Source: a virus. From it: a DNA stretch of 64,000 nt. The translations under genes and the position numbers were made by a program. Location of the stretch: IMG/VR virus record IMGVR_UViG_3300045988_155520, positions 96,001 through 160,000 of that record. One strand, given 5' to 3'. The notes beneath the pieces are model-generated. The model did not search any database and was not told where the DNA came from. It saw only the letters and a list, made by a program, of their open reading frames with translations. This document shows positions 1-64,000 of this stretch, one piece after another (position 1 is the first letter of the stretch; each line of letters begins with the position of its first letter).

Positions 1-17
1 ATATCAATATTTTTACT

Positions 18-25
18 TACCTTTG
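18..25 (+). promoter_or_regulatory. Bacteroidota-type -7 promoter box TACCTTTG(CA); the -33 element would lie before the window start
   Basis: Exact TAnnTTTG followed by CA, about 40 nt upstream of the ATG at 65. Confidence 0.4.
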
Positions 26-64
26 CATCACAATTAAATTAATAAACAAATAAAATTTACGATT

Positions 65-265
65 ATGATTATTTCAAAGATTAAAGGTAATACAATTCTT
101 ACATTTTCAGGGTGTTTGGATATTATTGGTTATTTTATTGCACTTATTTTCTTTTGGGCAATTGTAATTATTCTATTTAGTTTGTTTATTGGATGGTTCT
201 TGGAAGACCCAGAAGGTCATATTATGAATGGAATGCACTCTATTCAATTATGGCTTGAGAGTTAA
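65..265 (+). CDS. small hydrophobic (membrane) protein
   Basis: 66-aa ORF with a long hydrophobic core (IIGYFIALIFFWAIVIILFSLFIGWF), preceded by a host-type -7 box. Confidence 0.45.
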   Translation: MIISKIKGNTILTFSGCLDIIGYFIALIFFWAIVIILFSLFIGWFLEDPEGHIMNGMHSIQLWLES

Positions 266-310
266 TCGTTTTTTCTGTTTAATTGATATTTATTCTAAAA
301 GAACAATATA

Positions 311-1015
311 ATGAATTTAGATAATATCATAAAGGAAAGTATTAACGAATTTTTAATCAATGAGTTGTTTAATAAGAATAAATACTCCAATCTCGTTAAC
401 TCAGCTATAATGAATCTTGAGAGCTGTTTATTCTATCCTCAAATAGAAAATATTAATGCTACCAATGTCCCTCAAGAATATATTGAAATGGCTTCTATTT
501 TTAATGCTGGTCATACTTTAGCTAATCAACTAATGGCAACATTAAAACAAATTCAAGCATCTATTAATTATGGCAAAAATGTAAAGGAATCACATATTTT
601 TGAAAGTCCTTCTATTCCATCTTTAATTCCATCACAATTACGTAATTGGAATCCTGTAAGAGATTTTGCTGTCGGTGCTAAAAAGGGTATGAATGCCGTT
701 GAAAAAACTTTTGGTAAAAATGGTTCACAAAACAACCGTACTAATAGTAAAGATATGAAAACGCAGGATAATGCATATATGATGCGTTCTGCTAATTTGA
801 AAAACATCCTTGATTCTATTTTGTCAAAATTTAATGGTCAAGTTCAAGATTTTGCTAACCGCTTTACGTCAGATAAGAACTTACAGAAACAACTCGCTCG
901 ATATGCTACATATATTAATACTGAAATTAAAAGTTGTTATAAGTTAATTACAGTAGCCAATAACCTACGTTATAGTGGTATTGAAAATGCAAATTTCAAA
1001 CAAATCAGAAAATAA
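311..1015 (+). CDS. hypothetical protein with shared N-terminal helix (CTS-like family)
   Basis: 234-aa ORF with ATG start. N-terminus MNLDNIIKESINEFLINE. Followed by a hairpin terminator. Confidence 0.6.
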   Translation: MNLDNIIKESINEFLINELFNKNKYSNLVNSAIMNLESCLFYPQIENINATNVPQEYIEMASIFNAGHTLANQLMATLKQIQASINYGKNVKESHIFESPSIPSLIPSQLRNWNPVRDFAVGAKKGMNAVEKTFGKNGSQNNRTNSKDMKTQDNAYMMRSANLKNILDSILSKFNGQVQDFANRFTSDKNLQKQLARYATYINTEIKSCYKLITVANNLRYSGIENANFKQIRK

Positions 1016-1017
1016 AT

Positions 1018-1042
1018 AAAGCCTTGGATTAACCAAGGCTTT
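1018..1042. terminator. bidirectional hairpin between convergent genes
   Basis: AAAGCCTTGG-attaa-CCAAGGCTTT flanked by A and T runs. Confidence 0.65.
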
Positions 1043-1044
1043 AT

Positions 1045-1347
1045 TTATAATTCTAAATCATTTTGGGCCATATCAGTAGCTGCATCTATATTTGCCGAAC
1101 TACTACCTCCGCCTTCATAACTCTTTGCCTTTTCTTCCATATATTCATTATATTGATGTATATAATATTTTCTATCTCTGATAGGCATCTTATCTAATGT
1201 CGCAAAAGGTATACCGATATGTTTAAAACAACCAAATAATTCTTCTTTAAGATTTTTCTCGTAATTCGGAGATATTGAGGAAAACAGAATCGTCCCAGTT
1301 AAGAAAGGTCTCAAATGAGCCACCTCCCATTGACTCTGGTCTTTCAA
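1045..1347 (-). CDS. hypothetical protein, start uncertain
   Basis: Track ORF starts at TTG and overlaps the upstream gene by about 100 nt. The only internal ATG gives a 48-aa product (MPIRDRKYYIHQYNEY...). Confidence 0.3.
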   Translation of the reverse strand: MKDQSQWEVAHLRPFLTGTILFSSISPNYEKNLKEELFGCFKHIGIPFATLDKMPIRDRKYYIHQYNEYMEEKAKSYEGGGSSSANIDAATDMAQNDLEL

Positions 1348-2611
1348 CAGTAATGTTAAAGTTCATACCAGGCGTGTTATCGTTAATATATCTTCTCAAC
1401 ATCAATGAATCACGTGCAGGCATTGTATTGATGAACTTATTAATATACTTTCTATCTGTATTTCCGTCAATAGACACAACTTGTAACTGAAGAATATTTG
1501 TAATCATTCGTGTAAACGGTTTATCACTCTTCTTCTTCAAACGTTCTGTCCAACGTCTAAGTAATTTAACGGTCTTATCAACATCATTTTTCTCTTGAGT
1601 TGTAATTAACTCATCGGTAGATGCCATTCTCATCAGATTTCTACCCATCTCTGTCAATAGTTCTGCCTTTGTACCGTAGTTCTCTATTTTGGTAATGAGT
1701 GAAAGTTGTTTTTCTTCTTTTCTTGTGAGATACTTAAACTTTACCTTCTTCTTTGTAATTGGAAGAGTGTATTCAAAGTGTCCGTTTTCGTCAGATACAA
1801 GTTTAAACTCCTTTGGTTTAATAGTTGTTAAGTCAACTATTGTTTCAATTCTTTCACCTGTTTCTGGGTCTGCAACTACAATAGGAAACTCTGGTCCGTA
1901 ACTTGTTGCACGTAACCATACCATGATAGCATCCACATCACCACTAACTAAAGAGTCAGCATCAATACCACTATTCATTATCTTATGTTTTAAAAGATAA
2001 TCAATGACTAATCCGTCTTCATAAAGATTTGGTGAAGTAATGAAGTTCTCATCATAAGCGGTTAAATAACCTACTGGGATTCTATCCAGCTTGTCAGGAT
2101 AACATTCTCCGTTACTTGGCAATTGAATGATATCATATTGTACCTCTGGGTCAACATTGTTGTAAAGTTTATCATTCTGTGTTTTTACAGCTGTTGGTAC
2201 ACTATCCATGTTATCTGAACTCAAGTCTATATAATCGTCTTCATCTTCATCATCACTAATGTCGTCCATATATTCATCTTTAATGCTATGTTCTCTATAA
2301 GTATCACTACTAACTTTTTGAGTAGTTTTATCCTCATGTTTAAGTATTGAAAATACATCATAGTCATCGAATAAGTCGTCATTTGTTTTATCTTTTTTTA
2401 CTGTTTGATTAAGATTGATATTTACGTCTGCTTCTGGGTCAATCTTTTTAATATGGTCTTGAACCTCTTTTTGCGCTTTCTTAATGCGTTTAACAGATTC
2501 CTCTTTACCTCTTTCCTTAGCCTGTTGTATACTATTTTCTAACATTTGGTTATTAGCTTGAAGAATCTTTATTTCTTTAAGTTGTTCCTCACTTAGTTTT
2601 TTCTTTGACAT
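1247..2611 (-). CDS. baseplate hub-like protein (T4 gp26-family-like motif), coiled-coil/acidic N-terminal half
   Basis: Track ORF begins at TTG (2629). The first ATG (MSKKKLSEEQ) is at 2611, 1 nt after the upstream stop. Motif IQLPSNGECYPD..IPVGYLTAYDENFITSP..DAIMVWLRATSYGPEF resembles the T4 baseplate hub family from memory. Confidence 0.45.
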   Translation of the reverse strand: MSKKKLSEEQLKEIKILQANNQMLENSIQQAKERGKEESVKRIKKAQKEVQDHIKKIDPEADVNINLNQTVKKDKTNDDLFDDYDVFSILKHEDKTTQKVSSDTYREHSIKDEYMDDISDDEDEDDYIDLSSDNMDSVPTAVKTQNDKLYNNVDPEVQYDIIQLPSNGECYPDKLDRIPVGYLTAYDENFITSPNLYEDGLVIDYLLKHKIMNSGIDADSLVSGDVDAIMVWLRATSYGPEFPIVVADPETGERIETIVDLTTIKPKEFKLVSDENGHFEYTLPITKKKVKFKYLTRKEEKQLSLITKIENYGTKAELLTEMGRNLMRMASTDELITTQEKNDVDKTVKLLRRWTERLKKKSDKPFTRMITNILQLQVVSIDGNTDRKYINKFINTMPARDSLMLRRYINDNTPGMNFNITVERPESMGGGSFETFLNWDDSVFLNISELREKS

Positions 2612-2612
2612 A

Positions 2613-3218
2613 TTATATGAATTTATCAATTAAATTTATTTTTTCCACGAGAATAATATACTCTCCGACTTTTACTCTTTCTATAATTTTACAATTAACC
2701 AACTCTGCATAAATATCCTTATTAGCATTATTTTTAAAGCATATTTTTACATTTCTCTTTGGTTCATTCTGTAATACCCAATCTTCTCCATATGACTCAT
2801 ATGTATGTATTTCGTCATGTCCTCTATTCCATACACCAAACTCTGTTTCAAATTCTTCGTCAGAAGAGTTAAAATCCAGTCTAAAACGAGTAATAAACAT
2901 TTCTTGTTGAGAGAAATACGTAATTAGATTGTCTACAGTTTCTGGATTATTGTCCATATCATATAATAAACCTTGACACTGGGCATAACTAATTTTATCT
3001 TCTTTATAAGGTGATTTTTGACCCATCATATAAGTGTTACCATTGAATCCACTATGTGACCCAGTACTATCACTCATTGTTTCATAAATTATATCTTTGT
3101 ATTTCTCGTACTCGCTTACAAGTTTGTTCGTGTAGTCATTATCTTTATAGTAATTATTATCCACACTAAAAGAATCATCATTGTAATCAAGGTACGGCAT
3201 ATAAAACGTAACATTCAT
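2613..3218 (-). CDS. hypothetical protein (tail/baseplate operon)
   Basis: 201-aa ORF. Its ATG overlaps the stop of the upstream gene (ATGA at 3215-3218). Confidence 0.65.
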   Translation of the reverse strand: MNVTFYMPYLDYNDDSFSVDNNYYKDNDYTNKLVSEYEKYKDIIYETMSDSTGSHSGFNGNTYMMGQKSPYKEDKISYAQCQGLLYDMDNNPETVDNLITYFSQQEMFITRFRLDFNSSDEEFETEFGVWNRGHDEIHTYESYGEDWVLQNEPKRNVKICFKNNANKDIYAELVNCKIIERVKVGEYIILVEKINLIDKFI

Positions 3219-3721
3219 CGAATTTTATTTACATGTCTTTTATTCTTATTTTCTTCAAGGCGTATTTTTTGTCCTTGTATTTTGAGTCTACTTTTGAGTG
3301 TTTTCATGACTTCTTCAGGTCGTTTTCTAATATCACTCTCCCATATTCTCAAAAGAGGTATACCATGCATTAAAGCCCACTCATTTTTCTTTTTATCCAC
3401 CCATAAATCATGCTTCTGTGTTGGTGTCAATTTTTTACCTTCATAAATCTCTGGATTGACGTGATAATAATCACCATCGACTTCGATTAGTAGATTATGG
3501 TCTGGTAGATAAAAATCATAACTCCTTTGTATGTCTTTTGCTTCAAACTGCCACTGATATTTGATTTTAAGCTTCTTTAGAAATTCTGTTTCAAAATATT
3601 TTTCTAATTTACTTGTACCAAATTTAGGATGAGTTCTTAATGGTTTCCCATTAGATTTTCTCATCCTTGTTTTGGTTTTTTTTCGACTCTTATTATCTGT
3701 CTTTCTAATTGGTTGTTTCAT
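3215..3721 (-). CDS. Vsr/DUF559-like PD-(D/E)XK endonuclease (possible homing endonuclease)
   Basis: Basic N-terminus, then YDFYLPDHNLLIEVDGDYYH, the D..E.D/K core typical of the Vsr-like restriction endonuclease fold. First ATG at 3721 (the track start at 3730 is TTG). Confidence 0.55.
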   Translation of the reverse strand: MKQPIRKTDNKSRKKTKTRMRKSNGKPLRTHPKFGTSKLEKYFETEFLKKLKIKYQWQFEAKDIQRSYDFYLPDHNLLIEVDGDYYHVNPEIYEGKKLTPTQKHDLWVDKKKNEWALMHGIPLLRIWESDIRKRPEEVMKTLKSRLKIQGQKIRLEENKNKRHVNKIR

Positions 3722-3723
3722 TT

Positions 3724-4425
3724 TTACCAATATATTCTTGTCTTGAATGGGTCTTGGACATCTTTAGCTGAGATAGAAATATTATCTGAACGTTTGTTAT
3801 TACCAAACAAATCCAAATTAGATGACATCTTATTAATTTCTAATACTGGTGCTTTATATTCTAACTTTTCATAACCTATAGTAATATTAAACTCTCGTTC
3901 TTTAGTACTATCTGCTGTACATTTATTACCATAATAATTGGTAATTTTACACCCTGTATAGTGTTCTATATAGGCAAGTGAACCTCGTTTATCATACCAT
4001 TCTATATCAAAATCAAATGGCGTATTAATATATTTTTCTATTTCACGTCCAAGTATTTCAATATAACCATTTTTACGTTTAACATAATCACTCACACCTA
4101 AATGTAGATGTTTAAATATCGTATCAGCTTCAATATCTTTTATATAGTCAGAATCTATTTTGATTGTATTAGGAAACTTGACTTGATATGCATTAGACAT
4201 AATTTTTTCAGAAGATATATCACGCACAAATTCTTTATCTTTCCATGTTGAAAGTCTATTTAAAATTTCAATTTCCTTACGCAACATTTCTATTTGATGT
4301 TCAATTTCAGAACAGTCCTCTCTATCTGCACCACGCAAAAGCATATCCATTCTGGTCTTATTGTACATCTTTAAACTATTTTCTTTAATATTCATTTCTT
4401 TTTTTAATTCGTCAGCTGTAAACAT
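3724..4425 (-). CDS. hypothetical tail-associated protein
   Basis: 233-aa ORF immediately downstream of the tube gene in the same transcription direction. Confidence 0.6.
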   Translation of the reverse strand: MFTADELKKEMNIKENSLKMYNKTRMDMLLRGADREDCSEIEHQIEMLRKEIEILNRLSTWKDKEFVRDISSEKIMSNAYQVKFPNTIKIDSDYIKDIEADTIFKHLHLGVSDYVKRKNGYIEILGREIEKYINTPFDFDIEWYDKRGSLAYIEHYTGCKITNYYGNKCTADSTKEREFNITIGYEKLEYKAPVLEINKMSSNLDLFGNNKRSDNISISAKDVQDPFKTRIYW

Positions 4426-4487
4426 AACAATATATTTTATATAAAATATAGCAAAAAATACGATTATGTCAACTATAAAAATGATAA

Positions 4488-4525
4488 AAGAGTTTGATTA
4501 GATTAAAAAACTATATCAAACTCTT
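4488..4525 (-). terminator. hairpin terminator after the tail tube gene
   Basis: AAGAGTTTGAT-16 nt-ATCAAACTCTT, followed by a T-rich tail on the minus strand. Confidence 0.55.
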
Positions 4526-4534
4526 AAATTTCTT

Positions 4535-5023
4535 TTAGTATGCGAGAATTGCGTAATCAAATCTTAATGTCATTGAAATATCCGCAAGGTCATCCTGACT
4601 GTAATCCAAATCACCAAAATCGCAATCTGTTACCATAGTGTTTTTCAGAATCCACTTAGATACAACAACACCAGTCGGGTCAAGCATCTCTAACTCTACA
4701 TCACGTTTATAACCTGCTGCATAGCCCTGTCGTCCACTAACTGACTCAGAGTGCAAACGAACCCACTCCATTACAGCCTGTGAAGCTGACGGACCAATAG
4801 GGTCACGTAATTTTACCTGCATGTTATCCCATGTGTAATGTCCGATTACCCATGTTGATGTGTTGAGGAACTGAATTTCTTTCTCATTCTGCTTAATTGA
4901 AGGACGTTTCGCAGAAGCAATCCACCACTCTTGTATACCTAAATCTGCAGGAAATCTAAGCAACCATCGGTTTTTTCTTAATGGCTCATAATTAAGAGGC
5001 ATTTTAAGCAATAAATCACTCAT
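4535..5023 (-). CDS. tail tube protein (T4 gp19-like)
   Basis: 162 aa. N-terminal NRWLLRF and C-terminal LDYSQDDLADISMTLRFDYAIL parallel gp19 NLFQVEI and LDWDSNNEIQTFEVTLALDYWE. Near the sheath gene. Confidence 0.75.
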   Translation of the reverse strand: MSDLLLKMPLNYEPLRKNRWLLRFPADLGIQEWWIASAKRPSIKQNEKEIQFLNTSTWVIGHYTWDNMQVKLRDPIGPSASQAVMEWVRLHSESVSGRQGYAAGYKRDVELEMLDPTGVVVSKWILKNTMVTDCDFGDLDYSQDDLADISMTLRFDYAILAY

Positions 5024-5099
5024 CGAAATATAAATTAATAATATTATTATTTATTTTTTTAATATAAATATTATGATTCGTGTTTTTTAACTAAAATAA

Positions 5100-5131
5100 C
5101 TTGTGATATATTTCTAAAATAATTATTTTTG
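5100..5131 (+). promoter_or_regulatory. Bacteroidota-type promoter (CTTG-N20-TATTTTTG-CA)
   Basis: -7 box at 5124-5131 and a -33-like CTTG at 5100-5103, with exactly 20 nt between them. 25 nt upstream of the GTG start at 5157. Confidence 0.55.
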
Positions 5132-5156
5132 CATATATTTTATAAAAACAAGAATA

Positions 5157-7061
5157 GTGGATAGAGAAGAATTTATAAAAAGGTCGAAATTAGTATGGGG
5201 TGATAATATGTTTGATTATCGAGATGTCGTATATGTTAACACGTCTACTCCTGTTGTCCTATGGTATAATGGTGTTAAGTTTACTCAGCGACCTAAACAT
5301 CATTTAGCACATAGGAAACCTCTTTGTATGTCTGAAAAAAAGAAACATACAAGGGAGGAACTTATTGATAAGTTTAATAAAGTCCATAATTCCAAATACA
5401 CTTATGGTGAGTTTGTGTATAAAAATGCAAAAGAGAAGAATATACCCGTTTACTGTCATAATAAAGATAAATATGGTAATGAACATGGTATATGGTATAC
5501 TAATGCGACAAATCATCTCTCTGGATATGGTTGTCCGAAATGTAAATCTGATAAACTTTCTTCTACGTTCTCATCCAATAAAGAAGAATTTATAAGAAAG
5601 GCTAAACTTATACATGGAAATAAGTATGATTACTCTAAAATTATCTATATAAACAATTCTACTCCAGTTGAAATAGTTTGTCCTCAACATGGTTCTTTTA
5701 ATCAACTCCCTCATAATCATTTACAAGGCAAAGGTTGTCCTAAATGTATAGAAAGTAAACTTGAGGAAACTGTTAGAGCATTCTTAGAAGAGAACTCTAT
5801 AGAATTTAAGCAATATTATCATACTAATTGGTTAAAGCGTCAATCTTTGGATTTCTTTTTACCCCAATACAATTGTGCCATAGAATGTCAGGGCGAACAA
5901 CATTATAAAGAAGGATATTTTGGTGTAACATTAGAGAGTATTCAGGCATTAGATAAGACAAAATACTTGTTGTGTAAGAAGAATAAAGTATACTTATACT
6001 ATTTTGCTTCCGAAAAGTATAATATGGATGTATATACGAATATATCAGAACTATTTAATGATATTACTGGTAATTGTGTTTTCAAAGATAAAAATTTAAA
6101 CATTGTTAAGAATTTTCTTGCTACATTAAAGTGTAACTTCACTTATTCAATCAATAAAATTCATCATTCAGATGATTTTATAACCATACAGGATAGATTC
6201 TATTCTGAGGAAAATAAATTGATGATAATCTATGTGAATAGTTATGACCACCGTAAACGTTTTGCAAAATATAATTATAATGAGGGTATCTCACAAGACT
6301 ATTTTATAAATGAATCAAAGAAATACGAAAAAGACGGAATAAAATGTATATGGATAAAAGATTATGAGCTAAATGATAGTAGTACTTTAAAAGATGATAA
6401 TGGAAAATATCATTATGATTATCATCGTAAATGGGAAGTAATAAAATCTTACATTAAATATAGTGTTAATGAATGTCCTAATACATTATATGCACGTGAT
6501 TGTGAAGTACATGAAGTAAGTAATCAAGAACTAAAAGTATTCTTAGAAAAGAACTCATTACTTGGTTATAAATCGTCATCGGTGAACCTTGGATTATATT
6601 TGAAACGTGATAAAGGCACGCTTAAAAAAGGAACACTTGTAATGGTTTATACCTTTGGTGTTAATTACTTTAGTAGTACATCTGATAAACAGAATGTAGA
6701 AGTTATACGGGCTTCCACACTTATTGATTATCACATTAATGGTGGCGCAAGTAAACTAATGAAACACTTCTTTAAAAATTATTCAGTAATAAAAGTCAAA
6801 AATAAATTAATTAATACTGATTCTATCATTTATTATGTTGATGCCGACCATAATAATGGAAGTACGTTAGATTGTTTAGGATTTTCTCTTGTTTCGTGGA
6901 AAAGTGGATTTGTATATGTTAATTCAAATAAAATAACATCCCAAATGAGGAACCCATCAAAGTATAAAGAAATGCAAGAATCTTTGATGTCACATAAGTT
7001 TTTTGTTTCCCCTACAGCTGGCACCAAAGTCTATAAATTAATAAAAGCAGAAGATGTTTAA
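5157..7061 (+). CDS. homing-endonuclease-like multidomain protein (3 Zn-ribbon-type repeats + PD-(D/E)XK core + conserved C-terminal module)
   Basis: Repeats of the form EEFIxKAxxIHGNKYDYSxIxYxNxxTPVEIVCPxHGxFxQxPxxHLxGxGCPKC. Core is LDFFLPQYNCAIECQGEQH. Paralog of 58077-59789. Transcribed opposite to the flanking sheath and tube genes. Confidence 0.6.
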   Translation: MDREEFIKRSKLVWGDNMFDYRDVVYVNTSTPVVLWYNGVKFTQRPKHHLAHRKPLCMSEKKKHTREELIDKFNKVHNSKYTYGEFVYKNAKEKNIPVYCHNKDKYGNEHGIWYTNATNHLSGYGCPKCKSDKLSSTFSSNKEEFIRKAKLIHGNKYDYSKIIYINNSTPVEIVCPQHGSFNQLPHNHLQGKGCPKCIESKLEETVRAFLEENSIEFKQYYHTNWLKRQSLDFFLPQYNCAIECQGEQHYKEGYFGVTLESIQALDKTKYLLCKKNKVYLYYFASEKYNMDVYTNISELFNDITGNCVFKDKNLNIVKNFLATLKCNFTYSINKIHHSDDFITIQDRFYSEENKLMIIYVNSYDHRKRFAKYNYNEGISQDYFINESKKYEKDGIKCIWIKDYELNDSSTLKDDNGKYHYDYHRKWEVIKSYIKYSVNECPNTLYARDCEVHEVSNQELKVFLEKNSLLGYKSSSVNLGLYLKRDKGTLKKGTLVMVYTFGVNYFSSTSDKQNVEVIRASTLIDYHINGGASKLMKHFFKNYSVIKVKNKLINTDSIIYYVDADHNNGSTLDCLGFSLVSWKSGFVYVNSNKITSQMRNPSKYKEMQESLMSHKFFVSPTAGTKVYKLIKAEDV

Positions 7062-7075
7062 TTGTCTTCTGCTTT
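7044..7075. terminator. bidirectional hairpin between convergent genes
   Basis: AAAGCAGAAGA-10 nt-TCTTCTGCTTT, overlapping the stop codon at 7059-7061. Confidence 0.6.
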
Positions 7076-7082
7076 CTTTATT

Positions 7083-7433
7083 TTAGCCAACACTTGCATT
7101 ATCTTTTTCAGAAACTGCCTTGTCACACATCAACCATATTTTCTTATAGAATTGGTATAATTCAGAATCTACATTTTCAGCATACTCTTGTAAGCCTTCT
7201 AATGCTACTTCACGTATTCTTGCGATTCTGTCATCTTGTTGTGACAAATCTTGTCCATTCATATCATCATTTTGTGCATTTCCCTCTTCTCCTTCAAATT
7301 CTTCCTGAGCTGGGATTTCTTCATCATTAAACTGTTCTTCGTCACTAAAATCAAATGCTTCCTGAAGTATTTTAGCTGACTTATTCAAGTCACGTAATGT
7401 TCTTTCTAAAAAAGTTGTTTTATTTTTTTTCAT
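7083..7433 (-). CDS. highly acidic small protein downstream of the sheath gene
   Basis: The first ATG (MKKNKTTFLERT) is at 7433. The track start at 7532 would overlap the sheath gene and its terminator. D/E/Q-rich centre. Confidence 0.55.
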   Translation of the reverse strand: MKKNKTTFLERTLRDLNKSAKILQEAFDFSDEEQFNDEEIPAQEEFEGEEGNAQNDDMNGQDLSQQDDRIARIREVALEGLQEYAENVDSELYQFYKKIWLMCDKAVSEKDNASVG

Positions 7434-7463
7434 ATTAAAATGCAGTTTATTATAAATATCAAT

Positions 7464-7500
7464 AAAAAATAAAAAAGGAGAACCAATACGATTCTCCTTC
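7464..7500 (-). terminator. intrinsic terminator after the tail sheath gene
   Basis: Minus strand reads AAGGAGAA-9 nt-TTCTCCTT followed by a T run (stems at 7475-7482 and 7492-7499). Confidence 0.65.
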
Positions 7501-7518
7501 TCTATTAATATAATATGT

Positions 7519-10500
7519 TTAGATATCATCAAATGATGCGCCCTCTGGAGTGAGGATAAAGTCTATTGTGATATACTCTAATGCACCATAAGGTTTGAAG
7601 AATATCTTAGCAGGCAACTCTCTTCTTTCACGTGATTCTACGGTATCATTTACCTCGATACGATAATCAGAAATACCTCTGTTGTTTCTAATATTATCCA
7701 GAATTGGAGTTACTGTTGACAAGAAAGTATTCTTACTTGTTGTATCATTAGGGTCGAAAATAAGACCTATACATGATATAGAGATAAGCTTTCTTAATCT
7801 TAACAATAAACGTCTAACAGCGATTCTGTTGAGCTGAGATTCACGCTTCTGAAGGTTCTTCTGACCCCAAATCTTAACACCGTCTGTTGCGAATGTCTTA
7901 ACAGGGTTAATTCTACCTTCGTACAGTTTATCCTCATCACCATTCTTAGTAATAGTTCTTGCTCTTACACATTCAACATTACCACGGTTAATACCTGCTG
8001 GTGCAAACCAAGGCTGATACTGATTATCTGTCTGAGCGAAGTTTCTTACAGCGTCTTTTGTTGCAGGGAGGTATATGTACTGATTATTATCTTGGTCAAA
8101 GTACTTAATCCAAGGATAATATGTACAAGCATAATTTGAGTCAATCTCCATATCCTCAAGATTATATACTGCTTCCTCTGCGCTGTACATTTCGTCTGTA
8201 AAGTCACTTGCGCCAGATGGTTTATCAGGAGTTGTAATCACATAGATTGAGTCAGCTCTCTCTTCCTCAATCATATCAATTGCTTCCTCTACTAATAACT
8301 TCTGATTAACATAGTCAATACCAGGAGTTGCAAATATATTGATATCTGTTTCCTCTGGATTAGCAAACTGTCTAATTGCAGATAAGTAAGCATACCAGTC
8401 TGATGTTATACCATTCTGATTCAATTTCAGTGACTTAGGATTCTGTATCTTGTCAAATGCATAACCTGCGCCACTATTTGCATCATAAGTACCTTTATAT
8501 CTTGATAATTTAAACTCATTGGTATTAGTTCTCTTATCACGATAAACATCCCATCCGTCGAAACCACCATAGAAATAAGTGGTGAACTTTCTCATATTAG
8601 CATTTTCATAAATTGAACCTGCCATTTGTTCCTCTGTACCGATGACTGGTGTCTCAGGTAAGTTTCTTGTTCTTGCATTTGTGCTAACAGCATCAAACTT
8701 ATAACCTTTTTCACCATCTACAGTTACATTAACAACGTGTTCTTTATCATCGAATGCTTTTGAATTGATACGAGAGTCGAGGTGGAAACCCTTTGTTAAG
8801 AGTGCAGGTACACCATCAACATAAGCTGCATTACCTTTAAATGTAAACATGTCAATATCTACACCTACCCAGCTTGAAAGACCGAAGTACTGTTTTCTAT
8901 TCTTAACTTCCTCATCATAGTCAAGGTTGTATCTGAGTTTAGGCTGCTCTATGTCATCATGAGCGTCACCATCTACAATTTGTACACCTGAGTAAGCTTG
9001 CTGAGGATACCCAAGGAAACCAGCAGGTACTGAAGTTCTTGCTGCTGTTGTCTCATTTACCTCAATAGTCACATATTTAGACTTTGTTTCATAAACACCA
9101 TCAAATGAACCAATTCTGTAAGCAACGTAGTCGCTCTGACCAGGAATCATAGAACATCTACCAAAGCGTTCGTAAACTCGTGGTGCTTCATCGGTATCAT
9201 TAATATCTCTAATTACAACATCGAATCGACCCTCGTCTGGACGGATATTCTCAATAGAAACTTTAACTTCGTTGTTAGAACTGTCACCGTCAGAGATAGT
9301 GTGGAATCTAAACAACTTGTTTACTTCCATTTTGTTGTAATCACCTTTCAAGTTAGAAACAATCCAAGGTGTTGATGCATAACGATAAGCTGACTTATAA
9401 TCATTCATATCGCATGCTGCAAATGTTATATCATCATTGGCTGTATTCATACGCCAATACATACCATCTGAACTATTCTTTACAAGTGTTCTCTTTGTTA
9501 CCTGAGTTGTTGCACCCTCTTCTGGATTTCTTAACTTATCGTACATAGGTGCTGTGTTTAAATCTCCACCTTTCTCACCCTTTGCTGTACGTTTTGCTTT
9601 CCAATCTTTCTCATAAAGTTCAACTGACTCAGCTAAATTGTAAGCATAGAAGTAATGTCTCTTACCATCAGTACCAGTATATTGTGCTACAGTGTAAATC
9701 TGTCCAGGTTCAACAATTACTTTTACAGGCTCTTGCATTGCTGCAGCATATGCAGCTTTACCAGCTTCTGTAGTTTTGTCGAATTTAGTTTCATCTGGTT
9801 TACCTACAATTCTATTATCAGGAATACTTGCAATGGCAACTGAAAGTCCATCTTTTTCAAGTTTCTTTGAGGCTAACTGTTCATATGTAATAGGCTGACC
9901 AGTTATATAGTTATAAGGATGTGCATGGATAGCCTGTCTTGTGCCATCTTTAGCTGCAACGCTTGCTCTCTTATCAGCCAAATATCTCAAACCAACATGT
10001 CGTCTTGTCAGACCCTCCTCCTGAAGTTCGATTAAACCAGATACCGCCTCAAGACCATTATAATCGTTGGTGTAATATACCTGATAAGCCTCAAGAGAGT
10101 TTGAAATAGCACTGATAGTACCCTCTACAATACCCTGCTGTAAAGATACATCGTAAAGTGTCTCTACAAATACAGGTGCATCACCGTCTTGTGCCTTGTT
10201 GCCTAATACGTTCAGAATATACTCTTTATCAGAAGGATTCAATGAAACTGGATATTCAAAATATCCGTCAGGATGTTTACCTTTCTCAACTTCTCCCCAT
10301 AAAGTAGTCAATTGTTCCTCTGTATGTGCGCCTAAGAAACCTGCTATTTTAAAACGTCCATAATTTAAGGTGTTAACTTGGAAACTTGAAGTATCTGGAC
10401 TTAAACCAAAACCTGAACATTCGTTACCAAGTGAATAAAGAGGCACATATGGTAATATTCTAAGTGCATCCATATTATACTTTCTTGGTGCTTTACAATC

Positions 10501-11022
10501 ATCAGCCTGTGTAGCTGCTGTTTCACCAACATTATATGTCAAAACATCATAAGAATTTGATGAACAAACACAAGTATCATCATTTGATGTTGACTTCATA
10601 TATGGATGATATGAACCACGAGAGCGAAGAACAGCAACTACCATCTTGCTTCCTCTTTCTGCATCATTTACGATTTCTCTATCAGCTGTAATTAACCATG
10701 CTGGACCAGCATTGTATCCACTAAGACCCAATACACGCACGAATTTCAGATTCTCTGATTCTGATAAATATGATTTTGCAATATATGGTGCTTCGTACTT
10801 AGGGTATTGACTTCCCTTAAATTTCTCTGTACTTGTACCACCAAATACCTCTTTGTATTCTCTCCAGTTTGGTGTATCAATTGCTTGGAAAGCAGGACCA
10901 CGCAAAGATTCTCCTACGAGTCCTAACTTTGTGATACCAAGACTCTTAACAGCATAGGTCATATCTATTTCACGACCATAAATACCAGGAGAAACGTGTA
11001 TACCTCTTGCATTATCTGCCAT
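7519..11022 (-). CDS. contractile tail sheath protein (T4 gp18-like), 1167 aa
   Basis: N-terminus has HVSPGIYGREID. C-terminus WFAPAGINRGNV..LYEGRINPV..LNRIAVRRLLLRL..ALEYITIDFILTPEGASFDDI parallels gp18 WMSPAGYNRGQI..LYQEAINPV..FDRINVRRLFNML..SINYITLNFVATATGADFDEL. Confidence 0.93.
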   Translation of the reverse strand: MADNARGIHVSPGIYGREIDMTYAVKSLGITKLGLVGESLRGPAFQAIDTPNWREYKEVFGGTSTEKFKGSQYPKYEAPYIAKSYLSESENLKFVRVLGLSGYNAGPAWLITADREIVNDAERGSKMVVAVLRSRGSYHPYMKSTSNDDTCVCSSNSYDVLTYNVGETAATQADDCKAPRKYNMDALRILPYVPLYSLGNECSGFGLSPDTSSFQVNTLNYGRFKIAGFLGAHTEEQLTTLWGEVEKGKHPDGYFEYPVSLNPSDKEYILNVLGNKAQDGDAPVFVETLYDVSLQQGIVEGTISAISNSLEAYQVYYTNDYNGLEAVSGLIELQEEGLTRRHVGLRYLADKRASVAAKDGTRQAIHAHPYNYITGQPITYEQLASKKLEKDGLSVAIASIPDNRIVGKPDETKFDKTTEAGKAAYAAAMQEPVKVIVEPGQIYTVAQYTGTDGKRHYFYAYNLAESVELYEKDWKAKRTAKGEKGGDLNTAPMYDKLRNPEEGATTQVTKRTLVKNSSDGMYWRMNTANDDITFAACDMNDYKSAYRYASTPWIVSNLKGDYNKMEVNKLFRFHTISDGDSSNNEVKVSIENIRPDEGRFDVVIRDINDTDEAPRVYERFGRCSMIPGQSDYVAYRIGSFDGVYETKSKYVTIEVNETTAARTSVPAGFLGYPQQAYSGVQIVDGDAHDDIEQPKLRYNLDYDEEVKNRKQYFGLSSWVGVDIDMFTFKGNAAYVDGVPALLTKGFHLDSRINSKAFDDKEHVVNVTVDGEKGYKFDAVSTNARTRNLPETPVIGTEEQMAGSIYENANMRKFTTYFYGGFDGWDVYRDKRTNTNEFKLSRYKGTYDANSGAGYAFDKIQNPKSLKLNQNGITSDWYAYLSAIRQFANPEETDINIFATPGIDYVNQKLLVEEAIDMIEEERADSIYVITTPDKPSGASDFTDEMYSAEEAVYNLEDMEIDSNYACTYYPWIKYFDQDNNQYIYLPATKDAVRNFAQTDNQYQPWFAPAGINRGNVECVRARTITKNGDEDKLYEGRINPVKTFATDGVKIWGQKNLQKRESQLNRIAVRRLLLRLRKLISISCIGLIFDPNDTTSKNTFLSTVTPILDNIRNNRGISDYRIEVNDTVESRERRELPAKIFFKPYGALEYITIDFILTPEGASFDDI

Positions 11023-11168
11023 AATATTATATCTATTTTAAAAATTATTTTATTTTTTCAACCACTATTTTATTAAAAAGTGTCATTATTGTTCTTTTAT
11101 ATAAATATTGTATTTCATTCAATAGTACATTATATAAGAGAAAAAATATGAATCGTTATATTTATAAT

Positions 11169-11474
11169 CTAATTCGCTTTATCCTTTTTGGTTTTTAATT
11201 CTATTAAATTTAAAAAATTGATATATTTTTGTACATTTAATTCAAATTTATTCTTCGATAATTTATCTTTATATTCACTAAGTAATTTAGTATCATGATA
11301 TTTCTCTCCGTATTCTATTTGCAAATTAAAAAACAATTCAGTAATTTCTCCGATTTCTTTAATTAACCCCTTTAGAGTTATCATATCATTAAAATCCAAA
11401 ACAAATTTATAGCTATCTTCTATTTCTAATAGTGTTTTTTCTAATTTGATAGCATCTTTTATCGTAACAATCAT
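11169..11474 (-). CDS. hypothetical helical protein
   Basis: 101-aa ORF in the neck/tail operon. Confidence 0.5.
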   Translation of the reverse strand: MIVTIKDAIKLEKTLLEIEDSYKFVLDFNDMITLKGLIKEIGEITELFFNLQIEYGEKYHDTKLLSEYKDKLSKNKFELNVQKYINFLNLIELKTKKDKAN

Positions 11475-11479
11475 ATAAT

Positions 11480-12895
11480 CTATCTTTCTATAACAATTAT
11501 TTCTTCGTCTGCAATTTCATCAAGCGGACTTTCTGGAGAACTATCACCATCAATCACTGTATCAGGGTCAAAACCATGTAATATAACTTTAGAATCTTGA
11601 TAAAGGTCATCCCTTGTTATCTCTACAGTAATTTCATCCTCTTTATAAAAGTTAATTTCTTTACCGTCTAAAGCCATAGTTTCACCATTTATCTTCAATA
11701 CCATATCATATACGTTTTCTGTTTCTACAGTGTCTAATATCATGTCTGTATCAATGGTAAAACTTTCAGAACTATCACATGCATCAATATTGATTACAAA
11801 ACTTAGTTTCTTATTATAATACTTCTCTATTTCTTCTTCCTTGTCGCAACATTCATCTTCTGTATTACAAATTTTTACACAAGTATTTATATCTTTAAAT
11901 TTATTAGTAGGTATTTCTGGTTCACACGTTATTCCATTTGTTTCTGAGTCATCATATGTTATAATTCTCTCTCTATCTGTCATACGTGTATTATCATCTT
12001 TCATGGCATGTGAAAAACCATTAGATGAATTATCTGAATTAGGTCTATTGTCCATTTCGCTATCTGACATTCTTGATGATTTTATTTTGGATATGTTTTC
12101 ATCAAAGGTGTCAATAATACCACCGCCAGTATTACTTACCGCTACATCATCGAATGAACGCATAATGAATCTTGATGGTAAATGTTTAACATCAAAGTCC
12201 TCTGAACGAATGATATACGCTTTTAATTTTATTTTAAACGTCTGTGAATAATACTTTCTATCATCTATAGTGTATTCTGACTCATCAGATATATCTTCAA
12301 GTGTTATTGGCATAGGATGACCATTTGGAAAAATATAACTCTGTATACTTTGAAATTCATAATGTATTAATTCATTCATACGGTTAAGAAGTTCATACTT
12401 GTTACATACTATTCCGACCATATAATCAAAGTTAACTGCAAACGGTTGTTTCATCGTATACATATCATAGGCTTCAGTTCCATTTTCCTGAAGTACTGGT
12501 TCATAGAAAACTGCATAATCTCTATGCCCTGGTATATTCATATAAGGTCCTTGACTCTCACCCTTCTGTGGGTTAGGAGCACGTGTTATAGTTTTGAAAT
12601 TAAGTACAATACTACCAGATTCATCTAAATATTTCCATGTTTGTGAATATTCACTTATTCTTTGGCTACTATATAACTTATATGTTGGTAATTTCTTACC
12701 ATCATAAACTATATCTAATTTTTTGTCAACCCATTCAAAAAATTCTTGGTCTATATCTTCATATCCCACTGGCTTTGGCAATGGAGTTCCATGTTCAAGA
12801 ATCACTTTAGACATATTCCTGCGCTTTTCAACACCATATGAATTATGTCTAAGTTTCATTTTATTAATAAATGGTTTAGGTTGTATAAGTGCCAT
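11480..12895 (-). CDS. virion structural protein, function unassigned (acidic Cys-rich C-terminal half)
   Basis: 471-aa ORF upstream of the sheath gene; no confident family assignment. Confidence 0.6.
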   Translation of the reverse strand: MALIQPKPFINKMKLRHNSYGVEKRRNMSKVILEHGTPLPKPVGYEDIDQEFFEWVDKKLDIVYDGKKLPTYKLYSSQRISEYSQTWKYLDESGSIVLNFKTITRAPNPQKGESQGPYMNIPGHRDYAVFYEPVLQENGTEAYDMYTMKQPFAVNFDYMVGIVCNKYELLNRMNELIHYEFQSIQSYIFPNGHPMPITLEDISDESEYTIDDRKYYSQTFKIKLKAYIIRSEDFDVKHLPSRFIMRSFDDVAVSNTGGGIIDTFDENISKIKSSRMSDSEMDNRPNSDNSSNGFSHAMKDDNTRMTDRERIITYDDSETNGITCEPEIPTNKFKDINTCVKICNTEDECCDKEEEIEKYYNKKLSFVINIDACDSSESFTIDTDMILDTVETENVYDMVLKINGETMALDGKEINFYKEDEITVEITRDDLYQDSKVILHGFDPDTVIDGDSSPESPLDEIADEEIIVIER

Positions 12896-13848
12896 TATTT
12901 TTTCTCCTTTTTTGTAATGTTAATATCTTTGTCATTGAAGATAACATATATGTCGAAGCCTTGTTCATCATGTGCTATTAGTCCTGTGTACCCTATTTTG
13001 TTTAAAAAAGCACTTGCTTCTTTATCACTACCTAATATACTTGAAATTGTACCATAGATGCTACCTTCATCCTGACATTGTGTTATATATATGCATTCCT
13101 CATCCCAAAATTCTTGTTCGCATCCTTGATATGCTTCTTTTCCATACTCATCCTCTGTTGTATAATACTTGAAGAACTTTCTTGCAATACTCATACTTTC
13201 TCTTTTAGAAGGAGTTTTGTCATATGTCAGGAATTTATTACCAGAAATTTCAGCATGATAAATAATACCACCTCTTGCATATTCCTTGGCACATTCTTCA
13301 GATGTTGTGAAATACAGTCCATAACCAAATGCTTGATTTCCCCATCCGCTATTAAGATATTTCAAATCAAATTTATCAAAATCCTTGAAACTACCATGCA
13401 TTAAGTTAACTTCATTATTTAAGTTCTCAATCAATACATTTATAGTATTTAAACGTTCTTTTAAATTGCGTTTAGAGGCTTTATTTTCATACTTTAATGT
13501 ATTTGGATTATCACTATCTAATAAGTCCTGAGAAGCCCTTGAAATACCCTTATTCCAACCGCTATATTTAGGGTCTAAGGTTTTTTCTTTATGTTTAACT
13601 ACCCTTTTTGTTTTTTGTTTCTCTTTTTCTTGTTGTATCATTTGGTTAAGAGTATATCTATTTCTGTAAACTTCTTCAAAAGCAGCTTCTGACCACCTAT
13701 AATACTGATTTTTAACAAATCCTTTAGAATATAAGAATTTATCAATAATCTTAGGTGGAAACGTACCCCAACCATATTGTCTTAGCAATGAAGATATTTC
13801 ATTACTTGTTTTTTGTTTGAAATAATATTTTGAATCTTCCTTAATCAT
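12895..13848 (-). CDS. ADP-ribosyltransferase-like protein (PARP-type H-Y-[E/D] motifs)
   Basis: NLMHGS(F) and FGYGLYFTTSEECAKEYA resemble PARP LWHGS and FGKGIYFADMVSKSANY. The third motif is possibly GFDIYVIFND. Confidence 0.4.
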   Translation of the reverse strand: MIKEDSKYYFKQKTSNEISSLLRQYGWGTFPPKIIDKFLYSKGFVKNQYYRWSEAAFEEVYRNRYTLNQMIQQEKEKQKTKRVVKHKEKTLDPKYSGWNKGISRASQDLLDSDNPNTLKYENKASKRNLKERLNTINVLIENLNNEVNLMHGSFKDFDKFDLKYLNSGWGNQAFGYGLYFTTSEECAKEYARGGIIYHAEISGNKFLTYDKTPSKRESMSIARKFFKYYTTEDEYGKEAYQGCEQEFWDEECIYITQCQDEGSIYGTISSILGSDKEASAFLNKIGYTGLIAHDEQGFDIYVIFNDKDINITKKEKK

Positions 13849-13852
13849 AACT

Positions 13853-14395
13853 TTACGCTTTAAATTCGGATGTATCTACAGGGCTTGCTTGAATTGTACG
13901 GTAAAGTGGTATTGTACCCCATAGTGTATGACCATTATCATAATTGTTCTTACCGTCATTATTAACAACAAAATATATCATTAAATCTGGTTTTACCTGT
14001 ACACCAATATAATCACCATTTTTAATATCAACGTCTAATTCTTGAAGTGTTTCCTGATATACACTTACGGTAAGTTTACCAGTTTTTACATATGTACCTA
14101 ATTGTTTTGTTTTATCATATGATTTTAACTCTGGTTGTTCTATTTTATAAACACAATGTATTTCTACAGGTGTTTCATATTCTATGTTATTGACATCAGC
14201 TTCACCATAAACAGCATCGGTGTTTGTAGTACTTAATTTAACTTGATACAGAACTACTGTTTGATTCATATCCTGTTCTATATAATCTTTCCCAACCTGT
14301 AATTCAAAATCAAAAGATTCTTTATCGTAGAATAGATTATTTCTATTTATAGGAACTCTTCTCTTTGTTCCTTGATTGAATGTAATTTCTGCCAT
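13853..14395 (-). CDS. virion structural protein, function unassigned
   Basis: 180-aa ORF in the neck/tail operon. Confidence 0.55.
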   Translation of the reverse strand: MAEITFNQGTKRRVPINRNNLFYDKESFDFELQVGKDYIEQDMNQTVVLYQVKLSTTNTDAVYGEADVNNIEYETPVEIHCVYKIEQPELKSYDKTKQLGTYVKTGKLTVSVYQETLQELDVDIKNGDYIGVQVKPDLMIYFVVNNDGKNNYDNGHTLWGTIPLYRTIQASPVDTSEFKA

Positions 14396-14398
14396 TTC

Positions 14399-15109
14399 TT
14401 AACTATAATATTTATCAGCTACTTCTTCATTAAAACCATCATCTAAAATTACCATATGAGGTTCTCCGTCTCTTATCGTCATTCCCCAATTTGCTAATCT
14501 ACAGAAATCACCTACTGGTGGTCTATAATTCATTATATAATCATACAATTCATTAAGGATATAAGAATTTTCTTCATCATAATCTAACATATCCCTTAAA
14601 TTATCATCTGAAAGTATCTGACGTGTTTTGAATCTGGATGGGTTTGCAATTCTTCCAGCTGACAAAATAAACGCTTGAATTTGTTTCCATGTAAAACCTA
14701 TTACTTTTTTAAAGTCTTGTGCTTTTGCAGGTAGCACATACTCACTTACAATCCACTGAAATGAAGGTTCTTTTTCTCCATTATATGAATACATTGTTGT
14801 GTGTTCTCCATCATACATGAATATTTTAGGAAAAAGACTATAATTGTTTTTATAATAATCATTTAATGTTGAACATTCTGCCTCGTTCTGCGCAATACCT
14901 TTAACATTCTTAGCCAACTTCAACACACGCTCGTCATCCAATTGGAAAACCATTCTACTTGAACCACTACCAACTGGATTACCTAAAAAACTTTTGCAAT
15001 ATGCTACTTTTTTGTTGTAGCTAAGTCCATTGAGTTTATCTAAACTAAATCCACTCTTAACGGCTTCAAAAAGTTTATTTTGGCTTTCGTTTATAATAAT
15101 ATTTTTCAT
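14399..15109 (-). CDS. protein-kinase-like fold protein with CTS-like N-terminus
   Basis: G-loop GSGSSRMVF, VLKLAK lysine, QNEAE, hinge WIVSEYV, catalytic-loop-like GDFCRLANWG, DFG-like ILDDGF. N-terminus is MKNIIINESQNKLFEAV. Confidence 0.55.
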   Translation of the reverse strand: MKNIIINESQNKLFEAVKSGFSLDKLNGLSYNKKVAYCKSFLGNPVGSGSSRMVFQLDDERVLKLAKNVKGIAQNEAECSTLNDYYKNNYSLFPKIFMYDGEHTTMYSYNGEKEPSFQWIVSEYVLPAKAQDFKKVIGFTWKQIQAFILSAGRIANPSRFKTRQILSDDNLRDMLDYDEENSYILNELYDYIMNYRPPVGDFCRLANWGMTIRDGEPHMVILDDGFNEEVADKYYS

Positions 15110-15188
15110 TATTTTTACTTTTTATATAAATATTAACATATAAATCATATATACCATTTGACTTTATCAAAAAAAGTTTTATATTTTA

Positions 15189-15196
15189 TATAAATA
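15189..15196 (+). promoter_or_regulatory. TATAAATA (T4 late-promoter-like octamer) 15 nt upstream of the SNF2 start
   Basis: Exact octamer; no TTTG-N20-TAnnTTTG promoter in this spacer. Confidence 0.3.
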
Positions 15197-15211
15197 TAAA
15201 ATATAATTACA

Positions 15212-17203
15212 ATGGCATTGTCTTTAGATGAAATAAATCACTCACATAGGTTATTAAGAGAATATGATGGTGAAAACCCATATATTATTTCTCTTAAAAA
15301 TTCAGTGTACGCATATAAGACAAAGACTCTCAACAATTTTGAATGTGAGTTTATCTTAAACAATTATAATAAAGAACCACTGTTAGTTAATAAAATTGTT
15401 TCTATTATAAATTGGTGGGGCAAGAAGAAGCAAGAAGATTGGGAACTTGAATTTACCCCATCTAAGCTTAAAATTACTTATTATTTAGGAGAAACAAAAG
15501 ATTATTATTGTTTCTATTGTTTTTATCGTCAGAATCAAGATAAGGCTGTGATGTGTTTTGCCCCTAAAAAGGCAATACTTACAGATTTCCTTACTCCAGA
15601 CCATAATACAATGGAAATTGACTTTACACCATATAATCAAAAGAGTGGACGTACAATGATGCCTTATCAAGAAGAGGCAGTTAAGTTTCTTACTGCACAT
15701 CCTAAAGCAATTCTTGCATCCGCTATGGGTAGTGGTAAGACTTTTTCGGCTATAGTAGCAGCTCTTCATGGAGGTTATAAGCATATATTGATTATTGCAC
15801 CTGCATCTGTTAAAAAAACATGGGAAAAGGAATTGTCTCTTCTTGTTCCAAAAGAAGATATTACAATCGTGAATGGTTCAACATGGGTTGATGCAAGATT
15901 CACTATTATTAATTACGATATTCTTAAGAACTTTTATACTATCCCTAAACAGAAAATATATGTTAAAGAAATGAACGTTGATGATAAGGGTGAAGTTGTT
16001 TCAGAATATAAAGAAAAAGAGATTATTTCAAGAAATCGTCGGATAATTTGTGATGCAATGTCTGAATCTCAGTTGTTTCAGTCAAAATTCGACCTCATTA
16101 TTATTGATGAGGCACATAGATTGTCCAATACAACTTCTGGACGTTATAAAATCATTTCAGACTTTGTGAAAAGAGCAAGACCGACTGGTGTTTACGAATT
16201 AACTGGAACTCCAATAACTAATAGACCAATTAACTTCTTCAATCTGTTGAAGATTATTAATTGTCCGCTTGCTGAAGATTGGACTTATTATGTTGAAAGA
16301 TATTGTGACGGTAAGGCATTCTATAAAAAGAATGAAAGAGATGCACACACAGCACTTTATCTTAAAAAGGTTAAAAAAAGTAGTTGGTATGATTTATCTG
16401 AGAAACAAAAAGAAGAATTAAAAAATATTCTTTCTAAAAAATGTAAGAAGATATGGAAAACTGGTGGTTCATCTAATTTAGAAGAATTACAGGAATTACT
16501 TAAGCCGTACTATTTGCGTAGAATGAAAGAGGAATTTGGTAATATGGTTCCAAAAACCGTTAAAGTATTACATTATAATCTTACTTCTGAACAACGTGAG
16601 GAATATGATAGAGTATGGTGCGAATATCGAGATGCTAAAATTGAATCTGCTGACACATTCGAGGATGGAATGAAGGCAATGGTGGATGCTGAGAAGTATA
16701 AGAAGATTACTGAGGGCGTTCTTTTAAGACAATGGTTGGCACATGAAATGTTGGATAGAACAATTTCTCTTACAAGAAAATGTGTAGAACTTGGTCATAA
16801 AGTTGTAGTCTTCTGTTCTTTCGACGATGAAATTAATACACTTATGAAAGAATTTGGTGATATTGCGGTTAAACATAATGGCAAGATGATTAATAAATAT
16901 AAGGATAAATCAGTAGAATCTTTCCAAAATGACCCAAATATCAAAGTATTTGTAGGAAATATTAATTCAGCTGGTGTAGGTTTAACGCTTGTAGCATCCG
17001 ATGTAGCTATATTCAATAGTTTCTCTTGGGTTTCTGGTGATAATTTGCAAGCTGAAGATAGAATACATCGTTTGAATCAAACAAAGAAATGTACCGTTTA
17101 TTATCAAGTATTCTCTGATACTTTCTATGAGGAGATGTTAGATAAAGTAAGAGGTAAACAAAGTATTATTGATAATATAATTGTTACTGAAAATGAAAAA
17201 TAA
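15212..17203 (+). CDS. SNF2-family helicase/ATPase
   Basis: Motif I AMGSGKTFSA, motif II IIIDEAHRLSN, motif III LTGTPITNRPINFFNLL, motif VI QAEDRIHRLNQTK. Confidence 0.9.
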   Translation: MALSLDEINHSHRLLREYDGENPYIISLKNSVYAYKTKTLNNFECEFILNNYNKEPLLVNKIVSIINWWGKKKQEDWELEFTPSKLKITYYLGETKDYYCFYCFYRQNQDKAVMCFAPKKAILTDFLTPDHNTMEIDFTPYNQKSGRTMMPYQEEAVKFLTAHPKAILASAMGSGKTFSAIVAALHGGYKHILIIAPASVKKTWEKELSLLVPKEDITIVNGSTWVDARFTIINYDILKNFYTIPKQKIYVKEMNVDDKGEVVSEYKEKEIISRNRRIICDAMSESQLFQSKFDLIIIDEAHRLSNTTSGRYKIISDFVKRARPTGVYELTGTPITNRPINFFNLLKIINCPLAEDWTYYVERYCDGKAFYKKNERDAHTALYLKKVKKSSWYDLSEKQKEELKNILSKKCKKIWKTGGSSNLEELQELLKPYYLRRMKEEFGNMVPKTVKVLHYNLTSEQREEYDRVWCEYRDAKIESADTFEDGMKAMVDAEKYKKITEGVLLRQWLAHEMLDRTISLTRKCVELGHKVVVFCSFDDEINTLMKEFGDIAVKHNGKMINKYKDKSVESFQNDPNIKVFVGNINSAGVGLTLVASDVAIFNSFSWVSGDNLQAEDRIHRLNQTKKCTVYYQVFSDTFYEEMLDKVRGKQSIIDNIIVTENEK

Positions 17204-17206
17204 TAT

Positions 17207-17608
17207 ATGATGGAAAATAATGAAGATTTGAAACTATGTTTCGTTAATGTCGTAGGAATGGAAGAAGACGGTAAGTATCGTTATGAATTTATTTTTACCG
17301 ACGATATAGATAATGTATGGGGAGAGAATTTTGATGAGAAACCAGCAGGTCTTATTAATAACTTAATGGTTGATGAACAATATAAGACTGAAACACACGT
17401 GGTAAGAACTAAGATTAAATTTGACCTTGTACAACAATGTTGTTGTTTTGGTATGCAAGATTGTATGGATGGAATAGTCGCACTTGCTTATGAGAACATT
17501 GATGATTACGAATCTTATCCAGATGACGGAAGATTGGTATTTAATTTTGGTGAATCATATTTTAATGTTGAATCAAAACTTGCAATGAAAAGTATTCTAA
17601 TTGGTTAA
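17207..17608 (+). CDS. acidic Cys-containing hypothetical protein
   Basis: 133-aa ORF, tightly packed after the SNF2 gene. Confidence 0.55.
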   Translation: MMENNEDLKLCFVNVVGMEEDGKYRYEFIFTDDIDNVWGENFDEKPAGLINNLMVDEQYKTETHVVRTKIKFDLVQQCCCFGMQDCMDGIVALAYENIDDYESYPDDGRLVFNFGESYFNVESKLAMKSILIG

Positions 17609-17632
17609 TATTAATATTTATAGTAAAAAGAT

Positions 17633-18028
17633 ATGCAATATTTCTATTTACGTCAGAATAGTCTTCTTCCTCAATTAAGAATGGAATTGATTGAGGATGG
17701 AAGACATGACTTTAATAAATTCCATGACATGATACAGAATGCCGTCATTACATTTACAATGGTAAATGCAGATACTAATGTCACAAAAATAGCTAAAGCA
17801 CCTTGTTATATAAAGAAAAAAGAGGGTGATGGATGTGTGGAGCAATATGTTATCTGTTATGACTGGAAAAAACGTGACACACAAGATGTCGGCACATTTA
17901 ATGGTTATTTTGAAATAACCTTTGGTGAAATAAAATCAGATGAAACATCTTATCCGACAGGTAATTTGTGGATGCCTATTAGAGAAGATTTGGTTATCAC
18001 CATCTTACCAATCGGGAACCATAGTTAG
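17633..18028 (+). CDS. hypothetical protein
   Basis: 131-aa ORF followed by a strong terminator. Confidence 0.55.
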   Translation: MQYFYLRQNSLLPQLRMELIEDGRHDFNKFHDMIQNAVITFTMVNADTNVTKIAKAPCYIKKKEGDGCVEQYVICYDWKKRDTQDVGTFNGYFEITFGEIKSDETSYPTGNLWMPIREDLVITILPIGNHS

Positions 18029-18194
18029 TTGATAGGTTGCATCTTTTCCTCCAAGATGCAACTTTTTTTATTATATCAAGTAAATTTGTCAATCTAAAGT
18101 CGTGTCTATTTCCACCATTCATTAATTCATTCTCATAGACTTCTTTTAAAAGTTCTATACTTTTATCTATTTTTTCTAAATTTTCTTGTTTCAT
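17997..18194 (-). CDS. small hypothetical protein (uncertain)
   Basis: 65-aa ORF with ATG start. Its 3' part runs through the terminator hairpin and overlaps 17633-18028 by 32 nt. Confidence 0.3.
   Translation of the reverse strand: MKQENLEKIDKSIELLKEVYENELMNGGNRHDFRLTNLLDIIKKVASWRKRCNLSTNYGSRLVRW
18035..18069 (+). terminator. intrinsic terminator
   Basis: GGTTGCATCTT-7 nt-AAGATGCAAC followed by TTTTTTT. Confidence 0.7.
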
Positions 18195-18234
18195 AATTTT
18201 TAAAATTATAGTTATAAATATTTAACGATAATAA

Positions 18235-18266
18235 TTTGTTAGTTTAGGAAATATGTTTTATTTTTG
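18235..18266 (+). promoter_or_regulatory. Bacteroidota-type promoter TTTG-N20-TATTTTTG-CA
   Basis: -33 TTTG at 18235-18238 and -7 box at 18259-18266, with exactly 20 nt between them. Confidence 0.65.
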
Positions 18267-18287
18267 CATAGAATTAAAATTGTATTT

Positions 18288-18743
18288 ATGATGCTTAATA
18301 AAACTTATTTAAAAGAATTATATAAGAGTTGTAATCATAAGTTCTTTAATGATGAACTTCCTAAAACTGGTTTATCGTTTAGAATAGACCATTCTATTCA
18401 TAATGTAGCAGGATGTTATTTCTCCACTAAAAATAATAAAATAAACACTGTGATTTATTTTAGTGATATGTATGAGTGGAATGAAGATTATCTTGAAAGA
18501 ATTATGTTACATGAAATGGTTCATATTTTTTTATATTCTTCAAATAGAAAAGCAGACTCTAAGCATGGTAAACGTTTTAAAGAGGTTTGTGTGAATATTA
18601 ATACCAAGTTTGGTGTTAATGTACCCTTAGACGGTTCTTTTATATCGCTTACTGACGAAGGTTTACAACAAAAAAATGCTAATAAAAAAACACACAATAT
18701 TTTCTTATCAGCACTTAATTACTTATTAAATAAGTTGTTTTAA
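18288..18743 (+). CDS. SprT-like zinc metalloprotease domain protein
   Basis: HExxH in RIMLHEMVHIFLY. The track start at 18264 is TTG inside the promoter, so the first ATG at 18288 is used. Confidence 0.6.
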   Translation: MMLNKTYLKELYKSCNHKFFNDELPKTGLSFRIDHSIHNVAGCYFSTKNNKINTVIYFSDMYEWNEDYLERIMLHEMVHIFLYSSNRKADSKHGKRFKEVCVNINTKFGVNVPLDGSFISLTDEGLQQKNANKKTHNIFLSALNYLLNKLF

Positions 18744-18745
18744 TT

Positions 18746-19153
18746 CTATTTGTATATTTGGTTGATTGCGTAGCTCTGATTACTTCTATTGTTCATTGCA
18801 CTATAGTTGATTCTCTTAATTAAATCACCAATAGTCATTTTGTCACCATATTTCTGTGCAAACGATTGTAATTGTTTAATCATCTCTTGTTTCTTGTCGT
18901 ATGCACCCTGCTCTTTATAATTTGTTTTTGCTGCCTGCCAACGTTTACCCAAATTATAGTTTACTTCTGTATCATTTGGTGCGTTATGTCTTTGTGATGC
19001 ATTTCCTACACCTCTACCGAAAAACGCATTAGCACCAGCCTTTACATTATCCCAAACGCCTTCATTTGTCATATTCTCTTGTAAAGCGGTTCTTACTGAA
19101 TTTTCTATAATATTATGTAAATCAGCCTCTGTTAGTCTTATAACTTGTTTCAT
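18746..19153 (-). CDS. hypothetical protein, CTS-like N-terminal family (paralog of 38101-38526)
   Basis: N-terminus MKQVIRLTEADLHNIIENSVRTALQEN versus MKKTIKLTEEELHQLIENTVYDILNEG. Confidence 0.65.
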   Translation of the reverse strand: MKQVIRLTEADLHNIIENSVRTALQENMTNEGVWDNVKAGANAFFGRGVGNASQRHNAPNDTEVNYNLGKRWQAAKTNYKEQGAYDKKQEMIKQLQSFAQKYGDKMTIGDLIKRINYSAMNNRSNQSYAINQIYK

Positions 19154-19157
19154 AATT

Positions 19158-19165
19158 TATTTATA
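19158..19165 (-). promoter_or_regulatory. TATAAATA octamer on the minus strand, 4 nt upstream of the ATG at 19153
   Basis: Plus strand reads TATTTATA. Confidence 0.3.
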
Positions 19166-19212
19166 TTTTTAATATAAATATCATTTATTTTTTATTTATT
19201 TATCTTTTTACA

Positions 19213-19244
19213 TTTGTTTTTTTTATAAAGATATTGTATCTTTG
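19213..19244 (+). promoter_or_regulatory. Bacteroidota-type promoter TTTG-N20-TATCTTTG-CA (DNA polymerase)
   Basis: -33 TTTG at 19213-19216 and -7 box at 19237-19244, with exactly 20 nt between them. 60 nt upstream of the ATG at 19305. Confidence 0.7.
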
Positions 19245-19304
19245 CAACGTTTCTGATGCCATTGTTGATGTGGCTTTAAGAATATAATTTTTAAACAATA
19301 ATTT

Positions 19305-22300
19305 ATGAAGCAAATTACACCTGAAGACGTTGAGAGGTTTCTCAATGGTCATGACCCTATGGAAAGAATTATATCCATAGAGTGCGGTTATGATGATAAT
19401 ACAGCAAGTATTATCTATGTTAATGAAAATGGTGACAAGCGTGTTAAACGTGAAAATTTTTATCCCTTTGTTTGGGTTAAAAATAGTGCTTGTCAAAGAA
19501 TGTTTGGTGGAGATAGGAGTTTATTTGTTAGAAAACTTCGCCAATACGGAATCAAAATCAAAGCTCTTCAAACTCAGGGAGATGATGGAAGTGTTAGTTC
19601 ACGTCTTGATGAAGGTTATAAATTCCTTTTTTATTCGTACAGAAAGATGTCATATAAAGTCTTTATGATGTTCTTTCAGGAATCTGGTGTGCCTATATAT
19701 GAAAGGAAAAAGAAAAACGATGATGCAATAGGTGGTAGTAAAGAATTTATGACCTGTAGTCCTGTGGAACAGTTTATGATTTCCACTGGTAAAAGACTTT
19801 TTAAAGGTTATGATAATTATGATGACTTAAAGAGAACTACTTTTGACCTTGAAACTGAAGGTCTTAATGCGAAGTATCATATGATTAGTCAAATTGGTTA
19901 TCGTAATAATAAGGGTTTTCAGAAAATTATTAATATAACAGGTAATAAAGAGGAAAAGTGGAAATCCGAAATAGCAGCTATTGAGGAATTTGTTAGGATT
20001 CTTTCCGAAGATAAACCAGATAATGTTGCAGGTCATAACTCTGAAAACTTCGACTGGGATTTTATTATTAATAGATGTAAAGAACACGGAGTAGATTTCT
20101 CTGAACTTTCTGAGAAGTACCTCAATAGACACCCTATTTTCAAGAAGAAGAAGCAGACTGTCTTGAAACTTGGTGGTGAAATGGAGTATTATTATCCGAC
20201 TATTATGTGGGGTACTAATATCATTGATTCTATGCATGCTGCACGTAGAGCGCAAGCACTTGATTCAAGTATGAAGTCATCTAATTTGAAGTATGTTACT
20301 AAATATCTTGGATTAAATAAGCAAAATCGTGTATATGTTCCTGGAGATATTATTAACCAAACATGGGCGGTAACTGATGAAGTATATGCATTTAATGATG
20401 ATAATGGTGATTGGTACAAGGTTACAGATAGTAAACCATTAAGAGAAGGATATGTTTTAAAATCTGGTAAATATATCGTTGAACGTTATTTGTATGATGA
20501 CTTATGGGAAACAGATAAAGTAGAACTTAAATTAAATGAGTCTAATTTCCTTGTTGGAAAGATGATTCCGACTTCGTTTTCACGTACTTGTACTATGGGT
20601 ACTGCTGGTGTGTGGAAACTTATAATGCTTGCATGGTGTTACGAGAATGACTTAGCGATTCCATCTACAACTTCTAATAGAAAGTTTACAGGTGGTCTTT
20701 CACGTCTTCTTATAACAGGATATGTTTCACGTATTGTAAAGTTGGATTTTAATTCCCTTTATCCTTCTATTATTCTTACATGGAATATTTCTACTTCTCT
20801 TGATGTAATGAATATTATGTTATATCTCCTTGAGTATATTCTTACACAAAGAGAGAAATATAAGGATTTAAAGAATCAAGCTGGTTCAAAAGCCGATGAA
20901 ATTAAAGATGAGATTGCTAACGCTACAGGTCTATCCGAAGATGAAATTAACAAAATGTTAGAAGCCGTTAGATATTGGAAAGCTGAAAAGATTGGTAACG
21001 ATAAAAAACAGCTTCCTCTAAAGGTGTTAGGTAACGGTTTCTTTGGTTCTTATGGATGTCCTATGGTTTTCCCATTTGGAGATATTGATGCAGCAGAGAA
21101 AACAACTTGTATTGGTCGTATGTCTTTACGACTTATGATTTCTCACTTTACCAATATTGGTTATACACCTGTTGTAGGAGATACTGATGGTTTTAACTTC
21201 CAAATGCCAGAAGAAGATAAATTTAGATATAATAACGAACATCCATATATAAGTACTGGTGGTGGACGTAATAGTGTGAAAGGTAAAGCATACACACGTG
21301 TTGATGCTGATGTGGCAGAATTTGAAGATACTTATTTTACCCATGCATGGAATGGTGGAGTTAATAAAATGGGTCTTGGAATAGATGAGTATTGTGATGC
21401 TTGTATTCAGTTTGCACGTAAGAACTATGCTGACCTCATGCCAGATGGTAAGACGAAGAAAGTAGGTAACACTATTAAATCACGTAAGATGTCTGGTTAT
21501 CTTGAGAAGTTTATTGATACAGGTATTGATTTACTTCTTCATGACAACGGCTATAAGTTCCTTGAGAACTATTACAATTATATCGAGCAAATTTACAATT
21601 ATCAAATTCCAGTTAGAGATATTGCTTCTAAGGGTAATATTAAAAAGACCATGGAAGAGTATATTGCTGATTCAAAAACTCTTACAAAGAGTGGTAGTAA
21701 AAAATCACGTCAAGCATGGTATGAATTAGCTCTTAAAGAGAATATACCTGTAAAAGTAAGTGATACAATATATTATATCAATACTGGTGTTAAGAAAAGT
21801 CAATCAGATGTTAAGCGTATTACTCATCAATATACTATTATAAATGGTGAAGAAATAGAACTGACAGCTAAGATTATAAGACAATTATTATCTCCTATTT
21901 GCGAGAAACAAGGTGTACTTTATAAGAATCTTAAGACGAAAGATAAAAAGGAAATGCTTAAGCCTTTCGTTAAACGTGAAGAAGATGAGATTATATTAAA
22001 TTGTCAAATTGTTCCTTCAGATATTATTAATAGTGAAGATGATATTTTATGTAGTGAAATAGAAGATTTAGGTTATGAACCTATTGAATATAATGTTGAC
22101 AAGTATATATCACAGTTTAATAATAGAATACGTCCGCTTTTAGTATGTTTTTCACCAGATATTAGAAATGAAATTCTTATAACTAATCCAAAGGATAGAA
22201 AATTTTTCACTGAGGCTGAATCTAAGCTTGTTCACGGCTATCCAAATAAGCCTACCGACCAAGATACCTATGAGGCACTTATGACCCCTGAGAGGAAAGA

Positions 22301-22646
22301 AATTGAGTTCTGGTTGAAGATTAATGAACGTCCACCTTTTGTTGATGAGTGTGGAATAGATTGGGATAGTTTAGTTAATAAGTATTACGAGGAACGTTCT
22401 CAAGAAGATAATGAAACTTATAAATTGGAAAATACTCGTTATTTGGAAGCATTAGAAAAGATTACGCCAGAAGATGTAGAAGCATTTGAGGAAGACGGTG
22501 TTATACCTTCTTATATTACATCTATTGTTACAATGGGTTCTGATTTGCACTTCTATTTTAACAATATTCCAGATAAAAAGCCTTCAACAGGCGGTTATGT
22601 ATTTGATGATATTTCAGTACCACAAGAAGTTGACGTTTCGTATTAA
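19305..22646 (+). CDS. family B DNA polymerase with 3'-5' exonuclease domain
   Basis: ExoI FDLETEG, ExoII HNSENFDWDFI, ExoIII YLYDDLWETD, motif A KLDFNSLYPSII, motif B KVLGNGFFGSYG, motif C VVGDTDGFNF. Confidence 0.95.
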   Translation: MKQITPEDVERFLNGHDPMERIISIECGYDDNTASIIYVNENGDKRVKRENFYPFVWVKNSACQRMFGGDRSLFVRKLRQYGIKIKALQTQGDDGSVSSRLDEGYKFLFYSYRKMSYKVFMMFFQESGVPIYERKKKNDDAIGGSKEFMTCSPVEQFMISTGKRLFKGYDNYDDLKRTTFDLETEGLNAKYHMISQIGYRNNKGFQKIINITGNKEEKWKSEIAAIEEFVRILSEDKPDNVAGHNSENFDWDFIINRCKEHGVDFSELSEKYLNRHPIFKKKKQTVLKLGGEMEYYYPTIMWGTNIIDSMHAARRAQALDSSMKSSNLKYVTKYLGLNKQNRVYVPGDIINQTWAVTDEVYAFNDDNGDWYKVTDSKPLREGYVLKSGKYIVERYLYDDLWETDKVELKLNESNFLVGKMIPTSFSRTCTMGTAGVWKLIMLAWCYENDLAIPSTTSNRKFTGGLSRLLITGYVSRIVKLDFNSLYPSIILTWNISTSLDVMNIMLYLLEYILTQREKYKDLKNQAGSKADEIKDEIANATGLSEDEINKMLEAVRYWKAEKIGNDKKQLPLKVLGNGFFGSYGCPMVFPFGDIDAAEKTTCIGRMSLRLMISHFTNIGYTPVVGDTDGFNFQMPEEDKFRYNNEHPYISTGGGRNSVKGKAYTRVDADVAEFEDTYFTHAWNGGVNKMGLGIDEYCDACIQFARKNYADLMPDGKTKKVGNTIKSRKMSGYLEKFIDTGIDLLLHDNGYKFLENYYNYIEQIYNYQIPVRDIASKGNIKKTMEEYIADSKTLTKSGSKKSRQAWYELALKENIPVKVSDTIYYINTGVKKSQSDVKRITHQYTIINGEEIELTAKIIRQLLSPICEKQGVLYKNLKTKDKKEMLKPFVKREEDEIILNCQIVPSDIINSEDDILCSEIEDLGYEPIEYNVDKYISQFNNRIRPLLVCFSPDIRNEILITNPKDRKFFTEAESKLVHGYPNKPTDQDTYEALMTPERKEIEFWLKINERPPFVDECGIDWDSLVNKYYEERSQEDNETYKLENTRYLEALEKITPEDVEAFEEDGVIPSYITSIVTMGSDLHFYFNNIPDKKPSTGGYVFDDISVPQEVDVSY

Positions 22647-22650
22647 CACA

Positions 22651-22686
22651 AAAAAAGAGTATAGAATTAATACTATACTCTTTTTT
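22651..22686. terminator. bidirectional hairpin between the polymerase and fibre genes
   Basis: AAAAAAGAGTATAG-8 nt-CTATACTCTTTTTT. Confidence 0.7.
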
Positions 22687-22705
22687 ATTTTATCACATAT
22701 TTTTA

Positions 22706-23524
22706 TTAATATTCACCGCAATCATAAACGTCAATATTTGCTTTAACTTCAGTTAAATTTCCAGTGACTTGTTTTTCAAATTTAACATTATGAGCGTCAT
22801 CTGTTATATTATCAAAATCATATTCTTTCGAATTAGTAGCACTACCACCACCTATTACTTTCAAGTCGTAATTAATAGTTCCATCAGATTTTTTAGTGCG
22901 AGTAAAACCAATAGTGTTATCTGAACTTGTTATTTCAGTAACAGTTTTACCGCTTAATTCCTTTGTTCTTGTATTAAGGTCATTAAGTGCAGCAGCTACT
23001 ACTTTTTCATTGTCGGTAATAATTTTATTAACCTTCTTAAATGCCTTGTTTACAGTATCTGTACCACTTATAGTTAACGGCTCTAATGCATTTAAATTTG
23101 TTGTGTCATAATCATTACCAAGAGTTAATGTATTTGGATTTATTGTTACATTAGCGACACCATTGTTAACTGTACCAGCTGTACCATTTACACTAACATT
23201 CTTAATTGTACTGTTAGGATTAAAGTCTGGTGTTGAAGTTGGTCTCCAGTTTTCTAATTTTTGTGTTTCAGACAGTAGTACACCATTCTGTGTATCCTCT
23301 GGTCCAACATACATATACTGTGTTTTTTCATCAGCAACATAAACTGTCATACCGATATGAATGAGAGCGTAATTACCAGATGTATTCCATGTACTTGCAC
23401 CAGCTGTTAAGTTAGCCTTTGTTTTAACAATATATCTTGCATCAACAGGGTCTGATGAGCCAGCCATCATTGGTGCTGGTAATGCAATACTATTACTATG
23501 TAATACGAAATTTTTTTCAGCCAT
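22706..23524 (-). CDS. tail fibre-like protein
   Basis: 272 aa, S/T/N/G-rich, last gene of the fibre operon, ends in DCGEY. Confidence 0.55.
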   Translation of the reverse strand: MAEKNFVLHSNSIALPAPMMAGSSDPVDARYIVKTKANLTAGASTWNTSGNYALIHIGMTVYVADEKTQYMYVGPEDTQNGVLLSETQKLENWRPTSTPDFNPNSTIKNVSVNGTAGTVNNGVANVTINPNTLTLGNDYDTTNLNALEPLTISGTDTVNKAFKKVNKIITDNEKVVAAALNDLNTRTKELSGKTVTEITSSDNTIGFTRTKKSDGTINYDLKVIGGGSATNSKEYDFDNITDDAHNVKFEKQVTGNLTEVKANIDVYDCGEY

Positions 23525-23536
23525 TGTTTCTTACTA

Positions 23537-24871
23537 TTAATTCATTTTTAGTTCAAATTTAACAGATGCTAAAGCACCACCATTCCAAGTATATGTATAA
23601 TACTTAACTTTAACAGCATTTCCATCTGAATCAGTGAATATTGTTTCATCACTTTCAACAGGAGTTCCAAAACCGCTCAATTTATTTACATCATATTTAC
23701 CACTAATAGTATTAAATGCATTTGCAGCTGTTAATTTCTTAGGAGTCTTAATAACAAGAGGGTTAGCGTTGTCGGTATTAGGGAATTGAACCTGATATGT
23801 CCATGCCTTTGTCCACGCCTGTAAAGGAAGTTCTACAAGGTTAGTTGAAAAAGTACTACCAGTATTTGCAGAAACAGGTGCTGTTACATTAATTGTAATA
23901 TTGTTACTTGTCGCTACGCTACCTGCTGGGTGTGGGTTTGCAACATTACCACCATTAGTAGTCTTAATTGGATTTGGACTATCACCCTTTGATGTACGGA
24001 TAGTTGCACCAGCTGCATAATTAGCTGTACCATTGTAAACAAAAGCACCTAATGTAGCATATACAGTTTTGTTGTTATCTCTATTAACTTTTGTACCAGT
24101 TGTCATAGCACCATTGTTATTTGTATATGTTTCAGTTGTTTTTGCACCTACATATCTAATATCAGCAGTTACTTTGTCTTCCACATGTACATTACCTTGA
24201 TTAAGAGTTACTGATAAATTACTATCTTCTAGTGCCTCAGAGCCAATTTTAACAGATGCACCATTAGAATACTTATTAGTAGCAATAGTTGCGGTAGGTT
24301 CAGTAACTGTTGGATAAATAGTTTTGAAAATTAATTTATCAATTATCTCTGATAATGTATAGTTGTTCAAAGAACCAGCTGTAGTACCAGCTTCAATATC
24401 ACCGATAGTTTCTGGAACTTTCAGGTTAACTGGTGATACGTTTGTATACATCAATTTAAATGCATCCTTTGTTGTTTCTATCTGACCATCTGGTTTAACC
24501 GTCTCTTTTGTTATAACGTACTTGTCAGATGAAACGGTGTCACCACTTGTAGGATTTGAATCCTCAGCTGTCTTAGAATATTGTCCATCAGCATCTTCCA
24601 AACGTTTAATTTCTTTGATAGTTTCACCTCGTTTGGATTTCTTAATAATATCCTGAAGATTTAATGTGTAAATGGTATCTACGTTATTCTTCTTAATTTT
24701 AAAACCAATAATCTGTGCAACACCGTTCGATTCAGTTGCTGTTGCATCTTTGTAGCTTACTACAATTGGTTCACCATCTAAAAGATTTGCGCTTTGACCA
24801 GTAAGAGCTGCTTTAGCTTCATCTATTGTATTATAGATGTTGTTGCTTCTCCGAAGTTGTAAATGTCTCAT
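23537..24871 (-). CDS. tail fibre protein with Mtd_N-like N-terminus
   Basis: N-terminus MRHLQLRRSNNIYNTIDEAKAAL..DGEPIVVSY; T/N/G-rich body. Confidence 0.6.
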   Translation of the reverse strand: MRHLQLRRSNNIYNTIDEAKAALTGQSANLLDGEPIVVSYKDATATESNGVAQIIGFKIKKNNVDTIYTLNLQDIIKKSKRGETIKEIKRLEDADGQYSKTAEDSNPTSGDTVSSDKYVITKETVKPDGQIETTKDAFKLMYTNVSPVNLKVPETIGDIEAGTTAGSLNNYTLSEIIDKLIFKTIYPTVTEPTATIATNKYSNGASVKIGSEALEDSNLSVTLNQGNVHVEDKVTADIRYVGAKTTETYTNNNGAMTTGTKVNRDNNKTVYATLGAFVYNGTANYAAGATIRTSKGDSPNPIKTTNGGNVANPHPAGSVATSNNITINVTAPVSANTGSTFSTNLVELPLQAWTKAWTYQVQFPNTDNANPLVIKTPKKLTAANAFNTISGKYDVNKLSGFGTPVESDETIFTDSDGNAVKVKYYTYTWNGGALASVKFELKMN

Positions 24872-24953
24872 TATATATAAAATTAATTATTTTTATTATT
24901 ATATATAATCTTACCATAGGTTTTTAATTACTTACAGTAAGATTTATTTTTTT

Positions 24954-27900
24954 TTAGAATGTTCCGTAATCAATAGAACCGTCAAAGTAAAGTCCATTAG
25001 ATTCTGCATTTTCTTTAGAATCTTTTACATGTACTATTTTAATAAGGTTGTAATCGTGTCCTATTTCACTTGTATTTTGTACTTCTATATTCTCATTACC
25101 AGTGTCACTTTGTCCTTCTGAACCATGTGTACCATTGTAATGTGCTAAACGTACATCTACAGCTAATTTATTTACGTTACTGCCATTATCTTTCTTAGCA
25201 GAAATTCTACTTGAATAAGTATCTGAACCATTATAAAGATTATCAATATTGTCTTTAACAATTTTTAATTCATCGGCTAATTTACGGTCTGCATCTATTA
25301 AACTTGTTGCATTCTGTAAAATTTCATTAGTTGTACCACCATTTAGTCCTTGATAATTCTCTCCATCAGTAACATTATCTTTTCCAGTAACGATTTTACC
25401 TATTATTTTAATGTTATTCTTAAGAGTTTCTGAAACATCATTTGTTTCTTTTTTAATGAAGTTTCTTACTTTATCTCCGCCAACATACAAACCATTATTA
25501 CTTATTGTTAACAAGTTGTCTGCATGGTCTACATCATTACCCTCTCCAGCTAAAATAACCCTTGCTGATAATATGTCGGTATGGTTATCAGCACTAACCA
25601 TATCTCTGTCATTTCTAACAAGTTTAATAGCTGAATTAGTTTCGTAGTTTTTAACATCCCACTCATTGAACAAGTCCATTACTGGTACTGTAATATTGTT
25701 GGTTGTTTTACGTCCTTCAACATCAACCTCGTATGTTATGACAAGACTCTTGATATCCTTATCATATACCATACCTTTAATAACAGAACCAGCATTCAAT
25801 GTAATGGTCTGTTCTTCGTTCATTGCAGATGTCTTCCATTTAAGGCTATTCGTACCGCTATCATATCTTAAATTGATAGAAGCGTATACACCTGCACCGT
25901 CAGCATTATTAGAAATCTTAATAATGTTATCTGAAGCAGTCGATGGTAAAACCTGTGCATTAACGACATTAGTAGTAGTATCAATATTGTCTTTCACAAC
26001 ATTGAATTTTATAGTAGAGTTCTCACTTTTGAATGTGTACTTACCATTTTTAATTGCATCTTTTAAATCATCAGATACTTTAGTAATTTTAGTATCTAAT
26101 TTTTCATCATTTGCTTTTAATTGAGTAATTTGTTCACTATTATCATTTGTTTTACTCTTTAAATTCGTAATGTCATTCTTGTTAACATCAATTTTACTCT
26201 CTAATGTACGTATGCTATTAGAATTAGTCTCACTTGCATTCGTTGCATTTGTTAATTTATTCTTTAATGAAGCTATTTCATTGGTATTACTTTCTACTTT
26301 TCCTCTTAAAGTATCTATGTTATTACCATTGCTTTCACCCTTAGTTTTAACAACCGCTAACTCGTTCTTTAAACCATCAATAGCATCCTTATTTTCCTTA
26401 ATCTTCTGACTTGAAACATAAAGTTTTTGTACACCATCTTCCTCTACCTGTGTAAGGATATTATCATCCTTATGACGAACAATGTGTACATCAGCAGTTA
26501 ATACGTCTTTACCATTGATAACTCTTGTTCTGTTAAGTTCAACAGTATGATTCTGGTTTTCTGTTTGAGATGTTTCCCATTCGGTAATTAAACCGCTCAT
26601 AGGAATACTTACAGTTTCTCCGTTCTTGCTTTCAATATCATCAAAAACAAGTACTAACTCCTCTGTCTCAGCTTTATATTCAGCCTTTTTAACAATCTTA
26701 GATGTAGCAAGAGGTATTCTACGTACACGTGAAGCATTAGTTGAATCTGATACAATTAACTCGTTCTTAGTCGCATCATAATCAATAGTAGCTAACAAAC
26801 CTGTATTAGTTTCAATTACAAGGTTGTTATCTCGATTAAGTTTAACATCACCTGTAATTTTAAAACCGTCTACAGTCTCATTCTTTGTTAATTGAACGGT
26901 ACTTGTTTCACCTACATTGACGTTAGCGTTCTTATTTAACTTATTTAATGTCTTATTGATACTATCAAGCTCTTTCTGTGCGTCTGTATTAACACCGTCT
27001 TTGTTGTACTTGATATTAGATGCTCTTCTATCAACAAACAGACCATGTTCTGAGCCGACTTCTTTAATGGCGTTGTTATCATTTATGTCATTATAAATTT
27101 TAACATCAGCGGTTAATATATCAGCACCAGGATAGTTAGTTTGTTTCTTTAATTCTACAGAATGTGCCTCGTTATTTACGACCCATTCGTCAACTAAATG
27201 ACTTAAATCAATATCGGCTGTTTGTAATTCACTTTTTTGGTTATAATACTCTAATATAACTTTCTCATTTACAGTATCTGTATATATTCTATTAATAAAA
27301 GAAGCACTGTTTAATTTAAAACTCTGCTTTTTATTTTTACTATCAGAAGATGTATTGATAAATGTGATGGTATTAGTTTTATCATCATATTCGATATCTA
27401 TACCAGCATATAAACCATCAATTACATTATCTGAACCATACTTCCACTGTAATAAGTTTGTAGGGTCATTAGAAATTGGTGTTTTTAAAGAATCTAAAGC
27501 GTCTTGTACGTTAGTCTTTTTACCTGTTTTGTCATAGTAGCTGATATTCTTAGCTTGACCAGATACATAAAGATACTTACCGTCACCTATAGTCTTTAAG
27601 ATGTTATCTACACCCATTTCTTTAGGTGCAATTCTAACATCAGCTTTTAATACATCTTTCCATTTACCACTACGTCTGTCATTGTCTACAACACCAGTAT
27701 CTGAATGGCGGTCTCTTGTAAGTACAATAGGAGTTTTACTTGATTCTCCTTCTGTAGTCCATTCATCAATAAGGTCATCCATATCAACCTTTAGTTCACG
27801 TCCATCAGCATATTTGAAAATCAATGCTTCCTTTGTAATATCATAATAACCATCTTCTATAGTTGGTAATGATATATCTGTCTCATTATCATTAACTTGG

Positions 27901-28460
27901 AATTTGAGTACTTTTTTATCATTATCATATGTCATACCAACATAAGAGTAAAGTCCATCCTTATTTTCTTTAATGATGTTCCCTACTTCTTTTCTATTGA
28001 GAATAACATTATCAGCGATTTTAACACTACCTGATAAAATATTTTCAGTACCGTCAGTTGATGTAGTCTTTGTTAATTCAAGTGTATTACTATTCTTTGT
28101 GACAAAAGCAAACTTCTTAACAGCATCAGCTATCTCTTTGTAAGCATTATCAACTCGTTCATTAACACCTTCGATGTCAATGAAGAATACTTTATTTTGA
28201 GTACTTGGTGTTCTTCCGTCTCCCTTTGAACCAATGGCTAAGATAACGTTTGGATTTTCTTTATCACCATATTCTAAAACCATAGGTTCTGCATACAAAG
28301 GAAGCCAATCTATTGCATTGTCAGCACCAGTATCACCAGTTATCTTGAATGCAGTATTAACAACGCTATTACCAGTTACATAAGCAATTGCCTCTTCTCT
28401 TGTCTTAAATATTCCTTCGTTACCATCTCCGTGATGTACGAATTGTAATCTATTTATCAT
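24954..28460 (-). CDS. large tail fibre protein (1168 aa) with repeated modules and a central coiled coil
   Basis: Recurrent units ..DEW..H.VEL..G.D(V/I)LTADV.I...DN.L......GLYV. N/S/T-rich heptad region. Ends in DYGTF. Confidence 0.7.
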   Translation of the reverse strand: MINRLQFVHHGDGNEGIFKTREEAIAYVTGNSVVNTAFKITGDTGADNAIDWLPLYAEPMVLEYGDKENPNVILAIGSKGDGRTPSTQNKVFFIDIEGVNERVDNAYKEIADAVKKFAFVTKNSNTLELTKTTSTDGTENILSGSVKIADNVILNRKEVGNIIKENKDGLYSYVGMTYDNDKKVLKFQVNDNETDISLPTIEDGYYDITKEALIFKYADGRELKVDMDDLIDEWTTEGESSKTPIVLTRDRHSDTGVVDNDRRSGKWKDVLKADVRIAPKEMGVDNILKTIGDGKYLYVSGQAKNISYYDKTGKKTNVQDALDSLKTPISNDPTNLLQWKYGSDNVIDGLYAGIDIEYDDKTNTITFINTSSDSKNKKQSFKLNSASFINRIYTDTVNEKVILEYYNQKSELQTADIDLSHLVDEWVVNNEAHSVELKKQTNYPGADILTADVKIYNDINDNNAIKEVGSEHGLFVDRRASNIKYNKDGVNTDAQKELDSINKTLNKLNKNANVNVGETSTVQLTKNETVDGFKITGDVKLNRDNNLVIETNTGLLATIDYDATKNELIVSDSTNASRVRRIPLATSKIVKKAEYKAETEELVLVFDDIESKNGETVSIPMSGLITEWETSQTENQNHTVELNRTRVINGKDVLTADVHIVRHKDDNILTQVEEDGVQKLYVSSQKIKENKDAIDGLKNELAVVKTKGESNGNNIDTLRGKVESNTNEIASLKNKLTNATNASETNSNSIRTLESKIDVNKNDITNLKSKTNDNSEQITQLKANDEKLDTKITKVSDDLKDAIKNGKYTFKSENSTIKFNVVKDNIDTTTNVVNAQVLPSTASDNIIKISNNADGAGVYASINLRYDSGTNSLKWKTSAMNEEQTITLNAGSVIKGMVYDKDIKSLVITYEVDVEGRKTTNNITVPVMDLFNEWDVKNYETNSAIKLVRNDRDMVSADNHTDILSARVILAGEGNDVDHADNLLTISNNGLYVGGDKVRNFIKKETNDVSETLKNNIKIIGKIVTGKDNVTDGENYQGLNGGTTNEILQNATSLIDADRKLADELKIVKDNIDNLYNGSDTYSSRISAKKDNGSNVNKLAVDVRLAHYNGTHGSEGQSDTGNENIEVQNTSEIGHDYNLIKIVHVKDSKENAESNGLYFDGSIDYGTF

Positions 28461-28484
28461 CTTGTAATAACTTTTTAATTTTTA

Positions 28485-30539
28485 TTAGAATTTACCAAAA
28501 TTAGCGTTGAAAGTTAACGTGACATTGTTGCTACCTTTCTTTTCATCAGTTTGGTCTTTTGAAGGAATTTCTGTTTTTCCGTTAGAATAAACAATGTAGT
28601 CACCGCCTTTTAGAATACTTCCCTCTATTTTATCTCTGTTCTCCCATTTTTCTGCAAGACCAGTGCGTAACTCTTCTTCTACAGCTTTAGCTCTATCTCG
28701 TTCCTCTGTTATAGCATCGGTAAGAGTTTTATCACCTTCAGTACGTTTTGTTATTTCTTTAGCAAGTGCATCTTTTAAGTCATCTGTTTCATTAATAACA
28801 TGTTCTGCAACCGCTTCTAAATCTTTACGTACATCTTTAATACCATCTTCTCTATCTGATATTTCTTTGTCGAGTTTCTTTTCTAAGGTATCACTCTTCT
28901 CTTTTAATGCTTCATCGGCATTTTTTCTTTCCTCTGTCTCAGTTTCAAGAGCACTTTTTACGAGATTTATTAAAGGTGTTGTTCTTGAAAGAATATCATT
29001 GTAAGTCTGTTGATTAGTATTAATTAATTTTCCGTCAACAATTCTATATTCAGAATCAACAAAATCATCTTTGCTAATTGGGTCATGTATTACAATTGTG
29101 TCACCCTCTACCATTACCTTGTGGGTCCACATATTTCCGTCCCATTCATGAAGTATGTATGTTGGTTTGCACCCTGCACAATCTTTATAGAACTCATTGT
29201 ATATTAACTCGTTCTCGTCCTTTACATCTTCATTTATATTAGCAGCTGTCCAAACAGTAAAACCATGTTCTGTATTCAATGAAGGAAGTAGAACTGTTTT
29301 ATATGTATTACCACCAATTACTTCCGCACCATAATTATTAGACCCGTTAAAATATTTTACTAATCTAAGTGACAAGAAGTGTTCTGGACATTCTGTTATC
29401 TGAATAACGCCTGATTTATTAAATTGGAATTGTTTTACATAATAGTCAAATCCTTCACCTTTAATTGTTTGAGAACTTGTCCAATATTTCGCTTCTTTAT
29501 TAAATTTAATAATATCTTCATTCTTATCAACACCATATCCGCCAGCAAATACATTAAAACCATATTTATCAGTTCCCTCTGGAGAAATAGGTTTTTCCTC
29601 AGCTACTTTATCATCATACAGATATGTATCATCGCTTGGTGTACCACTTGTTGCAGTTTTATTCCAACACTCTGTTGATTTTAATTGTTTACCAGCAAGT
29701 TTTCCTAATTGTACATGGCAATGAATATCGTTATGGTTCTGATACTGACATGGCTCTATTGCATTAAGCATATTATCCCAATCCTGTTTTGTTGGAATAC
29801 GCCACCCTGCTTTTAGTTTACTTTCAATCTCCTTTACACCATCCATAGTGTAAAGTCTTCCAGCATTTGAACTACAACTTAAAGTAACATATCTATCACC
29901 CTTACAAGGATTTACAGGTAAACCACTTCCGTTATCATCTCTTGTGTCAATAAGTGACTTAGCTGGAGAGTAATAACCTGATTTTTCTGTAGGGTTAAGA
30001 CGTACAGGGTCGCCACTCTTGCCATTACCAAGAATGCTACCGTCTGTTATTACTTCTCTTAGGTATTTATTTTCAACTTTCTCGGCTTTCTTTGTTTTAT
30101 CTGTTTCAAATGTACCGATTAGATGTTTATTGTTGTCGCTATCAGTTACCCATAATTTGCCATCAACGTCACTAAATTCAATTTTGAATTTCTTCTCTAC
30201 TGGGTTTCCATTTTCGTCTTTGTCATTGGTAGTATATTTAAAACCAAAGCTGTTTTTATCAGTGCAATCACCAGTACAGCTACCAGTTCCAGCAAAATGA
30301 TAATCATCTAACGTAATACCATTATTCATTAAAGAAGCAAGGTCAATTCCAATAACATCGCCATTGTTTCTTGTTAATTTTAATGTATTGGTTTTCTTGT
30401 CAAATTCACCATTAGCTATATCTTCGTCCTTTAAGTTAAGAAGATTACTATCGACTTCATTTACGGTTAACTTACAATTCTTGGTAACATCCTCTTTGTA
30501 AGGTGAAACAAGCTTGTAAAAATATAATCCTTTAGCCAT
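28485..30539 (-). CDS. tail fibre protein with Fibrobacter succinogenes major paralogous (FISUMP)-like domain and C-terminal coiled coil
   Basis: AGWRIPTKQDWDNMLNAI, GKQLKSTECW, KYGFNVFAGGYG and AKYWTSSQ match the remembered FISUMP signature. Confidence 0.6.
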   Translation of the reverse strand: MAKGLYFYKLVSPYKEDVTKNCKLTVNEVDSNLLNLKDEDIANGEFDKKTNTLKLTRNNGDVIGIDLASLMNNGITLDDYHFAGTGSCTGDCTDKNSFGFKYTTNDKDENGNPVEKKFKIEFSDVDGKLWVTDSDNNKHLIGTFETDKTKKAEKVENKYLREVITDGSILGNGKSGDPVRLNPTEKSGYYSPAKSLIDTRDDNGSGLPVNPCKGDRYVTLSCSSNAGRLYTMDGVKEIESKLKAGWRIPTKQDWDNMLNAIEPCQYQNHNDIHCHVQLGKLAGKQLKSTECWNKTATSGTPSDDTYLYDDKVAEEKPISPEGTDKYGFNVFAGGYGVDKNEDIIKFNKEAKYWTSSQTIKGEGFDYYVKQFQFNKSGVIQITECPEHFLSLRLVKYFNGSNNYGAEVIGGNTYKTVLLPSLNTEHGFTVWTAANINEDVKDENELIYNEFYKDCAGCKPTYILHEWDGNMWTHKVMVEGDTIVIHDPISKDDFVDSEYRIVDGKLINTNQQTYNDILSRTTPLINLVKSALETETEERKNADEALKEKSDTLEKKLDKEISDREDGIKDVRKDLEAVAEHVINETDDLKDALAKEITKRTEGDKTLTDAITEERDRAKAVEEELRTGLAEKWENRDKIEGSILKGGDYIVYSNGKTEIPSKDQTDEKKGSNNVTLTFNANFGKF

Positions 30540-30582
30540 ATTATTTTTATATTAGTTATTCTTTATATTCTTTTAAATAAAT

Positions 30583-30969
30583 ATGAAAAAATTTTTCTTT
30601 ATACATTATTTATCGTTAATAATGAATATAAACCTTACAATTTTTATGTCACACTCTAAAGGTTATTGGAAAAATAAGGAAAATATGTTTCGTGAAGCCA
30701 AAAAATATACTTCTAAGGAAGAATTTAAAAATAACAATTTAACTGCTTTCTTAGCTGCCTACAAATATGGCTATATTGATGAAATGTATTGGTTGGTTAA
30801 ACAAAAACAACATAAGAAAGGCTTTTGGACATATAAAGAGATTGAAAAAGAATCTATGAAGTATAAAACAAAAACAGAATTTTTTAAGAAAAATCAAACC
30901 GCTTATCGTGCTGCGTTAAAACTTGGTATAATTGATGATTTCTTCATTACCAATTATATTCAATATTAA
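30583..30969 (+). CDS. tandem-repeat protein (two repeats of about 45 aa), start uncertain
   Basis: KGYWKNKENMFREAKKYTSKEEFKNNNLTAFLAAYKYGYIDEM and KGFWTYKEIEKESMKYKTKTEFFKKNQTAYRAALKLGIIDDF. Confidence 0.5.
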   Translation: MKKFFFIHYLSLIMNINLTIFMSHSKGYWKNKENMFREAKKYTSKEEFKNNNLTAFLAAYKYGYIDEMYWLVKQKQHKKGFWTYKEIEKESMKYKTKTEFFKKNQTAYRAALKLGIIDDFFITNYIQY

Positions 30970-30986
30970 AAAAGCCTATGACAAAT

Positions 30987-32942
30987 TCATAGACTTTTGT
31001 ATTTGTAGTTATTCAAAATTTCCATGTATTCTAAATCTCTATTATAAAATTTAAAATCTTTCATATATCCAATAAAGCTACCAGCAAAATATTCTTCAAG
31101 TGGGTATACACGTGTTGGGTTAAGCATATAATTTTGCAATATTGTTTCACTTAATCCTTGTGTTCCACCACCTATAGATATATTATATGGTACGCCTTCC
31201 TGTTTTTCGTATAATTCATCTAATTTACGTAAATCTATTCTCGGTAATTCCTTTGTTATATAAACAAGTTTTCCATTTACATAGAAATATATTTTCATAC
31301 CACCAGAAGTACCGTAAATTTTAACGAATACACTACACCACTCACAGTTTGGAATTATGTTTGGATTAGAATACCCTTCAATTATCTTTGTTTTGTTTTC
31401 TCCGTTTATATCACAGTCCTTTGTGAGTATTCTATACCCAATAGACCCATCGTCCTTTATACGCAAAGCAAATGCGTTATTATATATGTCTTTGTAAGGA
31501 TTATGATTGTTAATATCTTTATTTCTGAGTGTATCAATATTATCTACCGTATATCCAGTACATGTTCTATTCATTAAAATGAATAAGTTACCTTTAAAAT
31601 TATTGTTTCGGTAAGTGAACATTACTTTATTTCCCTCTATCCAATTATTTGTTGTATAACCTGTACATGTTCTGTTGAAGAGTAGAAATTTATTATCACT
31701 CATTAAATATTTGTGATTTGCTTCTGAAAATTTAAATCCATTTTCTGTTTCGTATTCAAAATCTGAAATATTCATTTCTGGTTCTAAATAGTCGAAATCT
31801 TCTCCATCGTTTATATTATCTAAATCTTCTATATAATCATCACCGAATGGGTCATTATAATCATAATCAGGGTCTCTTTCTATATATTCTACTTTTTTAT
31901 GATTGTTATCATTAGTTTCTTCGGTGTCTTTTTCGTCATCTTTATTATTACAACACCACCCTTTTAATGTTTCATGAGGTTGATTTTCATCTATTAATTT
32001 TGCTTTGGTATTACTTTCTATATAATAATCCATTACATCAAGACCATCTAAATTACAAGGTTTTTCTTCATATAATTTTGGGTCATAATAATTGAAATTA
32101 ATGTAGTCATCTAAATCATCGAATTTAATCTTTGTTTCTGGACCTGGAAATTCTATATCTAAATCATAGAAATTTCCAATTATATAATCTGATTTATTGA
32201 TTTCTCCACCTTCTACATAATCATCTGGGGATAAAGGATTACTTTCTTCAAGTTTATACTTATCATCTTTATCATAAAGATAGGTCCATTTGTTTTCCGC
32301 CCTTGTACCCATGAAAAAGAATATACCTTTATTGTTTGGATATTTGTCATTAAGTGTTTTATCACTTTCTTTTTCAATATCACATTTTTTTAATTGAAAT
32401 TCAAAACCCCATACATCACCATTATCTATTTTGTTTGGAAGAACTTTATATTTGTCACATTCTGTCTGGAAAAAGCCTTGAAAGAATCCACCGTTTAATT
32501 TTACTTGACATTCTTCAAATGTAATCGGATAATCGTACAATAATGTACTTCCTGTTACTTGATGTAATTTAAGTCTATAATCACCTTCTTTGATATTATA
32601 TTTTTGTTTTTGGAATAATTCAAAGAAATCTTTATTTGATATTCTATCTTTTCTAAATTTAAAAAGTCCGTTATCAAAACCAGTATATGTGATATTATAC
32701 AAAGTATTTTCAATAGCTACAGCTTTGTTCCACACTTCGTTCTTTTTTCCATAAATCCACCCATTTTCATCATGACATTCTTTATCACACATATCTATAT
32801 GCGATATAATTCCGTCACTTGTAACTTGATTATTGAATCTATATGAACCATACGAATCTTTATAAACAAAAAAATCATAATATTCATCTTTGTTTATATT
32901 CATTCGTAAATTATGGAAGTTATTTTCTTTTAAATTAGCCAT
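30987..32942 (-). CDS. fibre/receptor-binding candidate with C-terminal LamG/concanavalin-like domain
   Basis: KIYFYVNGKLVY ... FIGYMKDFKFYNRDLEYMEI resembles the LamG tail (F.G.iDdvriYNraL). Internal duplicated NRTCTGYT motif. Confidence 0.5.
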   Translation of the reverse strand: MANLKENNFHNLRMNINKDEYYDFFVYKDSYGSYRFNNQVTSDGIISHIDMCDKECHDENGWIYGKKNEVWNKAVAIENTLYNITYTGFDNGLFKFRKDRISNKDFFELFQKQKYNIKEGDYRLKLHQVTGSTLLYDYPITFEECQVKLNGGFFQGFFQTECDKYKVLPNKIDNGDVWGFEFQLKKCDIEKESDKTLNDKYPNNKGIFFFMGTRAENKWTYLYDKDDKYKLEESNPLSPDDYVEGGEINKSDYIIGNFYDLDIEFPGPETKIKFDDLDDYINFNYYDPKLYEEKPCNLDGLDVMDYYIESNTKAKLIDENQPHETLKGWCCNNKDDEKDTEETNDNNHKKVEYIERDPDYDYNDPFGDDYIEDLDNINDGEDFDYLEPEMNISDFEYETENGFKFSEANHKYLMSDNKFLLFNRTCTGYTTNNWIEGNKVMFTYRNNNFKGNLFILMNRTCTGYTVDNIDTLRNKDINNHNPYKDIYNNAFALRIKDDGSIGYRILTKDCDINGENKTKIIEGYSNPNIIPNCEWCSVFVKIYGTSGGMKIYFYVNGKLVYITKELPRIDLRKLDELYEKQEGVPYNISIGGGTQGLSETILQNYMLNPTRVYPLEEYFAGSFIGYMKDFKFYNRDLEYMEILNNYKYKSL

Positions 32943-32962
32943 TACATACCTTATTTCACAAT

Positions 32963-32976
32963 AATAAATATTTATT
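32963..32976. promoter_or_regulatory. perfect palindrome AATAAATATTTATT in a divergent intergenic spacer
   Basis: Overlaps a minus-strand TATAAATA (plus-strand TATTTATA at 32973-32980), 30 nt upstream of the ATG at 32942. Confidence 0.3.
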
Positions 32977-32997
32977 TATAATAAATTGTATATTCAA

Positions 32998-33276
32998 ATG
33001 AAGATAGTTAAAATAAATGAATCTCAGTTTGAAAAGTTATTTGAAACAAGTTCATTCGTTCAAACTGCTGGTGAAAGTAATTTAAGTCTGCCTGGTGCTG
33101 AACAAGCAGCCACTTCACCTAATGCAGCAATCATACATGATATAGACGGAAATGAAATAAATCAAGGACAAACTGATGATGAGTTAGCGCAACCGATAAC
33201 AGGTAAAAAGATTTCTAACACAATGTCAAGTTCTCAAAAATTTGGCTATGTTGGAAGTAATGGAAGGGGATTATAA
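32998..33276 (+). CDS. small hypothetical protein with CTS-like N-terminus
   Basis: The first ATG gives MKIVKINESQFEKLFETS. The track start at 32986 is TTG. Confidence 0.5.
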   Translation: MKIVKINESQFEKLFETSSFVQTAGESNLSLPGAEQAATSPNAAIIHDIDGNEINQGQTDDELAQPITGKKISNTMSSSQKFGYVGSNGRGL

Positions 33277-33278
33277 GT

Positions 33279-33836
33279 ATGCCTATTTTTATTTATGAAG
33301 ACAGACAGGAAGTACAAAATAAAGTAAGTGTTCTGCCTGCTGATTTTATGAAAGAGAGATTTAAAACAGCAGCTCTTAATAAAGATTATCTTGAAACTGT
33401 TCCTGGTGGTAAGGTCTTGAAAGGACAAATTTCTAAGACCCAATATAACACTAAAGGTTCTACATCAGATAGTAAGAATGGTAAAGAAAAGAAATCATCT
33501 GTTGGTGTTATTCAACATAGCCGTTTAAAGGGTATTGTTCATGCTATGGAACAGGTACCACGTAATTCAAAAAGTTTTGAATTATATGGCGGTGAGAAAG
33601 GTCTTGAGATATACAGGAATTTACTTAGTAAAAACAGGTCCGTTCCATCGGTTAATTCTGTTAAGCAAGTTAAACCTGCGTCTGCATCATCTTCAACTAA
33701 GCCATCTTCTGTTAATATAAAATCTGATACTACTCCAGATGGAGGAAGTGTTTCTTTTTTAAAGAACGAATCACGTAAAACAATTTTTATTAATGGAAAA
33801 CAATTAAATATATTAAAAGAAAATAGAAATGTATAA
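33279..33836 (+). CDS. hypothetical S/K-rich protein
   Basis: 185-aa ORF. Confidence 0.5.
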   Translation: MPIFIYEDRQEVQNKVSVLPADFMKERFKTAALNKDYLETVPGGKVLKGQISKTQYNTKGSTSDSKNGKEKKSSVGVIQHSRLKGIVHAMEQVPRNSKSFELYGGEKGLEIYRNLLSKNRSVPSVNSVKQVKPASASSSTKPSSVNIKSDTTPDGGSVSFLKNESRKTIFINGKQLNILKENRNV

Positions 33837-34005
33837 AAATGGTCAAACGTGTCTTGAGAAATTTGGTCTTGAGGCAAGAAAGGTTCATTTGCAAAGGAAT
33901 GATTGGGGTAATCCAGTTATGCCTTCTACAAAGAATAAAATAGAATACACTAAAGTTTTAGTAGATGCAGAATATGCAATACAAACCGACTTTAAAGTAG
34001 ATTAA
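33829..34005 (+). CDS. 58-aa ORF below the track cutoff (MYKNGQTCLEKFGLEARK...)
   Basis: Its ATG overlaps the end of 33279-33836. It shares the NGQTCLEK.G.E motif with the N-terminus of 34048-34461. Confidence 0.35.
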   Translation: MYKNGQTCLEKFGLEARKVHLQRNDWGNPVMPSTKNKIEYTKVLVDAEYAIQTDFKVD

Positions 34006-34047
34006 CTATTTATAAAGAAAATAATGATATTAAATTTTAAATAACAT

Positions 34048-34461
34048 ATGGCTACAACAGTTCAAAATGGACAAACATGTCTTGAAAAAAGAGGTATAGA
34101 AGAAAGACATAAAGAAATTACACGAAGTGATTATAACATTGAAGACCAGTACGGTCCAACACATAAAGATGCCTTAAGTGATGGCGACCCTCAAGGTAAA
34201 GGTACAGGTCATGGTGGTCATACTCATTATTTACCAGACTGTACAAAACCTACTGGTACTATAGACTATAGCAATTTTGATACAGACCATGGTGGTGGTC
34301 AATATGACATCGAAGGACGTAACAATATCAGCGGTCGTAAGAGAGCACTTGCTATCTCAATGTATAACAAAGAAAATATGTATGGTCCAACATTGGTTGA
34401 TACTTCTATTAATAGAAGCGATGGACAATATTTTGTAGGTCAGACTTTAAAACATTCGTAA
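34048..34461 (+). CDS. hypothetical G/H/D-rich protein
   Basis: 137-aa ORF. Confidence 0.5.
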   Translation: MATTVQNGQTCLEKRGIEERHKEITRSDYNIEDQYGPTHKDALSDGDPQGKGTGHGGHTHYLPDCTKPTGTIDYSNFDTDHGGGQYDIEGRNNISGRKRALAISMYNKENMYGPTLVDTSINRSDGQYFVGQTLKHS

Positions 34462-34464
34462 TAG

Positions 34465-35385
34465 ATGAATCTGAATTTATATGAAATATTGAAGAATGTG
34501 TTAAATGAGGGGGTTTCCACAAAGGCGGTTCGTAAGGTTTTAGATGGTTCTATTGATGGTGTAGATAGTAACGGAAAAGCTAAGAATGTAGATAAAAATG
34601 GCAACCTCTTCTATCACTATGTTCGTATAACATATGATGATACTTTAGATAATCCTCATTCTGATAAACTTCCAGAACCTGTAGGAAATAGACTTGGAGT
34701 CAGAATTATTCAACCTTATGCGTTGGGAGAATATATTTCAGTTAATTCTAAAACTGGTAAAAAGAAACGTAGAAAAGTTTTAAGAGCCTATCAAATAAGT
34801 CCAGAGAGTAGACGAGGAGGTCCACGTTGGGATTTATTCAGACTTGATAGAATTTTATCTTGGGAACCTATACTTTCTAAAACTTTCAGTTATCCTGCAG
34901 AGGGTTATAATGAAAATGGAGATAAAACTTTAAATAAGGTTGACGTACAAGTTAAATTTAGTAATTACGAACGAAATCCTGATGAATATACCCAAGCTAT
35001 CAATAGACCTGGTGCTATAAAACAACAGTCTCAAAGCGATATGCTTGCACCTAAAGTATCTAACGGTAATATAGGTCAGACAAATGTTTTGAATCAACGT
35101 AAAAGAGTTGCTGGTAAAACTTATAAGAATAGTAAACGTGATAACATGGTTGCTAAAAATATAGAACTTACTAAAACTCAAGATAGATTTGATAATTCTT
35201 TATGGGATAAAGCTAATTCTGAAAAGATGAAGCAAGATTATAACAATTGGAATAATAAGAATCAAAAAGTTAAATCTGGTCCAATTAAAAATAATGATGA
35301 GGAAGATATGGAAGCATGGCTTAACACACCTCATAATGATTTTGACAAAGATATTACTTCTTATAAAAAAAATGAATTTATATAA
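34465..35385 (+). CDS. hypothetical basic protein with CTS-like N-terminus
   Basis: 306 aa, N-terminus MNLNLYEILKNVLNEGVS. Confidence 0.55.
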   Translation: MNLNLYEILKNVLNEGVSTKAVRKVLDGSIDGVDSNGKAKNVDKNGNLFYHYVRITYDDTLDNPHSDKLPEPVGNRLGVRIIQPYALGEYISVNSKTGKKKRRKVLRAYQISPESRRGGPRWDLFRLDRILSWEPILSKTFSYPAEGYNENGDKTLNKVDVQVKFSNYERNPDEYTQAINRPGAIKQQSQSDMLAPKVSNGNIGQTNVLNQRKRVAGKTYKNSKRDNMVAKNIELTKTQDRFDNSLWDKANSEKMKQDYNNWNNKNQKVKSGPIKNNDEEDMEAWLNTPHNDFDKDITSYKKNEFI

Positions 35386-35396
35386 TATTACACATA

Positions 35397-36020
35397 ATGG
35401 ATGCAAGTAATTTAAAAAATGTTTTACAAAGAGCAAAACGTTTAACAGATATGGATGCAAGCGGACAAATCAATATGATTGCTGAAAATGCAAGAAATAG
35501 TGGTAAAATGAATTATAATGACACCGATGCAATTCCATCTGTTAATCAAACCAATTATCAGCCAGTTTATCAGAATTTCTCTGAGCCAAGAAGAAATTCA
35601 TCAATGCCAAAAGAAATATTGGAGTCTTTTAGAGATAACCCTATTAATGTTCCAGCTGGAGGTATGGGTGCTTCTTCTTCTGTTTTAGATGATTTGGGAA
35701 TAGTTACTGAAAATTTCCAACAGCCTGTTGTTCCTAAAGCACCTAAACGAGTTATTACTGAAAATAGCAATGTTCATCAACCTGTATATCAAGGTTCTTC
35801 TAACGTTGATTATTCACTTATCAAAGATATAGTTGAGAGTGCTGTGAAGAAATATATGGGTGCTTATATGAAAAAGATGATGAATGAAAATAAACAAAAT
35901 CTTTCATCAAATGATACTATAAAGGCAGTTCAATTTGGTGATAAATTTAGTTTTGTTACAGAGAGTGGTGATTTATATACAGCTTCTTTAGAATTTGTTA
36001 AAAATATAAAAAAGAAATAA
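35397..36020 (+). CDS. hypothetical protein
   Basis: 207-aa ORF followed by a terminator. Confidence 0.55.
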   Translation: MDASNLKNVLQRAKRLTDMDASGQINMIAENARNSGKMNYNDTDAIPSVNQTNYQPVYQNFSEPRRNSSMPKEILESFRDNPINVPAGGMGASSSVLDDLGIVTENFQQPVVPKAPKRVITENSNVHQPVYQGSSNVDYSLIKDIVESAVKKYMGAYMKKMMNENKQNLSSNDTIKAVQFGDKFSFVTESGDLYTASLEFVKNIKKK

Positions 36021-36047
36021 AGCGTAGGTCAATTCCTACGCTTTTTT
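36019..36047. terminator. bidirectional hairpin between convergent genes
   Basis: AAAGCGTAGG-tcaatt-CCTACGCTTT plus a T run. Confidence 0.7.
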
Positions 36048-36054
36048 ATTTTAT

Positions 36055-36777
36055 TTAAATCTTTCTATTTCTTAGAATTTTCTTGATAATTTCTTGAGTT
36101 TCATCATTAGGATTTTTATTTATCATTTCTTCTATTTCATTCTTAATAGATTTTTCACTACCATTTATTCCTAAAACTTTTAAAGCATCGTATATATCCT
36201 GTATTTGGTTTTGTTTCTTTTCTTCGTCTTCAGGTTTTATACCATCTTTAATTTCTGAATTTGCATTTGTGTTTTGATTAGTCTGGTTATTATTTCCAAA
36301 AACATCTCTCAAACTGCCTACTAAATCTTCATCTCTATCTTGATTTGAGTTGTTCATTCTACTATCATCTCGGTATTGATTTGAATCGTTTGTTCGGTCA
36401 TAACTTCTTTCTTGATTTGAGAAGTTATTATCACGATAAAATTGTTCTCTTCCCCTGAAATTACTATTTCTCTGACTCTGATATGCTCTTTCGAGTTCAT
36501 TTAAGCCACTATTCATCGCTTCTAAGACCTTATTTCCAATTTGACGACCAACTATACTCCTCATCTTTTTTACGACCGTTATAGCATTTTTTAAGTCCTC
36601 GATATCACTACCAAGTCTTCTTGACTCCATCATATGTCTCCATCCGTTTTTAAAAGCACCACCTAAACCTTTAAAAAATCCCTTTGTTGAACCATACACA
36701 CCTTCTTGTAAGGTTAAGTCATCTATATTTTCTTGAATTAATATATCTATTTGTTTTTTAGTAAATTTCTTTTCCAT
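36055..36777 (-). CDS. hypothetical protein with CTS-like N-terminus and N/Q/D/R-rich repeats
   Basis: N-terminus MEKKFTKKQIDILIQENIDDLTLQEGV. Degenerate repeats FSNQERSYDR / DSNQYRDDSR / NSNQDRDEDL. Confidence 0.55.
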   Translation of the reverse strand: MEKKFTKKQIDILIQENIDDLTLQEGVYGSTKGFFKGLGGAFKNGWRHMMESRRLGSDIEDLKNAITVVKKMRSIVGRQIGNKVLEAMNSGLNELERAYQSQRNSNFRGREQFYRDNNFSNQERSYDRTNDSNQYRDDSRMNNSNQDRDEDLVGSLRDVFGNNNQTNQNTNANSEIKDGIKPEDEEKKQNQIQDIYDALKVLGINGSEKSIKNEIEEMINKNPNDETQEIIKKILRNRKI

Positions 36778-36853
36778 TGAAAATTTGTTTTATAATAAAT
36801 ATATTGATAGCATCAATTATATTTTTATATTTTAGTTAAAAAAAATAAGTATA

Positions 36854-38086
36854 ATGGATAAAATTAAAATGCTTGTTATTCCAAGTGACCGTATGGGAGT
36901 TGGTAAGTTTAGGTCTGTAGACCCTCATGTTTATATAGCTGAACATTATGCAGATGAATTTGATATTGATATTTGTTATATCGACCAAATTCCTACTGAA
37001 AATACTAAAAACTTTTTTGCACAATATGACCTTGTACATATTCATAAACAGCTTGATAATGATATGCTTTTAATGAATATGCTTAAAGAATTATCTATAC
37101 CTGTTGTTTTAGATATAGATGATTATTTTCATTTGAGTGATTTTCATCCAATGGTAATTACCGCTCGAAAGGAAAAATGGCATGAAAAAATAATTAATCA
37201 TATCAGAAAGGCTGATTATGTAACAACAACAACGGATATTTATGCTAAGACGTTGAAGCAATATAATAAAGAAGTTTCAGTATTTCCTAATGCTATAAAT
37301 CCAGATGAAAAACAATATTCTTATCAAAAGAACGAAAGTGATAAAATTCGCTTTGGAATATTATGCGGTTCATCACATCTTCATGATATTCAACTTCTTA
37401 AGGGTATTTCAGAATGTGCAAGACCTGATAATAATGTTCAGTTAGTTCTTTGCGGTTTCGACACCAATGGAACAAGGACAATTTATGATGAAAAAACAGG
37501 TCAAGTATATAGAAGAAAAATTCTTCCACAAGAATCAATGTGGTTTGAGTATGAAAGAATTATAACCGATGATTATAAGTATTGTTCTCAAGAACATAAA
37601 AACTTTTTAATGAAATTTGTACCAGGAGTTGATGACCCATTTGATAATGAACCTTACAGACGTATGTGGACAAGGAATATTAACTCTTACGCTACTCATT
37701 ATCAGAACATTGACGTTTTATTAGCTCCGTTGAAAGATACTGAATTTAATAAAATGAAGTCCGAATTGAAAGAAATAGAATGCGGATTTACAAAAACAGC
37801 ATTAATTGCTGAAAATTTAGGACCATATACTATTAATTTAACTTCAATGATAGGTTTTGGTGGAACTGTGAATGAAAATGGTACAGCATTATTAGTAGAC
37901 CCAAGAAAAGACCATAAGGATTGGGTTAAATATATTAATAAGTTAGCTACCAATCCAGAAATGATTGAAAAATTGAAAGATAATATTCATTCACTTGTAG
38001 TTGATAAATATTCAATGGATAAGGTCTGTGAAGATAGAGTAAAATTTTATAAAGAAATAATGAAAAACAAAAAGAGAGATTCGTAA
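36854..38086 (+). CDS. glycosyltransferase-like protein (GT-B type, tentative)
   Basis: 410 aa. LLAPLKDTEFNKMKSELKEIECGFTKTALIAEN resembles the GT4 E..E/nucleotide-sugar motif region. Confidence 0.45.
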   Translation: MDKIKMLVIPSDRMGVGKFRSVDPHVYIAEHYADEFDIDICYIDQIPTENTKNFFAQYDLVHIHKQLDNDMLLMNMLKELSIPVVLDIDDYFHLSDFHPMVITARKEKWHEKIINHIRKADYVTTTTDIYAKTLKQYNKEVSVFPNAINPDEKQYSYQKNESDKIRFGILCGSSHLHDIQLLKGISECARPDNNVQLVLCGFDTNGTRTIYDEKTGQVYRRKILPQESMWFEYERIITDDYKYCSQEHKNFLMKFVPGVDDPFDNEPYRRMWTRNINSYATHYQNIDVLLAPLKDTEFNKMKSELKEIECGFTKTALIAENLGPYTINLTSMIGFGGTVNENGTALLVDPRKDHKDWVKYINKLATNPEMIEKLKDNIHSLVVDKYSMDKVCEDRVKFYKEIMKNKKRDS

Positions 38087-38099
38087 TCTCTCTTTTTTT
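38070..38099. terminator. bidirectional hairpin between convergent genes
   Basis: AAAGAGAGATT-cgt-AATCTCTCTTT plus a T run; overlaps the last codons of 36854-38086. Confidence 0.7.
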
Positions 38100-38100
38100 A

Positions 38101-38526
38101 TTATCGTAAATTTTTCTTTAAATTCTCTTTAATTATATTTGAAATTTGTTTGATAATTGCCTCGTCCATTGAGTGATAAGAGTTATAAATATCATCAATT
38201 TCCATTTTAGTTAAAGCACGTCCTAACTGTTTGGTTTTCTTATCAATTTCCTTATTTGCTTCACGTTCATGTTTATCAACAATAGAACTATTATCTCTAT
38301 TGGAATGAGTATTATTTTGATTTAAATATTCTCTACCTAAAAGTGCACCACCTAAAATAGTTCCACCAACTGCTGTTTGCAGTGCAAGTTTTCCAGTTTC
38401 TTTTCCAACTTTCTTTGCATTTTTCTTAAATTTATCCCATTTCTCACCTTCGTTGAGAATATCATAAACAGTATTTTCGATGAGCTGATGCAACTCTTCT
38501 TCTGTTAACTTAATAGTTTTTTTCAT
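38101..38526 (-). CDS. hypothetical protein, CTS-like N-terminal family (paralog of 18746-19153), one central hydrophobic G-rich segment
   Basis: N-terminus MKKTIKLTEEELHQLIENTVYDILNEG; central LALQTAVGGTILGGALLG. Confidence 0.65.
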   Translation of the reverse strand: MKKTIKLTEEELHQLIENTVYDILNEGEKWDKFKKNAKKVGKETGKLALQTAVGGTILGGALLGREYLNQNNTHSNRDNSSIVDKHEREANKEIDKKTKQLGRALTKMEIDDIYNSYHSMDEAIIKQISNIIKENLKKNLR

Positions 38527-38573
38527 AATAAACTTTTTACCTATTTAATTTTTTCTCTATAACTGGCCTAATC

Positions 38574-38753
38574 TATAATATATTAAATATATAATTAATA
38601 TATATAATATAATAATAATATATAGGCCTATAATAATATTATATATATAAAATAAATATATAATATAAATATATAAATTATATATTAAAAAATATATTAT
38701 AAAAAATTAATATATAAATTAAAAATAAAATATATTATATAATTATTTTTTTA
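38574..38753. repeat. extreme A/T tract (180 nt whose only G/C is one GGCC; 38629-38753 has no G or C)
   Basis: Read directly. Two GGCCTA motifs at 38564 and 38625. TA-rich low-complexity repeats (ATATATAA, TATAAAT) between divergent genes. Confidence 0.9.
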
Positions 38754-38760
38754 GAAAAAA

Positions 38761-38792
38761 TTTGGAAGTCAGTGAAAAATTCTGTATCTTTG
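38761..38792 (+). promoter_or_regulatory. Bacteroidota-type promoter TTTG-N20-TATCTTTG-CA
   Basis: -33 TTTG at 38761-38764 and -7 box at 38785-38792, with exactly 20 nt between them. 30 nt upstream of the ATG at 38823. Confidence 0.7.
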
Positions 38793-38822
38793 CAGCAAGT
38801 TTAACTAATAAAGTTCAAGTCA

Positions 38823-39413
38823 ATGCTTACAGAAGAAATTAAAAGTAAAAATTTAAAATTATTTTTTACTAAATTAGAAGAATTGGGTGTTAACATTCAT
38901 ACTCTTCAAGAGAAGTACGGTGAATTGTTGAAAAATGCTTCATATTCCAATAATTCTTTTGAAGATTTAGCATACGATGGTTCATTGCTTAAAACTGTCT
39001 TATATATGCTTACACCAATTGCTTTGGAAGAAAATGAAACATTTAAGAATTTTAAAGTTGATAAGAATAAACTCATTAAGGTATGTTTACTTCAACATGT
39101 TTCTAAAGCTGTAAGAATGGTTCCCAATAACAATAAATGGGAAATTGAGAATAGAGGTTTTGTGTACAAATATAGAGAAGATAATCCTTCAATTAAGACA
39201 GGTTTACATAGTGTAGCGTTAATGTCTGAATGTAATATTCAATTATCACCAGATGAAATTGAAGCGATGACAATCATAGATAAAGATTGTAATGATACTC
39301 AAAGTTATTTATTTTCATCAATTCTAACGGAAGTTGTCAGAATCGCTAATAGTAAAACTTATCTAATTTCAAGAGAAAGTAAAAAACAGAAAAATGGAGA
39401 AAACAAAAAGTAG
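38823..39413 (+). CDS. hypothetical protein
   Basis: 196-aa ORF, first gene after the promoter; only a weak, degenerate HD-like LLQHVSK. Confidence 0.55.
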   Translation: MLTEEIKSKNLKLFFTKLEELGVNIHTLQEKYGELLKNASYSNNSFEDLAYDGSLLKTVLYMLTPIALEENETFKNFKVDKNKLIKVCLLQHVSKAVRMVPNNNKWEIENRGFVYKYREDNPSIKTGLHSVALMSECNIQLSPDEIEAMTIIDKDCNDTQSYLFSSILTEVVRIANSKTYLISRESKKQKNGENKK

Positions 39414-40050
39414 TCAGGAAGCTTTTAAGGAAGTTCAGAATTTTTTAAGAAATACATCAAGCGGACAAGTTCAGAAAGATGAAATGGAAGTAAAATTTAC
39501 AAAGATTCATCCTAACGCTGTAACACCAGAATATGCACATGATGGTGATGTAGGTATGGATTTATATGCAGTTTCTTACGAATGGGATGAGGAAAACGAT
39601 TTTTACGTATATCATACAGGTCTCAAGATGGAGGCTTTAAACAGAGTTGGCGGTTTTCTTTTTCCACGCAGTTCAAATCGTAAAACAAATTGTTATCTTG
39701 CCAATAGTGTCGGTATCGCTGATATCATGATTTATAGAGGCGAAATAATGCTTTGCTTTAAAGATAGAACATCTTCTGAGGATAGAATTAGACATGCTGG
39801 TTACGAAGCTTTCTTTGAAACAATGTCATATTCAACATTAGAAAAGGCTTTGGTAGAGAAGAAAAATGCTGAAGAGAAGATGAAAGAACGTATTAAGAAT
39901 CTTGAGTTTGCTCCTTATAGAGATTTATCGAAAGCCGTTGGACAGATTGTTATTCTTAACTTTGATAAAGTTAGATTCAACGAAGTTGATAAACTTTCTG
40001 ATAGCGAACGAGGTGAAAATGGATTCGGTTCAACAGATAAGAAGAAATAA
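39394..40050 (+). CDS. dut: dUTP pyrophosphatase (dUTPase) with an insertion
   Basis: HDGDVGMDLYA, FPRSS, GIADIMIYRGEI, and the C-terminal motif 5 RGENGFGSTDKK. Confidence 0.8.
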   Translation: MEKTKSSQEAFKEVQNFLRNTSSGQVQKDEMEVKFTKIHPNAVTPEYAHDGDVGMDLYAVSYEWDEENDFYVYHTGLKMEALNRVGGFLFPRSSNRKTNCYLANSVGIADIMIYRGEIMLCFKDRTSSEDRIRHAGYEAFFETMSYSTLEKALVEKKNAEEKMKERIKNLEFAPYRDLSKAVGQIVILNFDKVRFNEVDKLSDSERGENGFGSTDKKK

Positions 40051-40062
40051 TAAAAATAAATT

Positions 40063-40095
40063 AACGTGGTAGGATTTTCCTATCACGTTTTTTCT
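40063..40095 (+). terminator. intrinsic terminator after dUTPase
   Basis: AACGTGGTAGG-attt-CCTATCACGTT (one G-T pair) followed by a T run. Confidence 0.6.
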
Positions 40096-40136
40096 TGACT
40101 AATAGATAAATAAGTTTATTTTTTATAAAAAAAGAA

Positions 40137-40823
40137 ATGTATGATAAAATAAATGTTGTTATACCATCAAGGTTGCCAATAAGTGAAAAGTATGACTTTG
40201 TTGAAAACCTAAAAGAAACAAGTGAATGTGATATATTTGTTTTTTGGATAGAAAACCCCGTAGGAGAGAGTTTAAGTGTCTTGTATAACGATATATTAGA
40301 TAGCGAGCATATCAATGGAAATATAATCGTATTCATGCATGATGACATTGAAATGTTAAAGAAAGGATGGGGAAAAGAAATTCTAAGATTATTCAATGAA
40401 CATAAAGATTACGGAATTATAGGCGTAGCTGGTTCTGGTCAATTCGATGAAGAATGTGTATGGTGGAATTATCCAGAACGTTATGGTCAAATCTTATATA
40501 GAAGCGAAGGTAAGGAATGGATTGCAGCCTATTCTAAGTTACTTAAGAAAGATTTACAGGAAGTATGTGTCGTTGATGGAGTTTTTATGGCAGTAGATAA
40601 ATCAAGAATCAAGGAATATTTTGATGAAAATATTAAAGGGTGTGTATTGTATGATAATGATTTTTGTCTTGCTAATTATTTGACCAATGAAACAAAAGTA
40701 GGAGTGACAACTAATATACGCTTATGTCATAATTCCAATGACGAAACAAAGCCAGAATGGGATGATAACAAAGAGTACATCATACAGAAATATGAAGATA
40801 AATTTCCAATCATAATAAAATAA
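40137..40823 (+). CDS. glycosyltransferase family 2-like (GT-A) protein
   Basis: N-terminal INVVIPSR, DxD-like FMHDDIE, GVFMAVDK. Confidence 0.5.
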   Translation: MYDKINVVIPSRLPISEKYDFVENLKETSECDIFVFWIENPVGESLSVLYNDILDSEHINGNIIVFMHDDIEMLKKGWGKEILRLFNEHKDYGIIGVAGSGQFDEECVWWNYPERYGQILYRSEGKEWIAAYSKLLKKDLQEVCVVDGVFMAVDKSRIKEYFDENIKGCVLYDNDFCLANYLTNETKVGVTTNIRLCHNSNDETKPEWDDNKEYIIQKYEDKFPIIIK

Positions 40824-40836
40824 AAGTTCATACTCA

Positions 40837-41091
40837 ATGGAAATAAACGTAGAGAAAATAGAAAAGTTACCGCTCAATAAGTTATTTGAGTTAAAAACAA
40901 TTATTAATGAAAGTGTTGTAGAAATGTCAAATAACTTAACTGAATATGCTATGATGCATACTGGTTTTGATTTCAAAAATATGAGTGAAGAAAATAGTAA
41001 AGAATATAGAAAACTCATACAATTTCAAAATTTATTAAGCAAAGTAAAAGAAATAATCAATAACAAAATAATAAAGGAATATTATGTTTAA
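40837..41091 (+). CDS. small hypothetical protein
   Basis: 84-aa ORF. Confidence 0.45.
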   Translation: MEINVEKIEKLPLNKLFELKTIINESVVEMSNNLTEYAMMHTGFDFKNMSEENSKEYRKLIQFQNLLSKVKEIINNKIIKEYYV

Positions 41092-42055
41092 AGCGTTAGG
41101 TAATTGGTTTAGGAATATTTTTTTCTCAATGAAAGCTGGTGAGAAAATGATGAATATAGAAAATACAAATGATAGTAGTATAAGTATCACTCAAACAATA
41201 TCTAAAAATAAGTTGGCTGATGATTTGTTAAAAGAGAAAATCACTCAAGAAGTTGAGAAATTAAGATATTCAATGTATAAAATTGATGAGAAATCAAATG
41301 ATTATAAAGTCAATTTGGATGGAACAGCGGTTAAGAAAAATAAACCCAAGGTAATTAATGGAAAATATAAATTTAATATATTAAACAAGAAGTTAACCGC
41401 AGGTATCGCAGATGAATTGAATAGATTGGATGAATATGATAACGAAAAATTCACCATGGAAATTCAAACAGAATATATTACTCGCTTTAAAATTGAAAAG
41501 TATATTTCATCTGTAGACGTTAATATTGACGATAGCAAGAATATCAAAAAGACTTCTTTACACTTTATTACTATACCAAATGTATATGATGGTAATTCAA
41601 TGCCGTTTATTAATGAATTAAAGAAACTTAAAGATTTACCATTAGACAACGAATATGCTGTATCAAGAAATGAAATTGCAAGTTCTATGATGACTCTTTC
41701 ATTTGTATGTCTTAAAGTTGATGAAGAGTATGATTTTACAAACTATAGTTTCTTAAATCCAAAATTAGTAGCCGTTAAAGAAGTTGATACAGAAATTATC
41801 TTAACGTTTGAATGGGAAGAATATATGCGTAAGGCACTTAATCTAAGTGAAAAGTATTATTCAGAAGAAAGAGAAAAGCAATATCAAAATAATGAGGCTA
41901 AAGAAGCATCTAAAAATCTTCGTGCAATTTTACGTGTTGTAAAGTGTTCTGTATGTGGTAAGGTTTGCCAAATGGATGGTAATGAAGCTAAAATATTTGA
42001 TAATGGACAAGTAATATGCAATGATTGTTTGAAAAAACAGGAAAATAATAATTGA
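41084..42055 (+). CDS. hypothetical protein with C-terminal zinc ribbon
   Basis: CSVCGKVC..(16)..CNDC at the C-terminus; start uncertain. Confidence 0.5.
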   Translation: MFKALGNWFRNIFFSMKAGEKMMNIENTNDSSISITQTISKNKLADDLLKEKITQEVEKLRYSMYKIDEKSNDYKVNLDGTAVKKNKPKVINGKYKFNILNKKLTAGIADELNRLDEYDNEKFTMEIQTEYITRFKIEKYISSVDVNIDDSKNIKKTSLHFITIPNVYDGNSMPFINELKKLKDLPLDNEYAVSRNEIASSMMTLSFVCLKVDEEYDFTNYSFLNPKLVAVKEVDTEIILTFEWEEYMRKALNLSEKYYSEEREKQYQNNEAKEASKNLRAILRVVKCSVCGKVCQMDGNEAKIFDNGQVICNDCLKKQENNN

Positions 42056-42085
42056 TTTAAATAAAATAAATTCTATATTTTTAAT

Positions 42086-42694
42086 ATGAAAACTATAGCA
42101 ATAGAATTAAATCACGTAGTGAGAAATATTAACAAACAGTTGATAAAATATTATAAGCGTAACTTTGATAATTCGTTAGATGATGAAAACATTGATGAAG
42201 TTAAGGAAAACGTAATTGAAAAGTACATTCACTTTGATAGTAAACAAGAATTTCTACAATTCATTTATGAAGACTATCCTTATGAAATATTTGGCTGTGC
42301 AAACCCAATAGAAAGAAATTTGCCAACTAAAATAAATAACTGGATGTATAATCTTACTAATTTTGAAGATGAAGAAATTAATGTGATTTATTATAGTATG
42401 AATGAGGACGCTTTAACCATTCAATCAACTTATTTCTTCCTTAGTAAAATTGGCGCAAGAGTAAGAATGGTTATGTTCCCATCTGATATTAAAGAAGTTT
42501 ATAATATTGCAGATGTTATAGTTACTTCAAATAAAGAATATAGCACAAAATGTCCAAGTGATAAGAAATGTGTTTTAATCAAAAGTAATGGTCTAACCGA
42601 AAAAGATATTGATGAAAACAGTATTTCATATAATTCATTGGAAGAAATGTTCAATGATGAAAATTTCTTAAAAACAATTACATCAAAAGCATAA
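42086..42694 (+). CDS. hypothetical protein
   Basis: 202-aa ORF. N-terminus MKTIAIELNHVV is HAD/NT5C-like in shape but lacks the catalytic Asp pair. Confidence 0.5.
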   Translation: MKTIAIELNHVVRNINKQLIKYYKRNFDNSLDDENIDEVKENVIEKYIHFDSKQEFLQFIYEDYPYEIFGCANPIERNLPTKINNWMYNLTNFEDEEINVIYYSMNEDALTIQSTYFFLSKIGARVRMVMFPSDIKEVYNIADVIVTSNKEYSTKCPSDKKCVLIKSNGLTEKDIDENSISYNSLEEMFNDENFLKTITSKA

Positions 42695-42733
42695 TATCTA
42701 CATAAAATTAGTAGCATATATAAAATAAAAGTT

Positions 42734-43834
42734 ATGAACGAAAAACAGACAAAGGCAATTGAAAAAATTAATTCTGAAATTGAAAGAATTAATAAGAATG
42801 AGAATAAAATATTTTTATTTGTAATTGATACAAAGGGTAATCCAAGCGGAAGTTTATCTTATGTATATAACTTGGCTATGATTCTCCATAAAAATGGTTA
42901 TAACGTTTCTATGTTGCATCAAGAGGAAGAGTTTGTTGGTGTTGGAGAATGGATGCCAGTAGAGTATACAGAGTTACCTCATTACAATATCTCTAAAGAT
43001 GATATTGAAGTAGCACCAAGTGATATTCTTTTCATTCCAGAGATTTTTGCACAAGTTATGAATCAGACAAAGAAACTACCTTGTAAGCGTATCGCCATTC
43101 TACAGAATTATGATTATATGGTTGAACAAATGCCATTTGGAGGACAATGGGGTGACTTTGGTATTATGGAGTGTGTAGTAAACACAAATGAAAATGCTGG
43201 TTTGGTTAAAAGCGTATTCCCTTATGTAAAAACTACAACTATTAAACCATATATTGAAAATATATTTGGTGCTACGGATGAACCTAAGAAGATGATTGTT
43301 AATATCGTTTCACGTAATCAAGAAGATATTAATAAGATTGTAAAACCATTCTATTGGAAGTATCCTGCATTTAAATGGGTTTCATTTAGAGACCTAAGAG
43401 GATTTAGCCGTGAACGCTTCGCAGAATCGCTCAGAGAGGCAGCAATTACTATCTGGGTTGATGATTCTACCAGCTTTGGTTATTCAGCGATTGAGGCAAT
43501 GCAAAGCGGTGCTATCGTTATTGCAAAGATTCCAGATAATAAGTTGGAATGGATGACAGACGAAAATGGTGAGTTCAAGAACTGTTGCGTATGGTTTGAT
43601 GATTTTAACAATGTGCATAAGCAGATTGCAAGCGTAGTACGTTCATGGACTACTGATAAGGTACCAGAGGTAATTTACAAAGAAGCGTCTAAAGTTGGAG
43701 AAAATTACAAGTATGAAACAACTGAGAAAGAGTTTGTAGAATATACAAAGGGAGTTATCGAGAATAGAAAGAAAGAAATGGAAGAATTGTTAATTCAACT
43801 TAATAGTAAAGAAAATAAGGATAAGAATAAATAA
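42734..43834 (+). CDS. glycosyltransferase (GT-B, GT4-like)
   Basis: STSFGYSAIEAMQSGAIVIAK matches the GT4 E.FG...lEAMa.G.PVIa motif. Confidence 0.6.
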   Translation: MNEKQTKAIEKINSEIERINKNENKIFLFVIDTKGNPSGSLSYVYNLAMILHKNGYNVSMLHQEEEFVGVGEWMPVEYTELPHYNISKDDIEVAPSDILFIPEIFAQVMNQTKKLPCKRIAILQNYDYMVEQMPFGGQWGDFGIMECVVNTNENAGLVKSVFPYVKTTTIKPYIENIFGATDEPKKMIVNIVSRNQEDINKIVKPFYWKYPAFKWVSFRDLRGFSRERFAESLREAAITIWVDDSTSFGYSAIEAMQSGAIVIAKIPDNKLEWMTDENGEFKNCCVWFDDFNNVHKQIASVVRSWTTDKVPEVIYKEASKVGENYKYETTEKEFVEYTKGVIENRKKEMEELLIQLNSKENKDKNK

Positions 43835-43838
43835 AAAT

Positions 43839-44633
43839 ATGGAGAATTTAGTTGTTGTAATCCCTGTACATGAGTTTAACGATGAAGTAGGTAAATTGCT
43901 TACTAATGCAATTAATTCAGTACAAGAGAATATTGAAGTACGTGTTTCATGTAAAAAAGGTCTTGAGAGTAAGATTAAGAAGTATTTAAAAGATTGGTCA
44001 GATATTAAGATTATTACGAATGAGAAAAGTGATTTTGCTTCACTTATAAACAATGGTATTAAAAATTCAAAATATTTTTCAATTCTTGAATATGATGACG
44101 AATATACTCCAATCTGGTTTAACAATGTAGAGAAGTATATTGAAACTATGCCAGATGTAAGCGTATTTATCCCATTAACTGATATTGTTGACTTTAATAC
44201 AAAGAAGTTTAGCGGTTGTGGTAATGAAGCACCTTGGGCATCAGCTTTCTCAAATAATATTGGTTTTATTGACAATGATTGTTTGCAGAATTTCTTTGAT
44301 TTCTACATGACTGGTTCAGTGTTTAATACTGACGATTGGAACGAGGTAGGTGGACTTAAGCCGTCAATCAAATTAACTTTCTGGTATGAGTATATGCTTC
44401 GTGCGACAAATAAAGACCAGAAGATTTTTGTTGTACCAAAGGTGGGTTACAATCATTATATGGGAAGAAAGGATAGTTTAACTGAGAACTATCGTGAAAA
44501 TATGTCTAAGGAAGAACAAGAGTTTTGGTTTAAGTTAGCTAAGAAAGAGTATTTCTTCAAAGAAGATAGAAATAAAACTTTTGATAACCAAACTGAAGCC
44601 GAAGATAATGTAGAAGAAGAAAACAAAGACTAA
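43839..44633 (+). CDS. glycosyltransferase family 2 (GT-A)
   Basis: LVVVIPVHEFNDEV..NAINSV and ILEYDDEY (DxD). Confidence 0.6.
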   Translation: MENLVVVIPVHEFNDEVGKLLTNAINSVQENIEVRVSCKKGLESKIKKYLKDWSDIKIITNEKSDFASLINNGIKNSKYFSILEYDDEYTPIWFNNVEKYIETMPDVSVFIPLTDIVDFNTKKFSGCGNEAPWASAFSNNIGFIDNDCLQNFFDFYMTGSVFNTDDWNEVGGLKPSIKLTFWYEYMLRATNKDQKIFVVPKVGYNHYMGRKDSLTENYRENMSKEEQEFWFKLAKKEYFFKEDRNKTFDNQTEAEDNVEEENKD

Positions 44634-44654
44634 TTTTCTATAATTTTTAAAAGT

Positions 44655-44686
44655 AAGTGGTGTTGTTTGTGGAAATGACACCACTT
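44655..44686 (+). terminator. hairpin after the glycosyltransferase block (weak T tail)
   Basis: AAGTGGTGT-14 nt-ACACCACTT. Confidence 0.4.
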
Positions 44687-44798
44687 ATGTTTAAAGAGCG
44701 ACACGAAGATTTCATAAAGAAATGTGTTAGGAAGTGTGCATTACGTACAAAAAATATGCTCTCAAAAATATAATAAGACATTTCCTACAACTAATAAG

Positions 44799-45536
44799 AT
44801 GGCAAAAAGAGGAAGAAAACCATCCGCTAAGAGAAAAGGATATTTTTACGAAGAACAGGAAGAAGCGGTGGTTAATTATATTAACTCAAATAGTAACAAA
44901 GAAAAAAATCAAATCTTTAATACAATTCTTTTACCAGCATTTACCAAAATGATAGAATCTATTATTAGAAGATATAATTTATATCCTGCTGATGAAGAGT
45001 TTAGTGATACGTTTAATGATACTATATCTTTCTTGATGACAAAGATATATAACTTTAAACCTGAACAAAATAAAAAAGCTTATTCATATTGTGGAACAAT
45101 TTGTAAAAACTACTTAATGGGTAGAATTAATCAGGATATCAAGAATCAAAAAAGAGTTGACCACTACGATTATTTCAACGCTGACCTAACAGATAGTTTA
45201 AAGCATTCTTATCAAGATGGAAATTCAAAATTAACATATCTAAATGAATTAATGGGTGATACTGTACTCAAAATCGGAAGAATTATTGATGATAAAGAAA
45301 AGTTAAGATTGAATGAGAATGAAACTAAAGTAGGAAAAGCACTTATTAACCTAATGACTAATTGGGAAGATTTGTTTATCCAAATGGGTAGTGATAAGTT
45401 TAATAAGAGTTCTATACTTTTGTTTTTAAAGGAAACTACTAACCTTGGTACAAAAGAAATTAGAGATGGGATGAAACGTTATAAAGCAATATATTACGAT
45501 ACCAAGAAAAAGATGATTGATACTATTTATATGTAA
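44799..45536 (+). CDS. late-transcription sigma-like factor (T4 gp55-like)
   Basis: First ATG gives MAKRGRKPS. IFNTILLPAFTKMIESIIRRYNLY...YNFKPEQNKKAYSYCGTICKNYLMGRINQD parallels gp55 IGLAIMLIAEGLSKRFNF...[30 protein letters not shown]. Confidence 0.5.
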   Translation: MAKRGRKPSAKRKGYFYEEQEEAVVNYINSNSNKEKNQIFNTILLPAFTKMIESIIRRYNLYPADEEFSDTFNDTISFLMTKIYNFKPEQNKKAYSYCGTICKNYLMGRINQDIKNQKRVDHYDYFNADLTDSLKHSYQDGNSKLTYLNELMGDTVLKIGRIIDDKEKLRLNENETKVGKALINLMTNWEDLFIQMGSDKFNKSSILLFLKETTNLGTKEIRDGMKRYKAIYYDTKKKMIDTIYM

Positions 45537-45546
45537 ACAATATTTT

Positions 45547-45945
45547 ATGGGAAAACTCAAGATTGAAATCAATAACGTACAGAATATTAAAGATTTATTA
45601 CAAGAAACATATCGTTTAGCCGATGAACAAATTACACAGGCACAAAACGAGATAAACAAACTCGCAAATGCAACACAACTTCAAAACGAGGTAATGGATG
45701 CTAAAGGTAAATATGCAAAGGCAATGAATGATTTTATGGGTATCAAAGATAAAGCAATCGCAAAAAAATTAGATATTGCAAAACTTCTTACTGATATATA
45801 TCAGCATAACGGTGACGTTAAGGGTGCACTTAGTGATGAAAACGCAAGTGTAATGGGTAGTTTCGATATAAAAGCAATCCGTAAAACAATAGACGAAGAA
45901 TATAGTAAAAAAGAGAAAACTAAAACTATTGAATTAAAAAAATAA
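45547..45945 (+). CDS. hypothetical coiled-coil protein
   Basis: First ATG gives MGKLKIEINN; the track start is TTG. Confidence 0.5.
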   Translation: MGKLKIEINNVQNIKDLLQETYRLADEQITQAQNEINKLANATQLQNEVMDAKGKYAKAMNDFMGIKDKAIAKKLDIAKLLTDIYQHNGDVKGALSDENASVMGSFDIKAIRKTIDEEYSKKEKTKTIELKK

Positions 45946-45948
45946 TAT

Positions 45949-48714
45949 ATGGTAGAAGCACTTAATAATACCAATTTAAGTTATAAGAAAAAGAAATTAA
46001 GCGATAAGGTAAAGACATCTATTGCTACTGCTAAAGGAGTCGTTGGTACAATCAAAAAAACCACCGATAGCCTTGGTATTTCTATGAACGCTAATAGCTC
46101 AAATGGTAAAACTGAATTAAGTGTAAAAAATGATAATGCCATACAATTATTAATCGAATTGTTAACTTTAGTAGGTGTTTCAAAGGAAGACATGATTGAC
46201 TTCTTAACCAAATACCTTACCTACTTAATGCCTGCATTGGAAGTTGGTGTTAAAACATTATTACTAACTAACCTGAAAGGCATGATTTCCTGCTCGTATG
46301 ACCCTCGAATACCTGAGAACCTTAGAAAGTATAACCCACGAGGAGAAAACGCAACAGAAACGAATAGAAGAGGTATAGATATAGGTGTAGAGTCTATTGA
46401 CCTAATAGGTAAACTCTCTAAATCTCCATTCGGTGATGGTAAAAATCTATATTTTGGTATCAACCCAGAAGCAACTACTAATGCTTATCAATTAGCAAGA
46501 GCTAATGACTTTGATGCCTTTCTATGGTTTGTAATACATAAGGCTAAATTTCCAAGTCCTTCAATTGTTAACGATGAAAAACTTGATACTTGGATTAAAA
46601 GTAGATATAAAGAAAATCTTAGATTAAATAATACTGTAGACCCTATTAAAATAGGTTATAGAGATACTAAGAATAATATTAACAGTGGTGTTACATCTTT
46701 ATTCCAAGACATTGTTATAGATTACCCAGAGCCTTTATCGGTTACTGGGCAAACTACATGTATTATGCCTGGCAATACTTTCGTTCAAAAGAAAGATGGG
46801 AAATATGGAAGTGTCATAAGTTTATGTGTTACCGCAGAAGAATCTGTAAAGTATACATCCGATGTTAACAATATCACAAGTACAAATCCAGAAGAAAGTC
46901 AGAAAATAGCAACTAAATATATTTCAAGAAGTGAAATAGTTCCAGTATCAGATGATTGGACAAGTGCTAATTGGTATGTTAATCCAAAGAGATATTTTTA
47001 TCAGAATTTAGGAATAGATGCTTTCTCAGGAAAGAAAAAATTGACTGACAGTAGAAACTACGCACAGGAAAAACCAATATGTAATTTACAGTTCTTTAAC
47101 CAATCTTCAAGTGTTGGACAAATCAATGGTATTGTAGATAATCAAATACGATTAACAATACTTCCACGTCCTCTTTTACATGTTCCTGAAAAAGGAGAAC
47201 CTATTTGGAGATTCCAACGTATTTTATTTAACGAAAAAGGAGAACCAGATAAAGATGGTAAATACTCTATCCACCCTGGAAAATTTGAAAAAATCAGAAA
47301 AGAAGTTACAGAAACAACAAAGATAAAAACAGCTGAAAAATATGAAAAAATAACTAACGGTTTAAGAACAAGTAGTCCAGTAGTTGCTTATAATTGGATA
47401 GAAGTTACCAATGGTAATCCATATCCAACTACTGTAGAAATATTTTCAGTGGAAAATAATAAAGATGAAACACTTGTAAAAAAAGTCAATATTAAAGCGT
47501 TTCATAACAAATATTACAAATTAGATAAAGATAATAAATATAATATTTATTTCGTCATAAGTCCGTCACCTGTAAACGGAGATAAGAAAAATACTGTACC
47601 GCCTAATCTTTCAGACGGTAAACTTTTCATTAAAACTATTAAGAGTGATTCTGTCAAAAAGAATAGTACAGTAGAATATTGTTTAGATAGAAATCCTCAA
47701 AAGATAGGTATAAGTATCAATAAGTCCACAGGTGCATATGAAGTTATAAATACTAAAAATCCTACCCAAGATATTCTTCCTTACTTACAGGAAGTTTATA
47801 AAGGTTTAACAATCTATGAGTTTAACTACGATTGGGTTATGGGTATGAAACTTTTCGATGCAAAAAATATAATAACAAATCTTTTAGAAAGTACGTTAGG
47901 TGCTAAATTTGGTGGGTCTGTTAAATTATCTTTTGAGAAAAAAATAGAACTTGAAAAAATTACTCAGGTAGTTAAAGAAATAATAGAATCTGACGATACA
48001 GAGTTAAAGGATTGTTATTTCTCTTTTTCTAATGACACATACGATGCTATGTTACGACGTTCAGAAGAAGCGTATCACAATCATGCATCATTTAGAGATA
48101 ATCAAATAAAGTATGGTGACTTTACTGAAGTAAAAGAACTTATTGATAAGTTCGATAATAATGCAACACTTCACGAACAAAGAGAATTACTTAAACGTAT
48201 TATAACTAAAGCATCAGTAACTATATCAGAGCCAGCAAAACCTGTAAATAGACCAAAACTTGAATTTAATTTCGTTAACAATTTAATTGAAAACTTAATA
48301 ACAAGTCTTGTAAATGCACTCTTAACACCAAAGGTATTAATGGTAATCATGGTGAATAAGAAGATAATGGGAAGTGATATAGGATTAATATCTTTCCAAG
48401 ATATAATCAAATCAATGCGCTCGTTAATAGTTGCTATTGTCAAGGAAGTAAAAGACGCTATATTACAAGAATTATTGAGATTACTATTAGATAAACTATC
48501 TCCTATCGTTAAATTAATGGGGGATATGTTATTGCAAGAAACTCTTGGTTATTATAGAGATTTAATGCTGCAAATAATGAAAGAATGTAGTTTCAGTCTA
48601 AATCTACCTTGGTTTAAAAACCATTTTGAAAATACTTCTACTGGAAACGTCGATTACGCAGATATTGATAAGAGTGAAACTATAAATGACCAACCCACAA
48701 CTAACAATTGTTAA
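45949..48714 (+). CDS. large tail/baseplate-associated protein (tape-measure or hub candidate)
   Basis: 921 aa with helical/hydrophobic N- and C-terminal segments, located upstream of the gp5-like gene. Confidence 0.5.
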   Translation: MVEALNNTNLSYKKKKLSDKVKTSIATAKGVVGTIKKTTDSLGISMNANSSNGKTELSVKNDNAIQLLIELLTLVGVSKEDMIDFLTKYLTYLMPALEVGVKTLLLTNLKGMISCSYDPRIPENLRKYNPRGENATETNRRGIDIGVESIDLIGKLSKSPFGDGKNLYFGINPEATTNAYQLARANDFDAFLWFVIHKAKFPSPSIVNDEKLDTWIKSRYKENLRLNNTVDPIKIGYRDTKNNINSGVTSLFQDIVIDYPEPLSVTGQTTCIMPGNTFVQKKDGKYGSVISLCVTAEESVKYTSDVNNITSTNPEESQKIATKYISRSEIVPVSDDWTSANWYVNPKRYFYQNLGIDAFSGKKKLTDSRNYAQEKPICNLQFFNQSSSVGQINGIVDNQIRLTILPRPLLHVPEKGEPIWRFQRILFNEKGEPDKDGKYSIHPGKFEKIRKEVTETTKIKTAEKYEKITNGLRTSSPVVAYNWIEVTNGNPYPTTVEIFSVENNKDETLVKKVNIKAFHNKYYKLDKDNKYNIYFVISPSPVNGDKKNTVPPNLSDGKLFIKTIKSDSVKKNSTVEYCLDRNPQKIGISINKSTGAYEVINTKNPTQDILPYLQEVYKGLTIYEFNYDWVMGMKLFDAKNIITNLLESTLGAKFGGSVKLSFEKKIELEKITQVVKEIIESDDTELKDCYFSFSNDTYDAMLRRSEEAYHNHASFRDNQIKYGDFTEVKELIDKFDNNATLHEQRELLKRIITKASVTISEPAKPVNRPKLEFNFVNNLIENLITSLVNALLTPKVLMVIMVNKKIMGSDIGLISFQDIIKSMRSLIVAIVKEVKDAILQELLRLLLDKLSPIVKLMGDMLLQETLGYYRDLMLQIMKECSFSLNLPWFKNHFENTSTGNVDYADIDKSETINDQPTTNNC

Positions 48715-48724
48715 ATAAAGAAAT

Positions 48725-49117
48725 ATGGGAATCGAACAAATATGTAATACTATAAAAGGTTTCTTTGAAAGAATTAGAAAACCTGCACCTGAAATATCAA
48801 ATATTCTAATAGTATGTGCTATCGCAAAAAGAAAAGGACTATCTGTAATAAACTCAACAGCAAATGTTGTCGAAGACTTAAATAAAATGGGTATACCAAT
48901 TGGTGATATGCCAGACGGTAGCCCAAATTTAACTATAGGCGTTGAATATGCACGATGGAAAGAAATAGTTAGAACTTTCCATGAAGATGCAAAAATACAA
49001 ACATCAAGTATACCAGGTGGAGTTAGCTTCACAGGTACTGGTGCTAATGCTGGTGGTCCTGTAGTAGTAGAAGGAGTAAATACCAATGCAAGCCCTGGGT
49101 ATGGATTAATATCTTAA
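48725..49117 (+). CDS. hypothetical baseplate-module protein
   Basis: 130-aa ORF. Confidence 0.5.
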   Translation: MGIEQICNTIKGFFERIRKPAPEISNILIVCAIAKRKGLSVINSTANVVEDLNKMGIPIGDMPDGSPNLTIGVEYARWKEIVRTFHEDAKIQTSSIPGGVSFTGTGANAGGPVVVEGVNTNASPGYGLIS

Positions 49118-49130
49118 AAACTGAATGTTT

Positions 49131-49301
49131 ATGAAATTATCTAACGAAGAAATAAAATTGAAAATTAAATCACTTGAAAACGAATATGAAATTAAAAAAG
49201 CAAAAGTGATAAAATTAATAAATGAATTGTCTGAACTGGATGAAGAATATATTAAATTGACTGAAGAATTAAATAAAGGACGCAAAGAATTTATAGAATG
49301 A
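49131..49301 (+). CDS. 56-aa coiled-coil ORF below the track cutoff
   Basis: MKLSNEEIKLKIKSLENEYEIKKAK... Its stop overlaps the next start (ATGA at 49298-49301). Confidence 0.4.
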   Translation: MKLSNEEIKLKIKSLENEYEIKKAKVIKLINELSELDEEYIKLTEELNKGRKEFIE

Positions 49302-50227
49302 ATACAACAATGTTTCTTTTAGGTAAAGTTGAGGAAGTTGAAGATAGGACCACTCCTAATGGTGCTGATGGACTACGTGTAAAAGCACGTACCACTTCTG
49401 ATAATACGCTTGGTATCGTTCCATGGGCATTTCCTTTACTTCCAAAAGTTTTTCAGTCAGTTCCAAAAGTAGGGGAATATGTATTAATTTTTCTTACTGA
49501 AATAGGTAATACGGGTAGTCAGAGATATTATATTGGTCCAATTATCTCTCAACCACAGGATTTTGAATTAAGCAATACTAAAGCTAAAGCGTTAAGTTTA
49601 ACTCAAGAGAACATAAGTAAGCCTTTAAAGAAAATAACTAATGATAATTACACTAAAGGTTCTTTCCCTGAACCTAATGATGTTGCCGTAGTAGGACGTG
49701 GACAAGAAGATATAGTATTAAAATTTGATAAAGATACAGAAACAAGTGAAGTTGATTTACGTGCTGGTATAAGACAAAAACCAGTTAATGATGATGACCC
49801 TTCTAAGTTTGGCAATATTATATTTAACTCAGTTGACCCAACGTATATACAATTAAAATATAAAAAGAACCTTGTTAGTGGATATGATACAAAAACAGGT
49901 ATACCTCAACATGCTAATAGTATCGTCAATGTAGTTGCTGATAAAATTAATTTGGTAAGTAACAAAGATAATGATGCAAGCATATATATCCATGATAATG
50001 AGAAATTAATAGAAGATAAGAATCTTTCAAATCTTATGTCTTCATTACACCCAGCTGTGAAAGGTGATAAACTAATGGAGTTATTAGAAATTATGCGTGA
50101 ATCTATTTTACGTCATGTTCATCCTTGGGCTGGTATGGAACAGTGTGGTGACTGGGCTGGTGCAATAAATAAGTTGAAAGATTATTCTATCAATGAAATC
50201 ATTTCTCAAGATATTCGTATTTCATAA
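49298..50227 (+). CDS. baseplate hub/central spike protein with gp5/gpV-type N-terminal OB fold
   Basis: LGKVEEVEDRT..GLRVKARTT..VPWAFPLLPKVFQSVPKVGEYVLIFLTE..QRYYIGPI matches the remembered Phage_base_V/gp5 OB pattern. Confidence 0.5.
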   Translation: MNTTMFLLGKVEEVEDRTTPNGADGLRVKARTTSDNTLGIVPWAFPLLPKVFQSVPKVGEYVLIFLTEIGNTGSQRYYIGPIISQPQDFELSNTKAKALSLTQENISKPLKKITNDNYTKGSFPEPNDVAVVGRGQEDIVLKFDKDTETSEVDLRAGIRQKPVNDDDPSKFGNIIFNSVDPTYIQLKYKKNLVSGYDTKTGIPQHANSIVNVVADKINLVSNKDNDASIYIHDNEKLIEDKNLSNLMSSLHPAVKGDKLMELLEIMRESILRHVHPWAGMEQCGDWAGAINKLKDYSINEIISQDIRIS

Positions 50228-50256
50228 ACTATTTATATATTAAACCCTTAAAAACA

Positions 50257-51765
50257 ATGTTAGAACGTACATATTTATCAAAATTCAATACCATAATTAA
50301 AGGTAAAAAATTCAACACTGGTCTTAATCCTATTGCAGAATTATGCTACGGATTAAGTACAACACGTATTTTATGTTACTTCGACATTGATAAAATTTCT
50401 CATCTTATTAAAGATGGAATTATGCCAGATAGAAGTAAAATGAAACATACCTTGCGTATTACTAATGCAGGGTCTATTGATTTTACACAACTTCATAACA
50501 AAGAAACAAGTACTATTCACGACTGTAATAGACATCGTGCAACGTCTTTTGATGTTATATTTTTCTTAATTCCAAAAAGATGGGATAGAGGTAAAGGATT
50601 TGATTATTCAACAAGTTCATTTAATATTGATTTCTATAGCGGAAAACAAACTGACCCTGATAGATTAATATCAACAGATGGTTGTAATTGGTATCAAGCG
50701 AGAAATGGTGTTAAATGGGATGAAGAGGGTGTATATAGTAACGAAACACTTTCAAAAGAATATGATAAATATGGAACAATTGCTGGTAGTAGTATCATAA
50801 TCGGAAGACAACACTTTGATATTGGAAATGAGAATATTTCACTCGATGTGACAAATATAATAAATCAAATGATAGACGGTGAAATAGATAATAACGGTAT
50901 CGGTATAGCATTTTCACCACAACTTGAAAGAACAGGAGAAAATACTGGTTTTGCTAAATCTACTACTGAAGAATATGTAGGATTTTTAACTGACAAAACT
51001 AATACGTTCTTCGAGCCATTTATAGAAACAGTATACAATGACTATATTTCTGATGATAGGTCTAATTTTGTTTTAAATAAAGATAATAAATTATATCTTT
51101 ATTGTTCTATGGGTGGTACATTAACTAACTTGGATAAAAAACCAACCGTAACAATAAAAGACGGAAATGAGGAAGTTATAACAGATAAGTCTGGTAAACT
51201 ATGTGAGAATATAGAAAGTAAACAATATAGTAATGGAGTTTATTATATTGAACTTAATTTACCAAAAGCAAAATACGAAGCAGATACCATGTTTTATGAT
51301 ACATGGAATAATATCGTATATAAAGGAACTGAGTTTGATGCGGTTGAACTTGATTTTACTACAAAAAATCCACGTTCATTCTTTAATATTGGTTCCAGTA
51401 TAACAGAATCACAAAATTTTACACCTTCTCTTAGCGGTATAAAAGCTAATGAAAAAATTAAAAGAGGCGATGTAAGAAAATTAGTAATCGTAGCTAAAGT
51501 TGATTATAAGAAAGCTGACACAGCATTAATTGATGGAATGCAATGGCGCTTATATACTAAAGACGGTGAAAGAGAGCTTGATATAATACCATTTGAAAAT
51601 GTCAATAAAACAAATACCGAAAATTATGTATTAGTAAATACTAATATGTTGATTCCTCAAAATTATTATGTAGACATCAAAGTTAATTACGGTATGCAAA
51701 CAATTATTCATCACGATTCATTACATTTCAAAATTGTTGATGATTTAAATAACAAGTATATATAA
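50257..51765 (+). CDS. baseplate-module protein, function unassigned
   Basis: 502-aa ORF after the spike gene. Confidence 0.55.
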   Translation: MLERTYLSKFNTIIKGKKFNTGLNPIAELCYGLSTTRILCYFDIDKISHLIKDGIMPDRSKMKHTLRITNAGSIDFTQLHNKETSTIHDCNRHRATSFDVIFFLIPKRWDRGKGFDYSTSSFNIDFYSGKQTDPDRLISTDGCNWYQARNGVKWDEEGVYSNETLSKEYDKYGTIAGSSIIIGRQHFDIGNENISLDVTNIINQMIDGEIDNNGIGIAFSPQLERTGENTGFAKSTTEEYVGFLTDKTNTFFEPFIETVYNDYISDDRSNFVLNKDNKLYLYCSMGGTLTNLDKKPTVTIKDGNEEVITDKSGKLCENIESKQYSNGVYYIELNLPKAKYEADTMFYDTWNNIVYKGTEFDAVELDFTTKNPRSFFNIGSSITESQNFTPSLSGIKANEKIKRGDVRKLVIVAKVDYKKADTALIDGMQWRLYTKDGERELDIIPFENVNKTNTENYVLVNTNMLIPQNYYVDIKVNYGMQTIIHHDSLHFKIVDDLNNKYI

Positions 51766-51834
51766 TGTTATCATATCAATTGTTGAAAGATAAAAAGCGA
51801 ATTAAAAATTATTTAATATCAGGGTCATAAAAAA

Positions 51835-51865
51835 TAACAGCATATATTTTTAATATGCTGTTATT
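51835..51865. terminator. bidirectional hairpin between convergent genes
   Basis: ATAACAGCATAT-7 nt-ATATGCTGTTAT flanked by A and T runs. Confidence 0.7.
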
Positions 51866-51873
51866 TTTTTTAT

Positions 51874-52185
51874 TTAATTAAAAATCATTTTCACAAATAA
51901 GATTATAATAATCATTTCTATAGCACCATACATAGTCCATAATGCATCCTTTTTATCTGGTATATTTCCTTTAAAGTATCTTGGGTCAAACCAATACTCT
52001 TTACCAAAGGCAAAAAAAGCCGTTATAAGCGTTGATATTGTTAAAGATGAGTAAACACCCACTCCTAATACTAATAATGCAACACAAGCTAAAAAAAACA
52101 CTAAAGAACCTACTTCTTTATGTATTAACTTATCTTTCTCTACATTATTTACTATCCAAGTGAAAAGTTTCGCTAATTTTTTCAT
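51874..52185 (-). CDS. membrane protein with about 3 TM segments (holin candidate, weak)
   Basis: 103 aa with three hydrophobic stretches; no lysin seen nearby. Confidence 0.4.
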   Translation of the reverse strand: MKKLAKLFTWIVNNVEKDKLIHKEVGSLVFFLACVALLVLGVGVYSSLTISTLITAFFAFGKEYWFDPRYFKGNIPDKKDALWTMYGAIEMIIIILFVKMIFN

Positions 52186-52187
52186 TA

Positions 52188-52499
52188 TTATTCCTTTCCT
52201 ACTATTTTCTTAAGTGCTTCATCAAGACCTGCTAATTTATCTTCTAAAGCCTTAACTCTTTTAGCTAAAGCACTTTCATCAGCTACCAATGAATCAGCAT
52301 ATTTAATCATTTGGACTGTAGATGAAAATGAAACTACTTTATCAGCACTGTTTTTTATAGTTAATGTTTCATATCCGTCAGCATAGTTAACAGCAATCTC
52401 TCCATAATCCAGTACTGAAGAATCTGGCAGTTTTGGCGTAACTACTCCACCAGCAGCCGTGTTCGTATCTTTTGATTTTAAATGAAGAATCTTTCCCAT
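52188..52499 (-). CDS. small fibre-associated protein
   Basis: 103 aa. N-terminus ILHLKS..LDYGEIAVNYAD resembles the fibre N-terminal motif. C-terminal coiled coil. Confidence 0.5.
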   Translation of the reverse strand: MGKILHLKSKDTNTAAGGVVTPKLPDSSVLDYGEIAVNYADGYETLTIKNSADKVVSFSSTVQMIKYADSLVADESALAKRVKALEDKLAGLDEALKKIVGKE

Positions 52500-52506
52500 A
52501 ATCGTT

Positions 52507-52514
52507 TATTTATA
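52507..52514 (-). promoter_or_regulatory. TATAAATA octamer on the minus strand, 7 nt upstream of the ATG at 52499
   Basis: Plus strand reads TATTTATA. Confidence 0.35.
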
Positions 52515-52586
52515 TATTCAATCTTTTTATAAAAAATAATGTTCTGTTATATGTTATAAATATTTGTTTAAACGTTATTTAAACAA

Positions 52587-52618
52587 AAGAGGTGCACTTT
52601 ATAGGAAGCACACCTCTT
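52587..52618 (-). terminator. hairpin after fibre gene 52635-54440
   Basis: AAGAGGTG-16 nt-CACCTCTT, followed by a T-rich tail on the minus strand. Confidence 0.5.
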
Positions 52619-52634
52619 GAAAAATAATTAGTTT

Positions 52635-54440
52635 TTAATAAGTACCTCCATCAACACTCTTTAATATAAGTGTGCCATCAGCAGCAAAACCAAAGTTAGC
52701 TATGTTCTCCTCTGTTACTACATCAGCTGCTTTAACAGAAACCTTAGAAGGGTCGTCAGTAGCAACCTTGATACCATCTCCAGCCTTTACAGAAGAACTC
52801 TTGCTGTCTATTGTTGCGTAAAGTTTAGCAATAGCAGCATTGATAGTATCACCCTCAGCAGGTTCAGCAGCGGTTGCTGTTGCGTAGTTCTTCAATGTAA
52901 TAGTACTACCATCTATAACTAACTTAGCGGTAGAAATCTTATCAGAATTTTTAGTCACAGATACTTCTGAATCATTCAAAAGAATCTTATCAAGTTTAGT
53001 ATCTTTTAAATCATTCAAAGAAGCAGCAACTACTTCCTCATTCTTCATGATTTCTTCCTCTATATTTTTAACAGCCTGAGTTACAGTACTATTTTCGGTT
53101 ATACCAGTGAAACCCTTTGTATCGGCTGTAAAGCCTTTTAATTTAACATTATCACCAGCAACATTATCAGATACTGTAAATACTTTACCGCCATCAGTAC
53201 CAGCACTTTCTACTACAGATACGTGTTGATTAGTATCAGCAGAAACAGTTACGGCTGCATTTTTCTTAGCATTTTCAATAGCAGTCTTAACACCTGTTAA
53301 CTTAATACCATTCTCATCTACAGTAAGATATTCTTCTGAATCAGTAGCTAATTTAACAGAAACTTCTCCAGCCAGACTTACCTGAAGACCAGATTTAAAC
53401 TCTGACTGAGCTAAAAGGGTTGAACAATCAACATATACTGTTTGGTCAACACCGTTTACATCAACATAAACATATTTTAAGAATTGACCAGCTGTGTGTG
53501 CTTCATTTTCAGCAACAAGTTCAAGAGATTTTAAAGAACTGTCTTTGTAAATTTTAATATGTTGACCTTCTGCAAGGTCTACACCGTCTTTACCTACGAT
53601 TGTGTACTCCTCTTTAACGGATGTATCTGTTGGAGTTACAGTTGAGAAAGTTACATAAGCATATAAAGCATTATTTTTATCCTTAGCAAGAATCTTATCG
53701 TCCGCATTAATACTAACGCTTGCCTTAGCAGCATTATTCTCAATTTTAGACAAAGCCTGGGCAATGGTATCATCTTCTGATATTGCACCCTCTTCTGTAC
53801 CTTTAGCAAAACCTTTCAGTTTCACATCTTTAACAGGGGTTTTTACAGCAGCTACTTTACCATTTTCCTGTGCTACAGAAGTAATAATAGAACCTTCTTC
53901 AGCTACAGCAGCAAGTGTCATACCTGTAGTTGCATCTTTAATTTTCTTGTCAACTGAACCAGCAGTAGAATCATCACCATTTAAAGTTGCAAGTTCATCT
54001 TCTAACTCTTTCACAGTCTTAGTAGCTGCGCCTTTTAATTCTGAAACTGCATTATCAGCATATTTTTTAGCACCTAATACAGACTCACTATCCTTGGTGT
54101 CATTAGCGGTATCACCTTTAAGTGCAGCTATAGCTTTTGCTACAGTATCAGTTGCTGAAAAACCGTCACCTAATTTAGCTTTCAATTCATTCAGTGCCAA
54201 ATCAGTTACAGAACCTGCAGAACCGTCTGTTAAAAGTGTATAAGAAGATTTTTCATCAGTTGTGTGGAAAAGTGCCAGAAGTGTTTTCACTTCTGCACCT
54301 TCTTTATATCGTCCAAGAACAGGAACACCGTCCTTGACACTCTTGTTAGTTGCAAATTCATCCAATTTAGCGATAGCTTCCTCTCTTGTATTAGAGGGTA
54401 TTAAGTTTCTGAATAACTGAATATGTTTATTTAAAGTCAT
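52635..54440 (-). CDS. tail fibre protein with Mtd_N-like N-terminus
   Basis: 601 aa, A/T/V/K-rich. N-terminus HIQLFRN..TREEAIAKL..GVPVLGRY. Ends in DGGTY. Confidence 0.6.
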   Translation of the reverse strand: MTLNKHIQLFRNLIPSNTREEAIAKLDEFATNKSVKDGVPVLGRYKEGAEVKTLLALFHTTDEKSSYTLLTDGSAGSVTDLALNELKAKLGDGFSATDTVAKAIAALKGDTANDTKDSESVLGAKKYADNAVSELKGAATKTVKELEDELATLNGDDSTAGSVDKKIKDATTGMTLAAVAEEGSIITSVAQENGKVAAVKTPVKDVKLKGFAKGTEEGAISEDDTIAQALSKIENNAAKASVSINADDKILAKDKNNALYAYVTFSTVTPTDTSVKEEYTIVGKDGVDLAEGQHIKIYKDSSLKSLELVAENEAHTAGQFLKYVYVDVNGVDQTVYVDCSTLLAQSEFKSGLQVSLAGEVSVKLATDSEEYLTVDENGIKLTGVKTAIENAKKNAAVTVSADTNQHVSVVESAGTDGGKVFTVSDNVAGDNVKLKGFTADTKGFTGITENSTVTQAVKNIEEEIMKNEEVVAASLNDLKDTKLDKILLNDSEVSVTKNSDKISTAKLVIDGSTITLKNYATATAAEPAEGDTINAAIAKLYATIDSKSSSVKAGDGIKVATDDPSKVSVKAADVVTEENIANFGFAADGTLILKSVDGGTY

Positions 54441-54468
54441 ATAATTATAATAAATTATTTATTTGTTA

Positions 54469-55032
54469 TTAATAAGTGTCTTTTTCAGGTTTACCCTCGA
54501 TATCCAAAGTATCTTTTAAATCATCTACAATGTTTTTTAAAGATTGAATATCACTATTAAGTTCCTGAACTTTAGCATCATAAACCGATTTCTGAACAAC
54601 ATCACCGATAATATCTTGTACATCAACCTCTAAATTACTTCCGCCTGTAACAACGAATGTTATTTTCTTCGTTATAGGATTATAGGAAGCTGATTGTATA
54701 ACATTATTTGTAGGTATATCAATATTTCCTATTTCATTTTCGCCTTGTTTTACAACATAGCGTTTAGATACACCAGTAGGTGCAACTCCATCTAATAAAG
54801 AGATAGTAGAAGCGGTATTTGCACTTAAAGCTGCAATAGCTGCATCTTGTTCCTTATTCTTATTCTCTAATGATTGTTCTTTATTATCTTGTTCAGTATT
54901 TTTATATTTAATACTGTTTATGTCTGCGGTGTAATCTTTATTTTCCGTGTAAGAGCCGATACTTAGTCCTTTAAATTCGTCCTGTTCTCGATAATCGTAT
55001 GCTATTAACGGATTAATTTTTCTTTTAGCCAT
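54469..55032 (-). CDS. fibre-associated protein
   Basis: 187-aa ORF in the fibre operon. Confidence 0.5.
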   Translation of the reverse strand: MAKRKINPLIAYDYREQDEFKGLSIGSYTENKDYTADINSIKYKNTEQDNKEQSLENKNKEQDAAIAALSANTASTISLLDGVAPTGVSKRYVVKQGENEIGNIDIPTNNVIQSASYNPITKKITFVVTGGSNLEVDVQDIIGDVVQKSVYDAKVQELNSDIQSLKNIVDDLKDTLDIEGKPEKDTY

Positions 55033-55043
55033 ATATTAAATAT

Positions 55044-56879
55044 TTATCTACTTTCTAAAGTTTTAATTCTTTCATCCATCTTATGAATTAATCTTACTAA
55101 TTCATTTTGGAAGTCATAATCTGCAAATGCTTCATGCATACGCTTGTGAAGTACATCGAGAATACCGTTACCAGAGTTATCATAGTTAGCAATGCCTGTT
55201 TCAACATTCTTCAACTCTGATATATAACCTATGTCTTTCGTCAACTTAGTAATCTTCTCAGTTGCTTCAATAAGTTTAGCATCATACTCTCGTTTTAAAT
55301 CGTTTTTCAGTTGAAGTAATTTAGCTTCTACTTCTGGTTTAGAATATACATCTTCTTTGTTAGCTTTATCCCCATCAAGTTTATTAATATCACGAACGAG
55401 GTCGTCCACATTTAGTTCTTTAGCTTTAATGTTAGATTTCCATTTATCTTTCAATAAAGATGTAAGTGGACTAAGTTTCTCATCAAGTTGTGATTCATCT
55501 ACTTTGCCAGCAAGTTTATCATTTAAAACTCTAACTTTATTATCAACAGCAGTAACTTCGTCACGAGTTGCACCGCTAAGTAAAGGCATATACTTATTAG
55601 CTGCTTCCGTCTTGGTTAATAATGTAGGTGATAAGTTTTCTAAAGCATCAACTCTTGCATTTGTGTTATCAAGATTGTCTTTAGTGGCTTTAGAAGCGAC
55701 ATCATTCCTTAATGCTGCTATTGTATCATTAGCCTCAGTTAAAGCCGTTAAATCAGCTTTATTGCGGTTTAAAGTGTTTAAAGTTACTTCCGTTGCGCCA
55801 CTGTAGTTAGCAAATTCATTTTTATCAAGTTTACCGTCTACAACTACCTTTAATGCGTTAAGTTGCTGTCTTTGAACATCTATATTTACTGTATTACCGC
55901 TGATTTTAGTTGATAACTCATTATTCTTATCATCTATACCTCTATTAAGATTACGTAAAGAATCCTCAATATCTGTTTTGTTAGCTTTTACGTTATCCAA
56001 ACGTGTTAACTCAGTATGTACGCCACGTAAATCCTCAGCATTAGTATCAATAAGAGCTTTGAGTTTATCATCTTCCTCTTTACGTACTAATTTTTCATTA
56101 TCAAGATTTTCTTTCTGCGCCTGTATTTTACCTTCAGTATCAACAAAACGAGATGTAACATCATTACCAAGTGCATCTATTCTATCACTTAGTCCTTTCT
56201 CTTTGGTGTCTACCGTTGCAGAAAGAGTATCAATACTACCCTTAAGTTCATTTTCTTTAGTAGTTGCTCTTGTCACTTCTTCCTGAAGTGCGTCTGTATT
56301 TACTTTCTCTGCACCTTTTGCACGTTCAATCTCTTCTGATAGAGCCAACTTATCTGCCTTATCAGAGAATAAATCTATAATACCCTTGCTATTCTTAGCA
56401 ACAGTATCTTTCAAATCACCAAATGTGCAAACATTCTGATTAATATCATCAATAACATCGTAAATACCATTTACAACATCATTAATCGTTTTTACTGATT
56501 CAAGTGGTGCGTACTTACCATCACTTTCTTCTTTAGTATAGTACTTGTCAGGGAATCCGTCTACTTTTTTTGACAATTCAGAAATAGTGTCAGATAATTT
56601 ACCCTCACCTGCAAGTGCATCTATTTTTTCTTTTATAGAATCAATATCATTGGTATTATGTTGTACCTTATCACCTAAATCAGCAATCTTATTAGTGTTA
56701 TTATTAACAGAATCAATAGTTGCCGTAATAGCTGTTTCTACTTGACCAAACTTTCCGTTCAAGTCACCAATTTCTTTATCCTGTCTATCATCAGTGTTAT
56801 GATTAACACTGCAACCACAACCGAAAGAAAAAGGATTAAGTAGATTGCTTTCTCTATATGCCCAATAATTTAAAGCCAT
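55044..56879 (-). CDS. coiled-coil fibre/whisker-like protein
   Basis: 611 aa, long heptad-like D/K/E/L/N-rich sequence. Confidence 0.6.
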   Translation of the reverse strand: MALNYWAYRESNLLNPFSFGCGCSVNHNTDDRQDKEIGDLNGKFGQVETAITATIDSVNNNTNKIADLGDKVQHNTNDIDSIKEKIDALAGEGKLSDTISELSKKVDGFPDKYYTKEESDGKYAPLESVKTINDVVNGIYDVIDDINQNVCTFGDLKDTVAKNSKGIIDLFSDKADKLALSEEIERAKGAEKVNTDALQEEVTRATTKENELKGSIDTLSATVDTKEKGLSDRIDALGNDVTSRFVDTEGKIQAQKENLDNEKLVRKEEDDKLKALIDTNAEDLRGVHTELTRLDNVKANKTDIEDSLRNLNRGIDDKNNELSTKISGNTVNIDVQRQQLNALKVVVDGKLDKNEFANYSGATEVTLNTLNRNKADLTALTEANDTIAALRNDVASKATKDNLDNTNARVDALENLSPTLLTKTEAANKYMPLLSGATRDEVTAVDNKVRVLNDKLAGKVDESQLDEKLSPLTSLLKDKWKSNIKAKELNVDDLVRDINKLDGDKANKEDVYSKPEVEAKLLQLKNDLKREYDAKLIEATEKITKLTKDIGYISELKNVETGIANYDNSGNGILDVLHKRMHEAFADYDFQNELVRLIHKMDERIKTLESR

Positions 56880-56909
56880 TATGTATACGTTGTTTATAAT
56901 ATTTATTAC

Positions 56910-56925
56910 ATATAAATATTTATAT
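56910..56925. promoter_or_regulatory. perfect 16-nt palindrome ATATAAATATTTATAT giving TATAAATA on both strands
   Basis: Sits nearly midway between the divergent ATGs at 56879 (-) and 56955 (+). Confidence 0.4.
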
Positions 56926-56954
56926 AATAGGTAAAACGTGCCAATTTAATCAAA

Positions 56955-57185
56955 ATGGAGAAAATTAAATTTCAAGAAGGAGATTACATCATTAATAGAA
57001 AATGTGGTGATATGGCTATATTTGACAAAGTTGATAAAAAAGGCTACATCTGGTTCAAGAAATATTATGGTAAAATGTTTCAAGAATTTAAAGATATAAC
57101 AAAATTCACTTTACAAATAAATTACCAAAAGTTCTATGATATATGTACACCAGAAGAAAAAGATATATTTAAAAAGATATTATGA
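56955..57185 (+). CDS. small hypothetical protein
   Basis: 76 aa; its stop overlaps the next start (ATGA). Confidence 0.5.
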   Translation: MEKIKFQEGDYIINRKCGDMAIFDKVDKKGYIWFKKYYGKMFQEFKDITKFTLQINYQKFYDICTPEEKDIFKKIL

Positions 57186-57637
57186 AACATTTAACAGAAT
57201 GTATTATTAAAAATATTATAACAGAAATATCTGGACATAATATATTATATATTGGTTTGTTACTTGATGACAAATCAAAAGATAGACTATTAAATATTAC
57301 AGAAAGTGTAGTCGGAAATTGTGCAATTAAAGATGCTAAAATATTCTGTCATCACATGACCATTGCTTTTAAAAATAACATAAGTCAAGGACTTTTAGAG
57401 TGGGCGGAAGAACATGAAGGGGAAGAATATGAAATAATTGTCAACAAGATAGGTTTAAGTAATAAAGCGTGTGCTGTTAGTATAAAAACAGATTGTCCAT
57501 CGCTTAATCAAATAAAACATATCACACTGTTTACTCATAATGGTGGTAAACCCGTAGATAGTAACTATATAGAAGACTGGGACTTTGTTACACCATTTAA
57601 ATTAAATGGTTACATTAAAATAGTACGTAAATTTTAA
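57182..57637 (+). CDS. 2H phosphoesterase superfamily protein (LigT/Acb1-like)
   Basis: Two H-x-T motifs: CHHMTIAF (H58, T60) and KHITLFTH (H113, T115), in a 151-aa protein. Confidence 0.55.
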   Translation: MKHLTECIIKNIITEISGHNILYIGLLLDDKSKDRLLNITESVVGNCAIKDAKIFCHHMTIAFKNNISQGLLEWAEEHEGEEYEIIVNKIGLSNKACAVSIKTDCPSLNQIKHITLFTHNGGKPVDSNYIEDWDFVTPFKLNGYIKIVRKF

Positions 57638-57654
57638 TTAATTAACGGTTTAAA

Positions 57655-57686
57655 TTTGCATATAATAAAAAATTTATATACTTTTG
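57655..57686 (+). promoter_or_regulatory. Bacteroidota-type promoter TTTG-N20-TACTTTTG-CA
   Basis: -33 TTTG at 57655-57658 and -7 box at 57679-57686, with exactly 20 nt between them. 26 nt upstream of the ATG at 57713. Confidence 0.65.
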
Positions 57687-57712
57687 CAAATCAAATATTC
57701 ACATAAATAGAT

Positions 57713-57832
57713 ATGGAAAAGATAAAAGATTTTATTTCGTGTATGATTTCTCCTACGGCATTCATGTTAATGTGTTTTGTGCTTATTATATTTTATCTAT
57801 TGATACAATTCACAATAAAGATAGTTTTATAG
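57713..57832 (+). CDS. 39-aa hydrophobic peptide ORF below the track cutoff
   Basis: MEKIKDFISCMISPTAFMLMCFVLIIFYLLIQFTIKIVL, directly downstream of a host-type promoter. Confidence 0.35.
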   Translation: MEKIKDFISCMISPTAFMLMCFVLIIFYLLIQFTIKIVL

Positions 57833-57845
57833 ATTTTAAATAGTT

Positions 57846-57989
57846 ATGTATATTAGTTACGAAGAATACAAACGCATTAAAGAAGAATTGTATAGAAGGA
57901 TGCGTGGTGAGCTAACTGAAGAAGAGAAGAAACAGAAAGAAGAAACCGAAAAATCGGCTAAACGCTTTGATATAATTTGGGAATTATAG
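57846..57989 (+). CDS. 47-aa charged peptide ORF below the track cutoff
   Basis: MYISYEEYKRIKEELYRRMRGELTEEEKKQKEETEKSAKRFDIIWEL. Confidence 0.3.
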   Translation: MYISYEEYKRIKEELYRRMRGELTEEEKKQKEETEKSAKRFDIIWEL

Positions 57990-58064
57990 TTTTATGATAG
58001 CATAAGTTATTGTAAATAAGAAGATTATAGTTTACTCACGACAATTATTTCGGTAGCAAAAGTT

Positions 58065-58090
58065 AAAAGGAGGTTTTCACACCTCCTTTT
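58065..58090 (-). terminator. hairpin overlapping the stop of 58077-59789
   Basis: AAAAGGAGGT-6 nt-ACCTCCTTTT. Confidence 0.45.
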
Positions 58091-59789
58091 TCCATATATA
58101 TCTAAACAAACCGCAGTCCCATATTTTATATGCACCAATTTCTTTCGTCATTTCATTCTCTGTTAATGATAAAGGTAAACCGTATTTCTTATGTAATTTA
58201 CTTTTTCTAAAATTGAATTTATGTAATCTATGTGTAGAACTGACTGACGGCATATAATAACGATAATCTGGCGGTAATGTTTTATCTAACTTAAATCCAA
58301 GTAATGTATATAAATTACTATCAGGCATTAATGTCCATCTTCTATCTGCAAATGTCTTGATAAAAGTAGGGTTATATGAATTAAAGAAATATTTAAACAT
58401 CTTTCCACCGATACCAGAACAATTATATTGAATATCACTTGCAAATCTGGTTAAATTCCAAGCATTATCATTCTCTTTCAAAAAAGACATAACACCAACT
58501 AATTTCTCATTAAAGAAACATCCTAAATAAATTGATGATGAAACAAACCCTTGTATATGGTTATTATTCAAAAATGTTTCCGCTACATTCTTATCAATCT
58601 CATTAATATAACACTTTCTACCGTAAATCTTAGGAAAATCCTTATTACATTTAACTATATGTAAAATTTTGTTTAAAACTAATTCTTTATTATTTATAAA
58701 TTCATCTTCAAAGATTGTTATCAAATTAATTCCTTTATCATTACATCTCTGTAATTTATCAAGATGATATGTCTTATCAACACCACATAATTCCGAATGC
58801 CATCTAATTCCATTATATTCTATTGCAATATTCAAAGACGGTATATAAATATCTAATTCTTTTCCATTAAGTACTTTTCTATCATGTCTAATAAATTCAA
58901 CAGATAAATGTTCTTCCAAAAAATTATAGATTTCAGTTTCTGCTTTTGAAACTAAATTAGCACATTTAGGACAACCACTTCCTCTTAAATGATTGCGTGG
59001 GTCTTGAGTAAATAAACCATGTGTAGGACAAACGATATTTACTAAATTCTTTCTATTGATATATCCAATATTTTCATAAGAATACTTATCGTTATGAATA
59101 ATATTAGCTTGATTAATAAAATCATCTGTTCTTTTTAATAAAGATAATTTACTCTTTTCAACTTCATTTAATTTGTTATTCTCAACCTTACATAGTGGAC
59201 ATCCATGACCTTTTAAATGTAATATTGGTAACTGATAAAAAAGACCATGTTCTTTACAAATTATAGCAATCTTTGTCCTTGCGTTAACATAATTAACTTT
59301 AGTGTAATCATACTTATCTCCATGAATTGTCTTAGCTTCTTGAATCCATGATTCAGTATCATAAGTCTTACAGAACTTACTATAACAAGAACATCCATGT
59401 CCAGCTAAATGACTATTAGGAAGTTGGTAGAATACATTACTACAATTCTTGCATATTATTTTTACTTTTGTCTTAGCATCCTTATAACATGCTTCTGAAT
59501 AATCATACTTATCTCCATGAACAGAAATTGCTTCAGAAATAAATTCTTCCGTTGTTTTTTTCTTTCTACCACCAGCATGAGGTGAGTTTGTGTGAATGAT
59601 TTTAATCTGTTCTATATTACTCTGTTTCCCTATCTTCTTCATAGGGATAGAATTATTCAACAGAATATTTTTAACTTTAACTTTTCCAATATGAAATTTA
59701 TCGGCAATATAATTGACACCATGATTTGTTGATGTATATATATTGCAAATCTCTTTTTCTTGTTCGGATGTTAAAGTAATCTTTTTCAT
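58077..59789 (-). CDS. homing-endonuclease-like multidomain protein (HTH + 3 Zn-ribbon repeats + PD-(D/E)XK core + conserved C-terminal module)
   Basis: Three repeats of HGDKYDYSxxxYxxAxTKxxIICKxHGxFxQLPxxHLxGHGCPxC. Core is ELDIYIPSLNIAIEYNGIRWH. The first ATG (MKKITL) is at 59789. Paralog of 5157-7061. Confidence 0.6.
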   Translation of the reverse strand: MKKITLTSEQEKEICNIYTSTNHGVNYIADKFHIGKVKVKNILLNNSIPMKKIGKQSNIEQIKIIHTNSPHAGGRKKKTTEEFISEAISVHGDKYDYSEACYKDAKTKVKIICKNCSNVFYQLPNSHLAGHGCSCYSKFCKTYDTESWIQEAKTIHGDKYDYTKVNYVNARTKIAIICKEHGLFYQLPILHLKGHGCPLCKVENNKLNEVEKSKLSLLKRTDDFINQANIIHNDKYSYENIGYINRKNLVNIVCPTHGLFTQDPRNHLRGSGCPKCANLVSKAETEIYNFLEEHLSVEFIRHDRKVLNGKELDIYIPSLNIAIEYNGIRWHSELCGVDKTYHLDKLQRCNDKGINLITIFEDEFINNKELVLNKILHIVKCNKDFPKIYGRKCYINEIDKNVAETFLNNNHIQGFVSSSIYLGCFFNEKLVGVMSFLKENDNAWNLTRFASDIQYNCSGIGGKMFKYFFNSYNPTFIKTFADRRWTLMPDSNLYTLLGFKLDKTLPPDYRYYMPSVSSTHRLHKFNFRKSKLHKKYGLPLSLTENEMTKEIGAYKIWDCGLFRYIWKKEV

Positions 59790-59794
59790 GTTTG

Positions 59795-59826
59795 CAAAGA
59801 TACAAATAAAAAATAAAAGAAACAAA
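59795..59826 (-). promoter_or_regulatory. Bacteroidota-type promoter TTTG-N20-TATCTTTG-CA on the minus strand
   Basis: -7 box is the complement of 59795-59802 and -33 the complement of 59823-59826, with exactly 20 nt between them. Only 5 nt separate the box from the ATG at 59789. Confidence 0.65.
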
Positions 59827-59828
59827 AA

Positions 59829-59853
59829 AGAGAGGAACTTTTGATTCCTCTCT
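59829..59853 (-). terminator. intrinsic terminator after the major capsid gene
   Basis: Minus strand reads AGAGGAA-caaaag-TTCCTCT extended to 9 bp, followed by TTTTTTG. Confidence 0.65.
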
Positions 59854-59876
59854 TAATATTTCGTAAACCTTTCGGC

Positions 59877-61901
59877 TTAGCGGAACTCAGAAATTGGCCA
59901 GTGTACGAGACCGTCAACACGAATGTGACCGTAGTAACGGTTGTTAACCATCTTCTTAGCATAACGGGTCATGATACCCTTAACAGGTGCAAAGTTGAAT
60001 GGGTTGAACATTGTAGGCGTCAAACTCATTGGTACATATGGTGCATAAATGTAACCAGTGTCAAGCAATGACTTACCCTTATGACCGATTATGATACTCC
60101 AGTGAGGTGCATATGGGTCACGATATACCTGATAACGACCACTCAAAGCACCGATGCGCTCGATACCCATGTTGTACTGGTCAGACTCAGCACTTGCGTC
60201 TGAAACGTGGAAGTACTCAAGGTTGTCGAAGAGTGCAGAAATCTCAGAAGAAACTACGATAAAGTTAGCACCACCACGAAGTGTTGACTTGTGAATCTGT
60301 GCAGAAATCTGATTTACCTTAGTCATCAACTCCTGATTCCAGTCTTTCTGTGTATAGTTAGTTGAGAATGCAGCCATACGTCTCCAGCCGTTAACATCCC
60401 AACGTGCCTGCCAAGGTGCACCCTTACGGAGGTCACGAAGAATCTCACGGTCAATCTCAGCAGCAATCTGCTCTGAAAGGATAGCTGTCAACTCAGCCTC
60501 AGCATCAATATTGTGGAATGCAGAAACGTCCTGTGCCAACTCTGGAGACCATGTTGCACGGAGTTTACGCTCCTCAACTGATACAGTAACTGCATCCATC
60601 TTGAATGAAACCTCACCAATTTCAGTCTCAAGTTCGAGTGAATCATACTGTGCCCAAGCTACCTTAAATAGCTGTGCCATATTTGCTTTGCTCTGAGTTT
60701 CATCATTAGCTACGATAGCAGCGTCTAACTCATCAGCATCAACACCTACATAGCCGTCAATTGTACCAGCCTGCTGTGCACATGTCTTAGCGAGGTCAAT
60801 CTCAATATACATCTTACCTTCAGCATCACAGATAGAACCGTACTCTACAATACCCTTACCATACTTCTGTGTAGCAACACGGAAAGGAACAGACTCATAC
60901 TTCTTGAAAGCTGCAGTCTTTACGTTACCACCAGCAATCTGCTTAGAAGCAATCTCTTTAGTTGTGATAACCTTGAGAGATGCGAGGAAGCCTTCTGTAT
61001 CCATCTCGTTACCATCAGGACCAGTTAAACGAGCTGCATTGAAAGCTGAGAAACCGTCAATCTGAAGAATAAGGTTACGGATTGTACCGTCAAAACCACT
61101 TCTCTCATACTCTTTAACGTTTGTACCTGTGAATGGACGCATACCAGCTGCAGTGCGAACTACAGGGAGTGCATTACCAACCTTAAGAGTTACCTTACCC
61201 TTAGAATTATCATAAAGGAAGTCATTGTAGAACAAGTCGTAAAGAGACTTCTCGAAGTACTCAGTTACCTCTGGACCAGCCTGACGAAGTGCCTCAACAC
61301 CAAGTTTAGCAGCCTTTGCTTTTGCAAGTGCAGCTGCATAAGTTGTACCCTGTGTATAATCCTCGCCCAACTGTGGTACATACCACTTCTCTTTATCCAA
61401 CTGTGATACAACCTCATCTGGCAAGTAGTAACGTGGCTCAACACGTCCTTCTCTATTGCGATTAACACGGTCATAGCCCATAAGACCCTTATGACGACCA
61501 GTAGTACCATCTACGATATCTGCTGGGTCCAACTGCTGTGCACCTGTAGGAAGTTCAAACTCTCTCTGTGATGTTACAGGAAGCAAGAAGAAGAGCTTAC
61601 CTACTGGGAGGTTCATAGCCTGAACTGATACAACATCGTTAGCAAGTAACTTGCTGAATACACGACGAATAATTGGGAAAACTACAGTTTCAAATGAACC
61701 AGAGTTATCTGAAGCAGTAGCCTCGCTAATAAGGTGCTTAGCCTCATTTTCATACAACGTAGCAACATTCTCTTTGATTGCACCCTCAAGACCCTCTGTA
61801 AAGCCGAGTGAGTCCCAACGCTTCTGAATGTCTTCACGTATCTTCTTTTGCATGTTCAGCTCGATATTGCCGACCTGACCGCTTGTTAAAAATTCTTTCA
61901 T
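59877..61901 (-). CDS. major capsid protein (T4 gp23-like)
   Basis: ERKLRATWSPELAQDVSAFHNIDAEAELTAILSEQIAAEIDREI parallels gp23 SRQLKAAYSIELAQDLRAVHGMDADAELSGILATEIMLEINREV. C-terminus RYQVYRDPYA..GYIYAPYVP..FAPVKGIMTRY parallels KYRVYIDQYA..GIYYAPYVA..FQPVMGFKTRY. Confidence 0.95.
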   Translation of the reverse strand: MKEFLTSGQVGNIELNMQKKIREDIQKRWDSLGFTEGLEGAIKENVATLYENEAKHLISEATASDNSGSFETVVFPIIRRVFSKLLANDVVSVQAMNLPVGKLFFLLPVTSQREFELPTGAQQLDPADIVDGTTGRHKGLMGYDRVNRNREGRVEPRYYLPDEVVSQLDKEKWYVPQLGEDYTQGTTYAAALAKAKAAKLGVEALRQAGPEVTEYFEKSLYDLFYNDFLYDNSKGKVTLKVGNALPVVRTAAGMRPFTGTNVKEYERSGFDGTIRNLILQIDGFSAFNAARLTGPDGNEMDTEGFLASLKVITTKEIASKQIAGGNVKTAAFKKYESVPFRVATQKYGKGIVEYGSICDAEGKMYIEIDLAKTCAQQAGTIDGYVGVDADELDAAIVANDETQSKANMAQLFKVAWAQYDSLELETEIGEVSFKMDAVTVSVEERKLRATWSPELAQDVSAFHNIDAEAELTAILSEQIAAEIDREILRDLRKGAPWQARWDVNGWRRMAAFSTNYTQKDWNQELMTKVNQISAQIHKSTLRGGANFIVVSSEISALFDNLEYFHVSDASAESDQYNMGIERIGALSGRYQVYRDPYAPHWSIIIGHKGKSLLDTGYIYAPYVPMSLTPTMFNPFNFAPVKGIMTRYAKKMVNNRYYGHIRVDGLVHWPISEFR

Positions 61902-62030
61902 TAGTTAAATGAATTATTAATAATTATTTAATTTATTTCTTTTAAAAGAGTTTGAAATAATCAAAAGATTAAATCTTTATGAGTAAAACTCAATGGGATA
62001 ACTCATCATCCTCAGATTATATATTTGATT

Positions 62031-63440
62031 TTATACTCTACTTAATCTGTGCATTAAATCAAGAGATTCCAAAAGGTCTGCTGACTTATAAATTGGTGTC
62101 TCATTAATCTGCTTAGAACTTGTTGCACTGATATTAGCTGACTCTGTGATGTTCATCTTGTTAGCCTTTTTCAAGTTACGAGAAATATTCTCATACAAGT
62201 TCTTAGATTGTTCGATTGTTTTTGCCTCCTTGCCAAATCGTGCAATGATTTCCTTTTTCTCATCTTGAGATGTTGTATTTTCAGAAATCAACTTAATAAT
62301 TTGTCCAAGGTTGACATTTGTAACTGCTGCTTCCTGCAGAACTTTCTTGAACTTAACAAGAGTTTTCTTAAGTTCTTTATTCTCGTTGAAAATCTTATTA
62401 GCTTTACGAATAATTGATTCGTTAGTTTCACGAGATTCAGATTCTGCGCTGTAACGTGGTACAACAGTACCTTTACCAGAGTTACGAGCTTTTCTACCAC
62501 TTGAATTTGGTACGTGAGATTTAGAAGTTGAATTTTGCTGAACGAACCCACCTACGTTTGTAGCTTCCTCAATATCATCAGCATAAATTTCAAAAATTGT
62601 TTCATCTTTTGACTTCTTGCATCCCTCTGCAAATGGTTGATTCTCTGATTTACTATTCTTCTTACCAGACCAAGGTTTCTCTGAACCTTTAGATTTCAGT
62701 CCCTCAGAACCCCAATCTTTAGAATCCTTTTCATCTGCGACAGGAAGACCTTTAGTATCAAGTACATCATTCTTCTGGTAATTGTCAGTGTAACCTGCAT
62801 GTGAATCATACTCATTTAAAGCAAGTTCATAGATAGTTTCATTTGACTCATTTACACCAGATTCATTACCCATGTCAATAAGGTATTCAGCGCCAGTCTC
62901 ATTATCTTTCAGACTAACCTTGTTATCATCACCCTTATTAACCATAACCTGGTCATCGTCAGACAGCAATTTGTAAACTTTTACGATTTCATCGTCATCC
63001 GCTTCTGAGAAGTCATACTCATCATCTCCGACCTTATACTTTTCAAATGATGCCCATTCGTCACCATCTTCATCTGTACCGTTTTCAACTTTCTCAACCT
63101 CATCACCAGCACCCTCTGGTGTTACAGTAACATCTACAGTTGTATCGTCATCATCGGTATCAGAAGAACTTTCTGTGTCATCTTCAACTTGAGTTTCCTC
63201 AGTATCAGAATCATCCTCAGCATCATCTGCTGCCAGAGCTGCAGTATCTTCCACTTCCTCTTTATCATACTCATCCTCATCTTCCTCAGCGAGGATTCTT
63301 GCGTATGTATCACGTACTGTTTCAGAAAGAATATCCTTCACAGCATTTTCCGTATTTTCTTTCAGAGTTTGTGCAAGATTGTTATAACTCTCTAAAGAGT
63401 CTTTAACAGCTTTGCCTCTAATGTTATTAGTTTTCTTCAT
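62031..63440 (-). CDS. scaffold/prohead core-like acidic protein
   Basis: 469 aa with a D/E-rich N-terminal half, immediately upstream of and co-oriented with the capsid gene, as T4 gp22 is with gp23. Confidence 0.45.
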   Translation of the reverse strand: MKKTNNIRGKAVKDSLESYNNLAQTLKENTENAVKDILSETVRDTYARILAEEDEDEYDKEEVEDTAALAADDAEDDSDTEETQVEDDTESSSDTDDDDTTVDVTVTPEGAGDEVEKVENGTDEDGDEWASFEKYKVGDDEYDFSEADDDEIVKVYKLLSDDDQVMVNKGDDNKVSLKDNETGAEYLIDMGNESGVNESNETIYELALNEYDSHAGYTDNYQKNDVLDTKGLPVADEKDSKDWGSEGLKSKGSEKPWSGKKNSKSENQPFAEGCKKSKDETIFEIYADDIEEATNVGGFVQQNSTSKSHVPNSSGRKARNSGKGTVVPRYSAESESRETNESIIRKANKIFNENKELKKTLVKFKKVLQEAAVTNVNLGQIIKLISENTTSQDEKKEIIARFGKEAKTIEQSKNLYENISRNLKKANKMNITESANISATSSKQINETPIYKSADLLESLDLMHRLSRV

Positions 63441-63640
63441 TCTATCAAAACGAAATTAATACGTTATTTTTATTATAAATATATCAATCTTTTTAAAAAT
63501 TATCTGTAAAGTAAGGTATTACATACAGTGAACTACACTTTTTTTAAAAAATTATGTGCTTCGGGCTTCACAGAGGAATGGTCTTTCGAAAGATTGACTC
63601 TTACTTCCTCTCCACCCGTGTAATCGACAGTCCCTGCCGA
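63441..63640 (-). ncRNA. candidate TnpB omega-RNA (reRNA) region
   Basis: Nested hairpins at the tnpB 3' end: AGAGGAA (63572-63578) pairs with TTCCTCT (63605-63611), enclosing the 12-nt palindrome TCTTTCGAAAGA (63582-63593). Extent not resolvable. Confidence 0.3.
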
Positions 63641-64000
63641 TATGTTATTATTTAATCCGATACGAAGAATGTTAATTGCTGCATTCACATCACGGTCATG
63701 ATGCGTGTGACAAACTGGACATTCCCATTCTCGAACTGACAAATCTTTTATATCTTTGTTTACATACCCACAGACATTGCAAGTCTGAGAGGATGGGAAG
63801 TATCGGTCTACCTTAACAACCTTCTTGTCATTCCATTCTGCCTTATAGGTAAGCATGGAAACAAATTTACCCCAACTTGCATCAGTAATGGACTTGGCAA
63901 GACGATGATTTTTTGTCATACCCTTAACATTCAAATCCTCTATGCAGATAGTGTCATATCTTCTTACAAGAGAAATAGAACACTTATGCAGATAGTCGGC
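63533..64000 (-). CDS. tnpB: TnpB (IS200/IS605-family RNA-guided nuclease), C-terminal part; the ORF runs off the window
   Basis: The frame stays open to position 64000. ICIEDLNVKGMTKNHRLAKSI (RuvC-II Glu), SSQTCNVCGY..CPVCHTHHDRDVNAAINI (Zn ribbon and RuvC-III Asp). Confidence 0.85.
   Translation of the reverse strand, partial: ADYLHKCSISLVRRYDTICIEDLNVKGMTKNHRLAKSITDASWGKFVSMLTYKAEWNDKKVVKVDRYFPSSQTCNVCGYVNKDIKDLSVREWECPVCHTHHDRDVNAAINILRIGLNNNISAGTVDYTGGEEVRVNLSKDHSSVKPEAHNFLKKV

Follow-up and report, generated by a model that had tools for sequence, protein, structure and literature searches.

A widespread, undescribed N-terminal peptide of uncultured T4-like phages is probably a capsid-loading and protease-cleavage signal

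Do proteins scattered over one stretch of viral DNA carry a common N-terminal element, and does that element send them into the phage head? The question is raised by a 64,000-nucleotide stretch of an IMG/VR virus record (IMGVR_UViG_3300045988_155520, positions 96,001 to 160,000; hereafter the window), in which an earlier note described a family of at least seven proteins, the seven listed being P1–P7 here, as sharing an N-terminal helix with (L/I)xE motifs and as unrelated downstream of it, and proposed that the helix is a capsid-targeting sequence. Host defences first encounter a phage through the proteins that it packages and injects, and apart from a few model phages such cargo cannot be recognised from its sequence. 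In T4, unrelated internal proteins have only the capsid-targeting sequence in common, and gp21 cuts after L/I-X-E (PMC3012670, PMC9026906). The seven open reading frames and their N-termini all translate exactly as quoted in the note, and two of the proteins, P1 and P2, define the element most clearly.

18746..19153, minus strand: P1, 135 aa, canonical long-form tag, then a small basic protein (pI 9.7)
19076..19153, minus strand: tag of P1, MKQVIRLTEADLHNIIENSVRTALQE; its (L/I)xE sites end at E9, E17 and E26
38101..38526, minus strand: P2, 141 aa, canonical long-form tag, then a basic protein (pI 9.6)
38449..38526, minus strand: tag of P2, MKKTIKLTEEELHQLIENTVYDILNE, from the translation
L001 6946-7095 and L001 7135-7815: two further strong tag members, in the head module just beyond the window

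Against the tag profile, P1 and P2 scored 56 and 52 bits, respectively, and the best of 494 internal decoy windows scored 6.5 bits. The BLASTP alignment between the two proteins was limited to residues 1-41. P1 and P2 are paralogous beyond a bare helix, and the description of the proteins as unrelated downstream does not hold for this pair. The pattern KLTExDLHNIIExSVRxALQE was kept in five P1 orthologues, and the P2 gene was absent from the more distant relatives L018-L021. The tag is a modular peptide of ~22-26 residues, in which a short basic/hydrophobic stretch, MKKI[IV][KR], is followed by L-T-E, which is invariant, and by an amphipathic helix ending in (I/L/V)-x-E. The consensus is MKKI(I/V)(R/K)LTESDLxRIVKRV(I)xE, and a longer form ends in ...DLHxIIExSVxxxLxE. 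For P1, AlphaFold placed the helix at residues 9-25 with low confidence (pLDDT 52 for the P1 model and 36 for that of P4). Conservation was almost complete at L7 (100%), T8 (97%) and E9 (100%) and again at [IVL]20 (99%) and E22 (93%), and no conservation was seen beyond E22. At the sequence level, the tag thus has the end of a gp21-type site, (L/I)-x-E, beyond which the mature protein would begin.

The spread of the tag reaches far beyond this genome. In an exhaustive search of 1.84 billion proteins, the tag profile matched 9,600 protein-cluster representatives at E <= 1e-3, and the best of these thousands of matches had E values down to 3e-18. In 123 of the 150 best global matches, the best-matching stretch began within the first few residues. 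Among the IMG/VR matches listed, 200 tags were found in at least 120 loci, 190 of them starting exactly at the initiator Met, and the 164 unique tagged proteins fell into 128 clusters when grouped by their C-terminal parts. A short peptide at the extreme N-terminus is therefore common to otherwise unrelated proteins. (In a homologue search with the tag alignment, no protein longer than 74 aa was recovered, and on its own this search is no evidence of modularity on longer proteins.)

The tag was essentially absent from every other collection that was searched. Its DNA pattern had four matches in 596 Gb of cellular genomes, all on MAG contigs, compared with at least 120 in IMG/VR. No Pfam-A or PHROGs family covered the tag in the seven listed proteins or in 110 tagged representatives, and tblastn searches of 50,697 phage records with the tag consensus, with a tagged protein of 72 aa and with a three-tag protein gave no real match. 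A 20-kb part of the window, compared with cultured phages by megablast, had no match, and neither the tag motif (LTESDL, LTESEL, LTEDDL) nor capsid targeting in metagenomes gave any result in the searchable literature. These results indicate that the tag is a very widespread, undescribed viral peptide. The clade that attaches it to so many unrelated proteins is large, uncultured and T4-like, and probably infects Bacteroidota.

As for the head, the earlier note had suggested looking for a gp21-like prohead protease gene and had noted a gp23-like capsid, and both are present, together with a gp22-like scaffold.

59877..61901, minus strand: major capsid protein, gp23-like (PF07068; PDB gp23, E = 4e-29)
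62031..63440, minus strand: gp22-like scaffold, directly upstream of the capsid gene, with homologues among the scaffolds of related head modules
L001 7819-8535, about 1.5 kb past the window end: gp21-like S77 prohead protease (PF03420)

The protease matched PHROG 207 (E = 1e-41) and T4 gp21 (PDB 5JBL, E = 1.6e-14), and it looks active, as judged from its conserved catalytic His (ELNHP) and Ser (GVSSRG). The major capsid protein contains a conserved L-I-S-E|A at residues 57-61, and in the alignment of its clade an L-I-x-E|A/T site was kept at the end of the delta domain. The scaffold, which has a helical N-terminus, a long acidic middle and many (L/I)xE sites, is the presumed docking partner of the tag. 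By eye, P2 and the scaffold have ENxVxDILxE in common, and the tag was considered as a copy of the scaffold N-terminus; no profile gave a significant score, and the idea is at most a lead.

Tagged genes recurred in head modules. They lay immediately downstream of the protease gene in seven loci (L001, L160, L092, L091, L013, L203 and L229) and between the portal and protease genes in L001, L013/L014, L086, L092, L134 and L137. Among the large open reading frames near tags, T4-type families were the only head-related ones in the 25 Pfam families listed of 53 matched. One of the genes between portal and protease, L001 6946-7095, encodes a 49-aa acidic tagged protein with relatives of 70-124 aa. 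Like the 80-aa T4 gp67, the members of this group lie between portal and protease and have an N-terminal helix, (L/I)xE sites and an acidic tail; unlike T4 gp67/gp68, they carry a conserved NNYEPF motif of their own, and L001 6946-7095 matched nothing in PHROG or Pfam, with no detectable homology to gp67. Overall, the tag is a genuine modular element that is specific to viruses, sits at the N-terminus, is selected at the level of the protein and has a link to head modules.

These features suggest that the tag probably serves as a signal for loading into the capsid and for cleavage by the protease. We give about an even chance to the more specific reading by analogy, namely a mechanism like that of the T4 capsid-targeting sequence, with docking, protease cleavage and release inside the head. 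In this mechanism, the tag would dock a protein into the scaffolding core while the prohead assembles, the gp21-like S77 protease would cut after Glu in the (L/I)xE sites of the tag, and the mature protein would be freed inside the head, where it would be kept or from which it would be ejected with the DNA; docking, cleavage, packaging and ejection are all steps that we infer. The small, basic P1 and P2 would then be cargo like the T4 internal proteins, P4, which is possibly kinase-like, would be enzyme cargo like T4 Alt, and the 49-aa acidic protein would be a gp67-like core protein.

The resemblance to T4 has several parts. As in the propeptides of T4 IPI, IPII, IPIII and Alt, a short N-terminal peptide is the sole common part of unrelated proteins; it ends in (L/I)-x-E, the genome has the S77 protease, the gp22-like scaffold and the gp23-like capsid, and the cargo would include small basic proteins. 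The tag is, however, 22-26 residues long against 10 in the T4 capsid-targeting sequence (PMC9026906), and it is likened to the latter by position and site, not by sequence; no T4 region was recovered in any tag search. It also differs in occurring on 9,600 clusters, in being internal or multi-copy in some proteins, and in its presence on proteins of up to about 500 aa, and the phages that carry it are uncultured.

Comparisons with other systems are looser. In phiKZ-like phages the protease motif has the form S/A/G-x-E. The propeptides of many head and ejection proteins of 201phi2-1 and SPN3US are removed after Glu by the gp21-related proteases gp175/gp245, but these propeptides have no single conserved tag and the motif is unlike that of T4 (PMC9026906). 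The tag described here, in contrast, is one conserved peptide, and the phage lineage is different. Encapsulin cargo-loading peptides and MuF-domain polymorphic toxins are further cases in which a short conserved module sends variable cargo into a protein shell; the former are C-terminal peptides and the latter large domains, neither has a link to a protease, and the tag differs from both in location, sequence and shell.

Other observations count against the capsid-targeting reading. The tag was internal, or present in 2-5 copies, in some proteins, and a few tagged proteins had PG_binding_1, LysM or endolysin-type domains. In L010 and L012 it was found on 15-20% of the small genes, which is much for capsid cargo, and of 80 protease-centred loci across the wider T4-like diversity, only 11 had a tag. 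The 50,697 phage records searched yielded no cultured phage that carries it, the scaffold had no significant similarity to the tag with any profile, and (L/I)xE, a motif of low information, is frequent in amphipathic helices.

Part of this evidence would fit a tag that serves for docking to some other phage or host machine and lies in head modules only incidentally; candidates are a chaperone or unfoldase system, a handle for oligomerisation and a degron. Internal and multi-copy tags exist, tags are abundant in small-gene arrays far from visible head genes (L010 and L012), and the large open reading frames near tags include ClpB-like AAA+ proteins (6 of 92) and Hsp70 (3 of 92). The basic/hydrophobic stretches KKIVKL and RIVKRVI resemble Hsp70-binding peptides. 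In addition, the N-terminus of T4 gp23 reportedly targets fusion proteins to GroEL (PMC3012670). We nevertheless consider this explanation unlikely: it accounts neither for conservation that breaks off precisely at (I/L/V)-x-E or E|A nor for the repeated placement of tagged genes directly behind the prohead protease gene across divergent lineages, and neither the window nor its flanks showed an Hsp70 or ClpB gene. Capsid targeting is plausible and better supported than when it was first proposed, on the grounds of the protease, the (I/L/V)-x-E end, the head-module position and the spread of the tag, to which the site in the major capsid protein and the basic nature of P1 and P2 may be added. 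What the original proposal loses is three of its members and its defining motif, and the seven proteins do not make up a single family.

That motif, any (L/I)xE, was too weak to define the tag. When N-termini whose first 30 residues contain two or more sites were counted, they were enriched in the window, at 22% against 4% of internal segments (p = 6e-6), but the frequency was 14% both in T4 and in Staphylococcus phage K, an AT-rich control outside the T4-like group. The (L/I)xE count was rejected as a membership criterion after the phage K control, and membership was judged from the profile instead, which gave significant N-terminal matches for P1 and P2, weaker ones for P4 and P3 and none for P5, P6 and P7.

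14399..15109, minus strand: P4, 236 aa, phrog_4301 (E = 4.5e-16), short tag
15065..15109, minus strand: short tag of P4, MKNIIINESQNKLFE, then A16, from conservation in 73 homologues
12895..13848, minus strand: ART-PolyVal-like protein (weak Pfam match), two genes from P4, without the tag; context only
32998..33276, plus strand: P3, 92 aa, acidic, short or divergent tag MKIVKINESQFEKLFE at 32998-33045
311..1015, plus strand: P5, listed earlier, tag membership unsupported
34465..35385, plus strand: P6, listed earlier, tag membership unsupported, profile score in the noise
36055..36777, minus strand: P7, listed earlier, tag membership unsupported, profile score in the noise

With a variant-inclusive profile, P4 and P3 scored 14 and 11 bits, respectively, against a decoy maximum of 6.4, and they are regarded as short, divergent forms of the tag because of the conservation in their own homologues. 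Among 73 full-length P4 homologues, [ILV]-x-E8 was kept in about 69, [LIVM]-x-E15 in 71 and A16 in 67; the length of the tag varies in this family, and some homologues have long forms, e.g. VILKESQLRKMVSNVVRKALNE|A. The region matching P4 is annotated as a Ser/Thr protein kinase in two phage records, H26 and H30. Another homologue of P4, ORF170 of XacN1, is unmentioned in the XacN1 virion proteomics, which analysed gel bands only. For P3, the longest open reading frame opens at TTG 32986, and ATG 32998 is a plausible start; its orthologues at about 63% genome-level divergence keep no more than residues 1-28, the stretch to which the matches in L019 and L020 are limited, and the orthologue in L018 reads MMKTIKLNEGQLQLFAKLIES.

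P5, with profile scores of 8.9 and 5.9 bits, lies in the decoy range, as do P6 and P7, and the three are indistinguishable from chance. A search for divergent orthologues in IMG/VR gave only relatives at >=90% identity for P5 and only relatives at 97% identity for P7, a lineage-specific gene; for P6, an N-terminal h-LNE was seen in two distant orthologues (L018, MALNLCEILQKVLNES; L019, ...VLDRLLNED). In an AT-rich genome with many K, N, I, E and L residues in its proteins, helices of the type MK..I..E could arise without any shared element, as the 14% of qualifying phage K N-termini also suggests, and for these three proteins this is the rather likely explanation. For the tag as a whole it is highly improbable, since the P1 and P2 scores, the thousands of database matches and the conservation of the P4 peptide across 73 homologues limit it to P5-P7.

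If a large uncultured T4-like clade uses the tag as its general code for capsid loading and processing, which we put forward tentatively as somewhat less than an even prospect, the ~9,600 clusters would be packaged and probably injected effectors. The system would then be a polymorphic cargo system far larger than that of the T-even internal proteins, with thousands of candidate injected effectors from phages that live uncultured in the oral cavity and elsewhere; cargo would be readable from sequence alone, and foreign proteins could be loaded into capsids by means of the tag. Even if the link to the capsid is wrong, a virus-only peptide of 22 residues on about 9,600 unrelated clusters is undescribed phage biology that needs explanation.

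Identical tag residues were encoded by different codons in ~28-46% of cases, which indicates selection at the protein level. A DNA-level cassette of promoter, leader and first codons that recombines like the mobile regulatory cassettes of T4-type phages, with a functionless peptide, would fit the conserved TATTTAT found at a similar distance 5' of many tagged genes in different phages, but it is scarcely credible and was rejected as the sole explanation on this synonymous variation, and internal tags without a promoter and amino-acid columns 93-100% conserved over 128 unrelated clusters also speak against it. Recombination may well help the tag to spread, and it cannot explain selection on the peptide. 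The promoter-like TATTTAT was also seen upstream of the scaffold, protease and h309 genes.

The seven ORFs singled out in the earlier note (P1, 18746-19153; P2, 38101-38526; P3, 32998-33276; P4, 14399-15109; P5, 311-1015; P6, 34465-35385; P7, 36055-36777) are all present in the window, with N-termini exactly as quoted there. Their downstream parts are unrelated, as that note had maintained: all-against-all BLASTP of the seven proteins revealed nothing in common beyond the N-terminus, and the only matching pair was P1 and P2, over residues 1-41. In searches of Pfam and PHROGs, none of the seven N-termini was matched, and the sole match was that of the P4 body (14399-15109) to phrog_4301, of unknown function.

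For the N-terminal peptide itself, hereafter the tag (about 22-26 residues, ending in (I/L/V)-x-E), a profile with P1 and P2 as its seeds recovered two more N-termini past the window end, in the head module. Scored against a broad profile of the tag, P1 and P2 together with these two N-termini reached 41-56 bits, whereas P3-P7 fell inside the range of 494 internal decoys (maximum 6.5). When divergent forms were included in the profile, P4 and P3 rose to 14 and 11, respectively, against 6.4 for the decoys, and P5, P6, and P7 were still in the noise. These scores indicate that a shared element is real, and strong in P1 and P2, which are basic after the tag (pI 9.6-9.7), but that the extent and boundaries of the family in the window had been drawn wrongly. 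The (L/I)xE criterion by which the family had been recognized is enriched in the window, where 13 of 60 proteins carry at least two such sites in the first 30 residues, compared to 4% of internal windows (p = 6e-6). It is nevertheless weak, because 14% of the N-termini of Staphylococcus phage K, used as an AT-rich control, and 14% in T4 also have such a pair of sites or more.

Independent support was obtained for P4 and P3. For P4, 88 homologues were found, 73 of them full-length, and in the latter [ILV]-x-E8 was seen in ~69/73, [LIVM]-x-E15 in 71/73, and A16 in 67/73. The N-terminal peptide of these homologues varies in length, and the conserved body begins right behind E|A. Some have long forms, e.g. 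MNHNKVILKESQLRKMVSNVVRKALNE|AMDDTF, which connect the short form with the canonical tag. The L-x-E-A ahead of PLPDDWD is kept even where P4 homologues are down to 30% identity, as in Alishewanella phage Slicko01 and the Xanthomonas phages Xoo-sp13 and XacN1. For P3, the match to orthologues in ~63%-identity relatives is confined to residues 1-28, one of them reading MMKTIKLNEGQLQLFAKLIES. P2 and P7 are both absent from these relatives and are therefore lineage-specific additions. Two genes away from P4, the product of 12895-13848 (minus strand) shows a weak Pfam match to ART-PolyVal (ADP-ribosyltransferase-like); it is reminiscent of T4 Alt, yet lacks the tag.

A search seeded by words of the tag alignment brought up dozens of short proteins whose only common part was MKKIVKLTESDLxRIVKRVIxE. 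A degenerate DNA pattern encoding M-K-[KR]-I-[VI]-[KR]-L-T-E-x-D-L, with tag positions 13 onward left free, matched at least 120 loci in IMG/VR; across 596 Gb of genomes from bacteria and archaea it gave four matches, every one in MAG contigs. The profile, run on the 120 loci listed, detected 200 tags, of which 190 started exactly at Met. Grouping the 164 unique tagged proteins in these loci (65-496 aa, median 140) by their C-terminal parts gave 128 clusters, of which 107 had a single member. Across the representatives of all 128 clusters, the columns L7 (100%), T8 (97%), E9 (100%), D11 (94%), L12 (99%), [IVL]20 (99%), and E22 (93%) are conserved, and conservation collapses beyond E22. The tag was not found in 50,697 cultured phage records, in the head module of Flavobacterium phage immuto, or, as a motif, in the searchable literature. 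By sequence, the tag is thus a large, undescribed, virus-only family. At identical residues, 28-34% of the codons differed among the tags of one locus and 46% among the four that this phage carries, and selection acts on the tag peptide.

When 1.84 billion cluster representatives were searched exhaustively with HMMER, 9,600 proteins matched at E <= 1e-3, 81 of them at E <= 1e-10. In most of the best 150 of the 9,600 matches, the top-scoring stretch begins in the first few residues; the rest hold at least two copies each, up to 4-5 in one protein, and the tag is therefore internal as well. These multi-tag proteins suggest polyprotein-like architectures. The database proteins P0112, P0148, P0131, P0192, and P0113 are examples that carry 2-5 copies, internal ones included. 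P0113, P0131, and P0148 have a common domain, ASKFQR(V/I)(N/H)A...GVYKPKGGPM...YGI(S/G)G..(F/M)..(S/T)YKF(D/N)E, with a tag N-terminal of it and, in P0113 and P0131, a second, C-terminal one.

Other N-terminal motifs were also observed. The neighbouring genes 33829-34005 (plus strand) and 34048-34461 (plus strand) share NGQTCLEK(F/R)G(L/I)E, distinct from the tag; it recurs in relatives L018-L020 and therefore marks a second small N-terminal family. Proteins next to the major capsid protein (MCP) gene in two viral loci (L062 9016-10137 and 10654-11727; L064 9089-10591) have a further common motif (MIKQTWNIDEDERNRILNLHETAT, MIKQTWNISEDEKNRILNLHESAT, MKKLYFLDEQEKKRILNLHTEATK).

The head genes lie at the end of the window and in L001, the locus that continues just beyond it:
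59877-61901, minus strand: major capsid protein, gp23-type (PF07068; gp23 in PDB, E = 4e-29)
62031-63440: scaffold protein
L001 6946-7095: 49-aa acidic tagged protein, MTKRIVKLTEDDLQSLVKNVVKEVIEND...
L001 7135-7815: 226-aa tagged protein, MKKIVLTENQLSNLSKHILQERTFED..., starting 3 nt behind the protease gene
L001 7819-8535: Peptidase_S77 prohead protease (PHROG 207, E = 1e-41; T4 gp21, PDB 5JBL, E = 1.6e-14)

The prohead protease gene, expected if the tag were a capsid-targeting sequence cut in the head as the earlier note had proposed, thus lies ~1.5 kb past the window end, and ELNHP and GVSSRG of its product are invariant with T4 gp21. In the MCPs of the clade, L-I-x-E|A/T is conserved twelve residues ahead of the VVFPI(I/V)RR core and is likely the end of a delta domain. 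A tagged gene stands directly behind the protease gene in L001, L160, L092, L091, L013 (two consecutive), L203, and L229, and tagged genes occupy the portal-protease interval of L001, L013/L014, L086, L092, L134, and L137; the tagged proteins encoded behind the protease have no mutual homology outside the tag. The NNYEPF family of small acidic proteins (49-124 aa) is conserved; its position, size, and acidic tail recall those of T4 gp67. The five closest protease-centred loci all have a tag within 4 kb of the protease, but only 11 of 80 loci of wider T4-like diversity do, so the tag is a property of a sub-clade. Near tags, 92 large ORFs were examined, and the head-related Pfam families among 25 listed of 53 matched were Portal_T4, Gp23, and Terminase_6N. 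ClpB-like AAA+ ATPases made up 6/92 and Hsp70/DnaK 3/92 large ORFs in the tag-carrying loci L024-L143 (alignment A10). In some relatives, the S77 protease has 568-597 aa (L013 13251-14957; L137 11217-13010) instead of ~240 aa, and is therefore fused to an extra domain.

The internal proteins of T4 are diverse, and the one thing they have in common is a capsid-targeting sequence of 10 residues, by which they are loaded into the scaffolding core; gp21 cleaves behind L/I-X-E (PMC3012670, PMC9026906). Because the tag follows the same logic, keeps fitting genomic company, and has a conserved part that stops at the site where a gp21-type protease would cut, we favour it as a candidate capsid-targeting and processing signal, at about an even chance. 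Against this reading, the cleavage motif is low in information, tags are also internal and multi-copy, and arrays of small genes can be tag-dense (6 of ~40 in L010, 7 of ~31 in L012). A few tagged proteins also have predicted peptidoglycan-binding or endolysin-type domains: Pfam and PHROGs searches with 110 tagged representatives gave two PG_binding_1, one LysM, a few endolysin-type matches, two hydrolases, and almost nothing else. In the main rival reading, the tag peptide could dock onto a different machine, e.g. Hsp70 or ClpB-like chaperones, which phages of this kind often encode.

TATTTAT was found 23-47 nt upstream of P1, P3, P4, P5, and P7 and of the scaffold, protease, and h309 genes, which is consistent with, but not proof of, co-expression. 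Across the window, the promoter-like TATTTAT(A/T) lies 23-47 nt ahead of genes at 311, 4535, 14399, 17997, 18746, 28485, 30987, 32998, 34048, 36055, 50257, 55044, 56955, and 62031; it lies at about -24 before tagged genes of the unrelated loci L010 and L012, and precedes protease and h309 in L001.

The window (G+C, 30%) is contained in ERZ989715 k127_90752 (250,705 bp), from a human oral metagenome. Judged by its genes, the phage is a distant T4-like myovirus; the window also has genes for sheath, tube, and baseplate, along with those for a B-family DNA polymerase and an SNF2 helicase. A DNA-level search with 20 kb of the window against cultured phages found no close relative, and the best MCP matches were Microcystis phage Mel-JY01 and Flavobacterium phage immuto (36-40% identity). 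SprB repeats near tags and the missing Shine-Dalgarno sequences upstream of genes suggest Bacteroidota as hosts.

The MCP (674 aa) aligns to T4 gp23 only in residues 72-110 and 380-648 and therefore has an insertion of ~270 residues, also kept in relatives L013 and L086. A TnpB/OrfB_IS605-type gene (HTH_OrfB_IS605, OrfB_IS605, Cas12f1-like_TNB), lying at 63533-64000 (minus strand) and running on in L001 8700-9908, interrupts the head module between the scaffold and prohead protease genes. The T4-type portal gene, ~7 kb past the window end (L001 2791-5448, 885 aa), contains an intein (PF14890); portals of relatives have 677-692 aa without one, except that of L137 (1096 aa). Two DUF723 paralogues, 5157-7061 (plus strand) and 58077-59825 (minus strand), are 38-43% identical in their N-terminal halves; one adjoins the tail tube gene and the other the MCP gene, and a DUF723-like gene breaks up the DNA polymerase region in relative L009.

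Follow-up and report, generated by a model that had tools for sequence, protein, structure and literature searches.

Kinase-like and ADP-ribosyltransferase-like genes in the tail-sheath gene string of a giant oral phage: candidate late effectors with possible virion delivery

Does a giant phage of the human mouth encode two host-modifying enzymes in the gene string of its tail sheath, and could these enzymes travel inside the virus particle? The stretch of DNA analysed (i.e. the 64-kb window) derives from a phage of ~250-270 kb with T4-type head genes encoding a Peptidase_S77 protein (i.e. a T4 gp21-type prohead protease), a Portal_T4 protein and a Gp23-family capsid protein. A preliminary description of the window had proposed a kinase-like and an ADP-ribosyltransferase (ART)-like product as virion-delivered effectors. 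Both open reading frames were recovered on the minus strand exactly where they had been placed, at 14399-15109 (236 aa) and 12895-13848 (317 aa), respectively, and every motif quoted was found in the two products.

The fold of the 236-aa protein was predicted using AF2 (pLDDT 82.6, pTM 0.78) and compared to known structures using Foldseek. All 50 of the 50 PDB matches listed were protein-kinase-like (PKL) folds, including APH(2''), PknB, CK1 and Lpg2603, and the BFVD matches included annotated phage kinases, gp0.7-type proteins among them (E ~5e-4). The protein matched PHROG 4301 at 4.5e-16, and the profile of its family matched the effector kinase SteC, its top hit by sequence among proteins of solved structure, over the Gly-loop and the β3 Lys (E 0.0033). 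The motifs GSGSSRMVF, VLKLAK, QNEAE, GDFCRLANWG and ILDDGF start at residues 47, 62, 74, 200 and 221, respectively. The Gly-rich loop GSGSSR (residues 47-52; 14954-14971, minus strand) aligned to the SteC Gly-loop, whilst the segment from β3 Lys64 to αC Glu78 (14876-14920, minus strand) falls on a predicted strand (61-66) and helix (69-82). The catalytic core GDFCRLANWGMTIRDGEPHMVILDDG (14435-14512, minus strand) holds Asp201, Asn207, two β-strands (208-213 and 216-221) and the DxG Asp223. As the C-terminus lies only 13 residues past DxG, the protein is a minimal kinase without an activation segment or C-lobe. The full set of kinase landmarks described previously was therefore confirmed for the Gly-loop, Lys, Glu, Asp and DxG but not for the activation segment, APE motif and helices F-I, which are missing.

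Conservation of these residues was counted for 253 domain instances from 232 proteins, with 246-250 aligned positions per column. The Gly-loop residues R52 and G49 were present in 247/247 and 246/247 sequences, K64 and E78 each in 250/250, and D223 and G225 each in 246/246. The catalytic-loop position 201 was D in 241/247 and E in 6/247, and position 207 was N in 57% and S in 27%. Pfam has no model for this phage family, which comprises 3,890 related 50%-identity clusters; 'putative protein kinase' is already the name given to members in some GenBank records. The proposed kinase fold is thus upheld by uniform structural matches and by conserved catalytic residues, and sequence and model together give good support to a minimal PKL phosphotransferase predicted to have kept the ATP-binding and phosphotransfer residues and lost the substrate-binding C-terminal subdomain.

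Such a protein need not be a protein kinase. A small-molecule or nucleotide kinase (e.g. of the aminoglycoside or choline type) or an enzyme of other chemistry, such as AMPylation, is a somewhat unlikely alternative, in keeping with the best PDB structural matches being small-molecule kinases (i.e. APH(2'') enzymes and MTR kinase), with TM-scores of only ~0.3. The loss of the activation segment and of a peptide-binding C-lobe points the same way, as do a Pfam search of the window protein in which no protein-kinase model matched and the fusion of long family members to Pol-β nucleotidyltransferase (5/8), NUDIX or AAA_33 P-loop kinase domains. However, PknB, CK1 and gp0.7-type kinases are also among the structural matches, a homologue from an E. 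coli jumbo phage carries a near-canonical RDIRKQN...LDYG (i.e. an ePK-type RD...N/DYG catalytic loop), and C-lobe-less kinases of phage polyvalent proteins have been described as closest to protein kinases (Iyer et al., PMC5512222).

The 317-aa product was matched by the Pfam ART-PolyVal model PF18760 over residues 149-309 (E 1.3e-6; 29.7 bits against a curated cut-off of 31.2). Nearly all of its homologues carry this domain. The AF2 model consists of an N-terminal helical domain (residues 10-87; 13588-13821, minus strand; pLDDT ~85-94; helices 15-24, 32-41 and 54-87) and a catalytic domain (residues 146-317; 12898-13413, minus strand; pLDDT above 90) containing H151 and Y176/Y179. Foldseek matches of the model included tankyrases, MbcT, cholix toxin, PARP13 and the anti-CRISPR ART AcrIF11 (6KYF), as well as a cyanophage A4 pre-ejectosome chain, and an alignment to PARP12 covered the H and Y motifs. 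These motifs, LMHGS and FGYGLYF, start at residues 149 and 174; H151 and Y179 were found in 100/100 sequences with a residue at these positions and Y176 in 95. The motif GFDIYVIFND (residue 297 onwards; 12931-12960, within the catalytic domain), suggested earlier as a possible third motif, does lie on the correct strand, strand 5, where Y301 and F304 were present in 99/99 sequences. Its D299 is not conserved, however, and the position before Y301, equivalent to the catalytic Glu of PARPs, is occupied by N in 80% of family members and by I in the window protein. The Pfam match, the uniformly ART-type structural matches and the conserved H and Y bear out the fold claim, and assignment of the protein to the ART-PolyVal (H-Y-D type) family as a solo, long-form member with a predicted ART fold is well supported.

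The non-acidic residue at this position would fit the alternative that the protein is not a protein ADP-ribosyltransferase but a weakened NAD+-binding or NADase module, or a DarT-like ART acting on nucleic acid. We consider this unlikely. In its favour, the PF18760 score falls just below the cut-off, and the structural matches include MbcT, the toxin of the MbcT-MbcA pair, which degrades NAD+. The N-terminal domain also shows a strand-helix-turn-helix-wing pattern and looks like a DNA-binding winged helix-turn-helix; this resemblance is itself read from the predicted model, which tempers the argument. The domain is confined to long-form homologues, and a profile search with it matched only shortened copies of the same ARTs. 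Conversely, the H and Y motifs for NAD+ binding do not vary within the family, and closer homologues score far above the Pfam cut-off (P0149, 79.6 bits). AcrIF11 is active despite its non-canonical H-F-H-D residues, and PARPs with H-Y-I and H-Y-L triads are active mono-ARTs.

For both proteins, chance resemblance of motifs in AT-rich reading frames with unrelated folds was also considered, the Foldseek PDB E-values being modest (~1e-3) and the TM-scores low (0.2-0.35). Nevertheless, the match lists contained kinase folds throughout for the kinase-like protein and ART folds throughout for the ART-like one, and independent profile evidence agreed with these assignments. With catalytic columns invariant across hundreds of homologues, chance resemblance was effectively ruled out.

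Both genes belong to a gene string that runs on the minus strand throughout, with intergenic gaps of -1 to 5 nt. Its last gene encodes the tail sheath (7519-11022; 1167 aa; PF04984; PHROG 23 at 2e-53), which has 61% identity to its counterpart in a syntenic relative, L011; the tube gene lies further downstream. The kinase gene is the promoter-proximal first gene of this leftward string, opposite a divergent SNF2 helicase gene. Kinase and ART genes are separated by a called 180-aa ORF (13853-14395, minus strand). The stop codon of the ART gene overlaps the start of a 471-aa ORF (TAATG; 11480-12895, minus strand), a conserved partner directly 3' of ART with orthologues of 48-52% identity that follow ART in L011 and a second syntenic relative, L010. 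A conserved 101-aa ORF (11169-11474, minus strand; L011 orthologue 48% identical) lies between this gene and the sheath gene. The 180-, 471- and 101-aa products had no match in Pfam, PHROGs, NCBIfam, PDB sequences or annotated phages, and a structural role for these neighbours cannot be shown from their sequences. The statement that both enzyme genes lie between structural genes therefore needs amendment: the same-strand string does end in the sheath gene, but the kinase gene opens it and the immediate neighbours match nothing. The order ART-471 aa-101 aa-sheath was retained in distant relatives (387-kb and 422-kb contigs) in which ART was 41% and 57% identical. The 180-aa ORF is present in the close relatives L001-L003. 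The operons of L010 and L011 lack both this ORF and the kinase gene, indicating that the position of the kinase gene here is a lineage-specific insertion.

Expression timing was approached through a promoter-like motif, ATATTTATA, which occurs 16 nt upstream of the kinase start (15125-15133, minus strand), with a second copy nearby (15189-15197), and again 78 nt upstream of the sheath gene (11100-11108, minus strand). The window contains 16 copies, of which 13 are intergenic and 12 precede a gene in the matching orientation, by 11-138 nt; the genes so preceded include those for the tube, sheath and scaffold-like proteins. Among 126 9-mers of the same composition (mean 1.6 copies vs 16) this motif ranked first. 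On the minus strand from 15109 to 7468, the only terminator-like site was a hairpin just 3' of the sheath stop codon (7468-7506). From this layout we infer that kinase, ART and tail sheath share one tightly packed transcription unit. As ATATTTATA is common to the enzyme unit and to the tube, sheath and scaffold-like genes, both enzymes are probably made late in infection.

The N-terminus of the kinase-like protein provides a possible route into the particle. Codons 1-15 (15065-15109, minus strand) encode a leader, MKNIIINESQNKLFE, with an L-x-E end before Ala16, making it a candidate capsid-targeting propeptide. In the AF2 model, residues 1-13 have a pLDDT below 50 and are disordered, outside the fold. 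The pattern [LIVMF]-x-E-[AG] was found upstream of the Gly-loop in 69/72 solo kinase homologues, at a spacing of 32-33 residues in 58. Two other window products, encoded at 32998-33276 and 38101-38526, were matched by an HMM of the leader built from the kinase family (E 1.4e-4 and 2.2e-3, respectively), and a third, encoded at 18746-19153, by the full family HMM (E 3.7e-4), in agreement with the earlier observation of a shared N-terminal element. The leader is also carried by the ART homologues P0133, P0161, P0170 and P0171, and is hence portable between otherwise unrelated proteins; the window ART itself has no such leader. In T4, gp21 cuts after Glu in L/I-X-E and a 10-residue capsid-targeting sequence (CTS) suffices for packaging of foreign proteins (PMC9026906). 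In the window phage, the scaffold-like protein contains 13 [LI]-x-E motifs where 6.2 would be expected, and residues 58-61 of the capsid protein read I-S-E|A. Conservation of h-x-E-A could also have structural reasons alone.

Taken as a whole, the best explanation, to which we assign a probability of roughly 45%, is that both proteins are real enzymes of a host-modifying type that are made late, the kinase being packaged through its leader and the ART being either co-packaged or active late in the producing cell. The conserved 15-residue leader would act like the T4 CTS and bring the kinase into the prohead, where the gp21-type (S77) protease would cut it off at L-F-E|A; the trimmed kinase would be ejected with the DNA and phosphorylate targets in the next host cell as infection begins. 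Using NAD+ as T4 Alt and AcrIF11 do, the ART may modify a host protein, e.g. a component of defence or transcription.

Delivery of either enzyme inside the virus particle is a testable idea on which the evidence is mixed. A distinct possibility is that the enzymes are real but not virion cargo, i.e. moron-like accessory genes at the promoter-proximal end of the tail operon whose products act in the producing cell during late infection, on host defence or metabolic proteins or on phage proteins. The absence of the kinase and 180-aa genes from the L010/L011 operon would fit this possibility, as would flanking genes without a demonstrable structural role. The kinase homologues of L004, XacN1 and E. 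coli jumbo phages are surrounded by small genes of accessory or early type, and several records place the gene within a terminal repeat. The homologue gp500c of phAPEC6 was not among 62 virion proteins in a published mass-spectrometry proteome, and the short-form ART homologue P0147 has a non-structural gene context. Against a purely intracellular role, the leader is conserved and portable, has a gp21-type cleavage motif at its end and belongs to a phage with an S77 protease gene, the ART gene has been kept at the head of the sheath module across relatives whose ARTs are 41-57% identical, and the non-packaged enterobacterial homologues also lack the MK-I-I leader.

Both proteins are additional members of already known kinds of enzyme. 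The ART shares with ART-PolyVal (PF18760; Tox-ART-HYD2 clade; Iyer et al. 2017, PMC5512222) the same profile, an invariant strand-1 His and strand-2 Tyr, a phage provenance and proximity to virion genes. Fusion to an SprT-like metallopeptidase or duplication of the ART domain makes some homologues resemble small polyvalent proteins. The window ART differs in being a solo 317-aa protein rather than a domain of a giant polyvalent protein, in its lineage-specific N-terminal helical domain and in a strand-5 acid that could not be placed confidently. No published biochemical test was found for any ART-PolyVal member in the literature searched, in which the two papers using the term cite the family as a sequence set and not for an assay. 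AcrIF11 (PDB 6KYF), the second-best structural match, is likewise a small phage ART with non-canonical catalytic residues and modifies one host defence protein; its NCBIfam alignment was full-length but weak (score 14.1 vs a cut-off of 50). The window ART additionally contains a helical insert (residues 215-284) and the N-terminal domain, and target and host differ, with nothing in the window pointing to CRISPR as target.

The kinase resembles both the C-lobe-less kinases of polyvalent proteins and SteC in having intact catalytic residues, a lost or depleted C-terminal subdomain and a setting of conflict or effector function. The defining marks of the former clade are a conserved Gln in the last N-lobe strand and a His...Asp insert (PMC5512222), whereas in the window family, compared at the Gln marker only, the candidate position is Glu in 86% and Gln in 12%. 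SteC keeps a small C-lobe with an activation segment, whereas the window kinase stops shortly after DxG. T7 gp0.7, likewise a phage kinase for host takeover and anti-defence, had no detectable sequence similarity to the window family. As gp0.7 is an early gene product and not a virion protein, it is a precedent for function and not, as the preliminary description implied, for delivery, for which it fits poorly. Delivery is better exemplified by T4 Alt, a late-made ART that is packaged in the T4-type head, where gp21 trims it at L/I-X-E, and that leaves the particle together with the DNA. Alt differs in belonging to the R-S-E clade, whereas the window ART is of the H-Y type, and in the window phage the leader is on the kinase and not on the ART. 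This leader has 15-30 residues, is unrelated in sequence to the T4 CTS and has only a putative role in packaging and cleavage. Nonetheless, the window phage shares with T4 the same head module (i.e. S77 protease, Portal_T4 and Gp23) and combines it with a portable leader ending in L-x-E|A.

Both genes were recovered as open reading frames on the minus strand, at 14399-15109 for the kinase-like protein (236 aa) and 12895-13848 for the ADP-ribosyltransferase (ART)-like protein (317 aa), and every motif quoted for them in the preliminary description was located at the expected residues of the two products. They lie in a string of genes on the same strand, in the order kinase-like gene, a 180-aa ORF (13853-14395), ART-like gene, a 471-aa ORF (11480-12895), a 101-aa ORF (11169-11474) and the tail sheath gene (7519-11022). 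Gaps of 3 and 4 nt flank the 180-aa ORF on its kinase and ART sides, respectively, the ART-like gene and the 471-aa ORF overlap in TAATG, and gaps of 5 and 146 nt separate the 101-aa ORF from the 471-aa ORF and the sheath gene. A terminator-like hairpin, the only one on that strand of the string, is located directly 3′ of the sheath stop codon, whilst a 102-nt divergent region 5′ of the kinase gene has an SNF2 helicase gene on its other side. The order ART, 471-aa protein, 101-aa protein and sheath was maintained in two distantly related contigs (L010, 387 kb, and L011, 422 kb), with identities of 41% and 57% for the ART, 48-52% for the 471-aa protein, 48% for the 101-aa protein and 61% for the sheath. 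The operon of these relatives lacks the kinase and 180-aa genes and has a DNA polymerase B gene divergently upstream of the ART instead, indicating that the kinase was added at the promoter-proximal end in this lineage specifically. A nucleotide search of the 9.8-kb region against annotated phages gave no match, the 180-aa and 471-aa neighbours yielded nothing usable by tblastn (annotated phages) or phmmer (PDB sequences), and no structural family was detected for the three immediate neighbours (180, 471 and 101 aa) in Pfam, PHROG and NCBIfam scans. The putative structural status of the 180-aa and 471-aa neighbours hence derives solely from synteny with the sheath gene. No paralogue of either enzyme was found elsewhere in the window. 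The contigs on which these genes occur are up to about 250-270 kb long, one of them being labelled as a human oral metagenome.

Several features of the surrounding DNA were also recorded. The SNF2 helicase (15212-17203, plus strand) matches PHROG profiles of 1,200-2,300 positions, and a solo SprT-like metallopeptidase (18288-18743, plus strand) is encoded near the helicase, kinase and ART; these four are neighbouring solo versions of domain types in the polyvalent-protein list of Iyer et al. The sheath protein is unusually long (1167 aa), with sheath domains matching only the C-terminal ~500 residues and no match for an N-terminal region of ~650 residues. Genes for HNH/DUF723 homing endonucleases break up the tail and head modules (5208-7061, plus strand; 3215-3721 and 58077-59789, minus strand), and IS605/TnpB-type genes are differently placed in near-identical relatives (13631-14839 in L001, 7873-9222 in L002 and 63533-63919 in the window), that of L001 being between the 471-aa and 101-aa genes. 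These insertions indicate that the structural region tolerates mobile elements.

A protein-kinase-like (PKL) fold had been proposed for the product of 14399-15109 and was borne out by structure prediction. The alignment-based AlphaFold model (pLDDT 82.6, pTM 0.78) was compared to the PDB using Foldseek, and all 50 matches listed were protein-kinase-like enzymes, including APH(2''), PknB, CK1, Lpg2603 and MTR kinase (E 8e-4 to 3e-2); as TM-scores were low (about 0.3), this support is at the level of the fold only. A main alternative to a protein-directed activity is that the kinase-like protein has a small-molecule or nucleotide substrate. Among viral models (BFVD), the best matches were uncharacterised proteins of large myoviruses (RaK2, CBB), with annotated phage kinases, the gp0.7-type among them, ranking next. 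The family profile, searched against sequences of solved structures, had the Salmonella effector kinase SteC as its best match (E 0.0033), in an alignment that spans the Gly-loop and the β3 lysine and pairs the Gly-rich loop GSGSSR (residues 47-52) with that of SteC. Conservation was assessed over 253 domain instances in 232 proteins, and the catalytic positions were found to be retained among homologues, namely R52 (247/247), K64 (250/250), E78 (250/250) and both D223 and G225 of the DxG motif (246/246). The catalytic-loop residue D201 is Asp in 241 and Glu in 6 of 247 instances, and N207 is present in the window protein at a position occupied by Asn in 57% and Ser in 27% of the family. Catalytic loop, β-strand, turn, β-strand and DFG motif follow each other as GDFCRLANWG-MTIRD-GEP-HMVIL-DDG, a layout also seen in PKA, and an E. 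coli jumbo-phage homologue reads an almost canonical RDIRKQN...LDYG. The C-terminus is only 13 residues past D223, leaving no activation segment, APE motif or helices F-I, and the 236-aa protein is a minimal kinase that has lost the C-terminal subdomain and kept the catalytic residues. Pfam protein-kinase models matched neither this protein nor 13 longer homologues, and no Pfam or NCBIfam family was matched by the window kinase; PHROG 4301 (unknown function) matched at 4.5e-16.

For the product of 12895-13848, residues 149-309 match ART-PolyVal (PF18760) with an E-value of 1.3e-6 and 29.7 bits, just under the gathering score of 31.2. This family is on record for nearly all of 100 homologues, including ones that are 45-57% identical, and one homologue (P0149) scores 79.6 bits. 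The model comprises a C-terminal domain (146-317) with pLDDT above 90, a small, confidently predicted helical N-terminal domain (about 10-87) and a disordered linker. Foldseek matches in the PDB were to tankyrase 1/2, MbcT, cholix toxin, PARP13, PARP1/2 and the anti-CRISPR AcrIF11 (6KYF), in agreement with the proposed ART fold. The PARP-like His and Tyr motifs were likewise upheld, with H151 and Y179 present in 100/100 and Y176 in 95/100 homologues, alignment of both motifs to PARP12 by the family profile, and His and Tyr carried in the model by strand 1 (149-153) and strand 2 (178-181). The ART-PolyVal active site consists of H on strand 1, Y on strand 2 and D on strand 5 (Iyer et al., 2017, PMC5512222). 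A possible third motif, GFDIYVIFND, had been suggested; the strand was the correct one, and any assignment of the catalytic acid is tentative. D299, which few family members have, opens the predicted strand in the window protein (D299-I300-Y301); I300 stands where 80% of the family have Asn, directly before Y301, and [ND]305 and D308 occur in 98% and 80%, respectively. The ART domain of the prototype, the Roseovarius podovirus vRNAP (RPP1), reads GEIMVVKRD, in an ambiguous alignment; only its N-terminal half could be aligned to the family, and a profile of the C-terminal half had no match in the PDB. A main alternative for the ART is that its target is not a protein or that its catalysis is weakened. 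The two proteins do have the folds claimed for them, together with conserved residues for nucleotide binding and catalysis, and the assignments of fold and enzyme class, taken alone, are very probably correct. [quoted passage not shown] Judged by protein length, this chain (PDB 9k3a chain B), a packaged ejection protein, is probably gp28, which contains lytic transglycosylase and M23 peptidase domains and a C-terminal α+β domain that was left unassigned by its authors and may be ART-like.

The kinase family comprises 3,890 clusters (E ≤ 1e-3, 50%-identity library). Tandem domain copies occur in many members, and in long members the domain is joined to Pol-β nucleotidyltransferase (in 5 of the 8 examined), NUDIX or AAA_33. 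Several GenBank records of RaK2-like and 121Q-like phages label the homologue (ORF356 in RaK2) as a putative protein kinase. The homologue is located among small accessory genes in a 40%-identical relative (L004), XacN1 and E. coli jumbo phages, and inside the direct terminal repeat in several records. A Pfam model is lacking for this family and no experimental study was found in the literature, and hence a definition and an assay for these approximately 3,900 clusters would annotate thousands of phage genes.

Expression of the string was examined through promoter-like words. The oriented word ATATTTATA has 16 copies in the window, 13 of which are intergenic, as compared to an intergenic share of roughly 5%. 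Twelve of these 13 are 11-138 nt upstream of a same-strand gene, with the tube, the sheath, the kinase (twice) and the scaffold-like gene that precedes the capsid gene among the genes downstream, and the word ranked first of 126 9-mers of the same composition (mean of 1.6 such hits). Copies were located on the minus strand at 5063-5071, 11100-11108, 15125-15133, 15189-15197, 18213-18221, 19173-19181, 38664-38672, 52555-52563, 56911-56919 and 63474-63482, and on the plus strand at 17614-17622 and 56916-56924. We regard ATATTTATA as a candidate phage promoter element, possibly a late one, and infer late expression for the genes from kinase to sheath. The T4 late-promoter word TATAAATA was rejected in favour of ATATTTATA as the true signal, having shown no significant enrichment (27 matches vs 17.8 ± 4.3). 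Boxes of the form TAnnTTTG (e.g. TATCTTTGCA) are present upstream of the DNA polymerase B, SprT-like, HNH endonuclease and other genes (19209-19245, 18259-18267, 38785-38793, 59794-59802, 5124-5132 and 18-26). They resemble the Bacteroidota housekeeping -7 promoter element, which would point to a host among the Bacteroidota and to a second class of promoter that acts earlier. In the 296-nt AT-rich intergenic region at 38527-38822, blocks of ATATAT/TTATTA are repeated, with AGGCC after each.

Residues 1-15 of the kinase-like protein are disordered and outside the fold in the model, and this leader shows conservation throughout the family, with MK-I-I-x-x-E-x-Q separated from h-x-E-A by a variable spacer. 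The motif [LIVMF]-x-E-[AG] was present upstream of the Gly-loop in 69 of 72 solo kinase homologues, and in 58 of them it is 32-33 residues away from that loop; only 8 of 65 window proteins have it in their first 30 residues. An HMM of the kinase-derived leader had hits in the proteins encoded at 32998-33276 (E 1.4e-4) and 38101-38526 (E 2.2e-3), an HMM of the whole kinase family hit that of 18746-19153 (E 3.7e-4), and similar N-termini were found on ART-PolyVal proteins of other architectures (P0133, P0161, P0170 and P0171). The N-termini encoded at 32998-33276 (plus strand), 18746-19153 and 38101-38526 (both minus) have the form MK-x-I-x-h-x-E...h-x-E, an example being MKIVKINESQFEKLFE followed by T, and further small proteins that possibly bear the leader are encoded at 311-1015 and 34465-35385 (plus strand) and 36055-36777 (minus strand). 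A PHROG scan of six candidate leader-bearing proteins and a tblastn search of annotated phages with the 18746-19153 product gave no match. These small proteins could be cargo resembling the internal proteins of T4.

In T4, the prohead protease gp21 cuts L/I-X-E sites behind the Glu, a transferable capsid-targeting sequence (CTS) makes up the first 10 residues of IPIII, and an N-terminal propeptide is likewise lost from Alt, the packaged ART (PMC9026906). In two contigs (L012 and L013), the neighbours of the window's capsid gene include a T4-type terminase, an intein-containing Portal_T4, a Peptidase_S77 prohead protease of the gp21 family and a Gp23-family capsid protein, with PF03420, PF07230 and PF07068 as the families behind the protease and the T4-type head. 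The intein is in the T4-type portal gene of L012 (1195-3852), and an intein-splicing domain is also present in the DNA polymerase B of the 422-kb contig L011 (3513-7883). Upstream of the window's capsid gene, a 469-aa, highly acidic scaffold-like protein (62031-63440, minus strand) contains 13 [LI]-x-E motifs as compared to 6.2 expected (z = 3.1, ranking second among 65 proteins), as would suit a scaffold that a gp21-type protease degrades. The capsid protein (59877-61901, minus strand) has I-S-E then A at residues 58-61, and both features would fit a conserved protease specificity. As far as sequence goes, the kinase leader is a conserved and portable element ending in a gp21-type motif; by analogy to T4, it may act as a capsid-targeting propeptide. 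The phAPEC6 homologue gp500c was absent from 62 virion proteins detected by ESI-MS/MS (published Table 1), a finding against packaging; gp500c does not have the MK-I-I leader. The paper on XacN1 makes no mention of the kinase homologue ORF170. Absence from the phAPEC6 virion supports the main rival explanation, that these are accessory enzymes confined to the producing cell, as do the relatives whose operon has no kinase gene and the homologues elsewhere among accessory genes or in a terminal repeat. The ART-like protein adds to this support, as it is without the kinase-type leader and has a short-form homologue, lacking the N-terminal helical domain, in a non-structural context. The three immediate neighbours, for which no structural family was detected, likewise count against packaging. 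A proposal that this N-terminal domain is a delivery adaptor common to other cargo was dropped as far as a profile search can tell, the domain's profile having found only truncated copies of the same ART genes.

Our preferred explanation combines host-modifying enzymes, late expression, leader-driven packaging and ejection, and we assign it a probability of about 0.45. Both enzymes would be ejected with the phage DNA and then act on host proteins. The function of the kinase family would be needed at the very start of infection; in this lineage the kinase would be made late and packaged, and enterobacterial jumbo phages would supply the same function from the terminal-repeat homologue, assumed from its position to be transcribed early. 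Argued from T4, virion delivery of the kinase itself is possible but falls short of an even chance, and delivery of the ART is somewhat less likely. A broader and rather doubtful reading is that the leader would be a portable capsid-targeting propeptide in jumbo phages with a T4-type head from Bacteroidota of the mouth and gut, loading a changeable ejected cargo in which several small proteins and some SprT-ART fusions would join the minimal kinase. If so, this would be the first phage protein kinase delivered pre-made in the virion, and a leader acting as a CTS would make ejected cargo predictable from sequence by a simple rule across a whole group of uncultured phages and would offer a means of packaging foreign proteins, for which the T4 CTS has already served. 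Early modification of host proteins by phage enzymes (e.g. Alt, gp0.7 and AcrIF11) is a main route of takeover and of disarming defences, and this locus, in an uncultured jumbo phage of the human mouth, offers two concrete candidates.

In comparison to known systems, T7 gp0.7 had been cited as a precedent; this holds for function only and not for virion delivery, and sequence kinship was rejected (the family HMM scored gp0.7 at -1.1 bits), with no detectable relationship. SteC keeps a small C-lobe, whereas the window kinase is reduced further. Iyer et al. (2017) described minimal kinases without a C-lobe in polyvalent proteins, and loss of the C-terminal subdomain with retention of catalytic residues is common to these and the window kinase. 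Their clade markers are a Gln in the last N-lobe strand, a Glu before strand 2 and an insert between the catalytic His and Asp; the candidate position for the Gln is E123, which is Glu in 215 and Gln in 29 of 250 instances. The kinase is a member of a phage family of minimal PKL domains that is very large and in which some proteins already carry a kinase annotation. The ART adds a solo protein to the ART-PolyVal family, which is described in the literature but of which, to our knowledge, no member has been tested biochemically. AcrIF11 (6KYF) ADP-ribosylates N250 of Csy1 with key residues described as H-F-H-D; the window ART scored 14.1 bits against a cut-off of 50 for the AcrIF11 model (NF052490), in a weak full-length alignment, and the likeness is at the level of the fold only. 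T4 Alt has an active site of the R-S-E clade, as distinguished by Iyer et al., in contrast to the H-Y motifs of the window ART. The likeness to the T4 CTS lies in an S77 protease, a T4-type head and a short leader ending in L/I-X-E on unrelated proteins, and the idea of virion delivery, itself argued by analogy, takes its lead from T4 Alt and from the hypothesis of Iyer et al. on polyvalent proteins.
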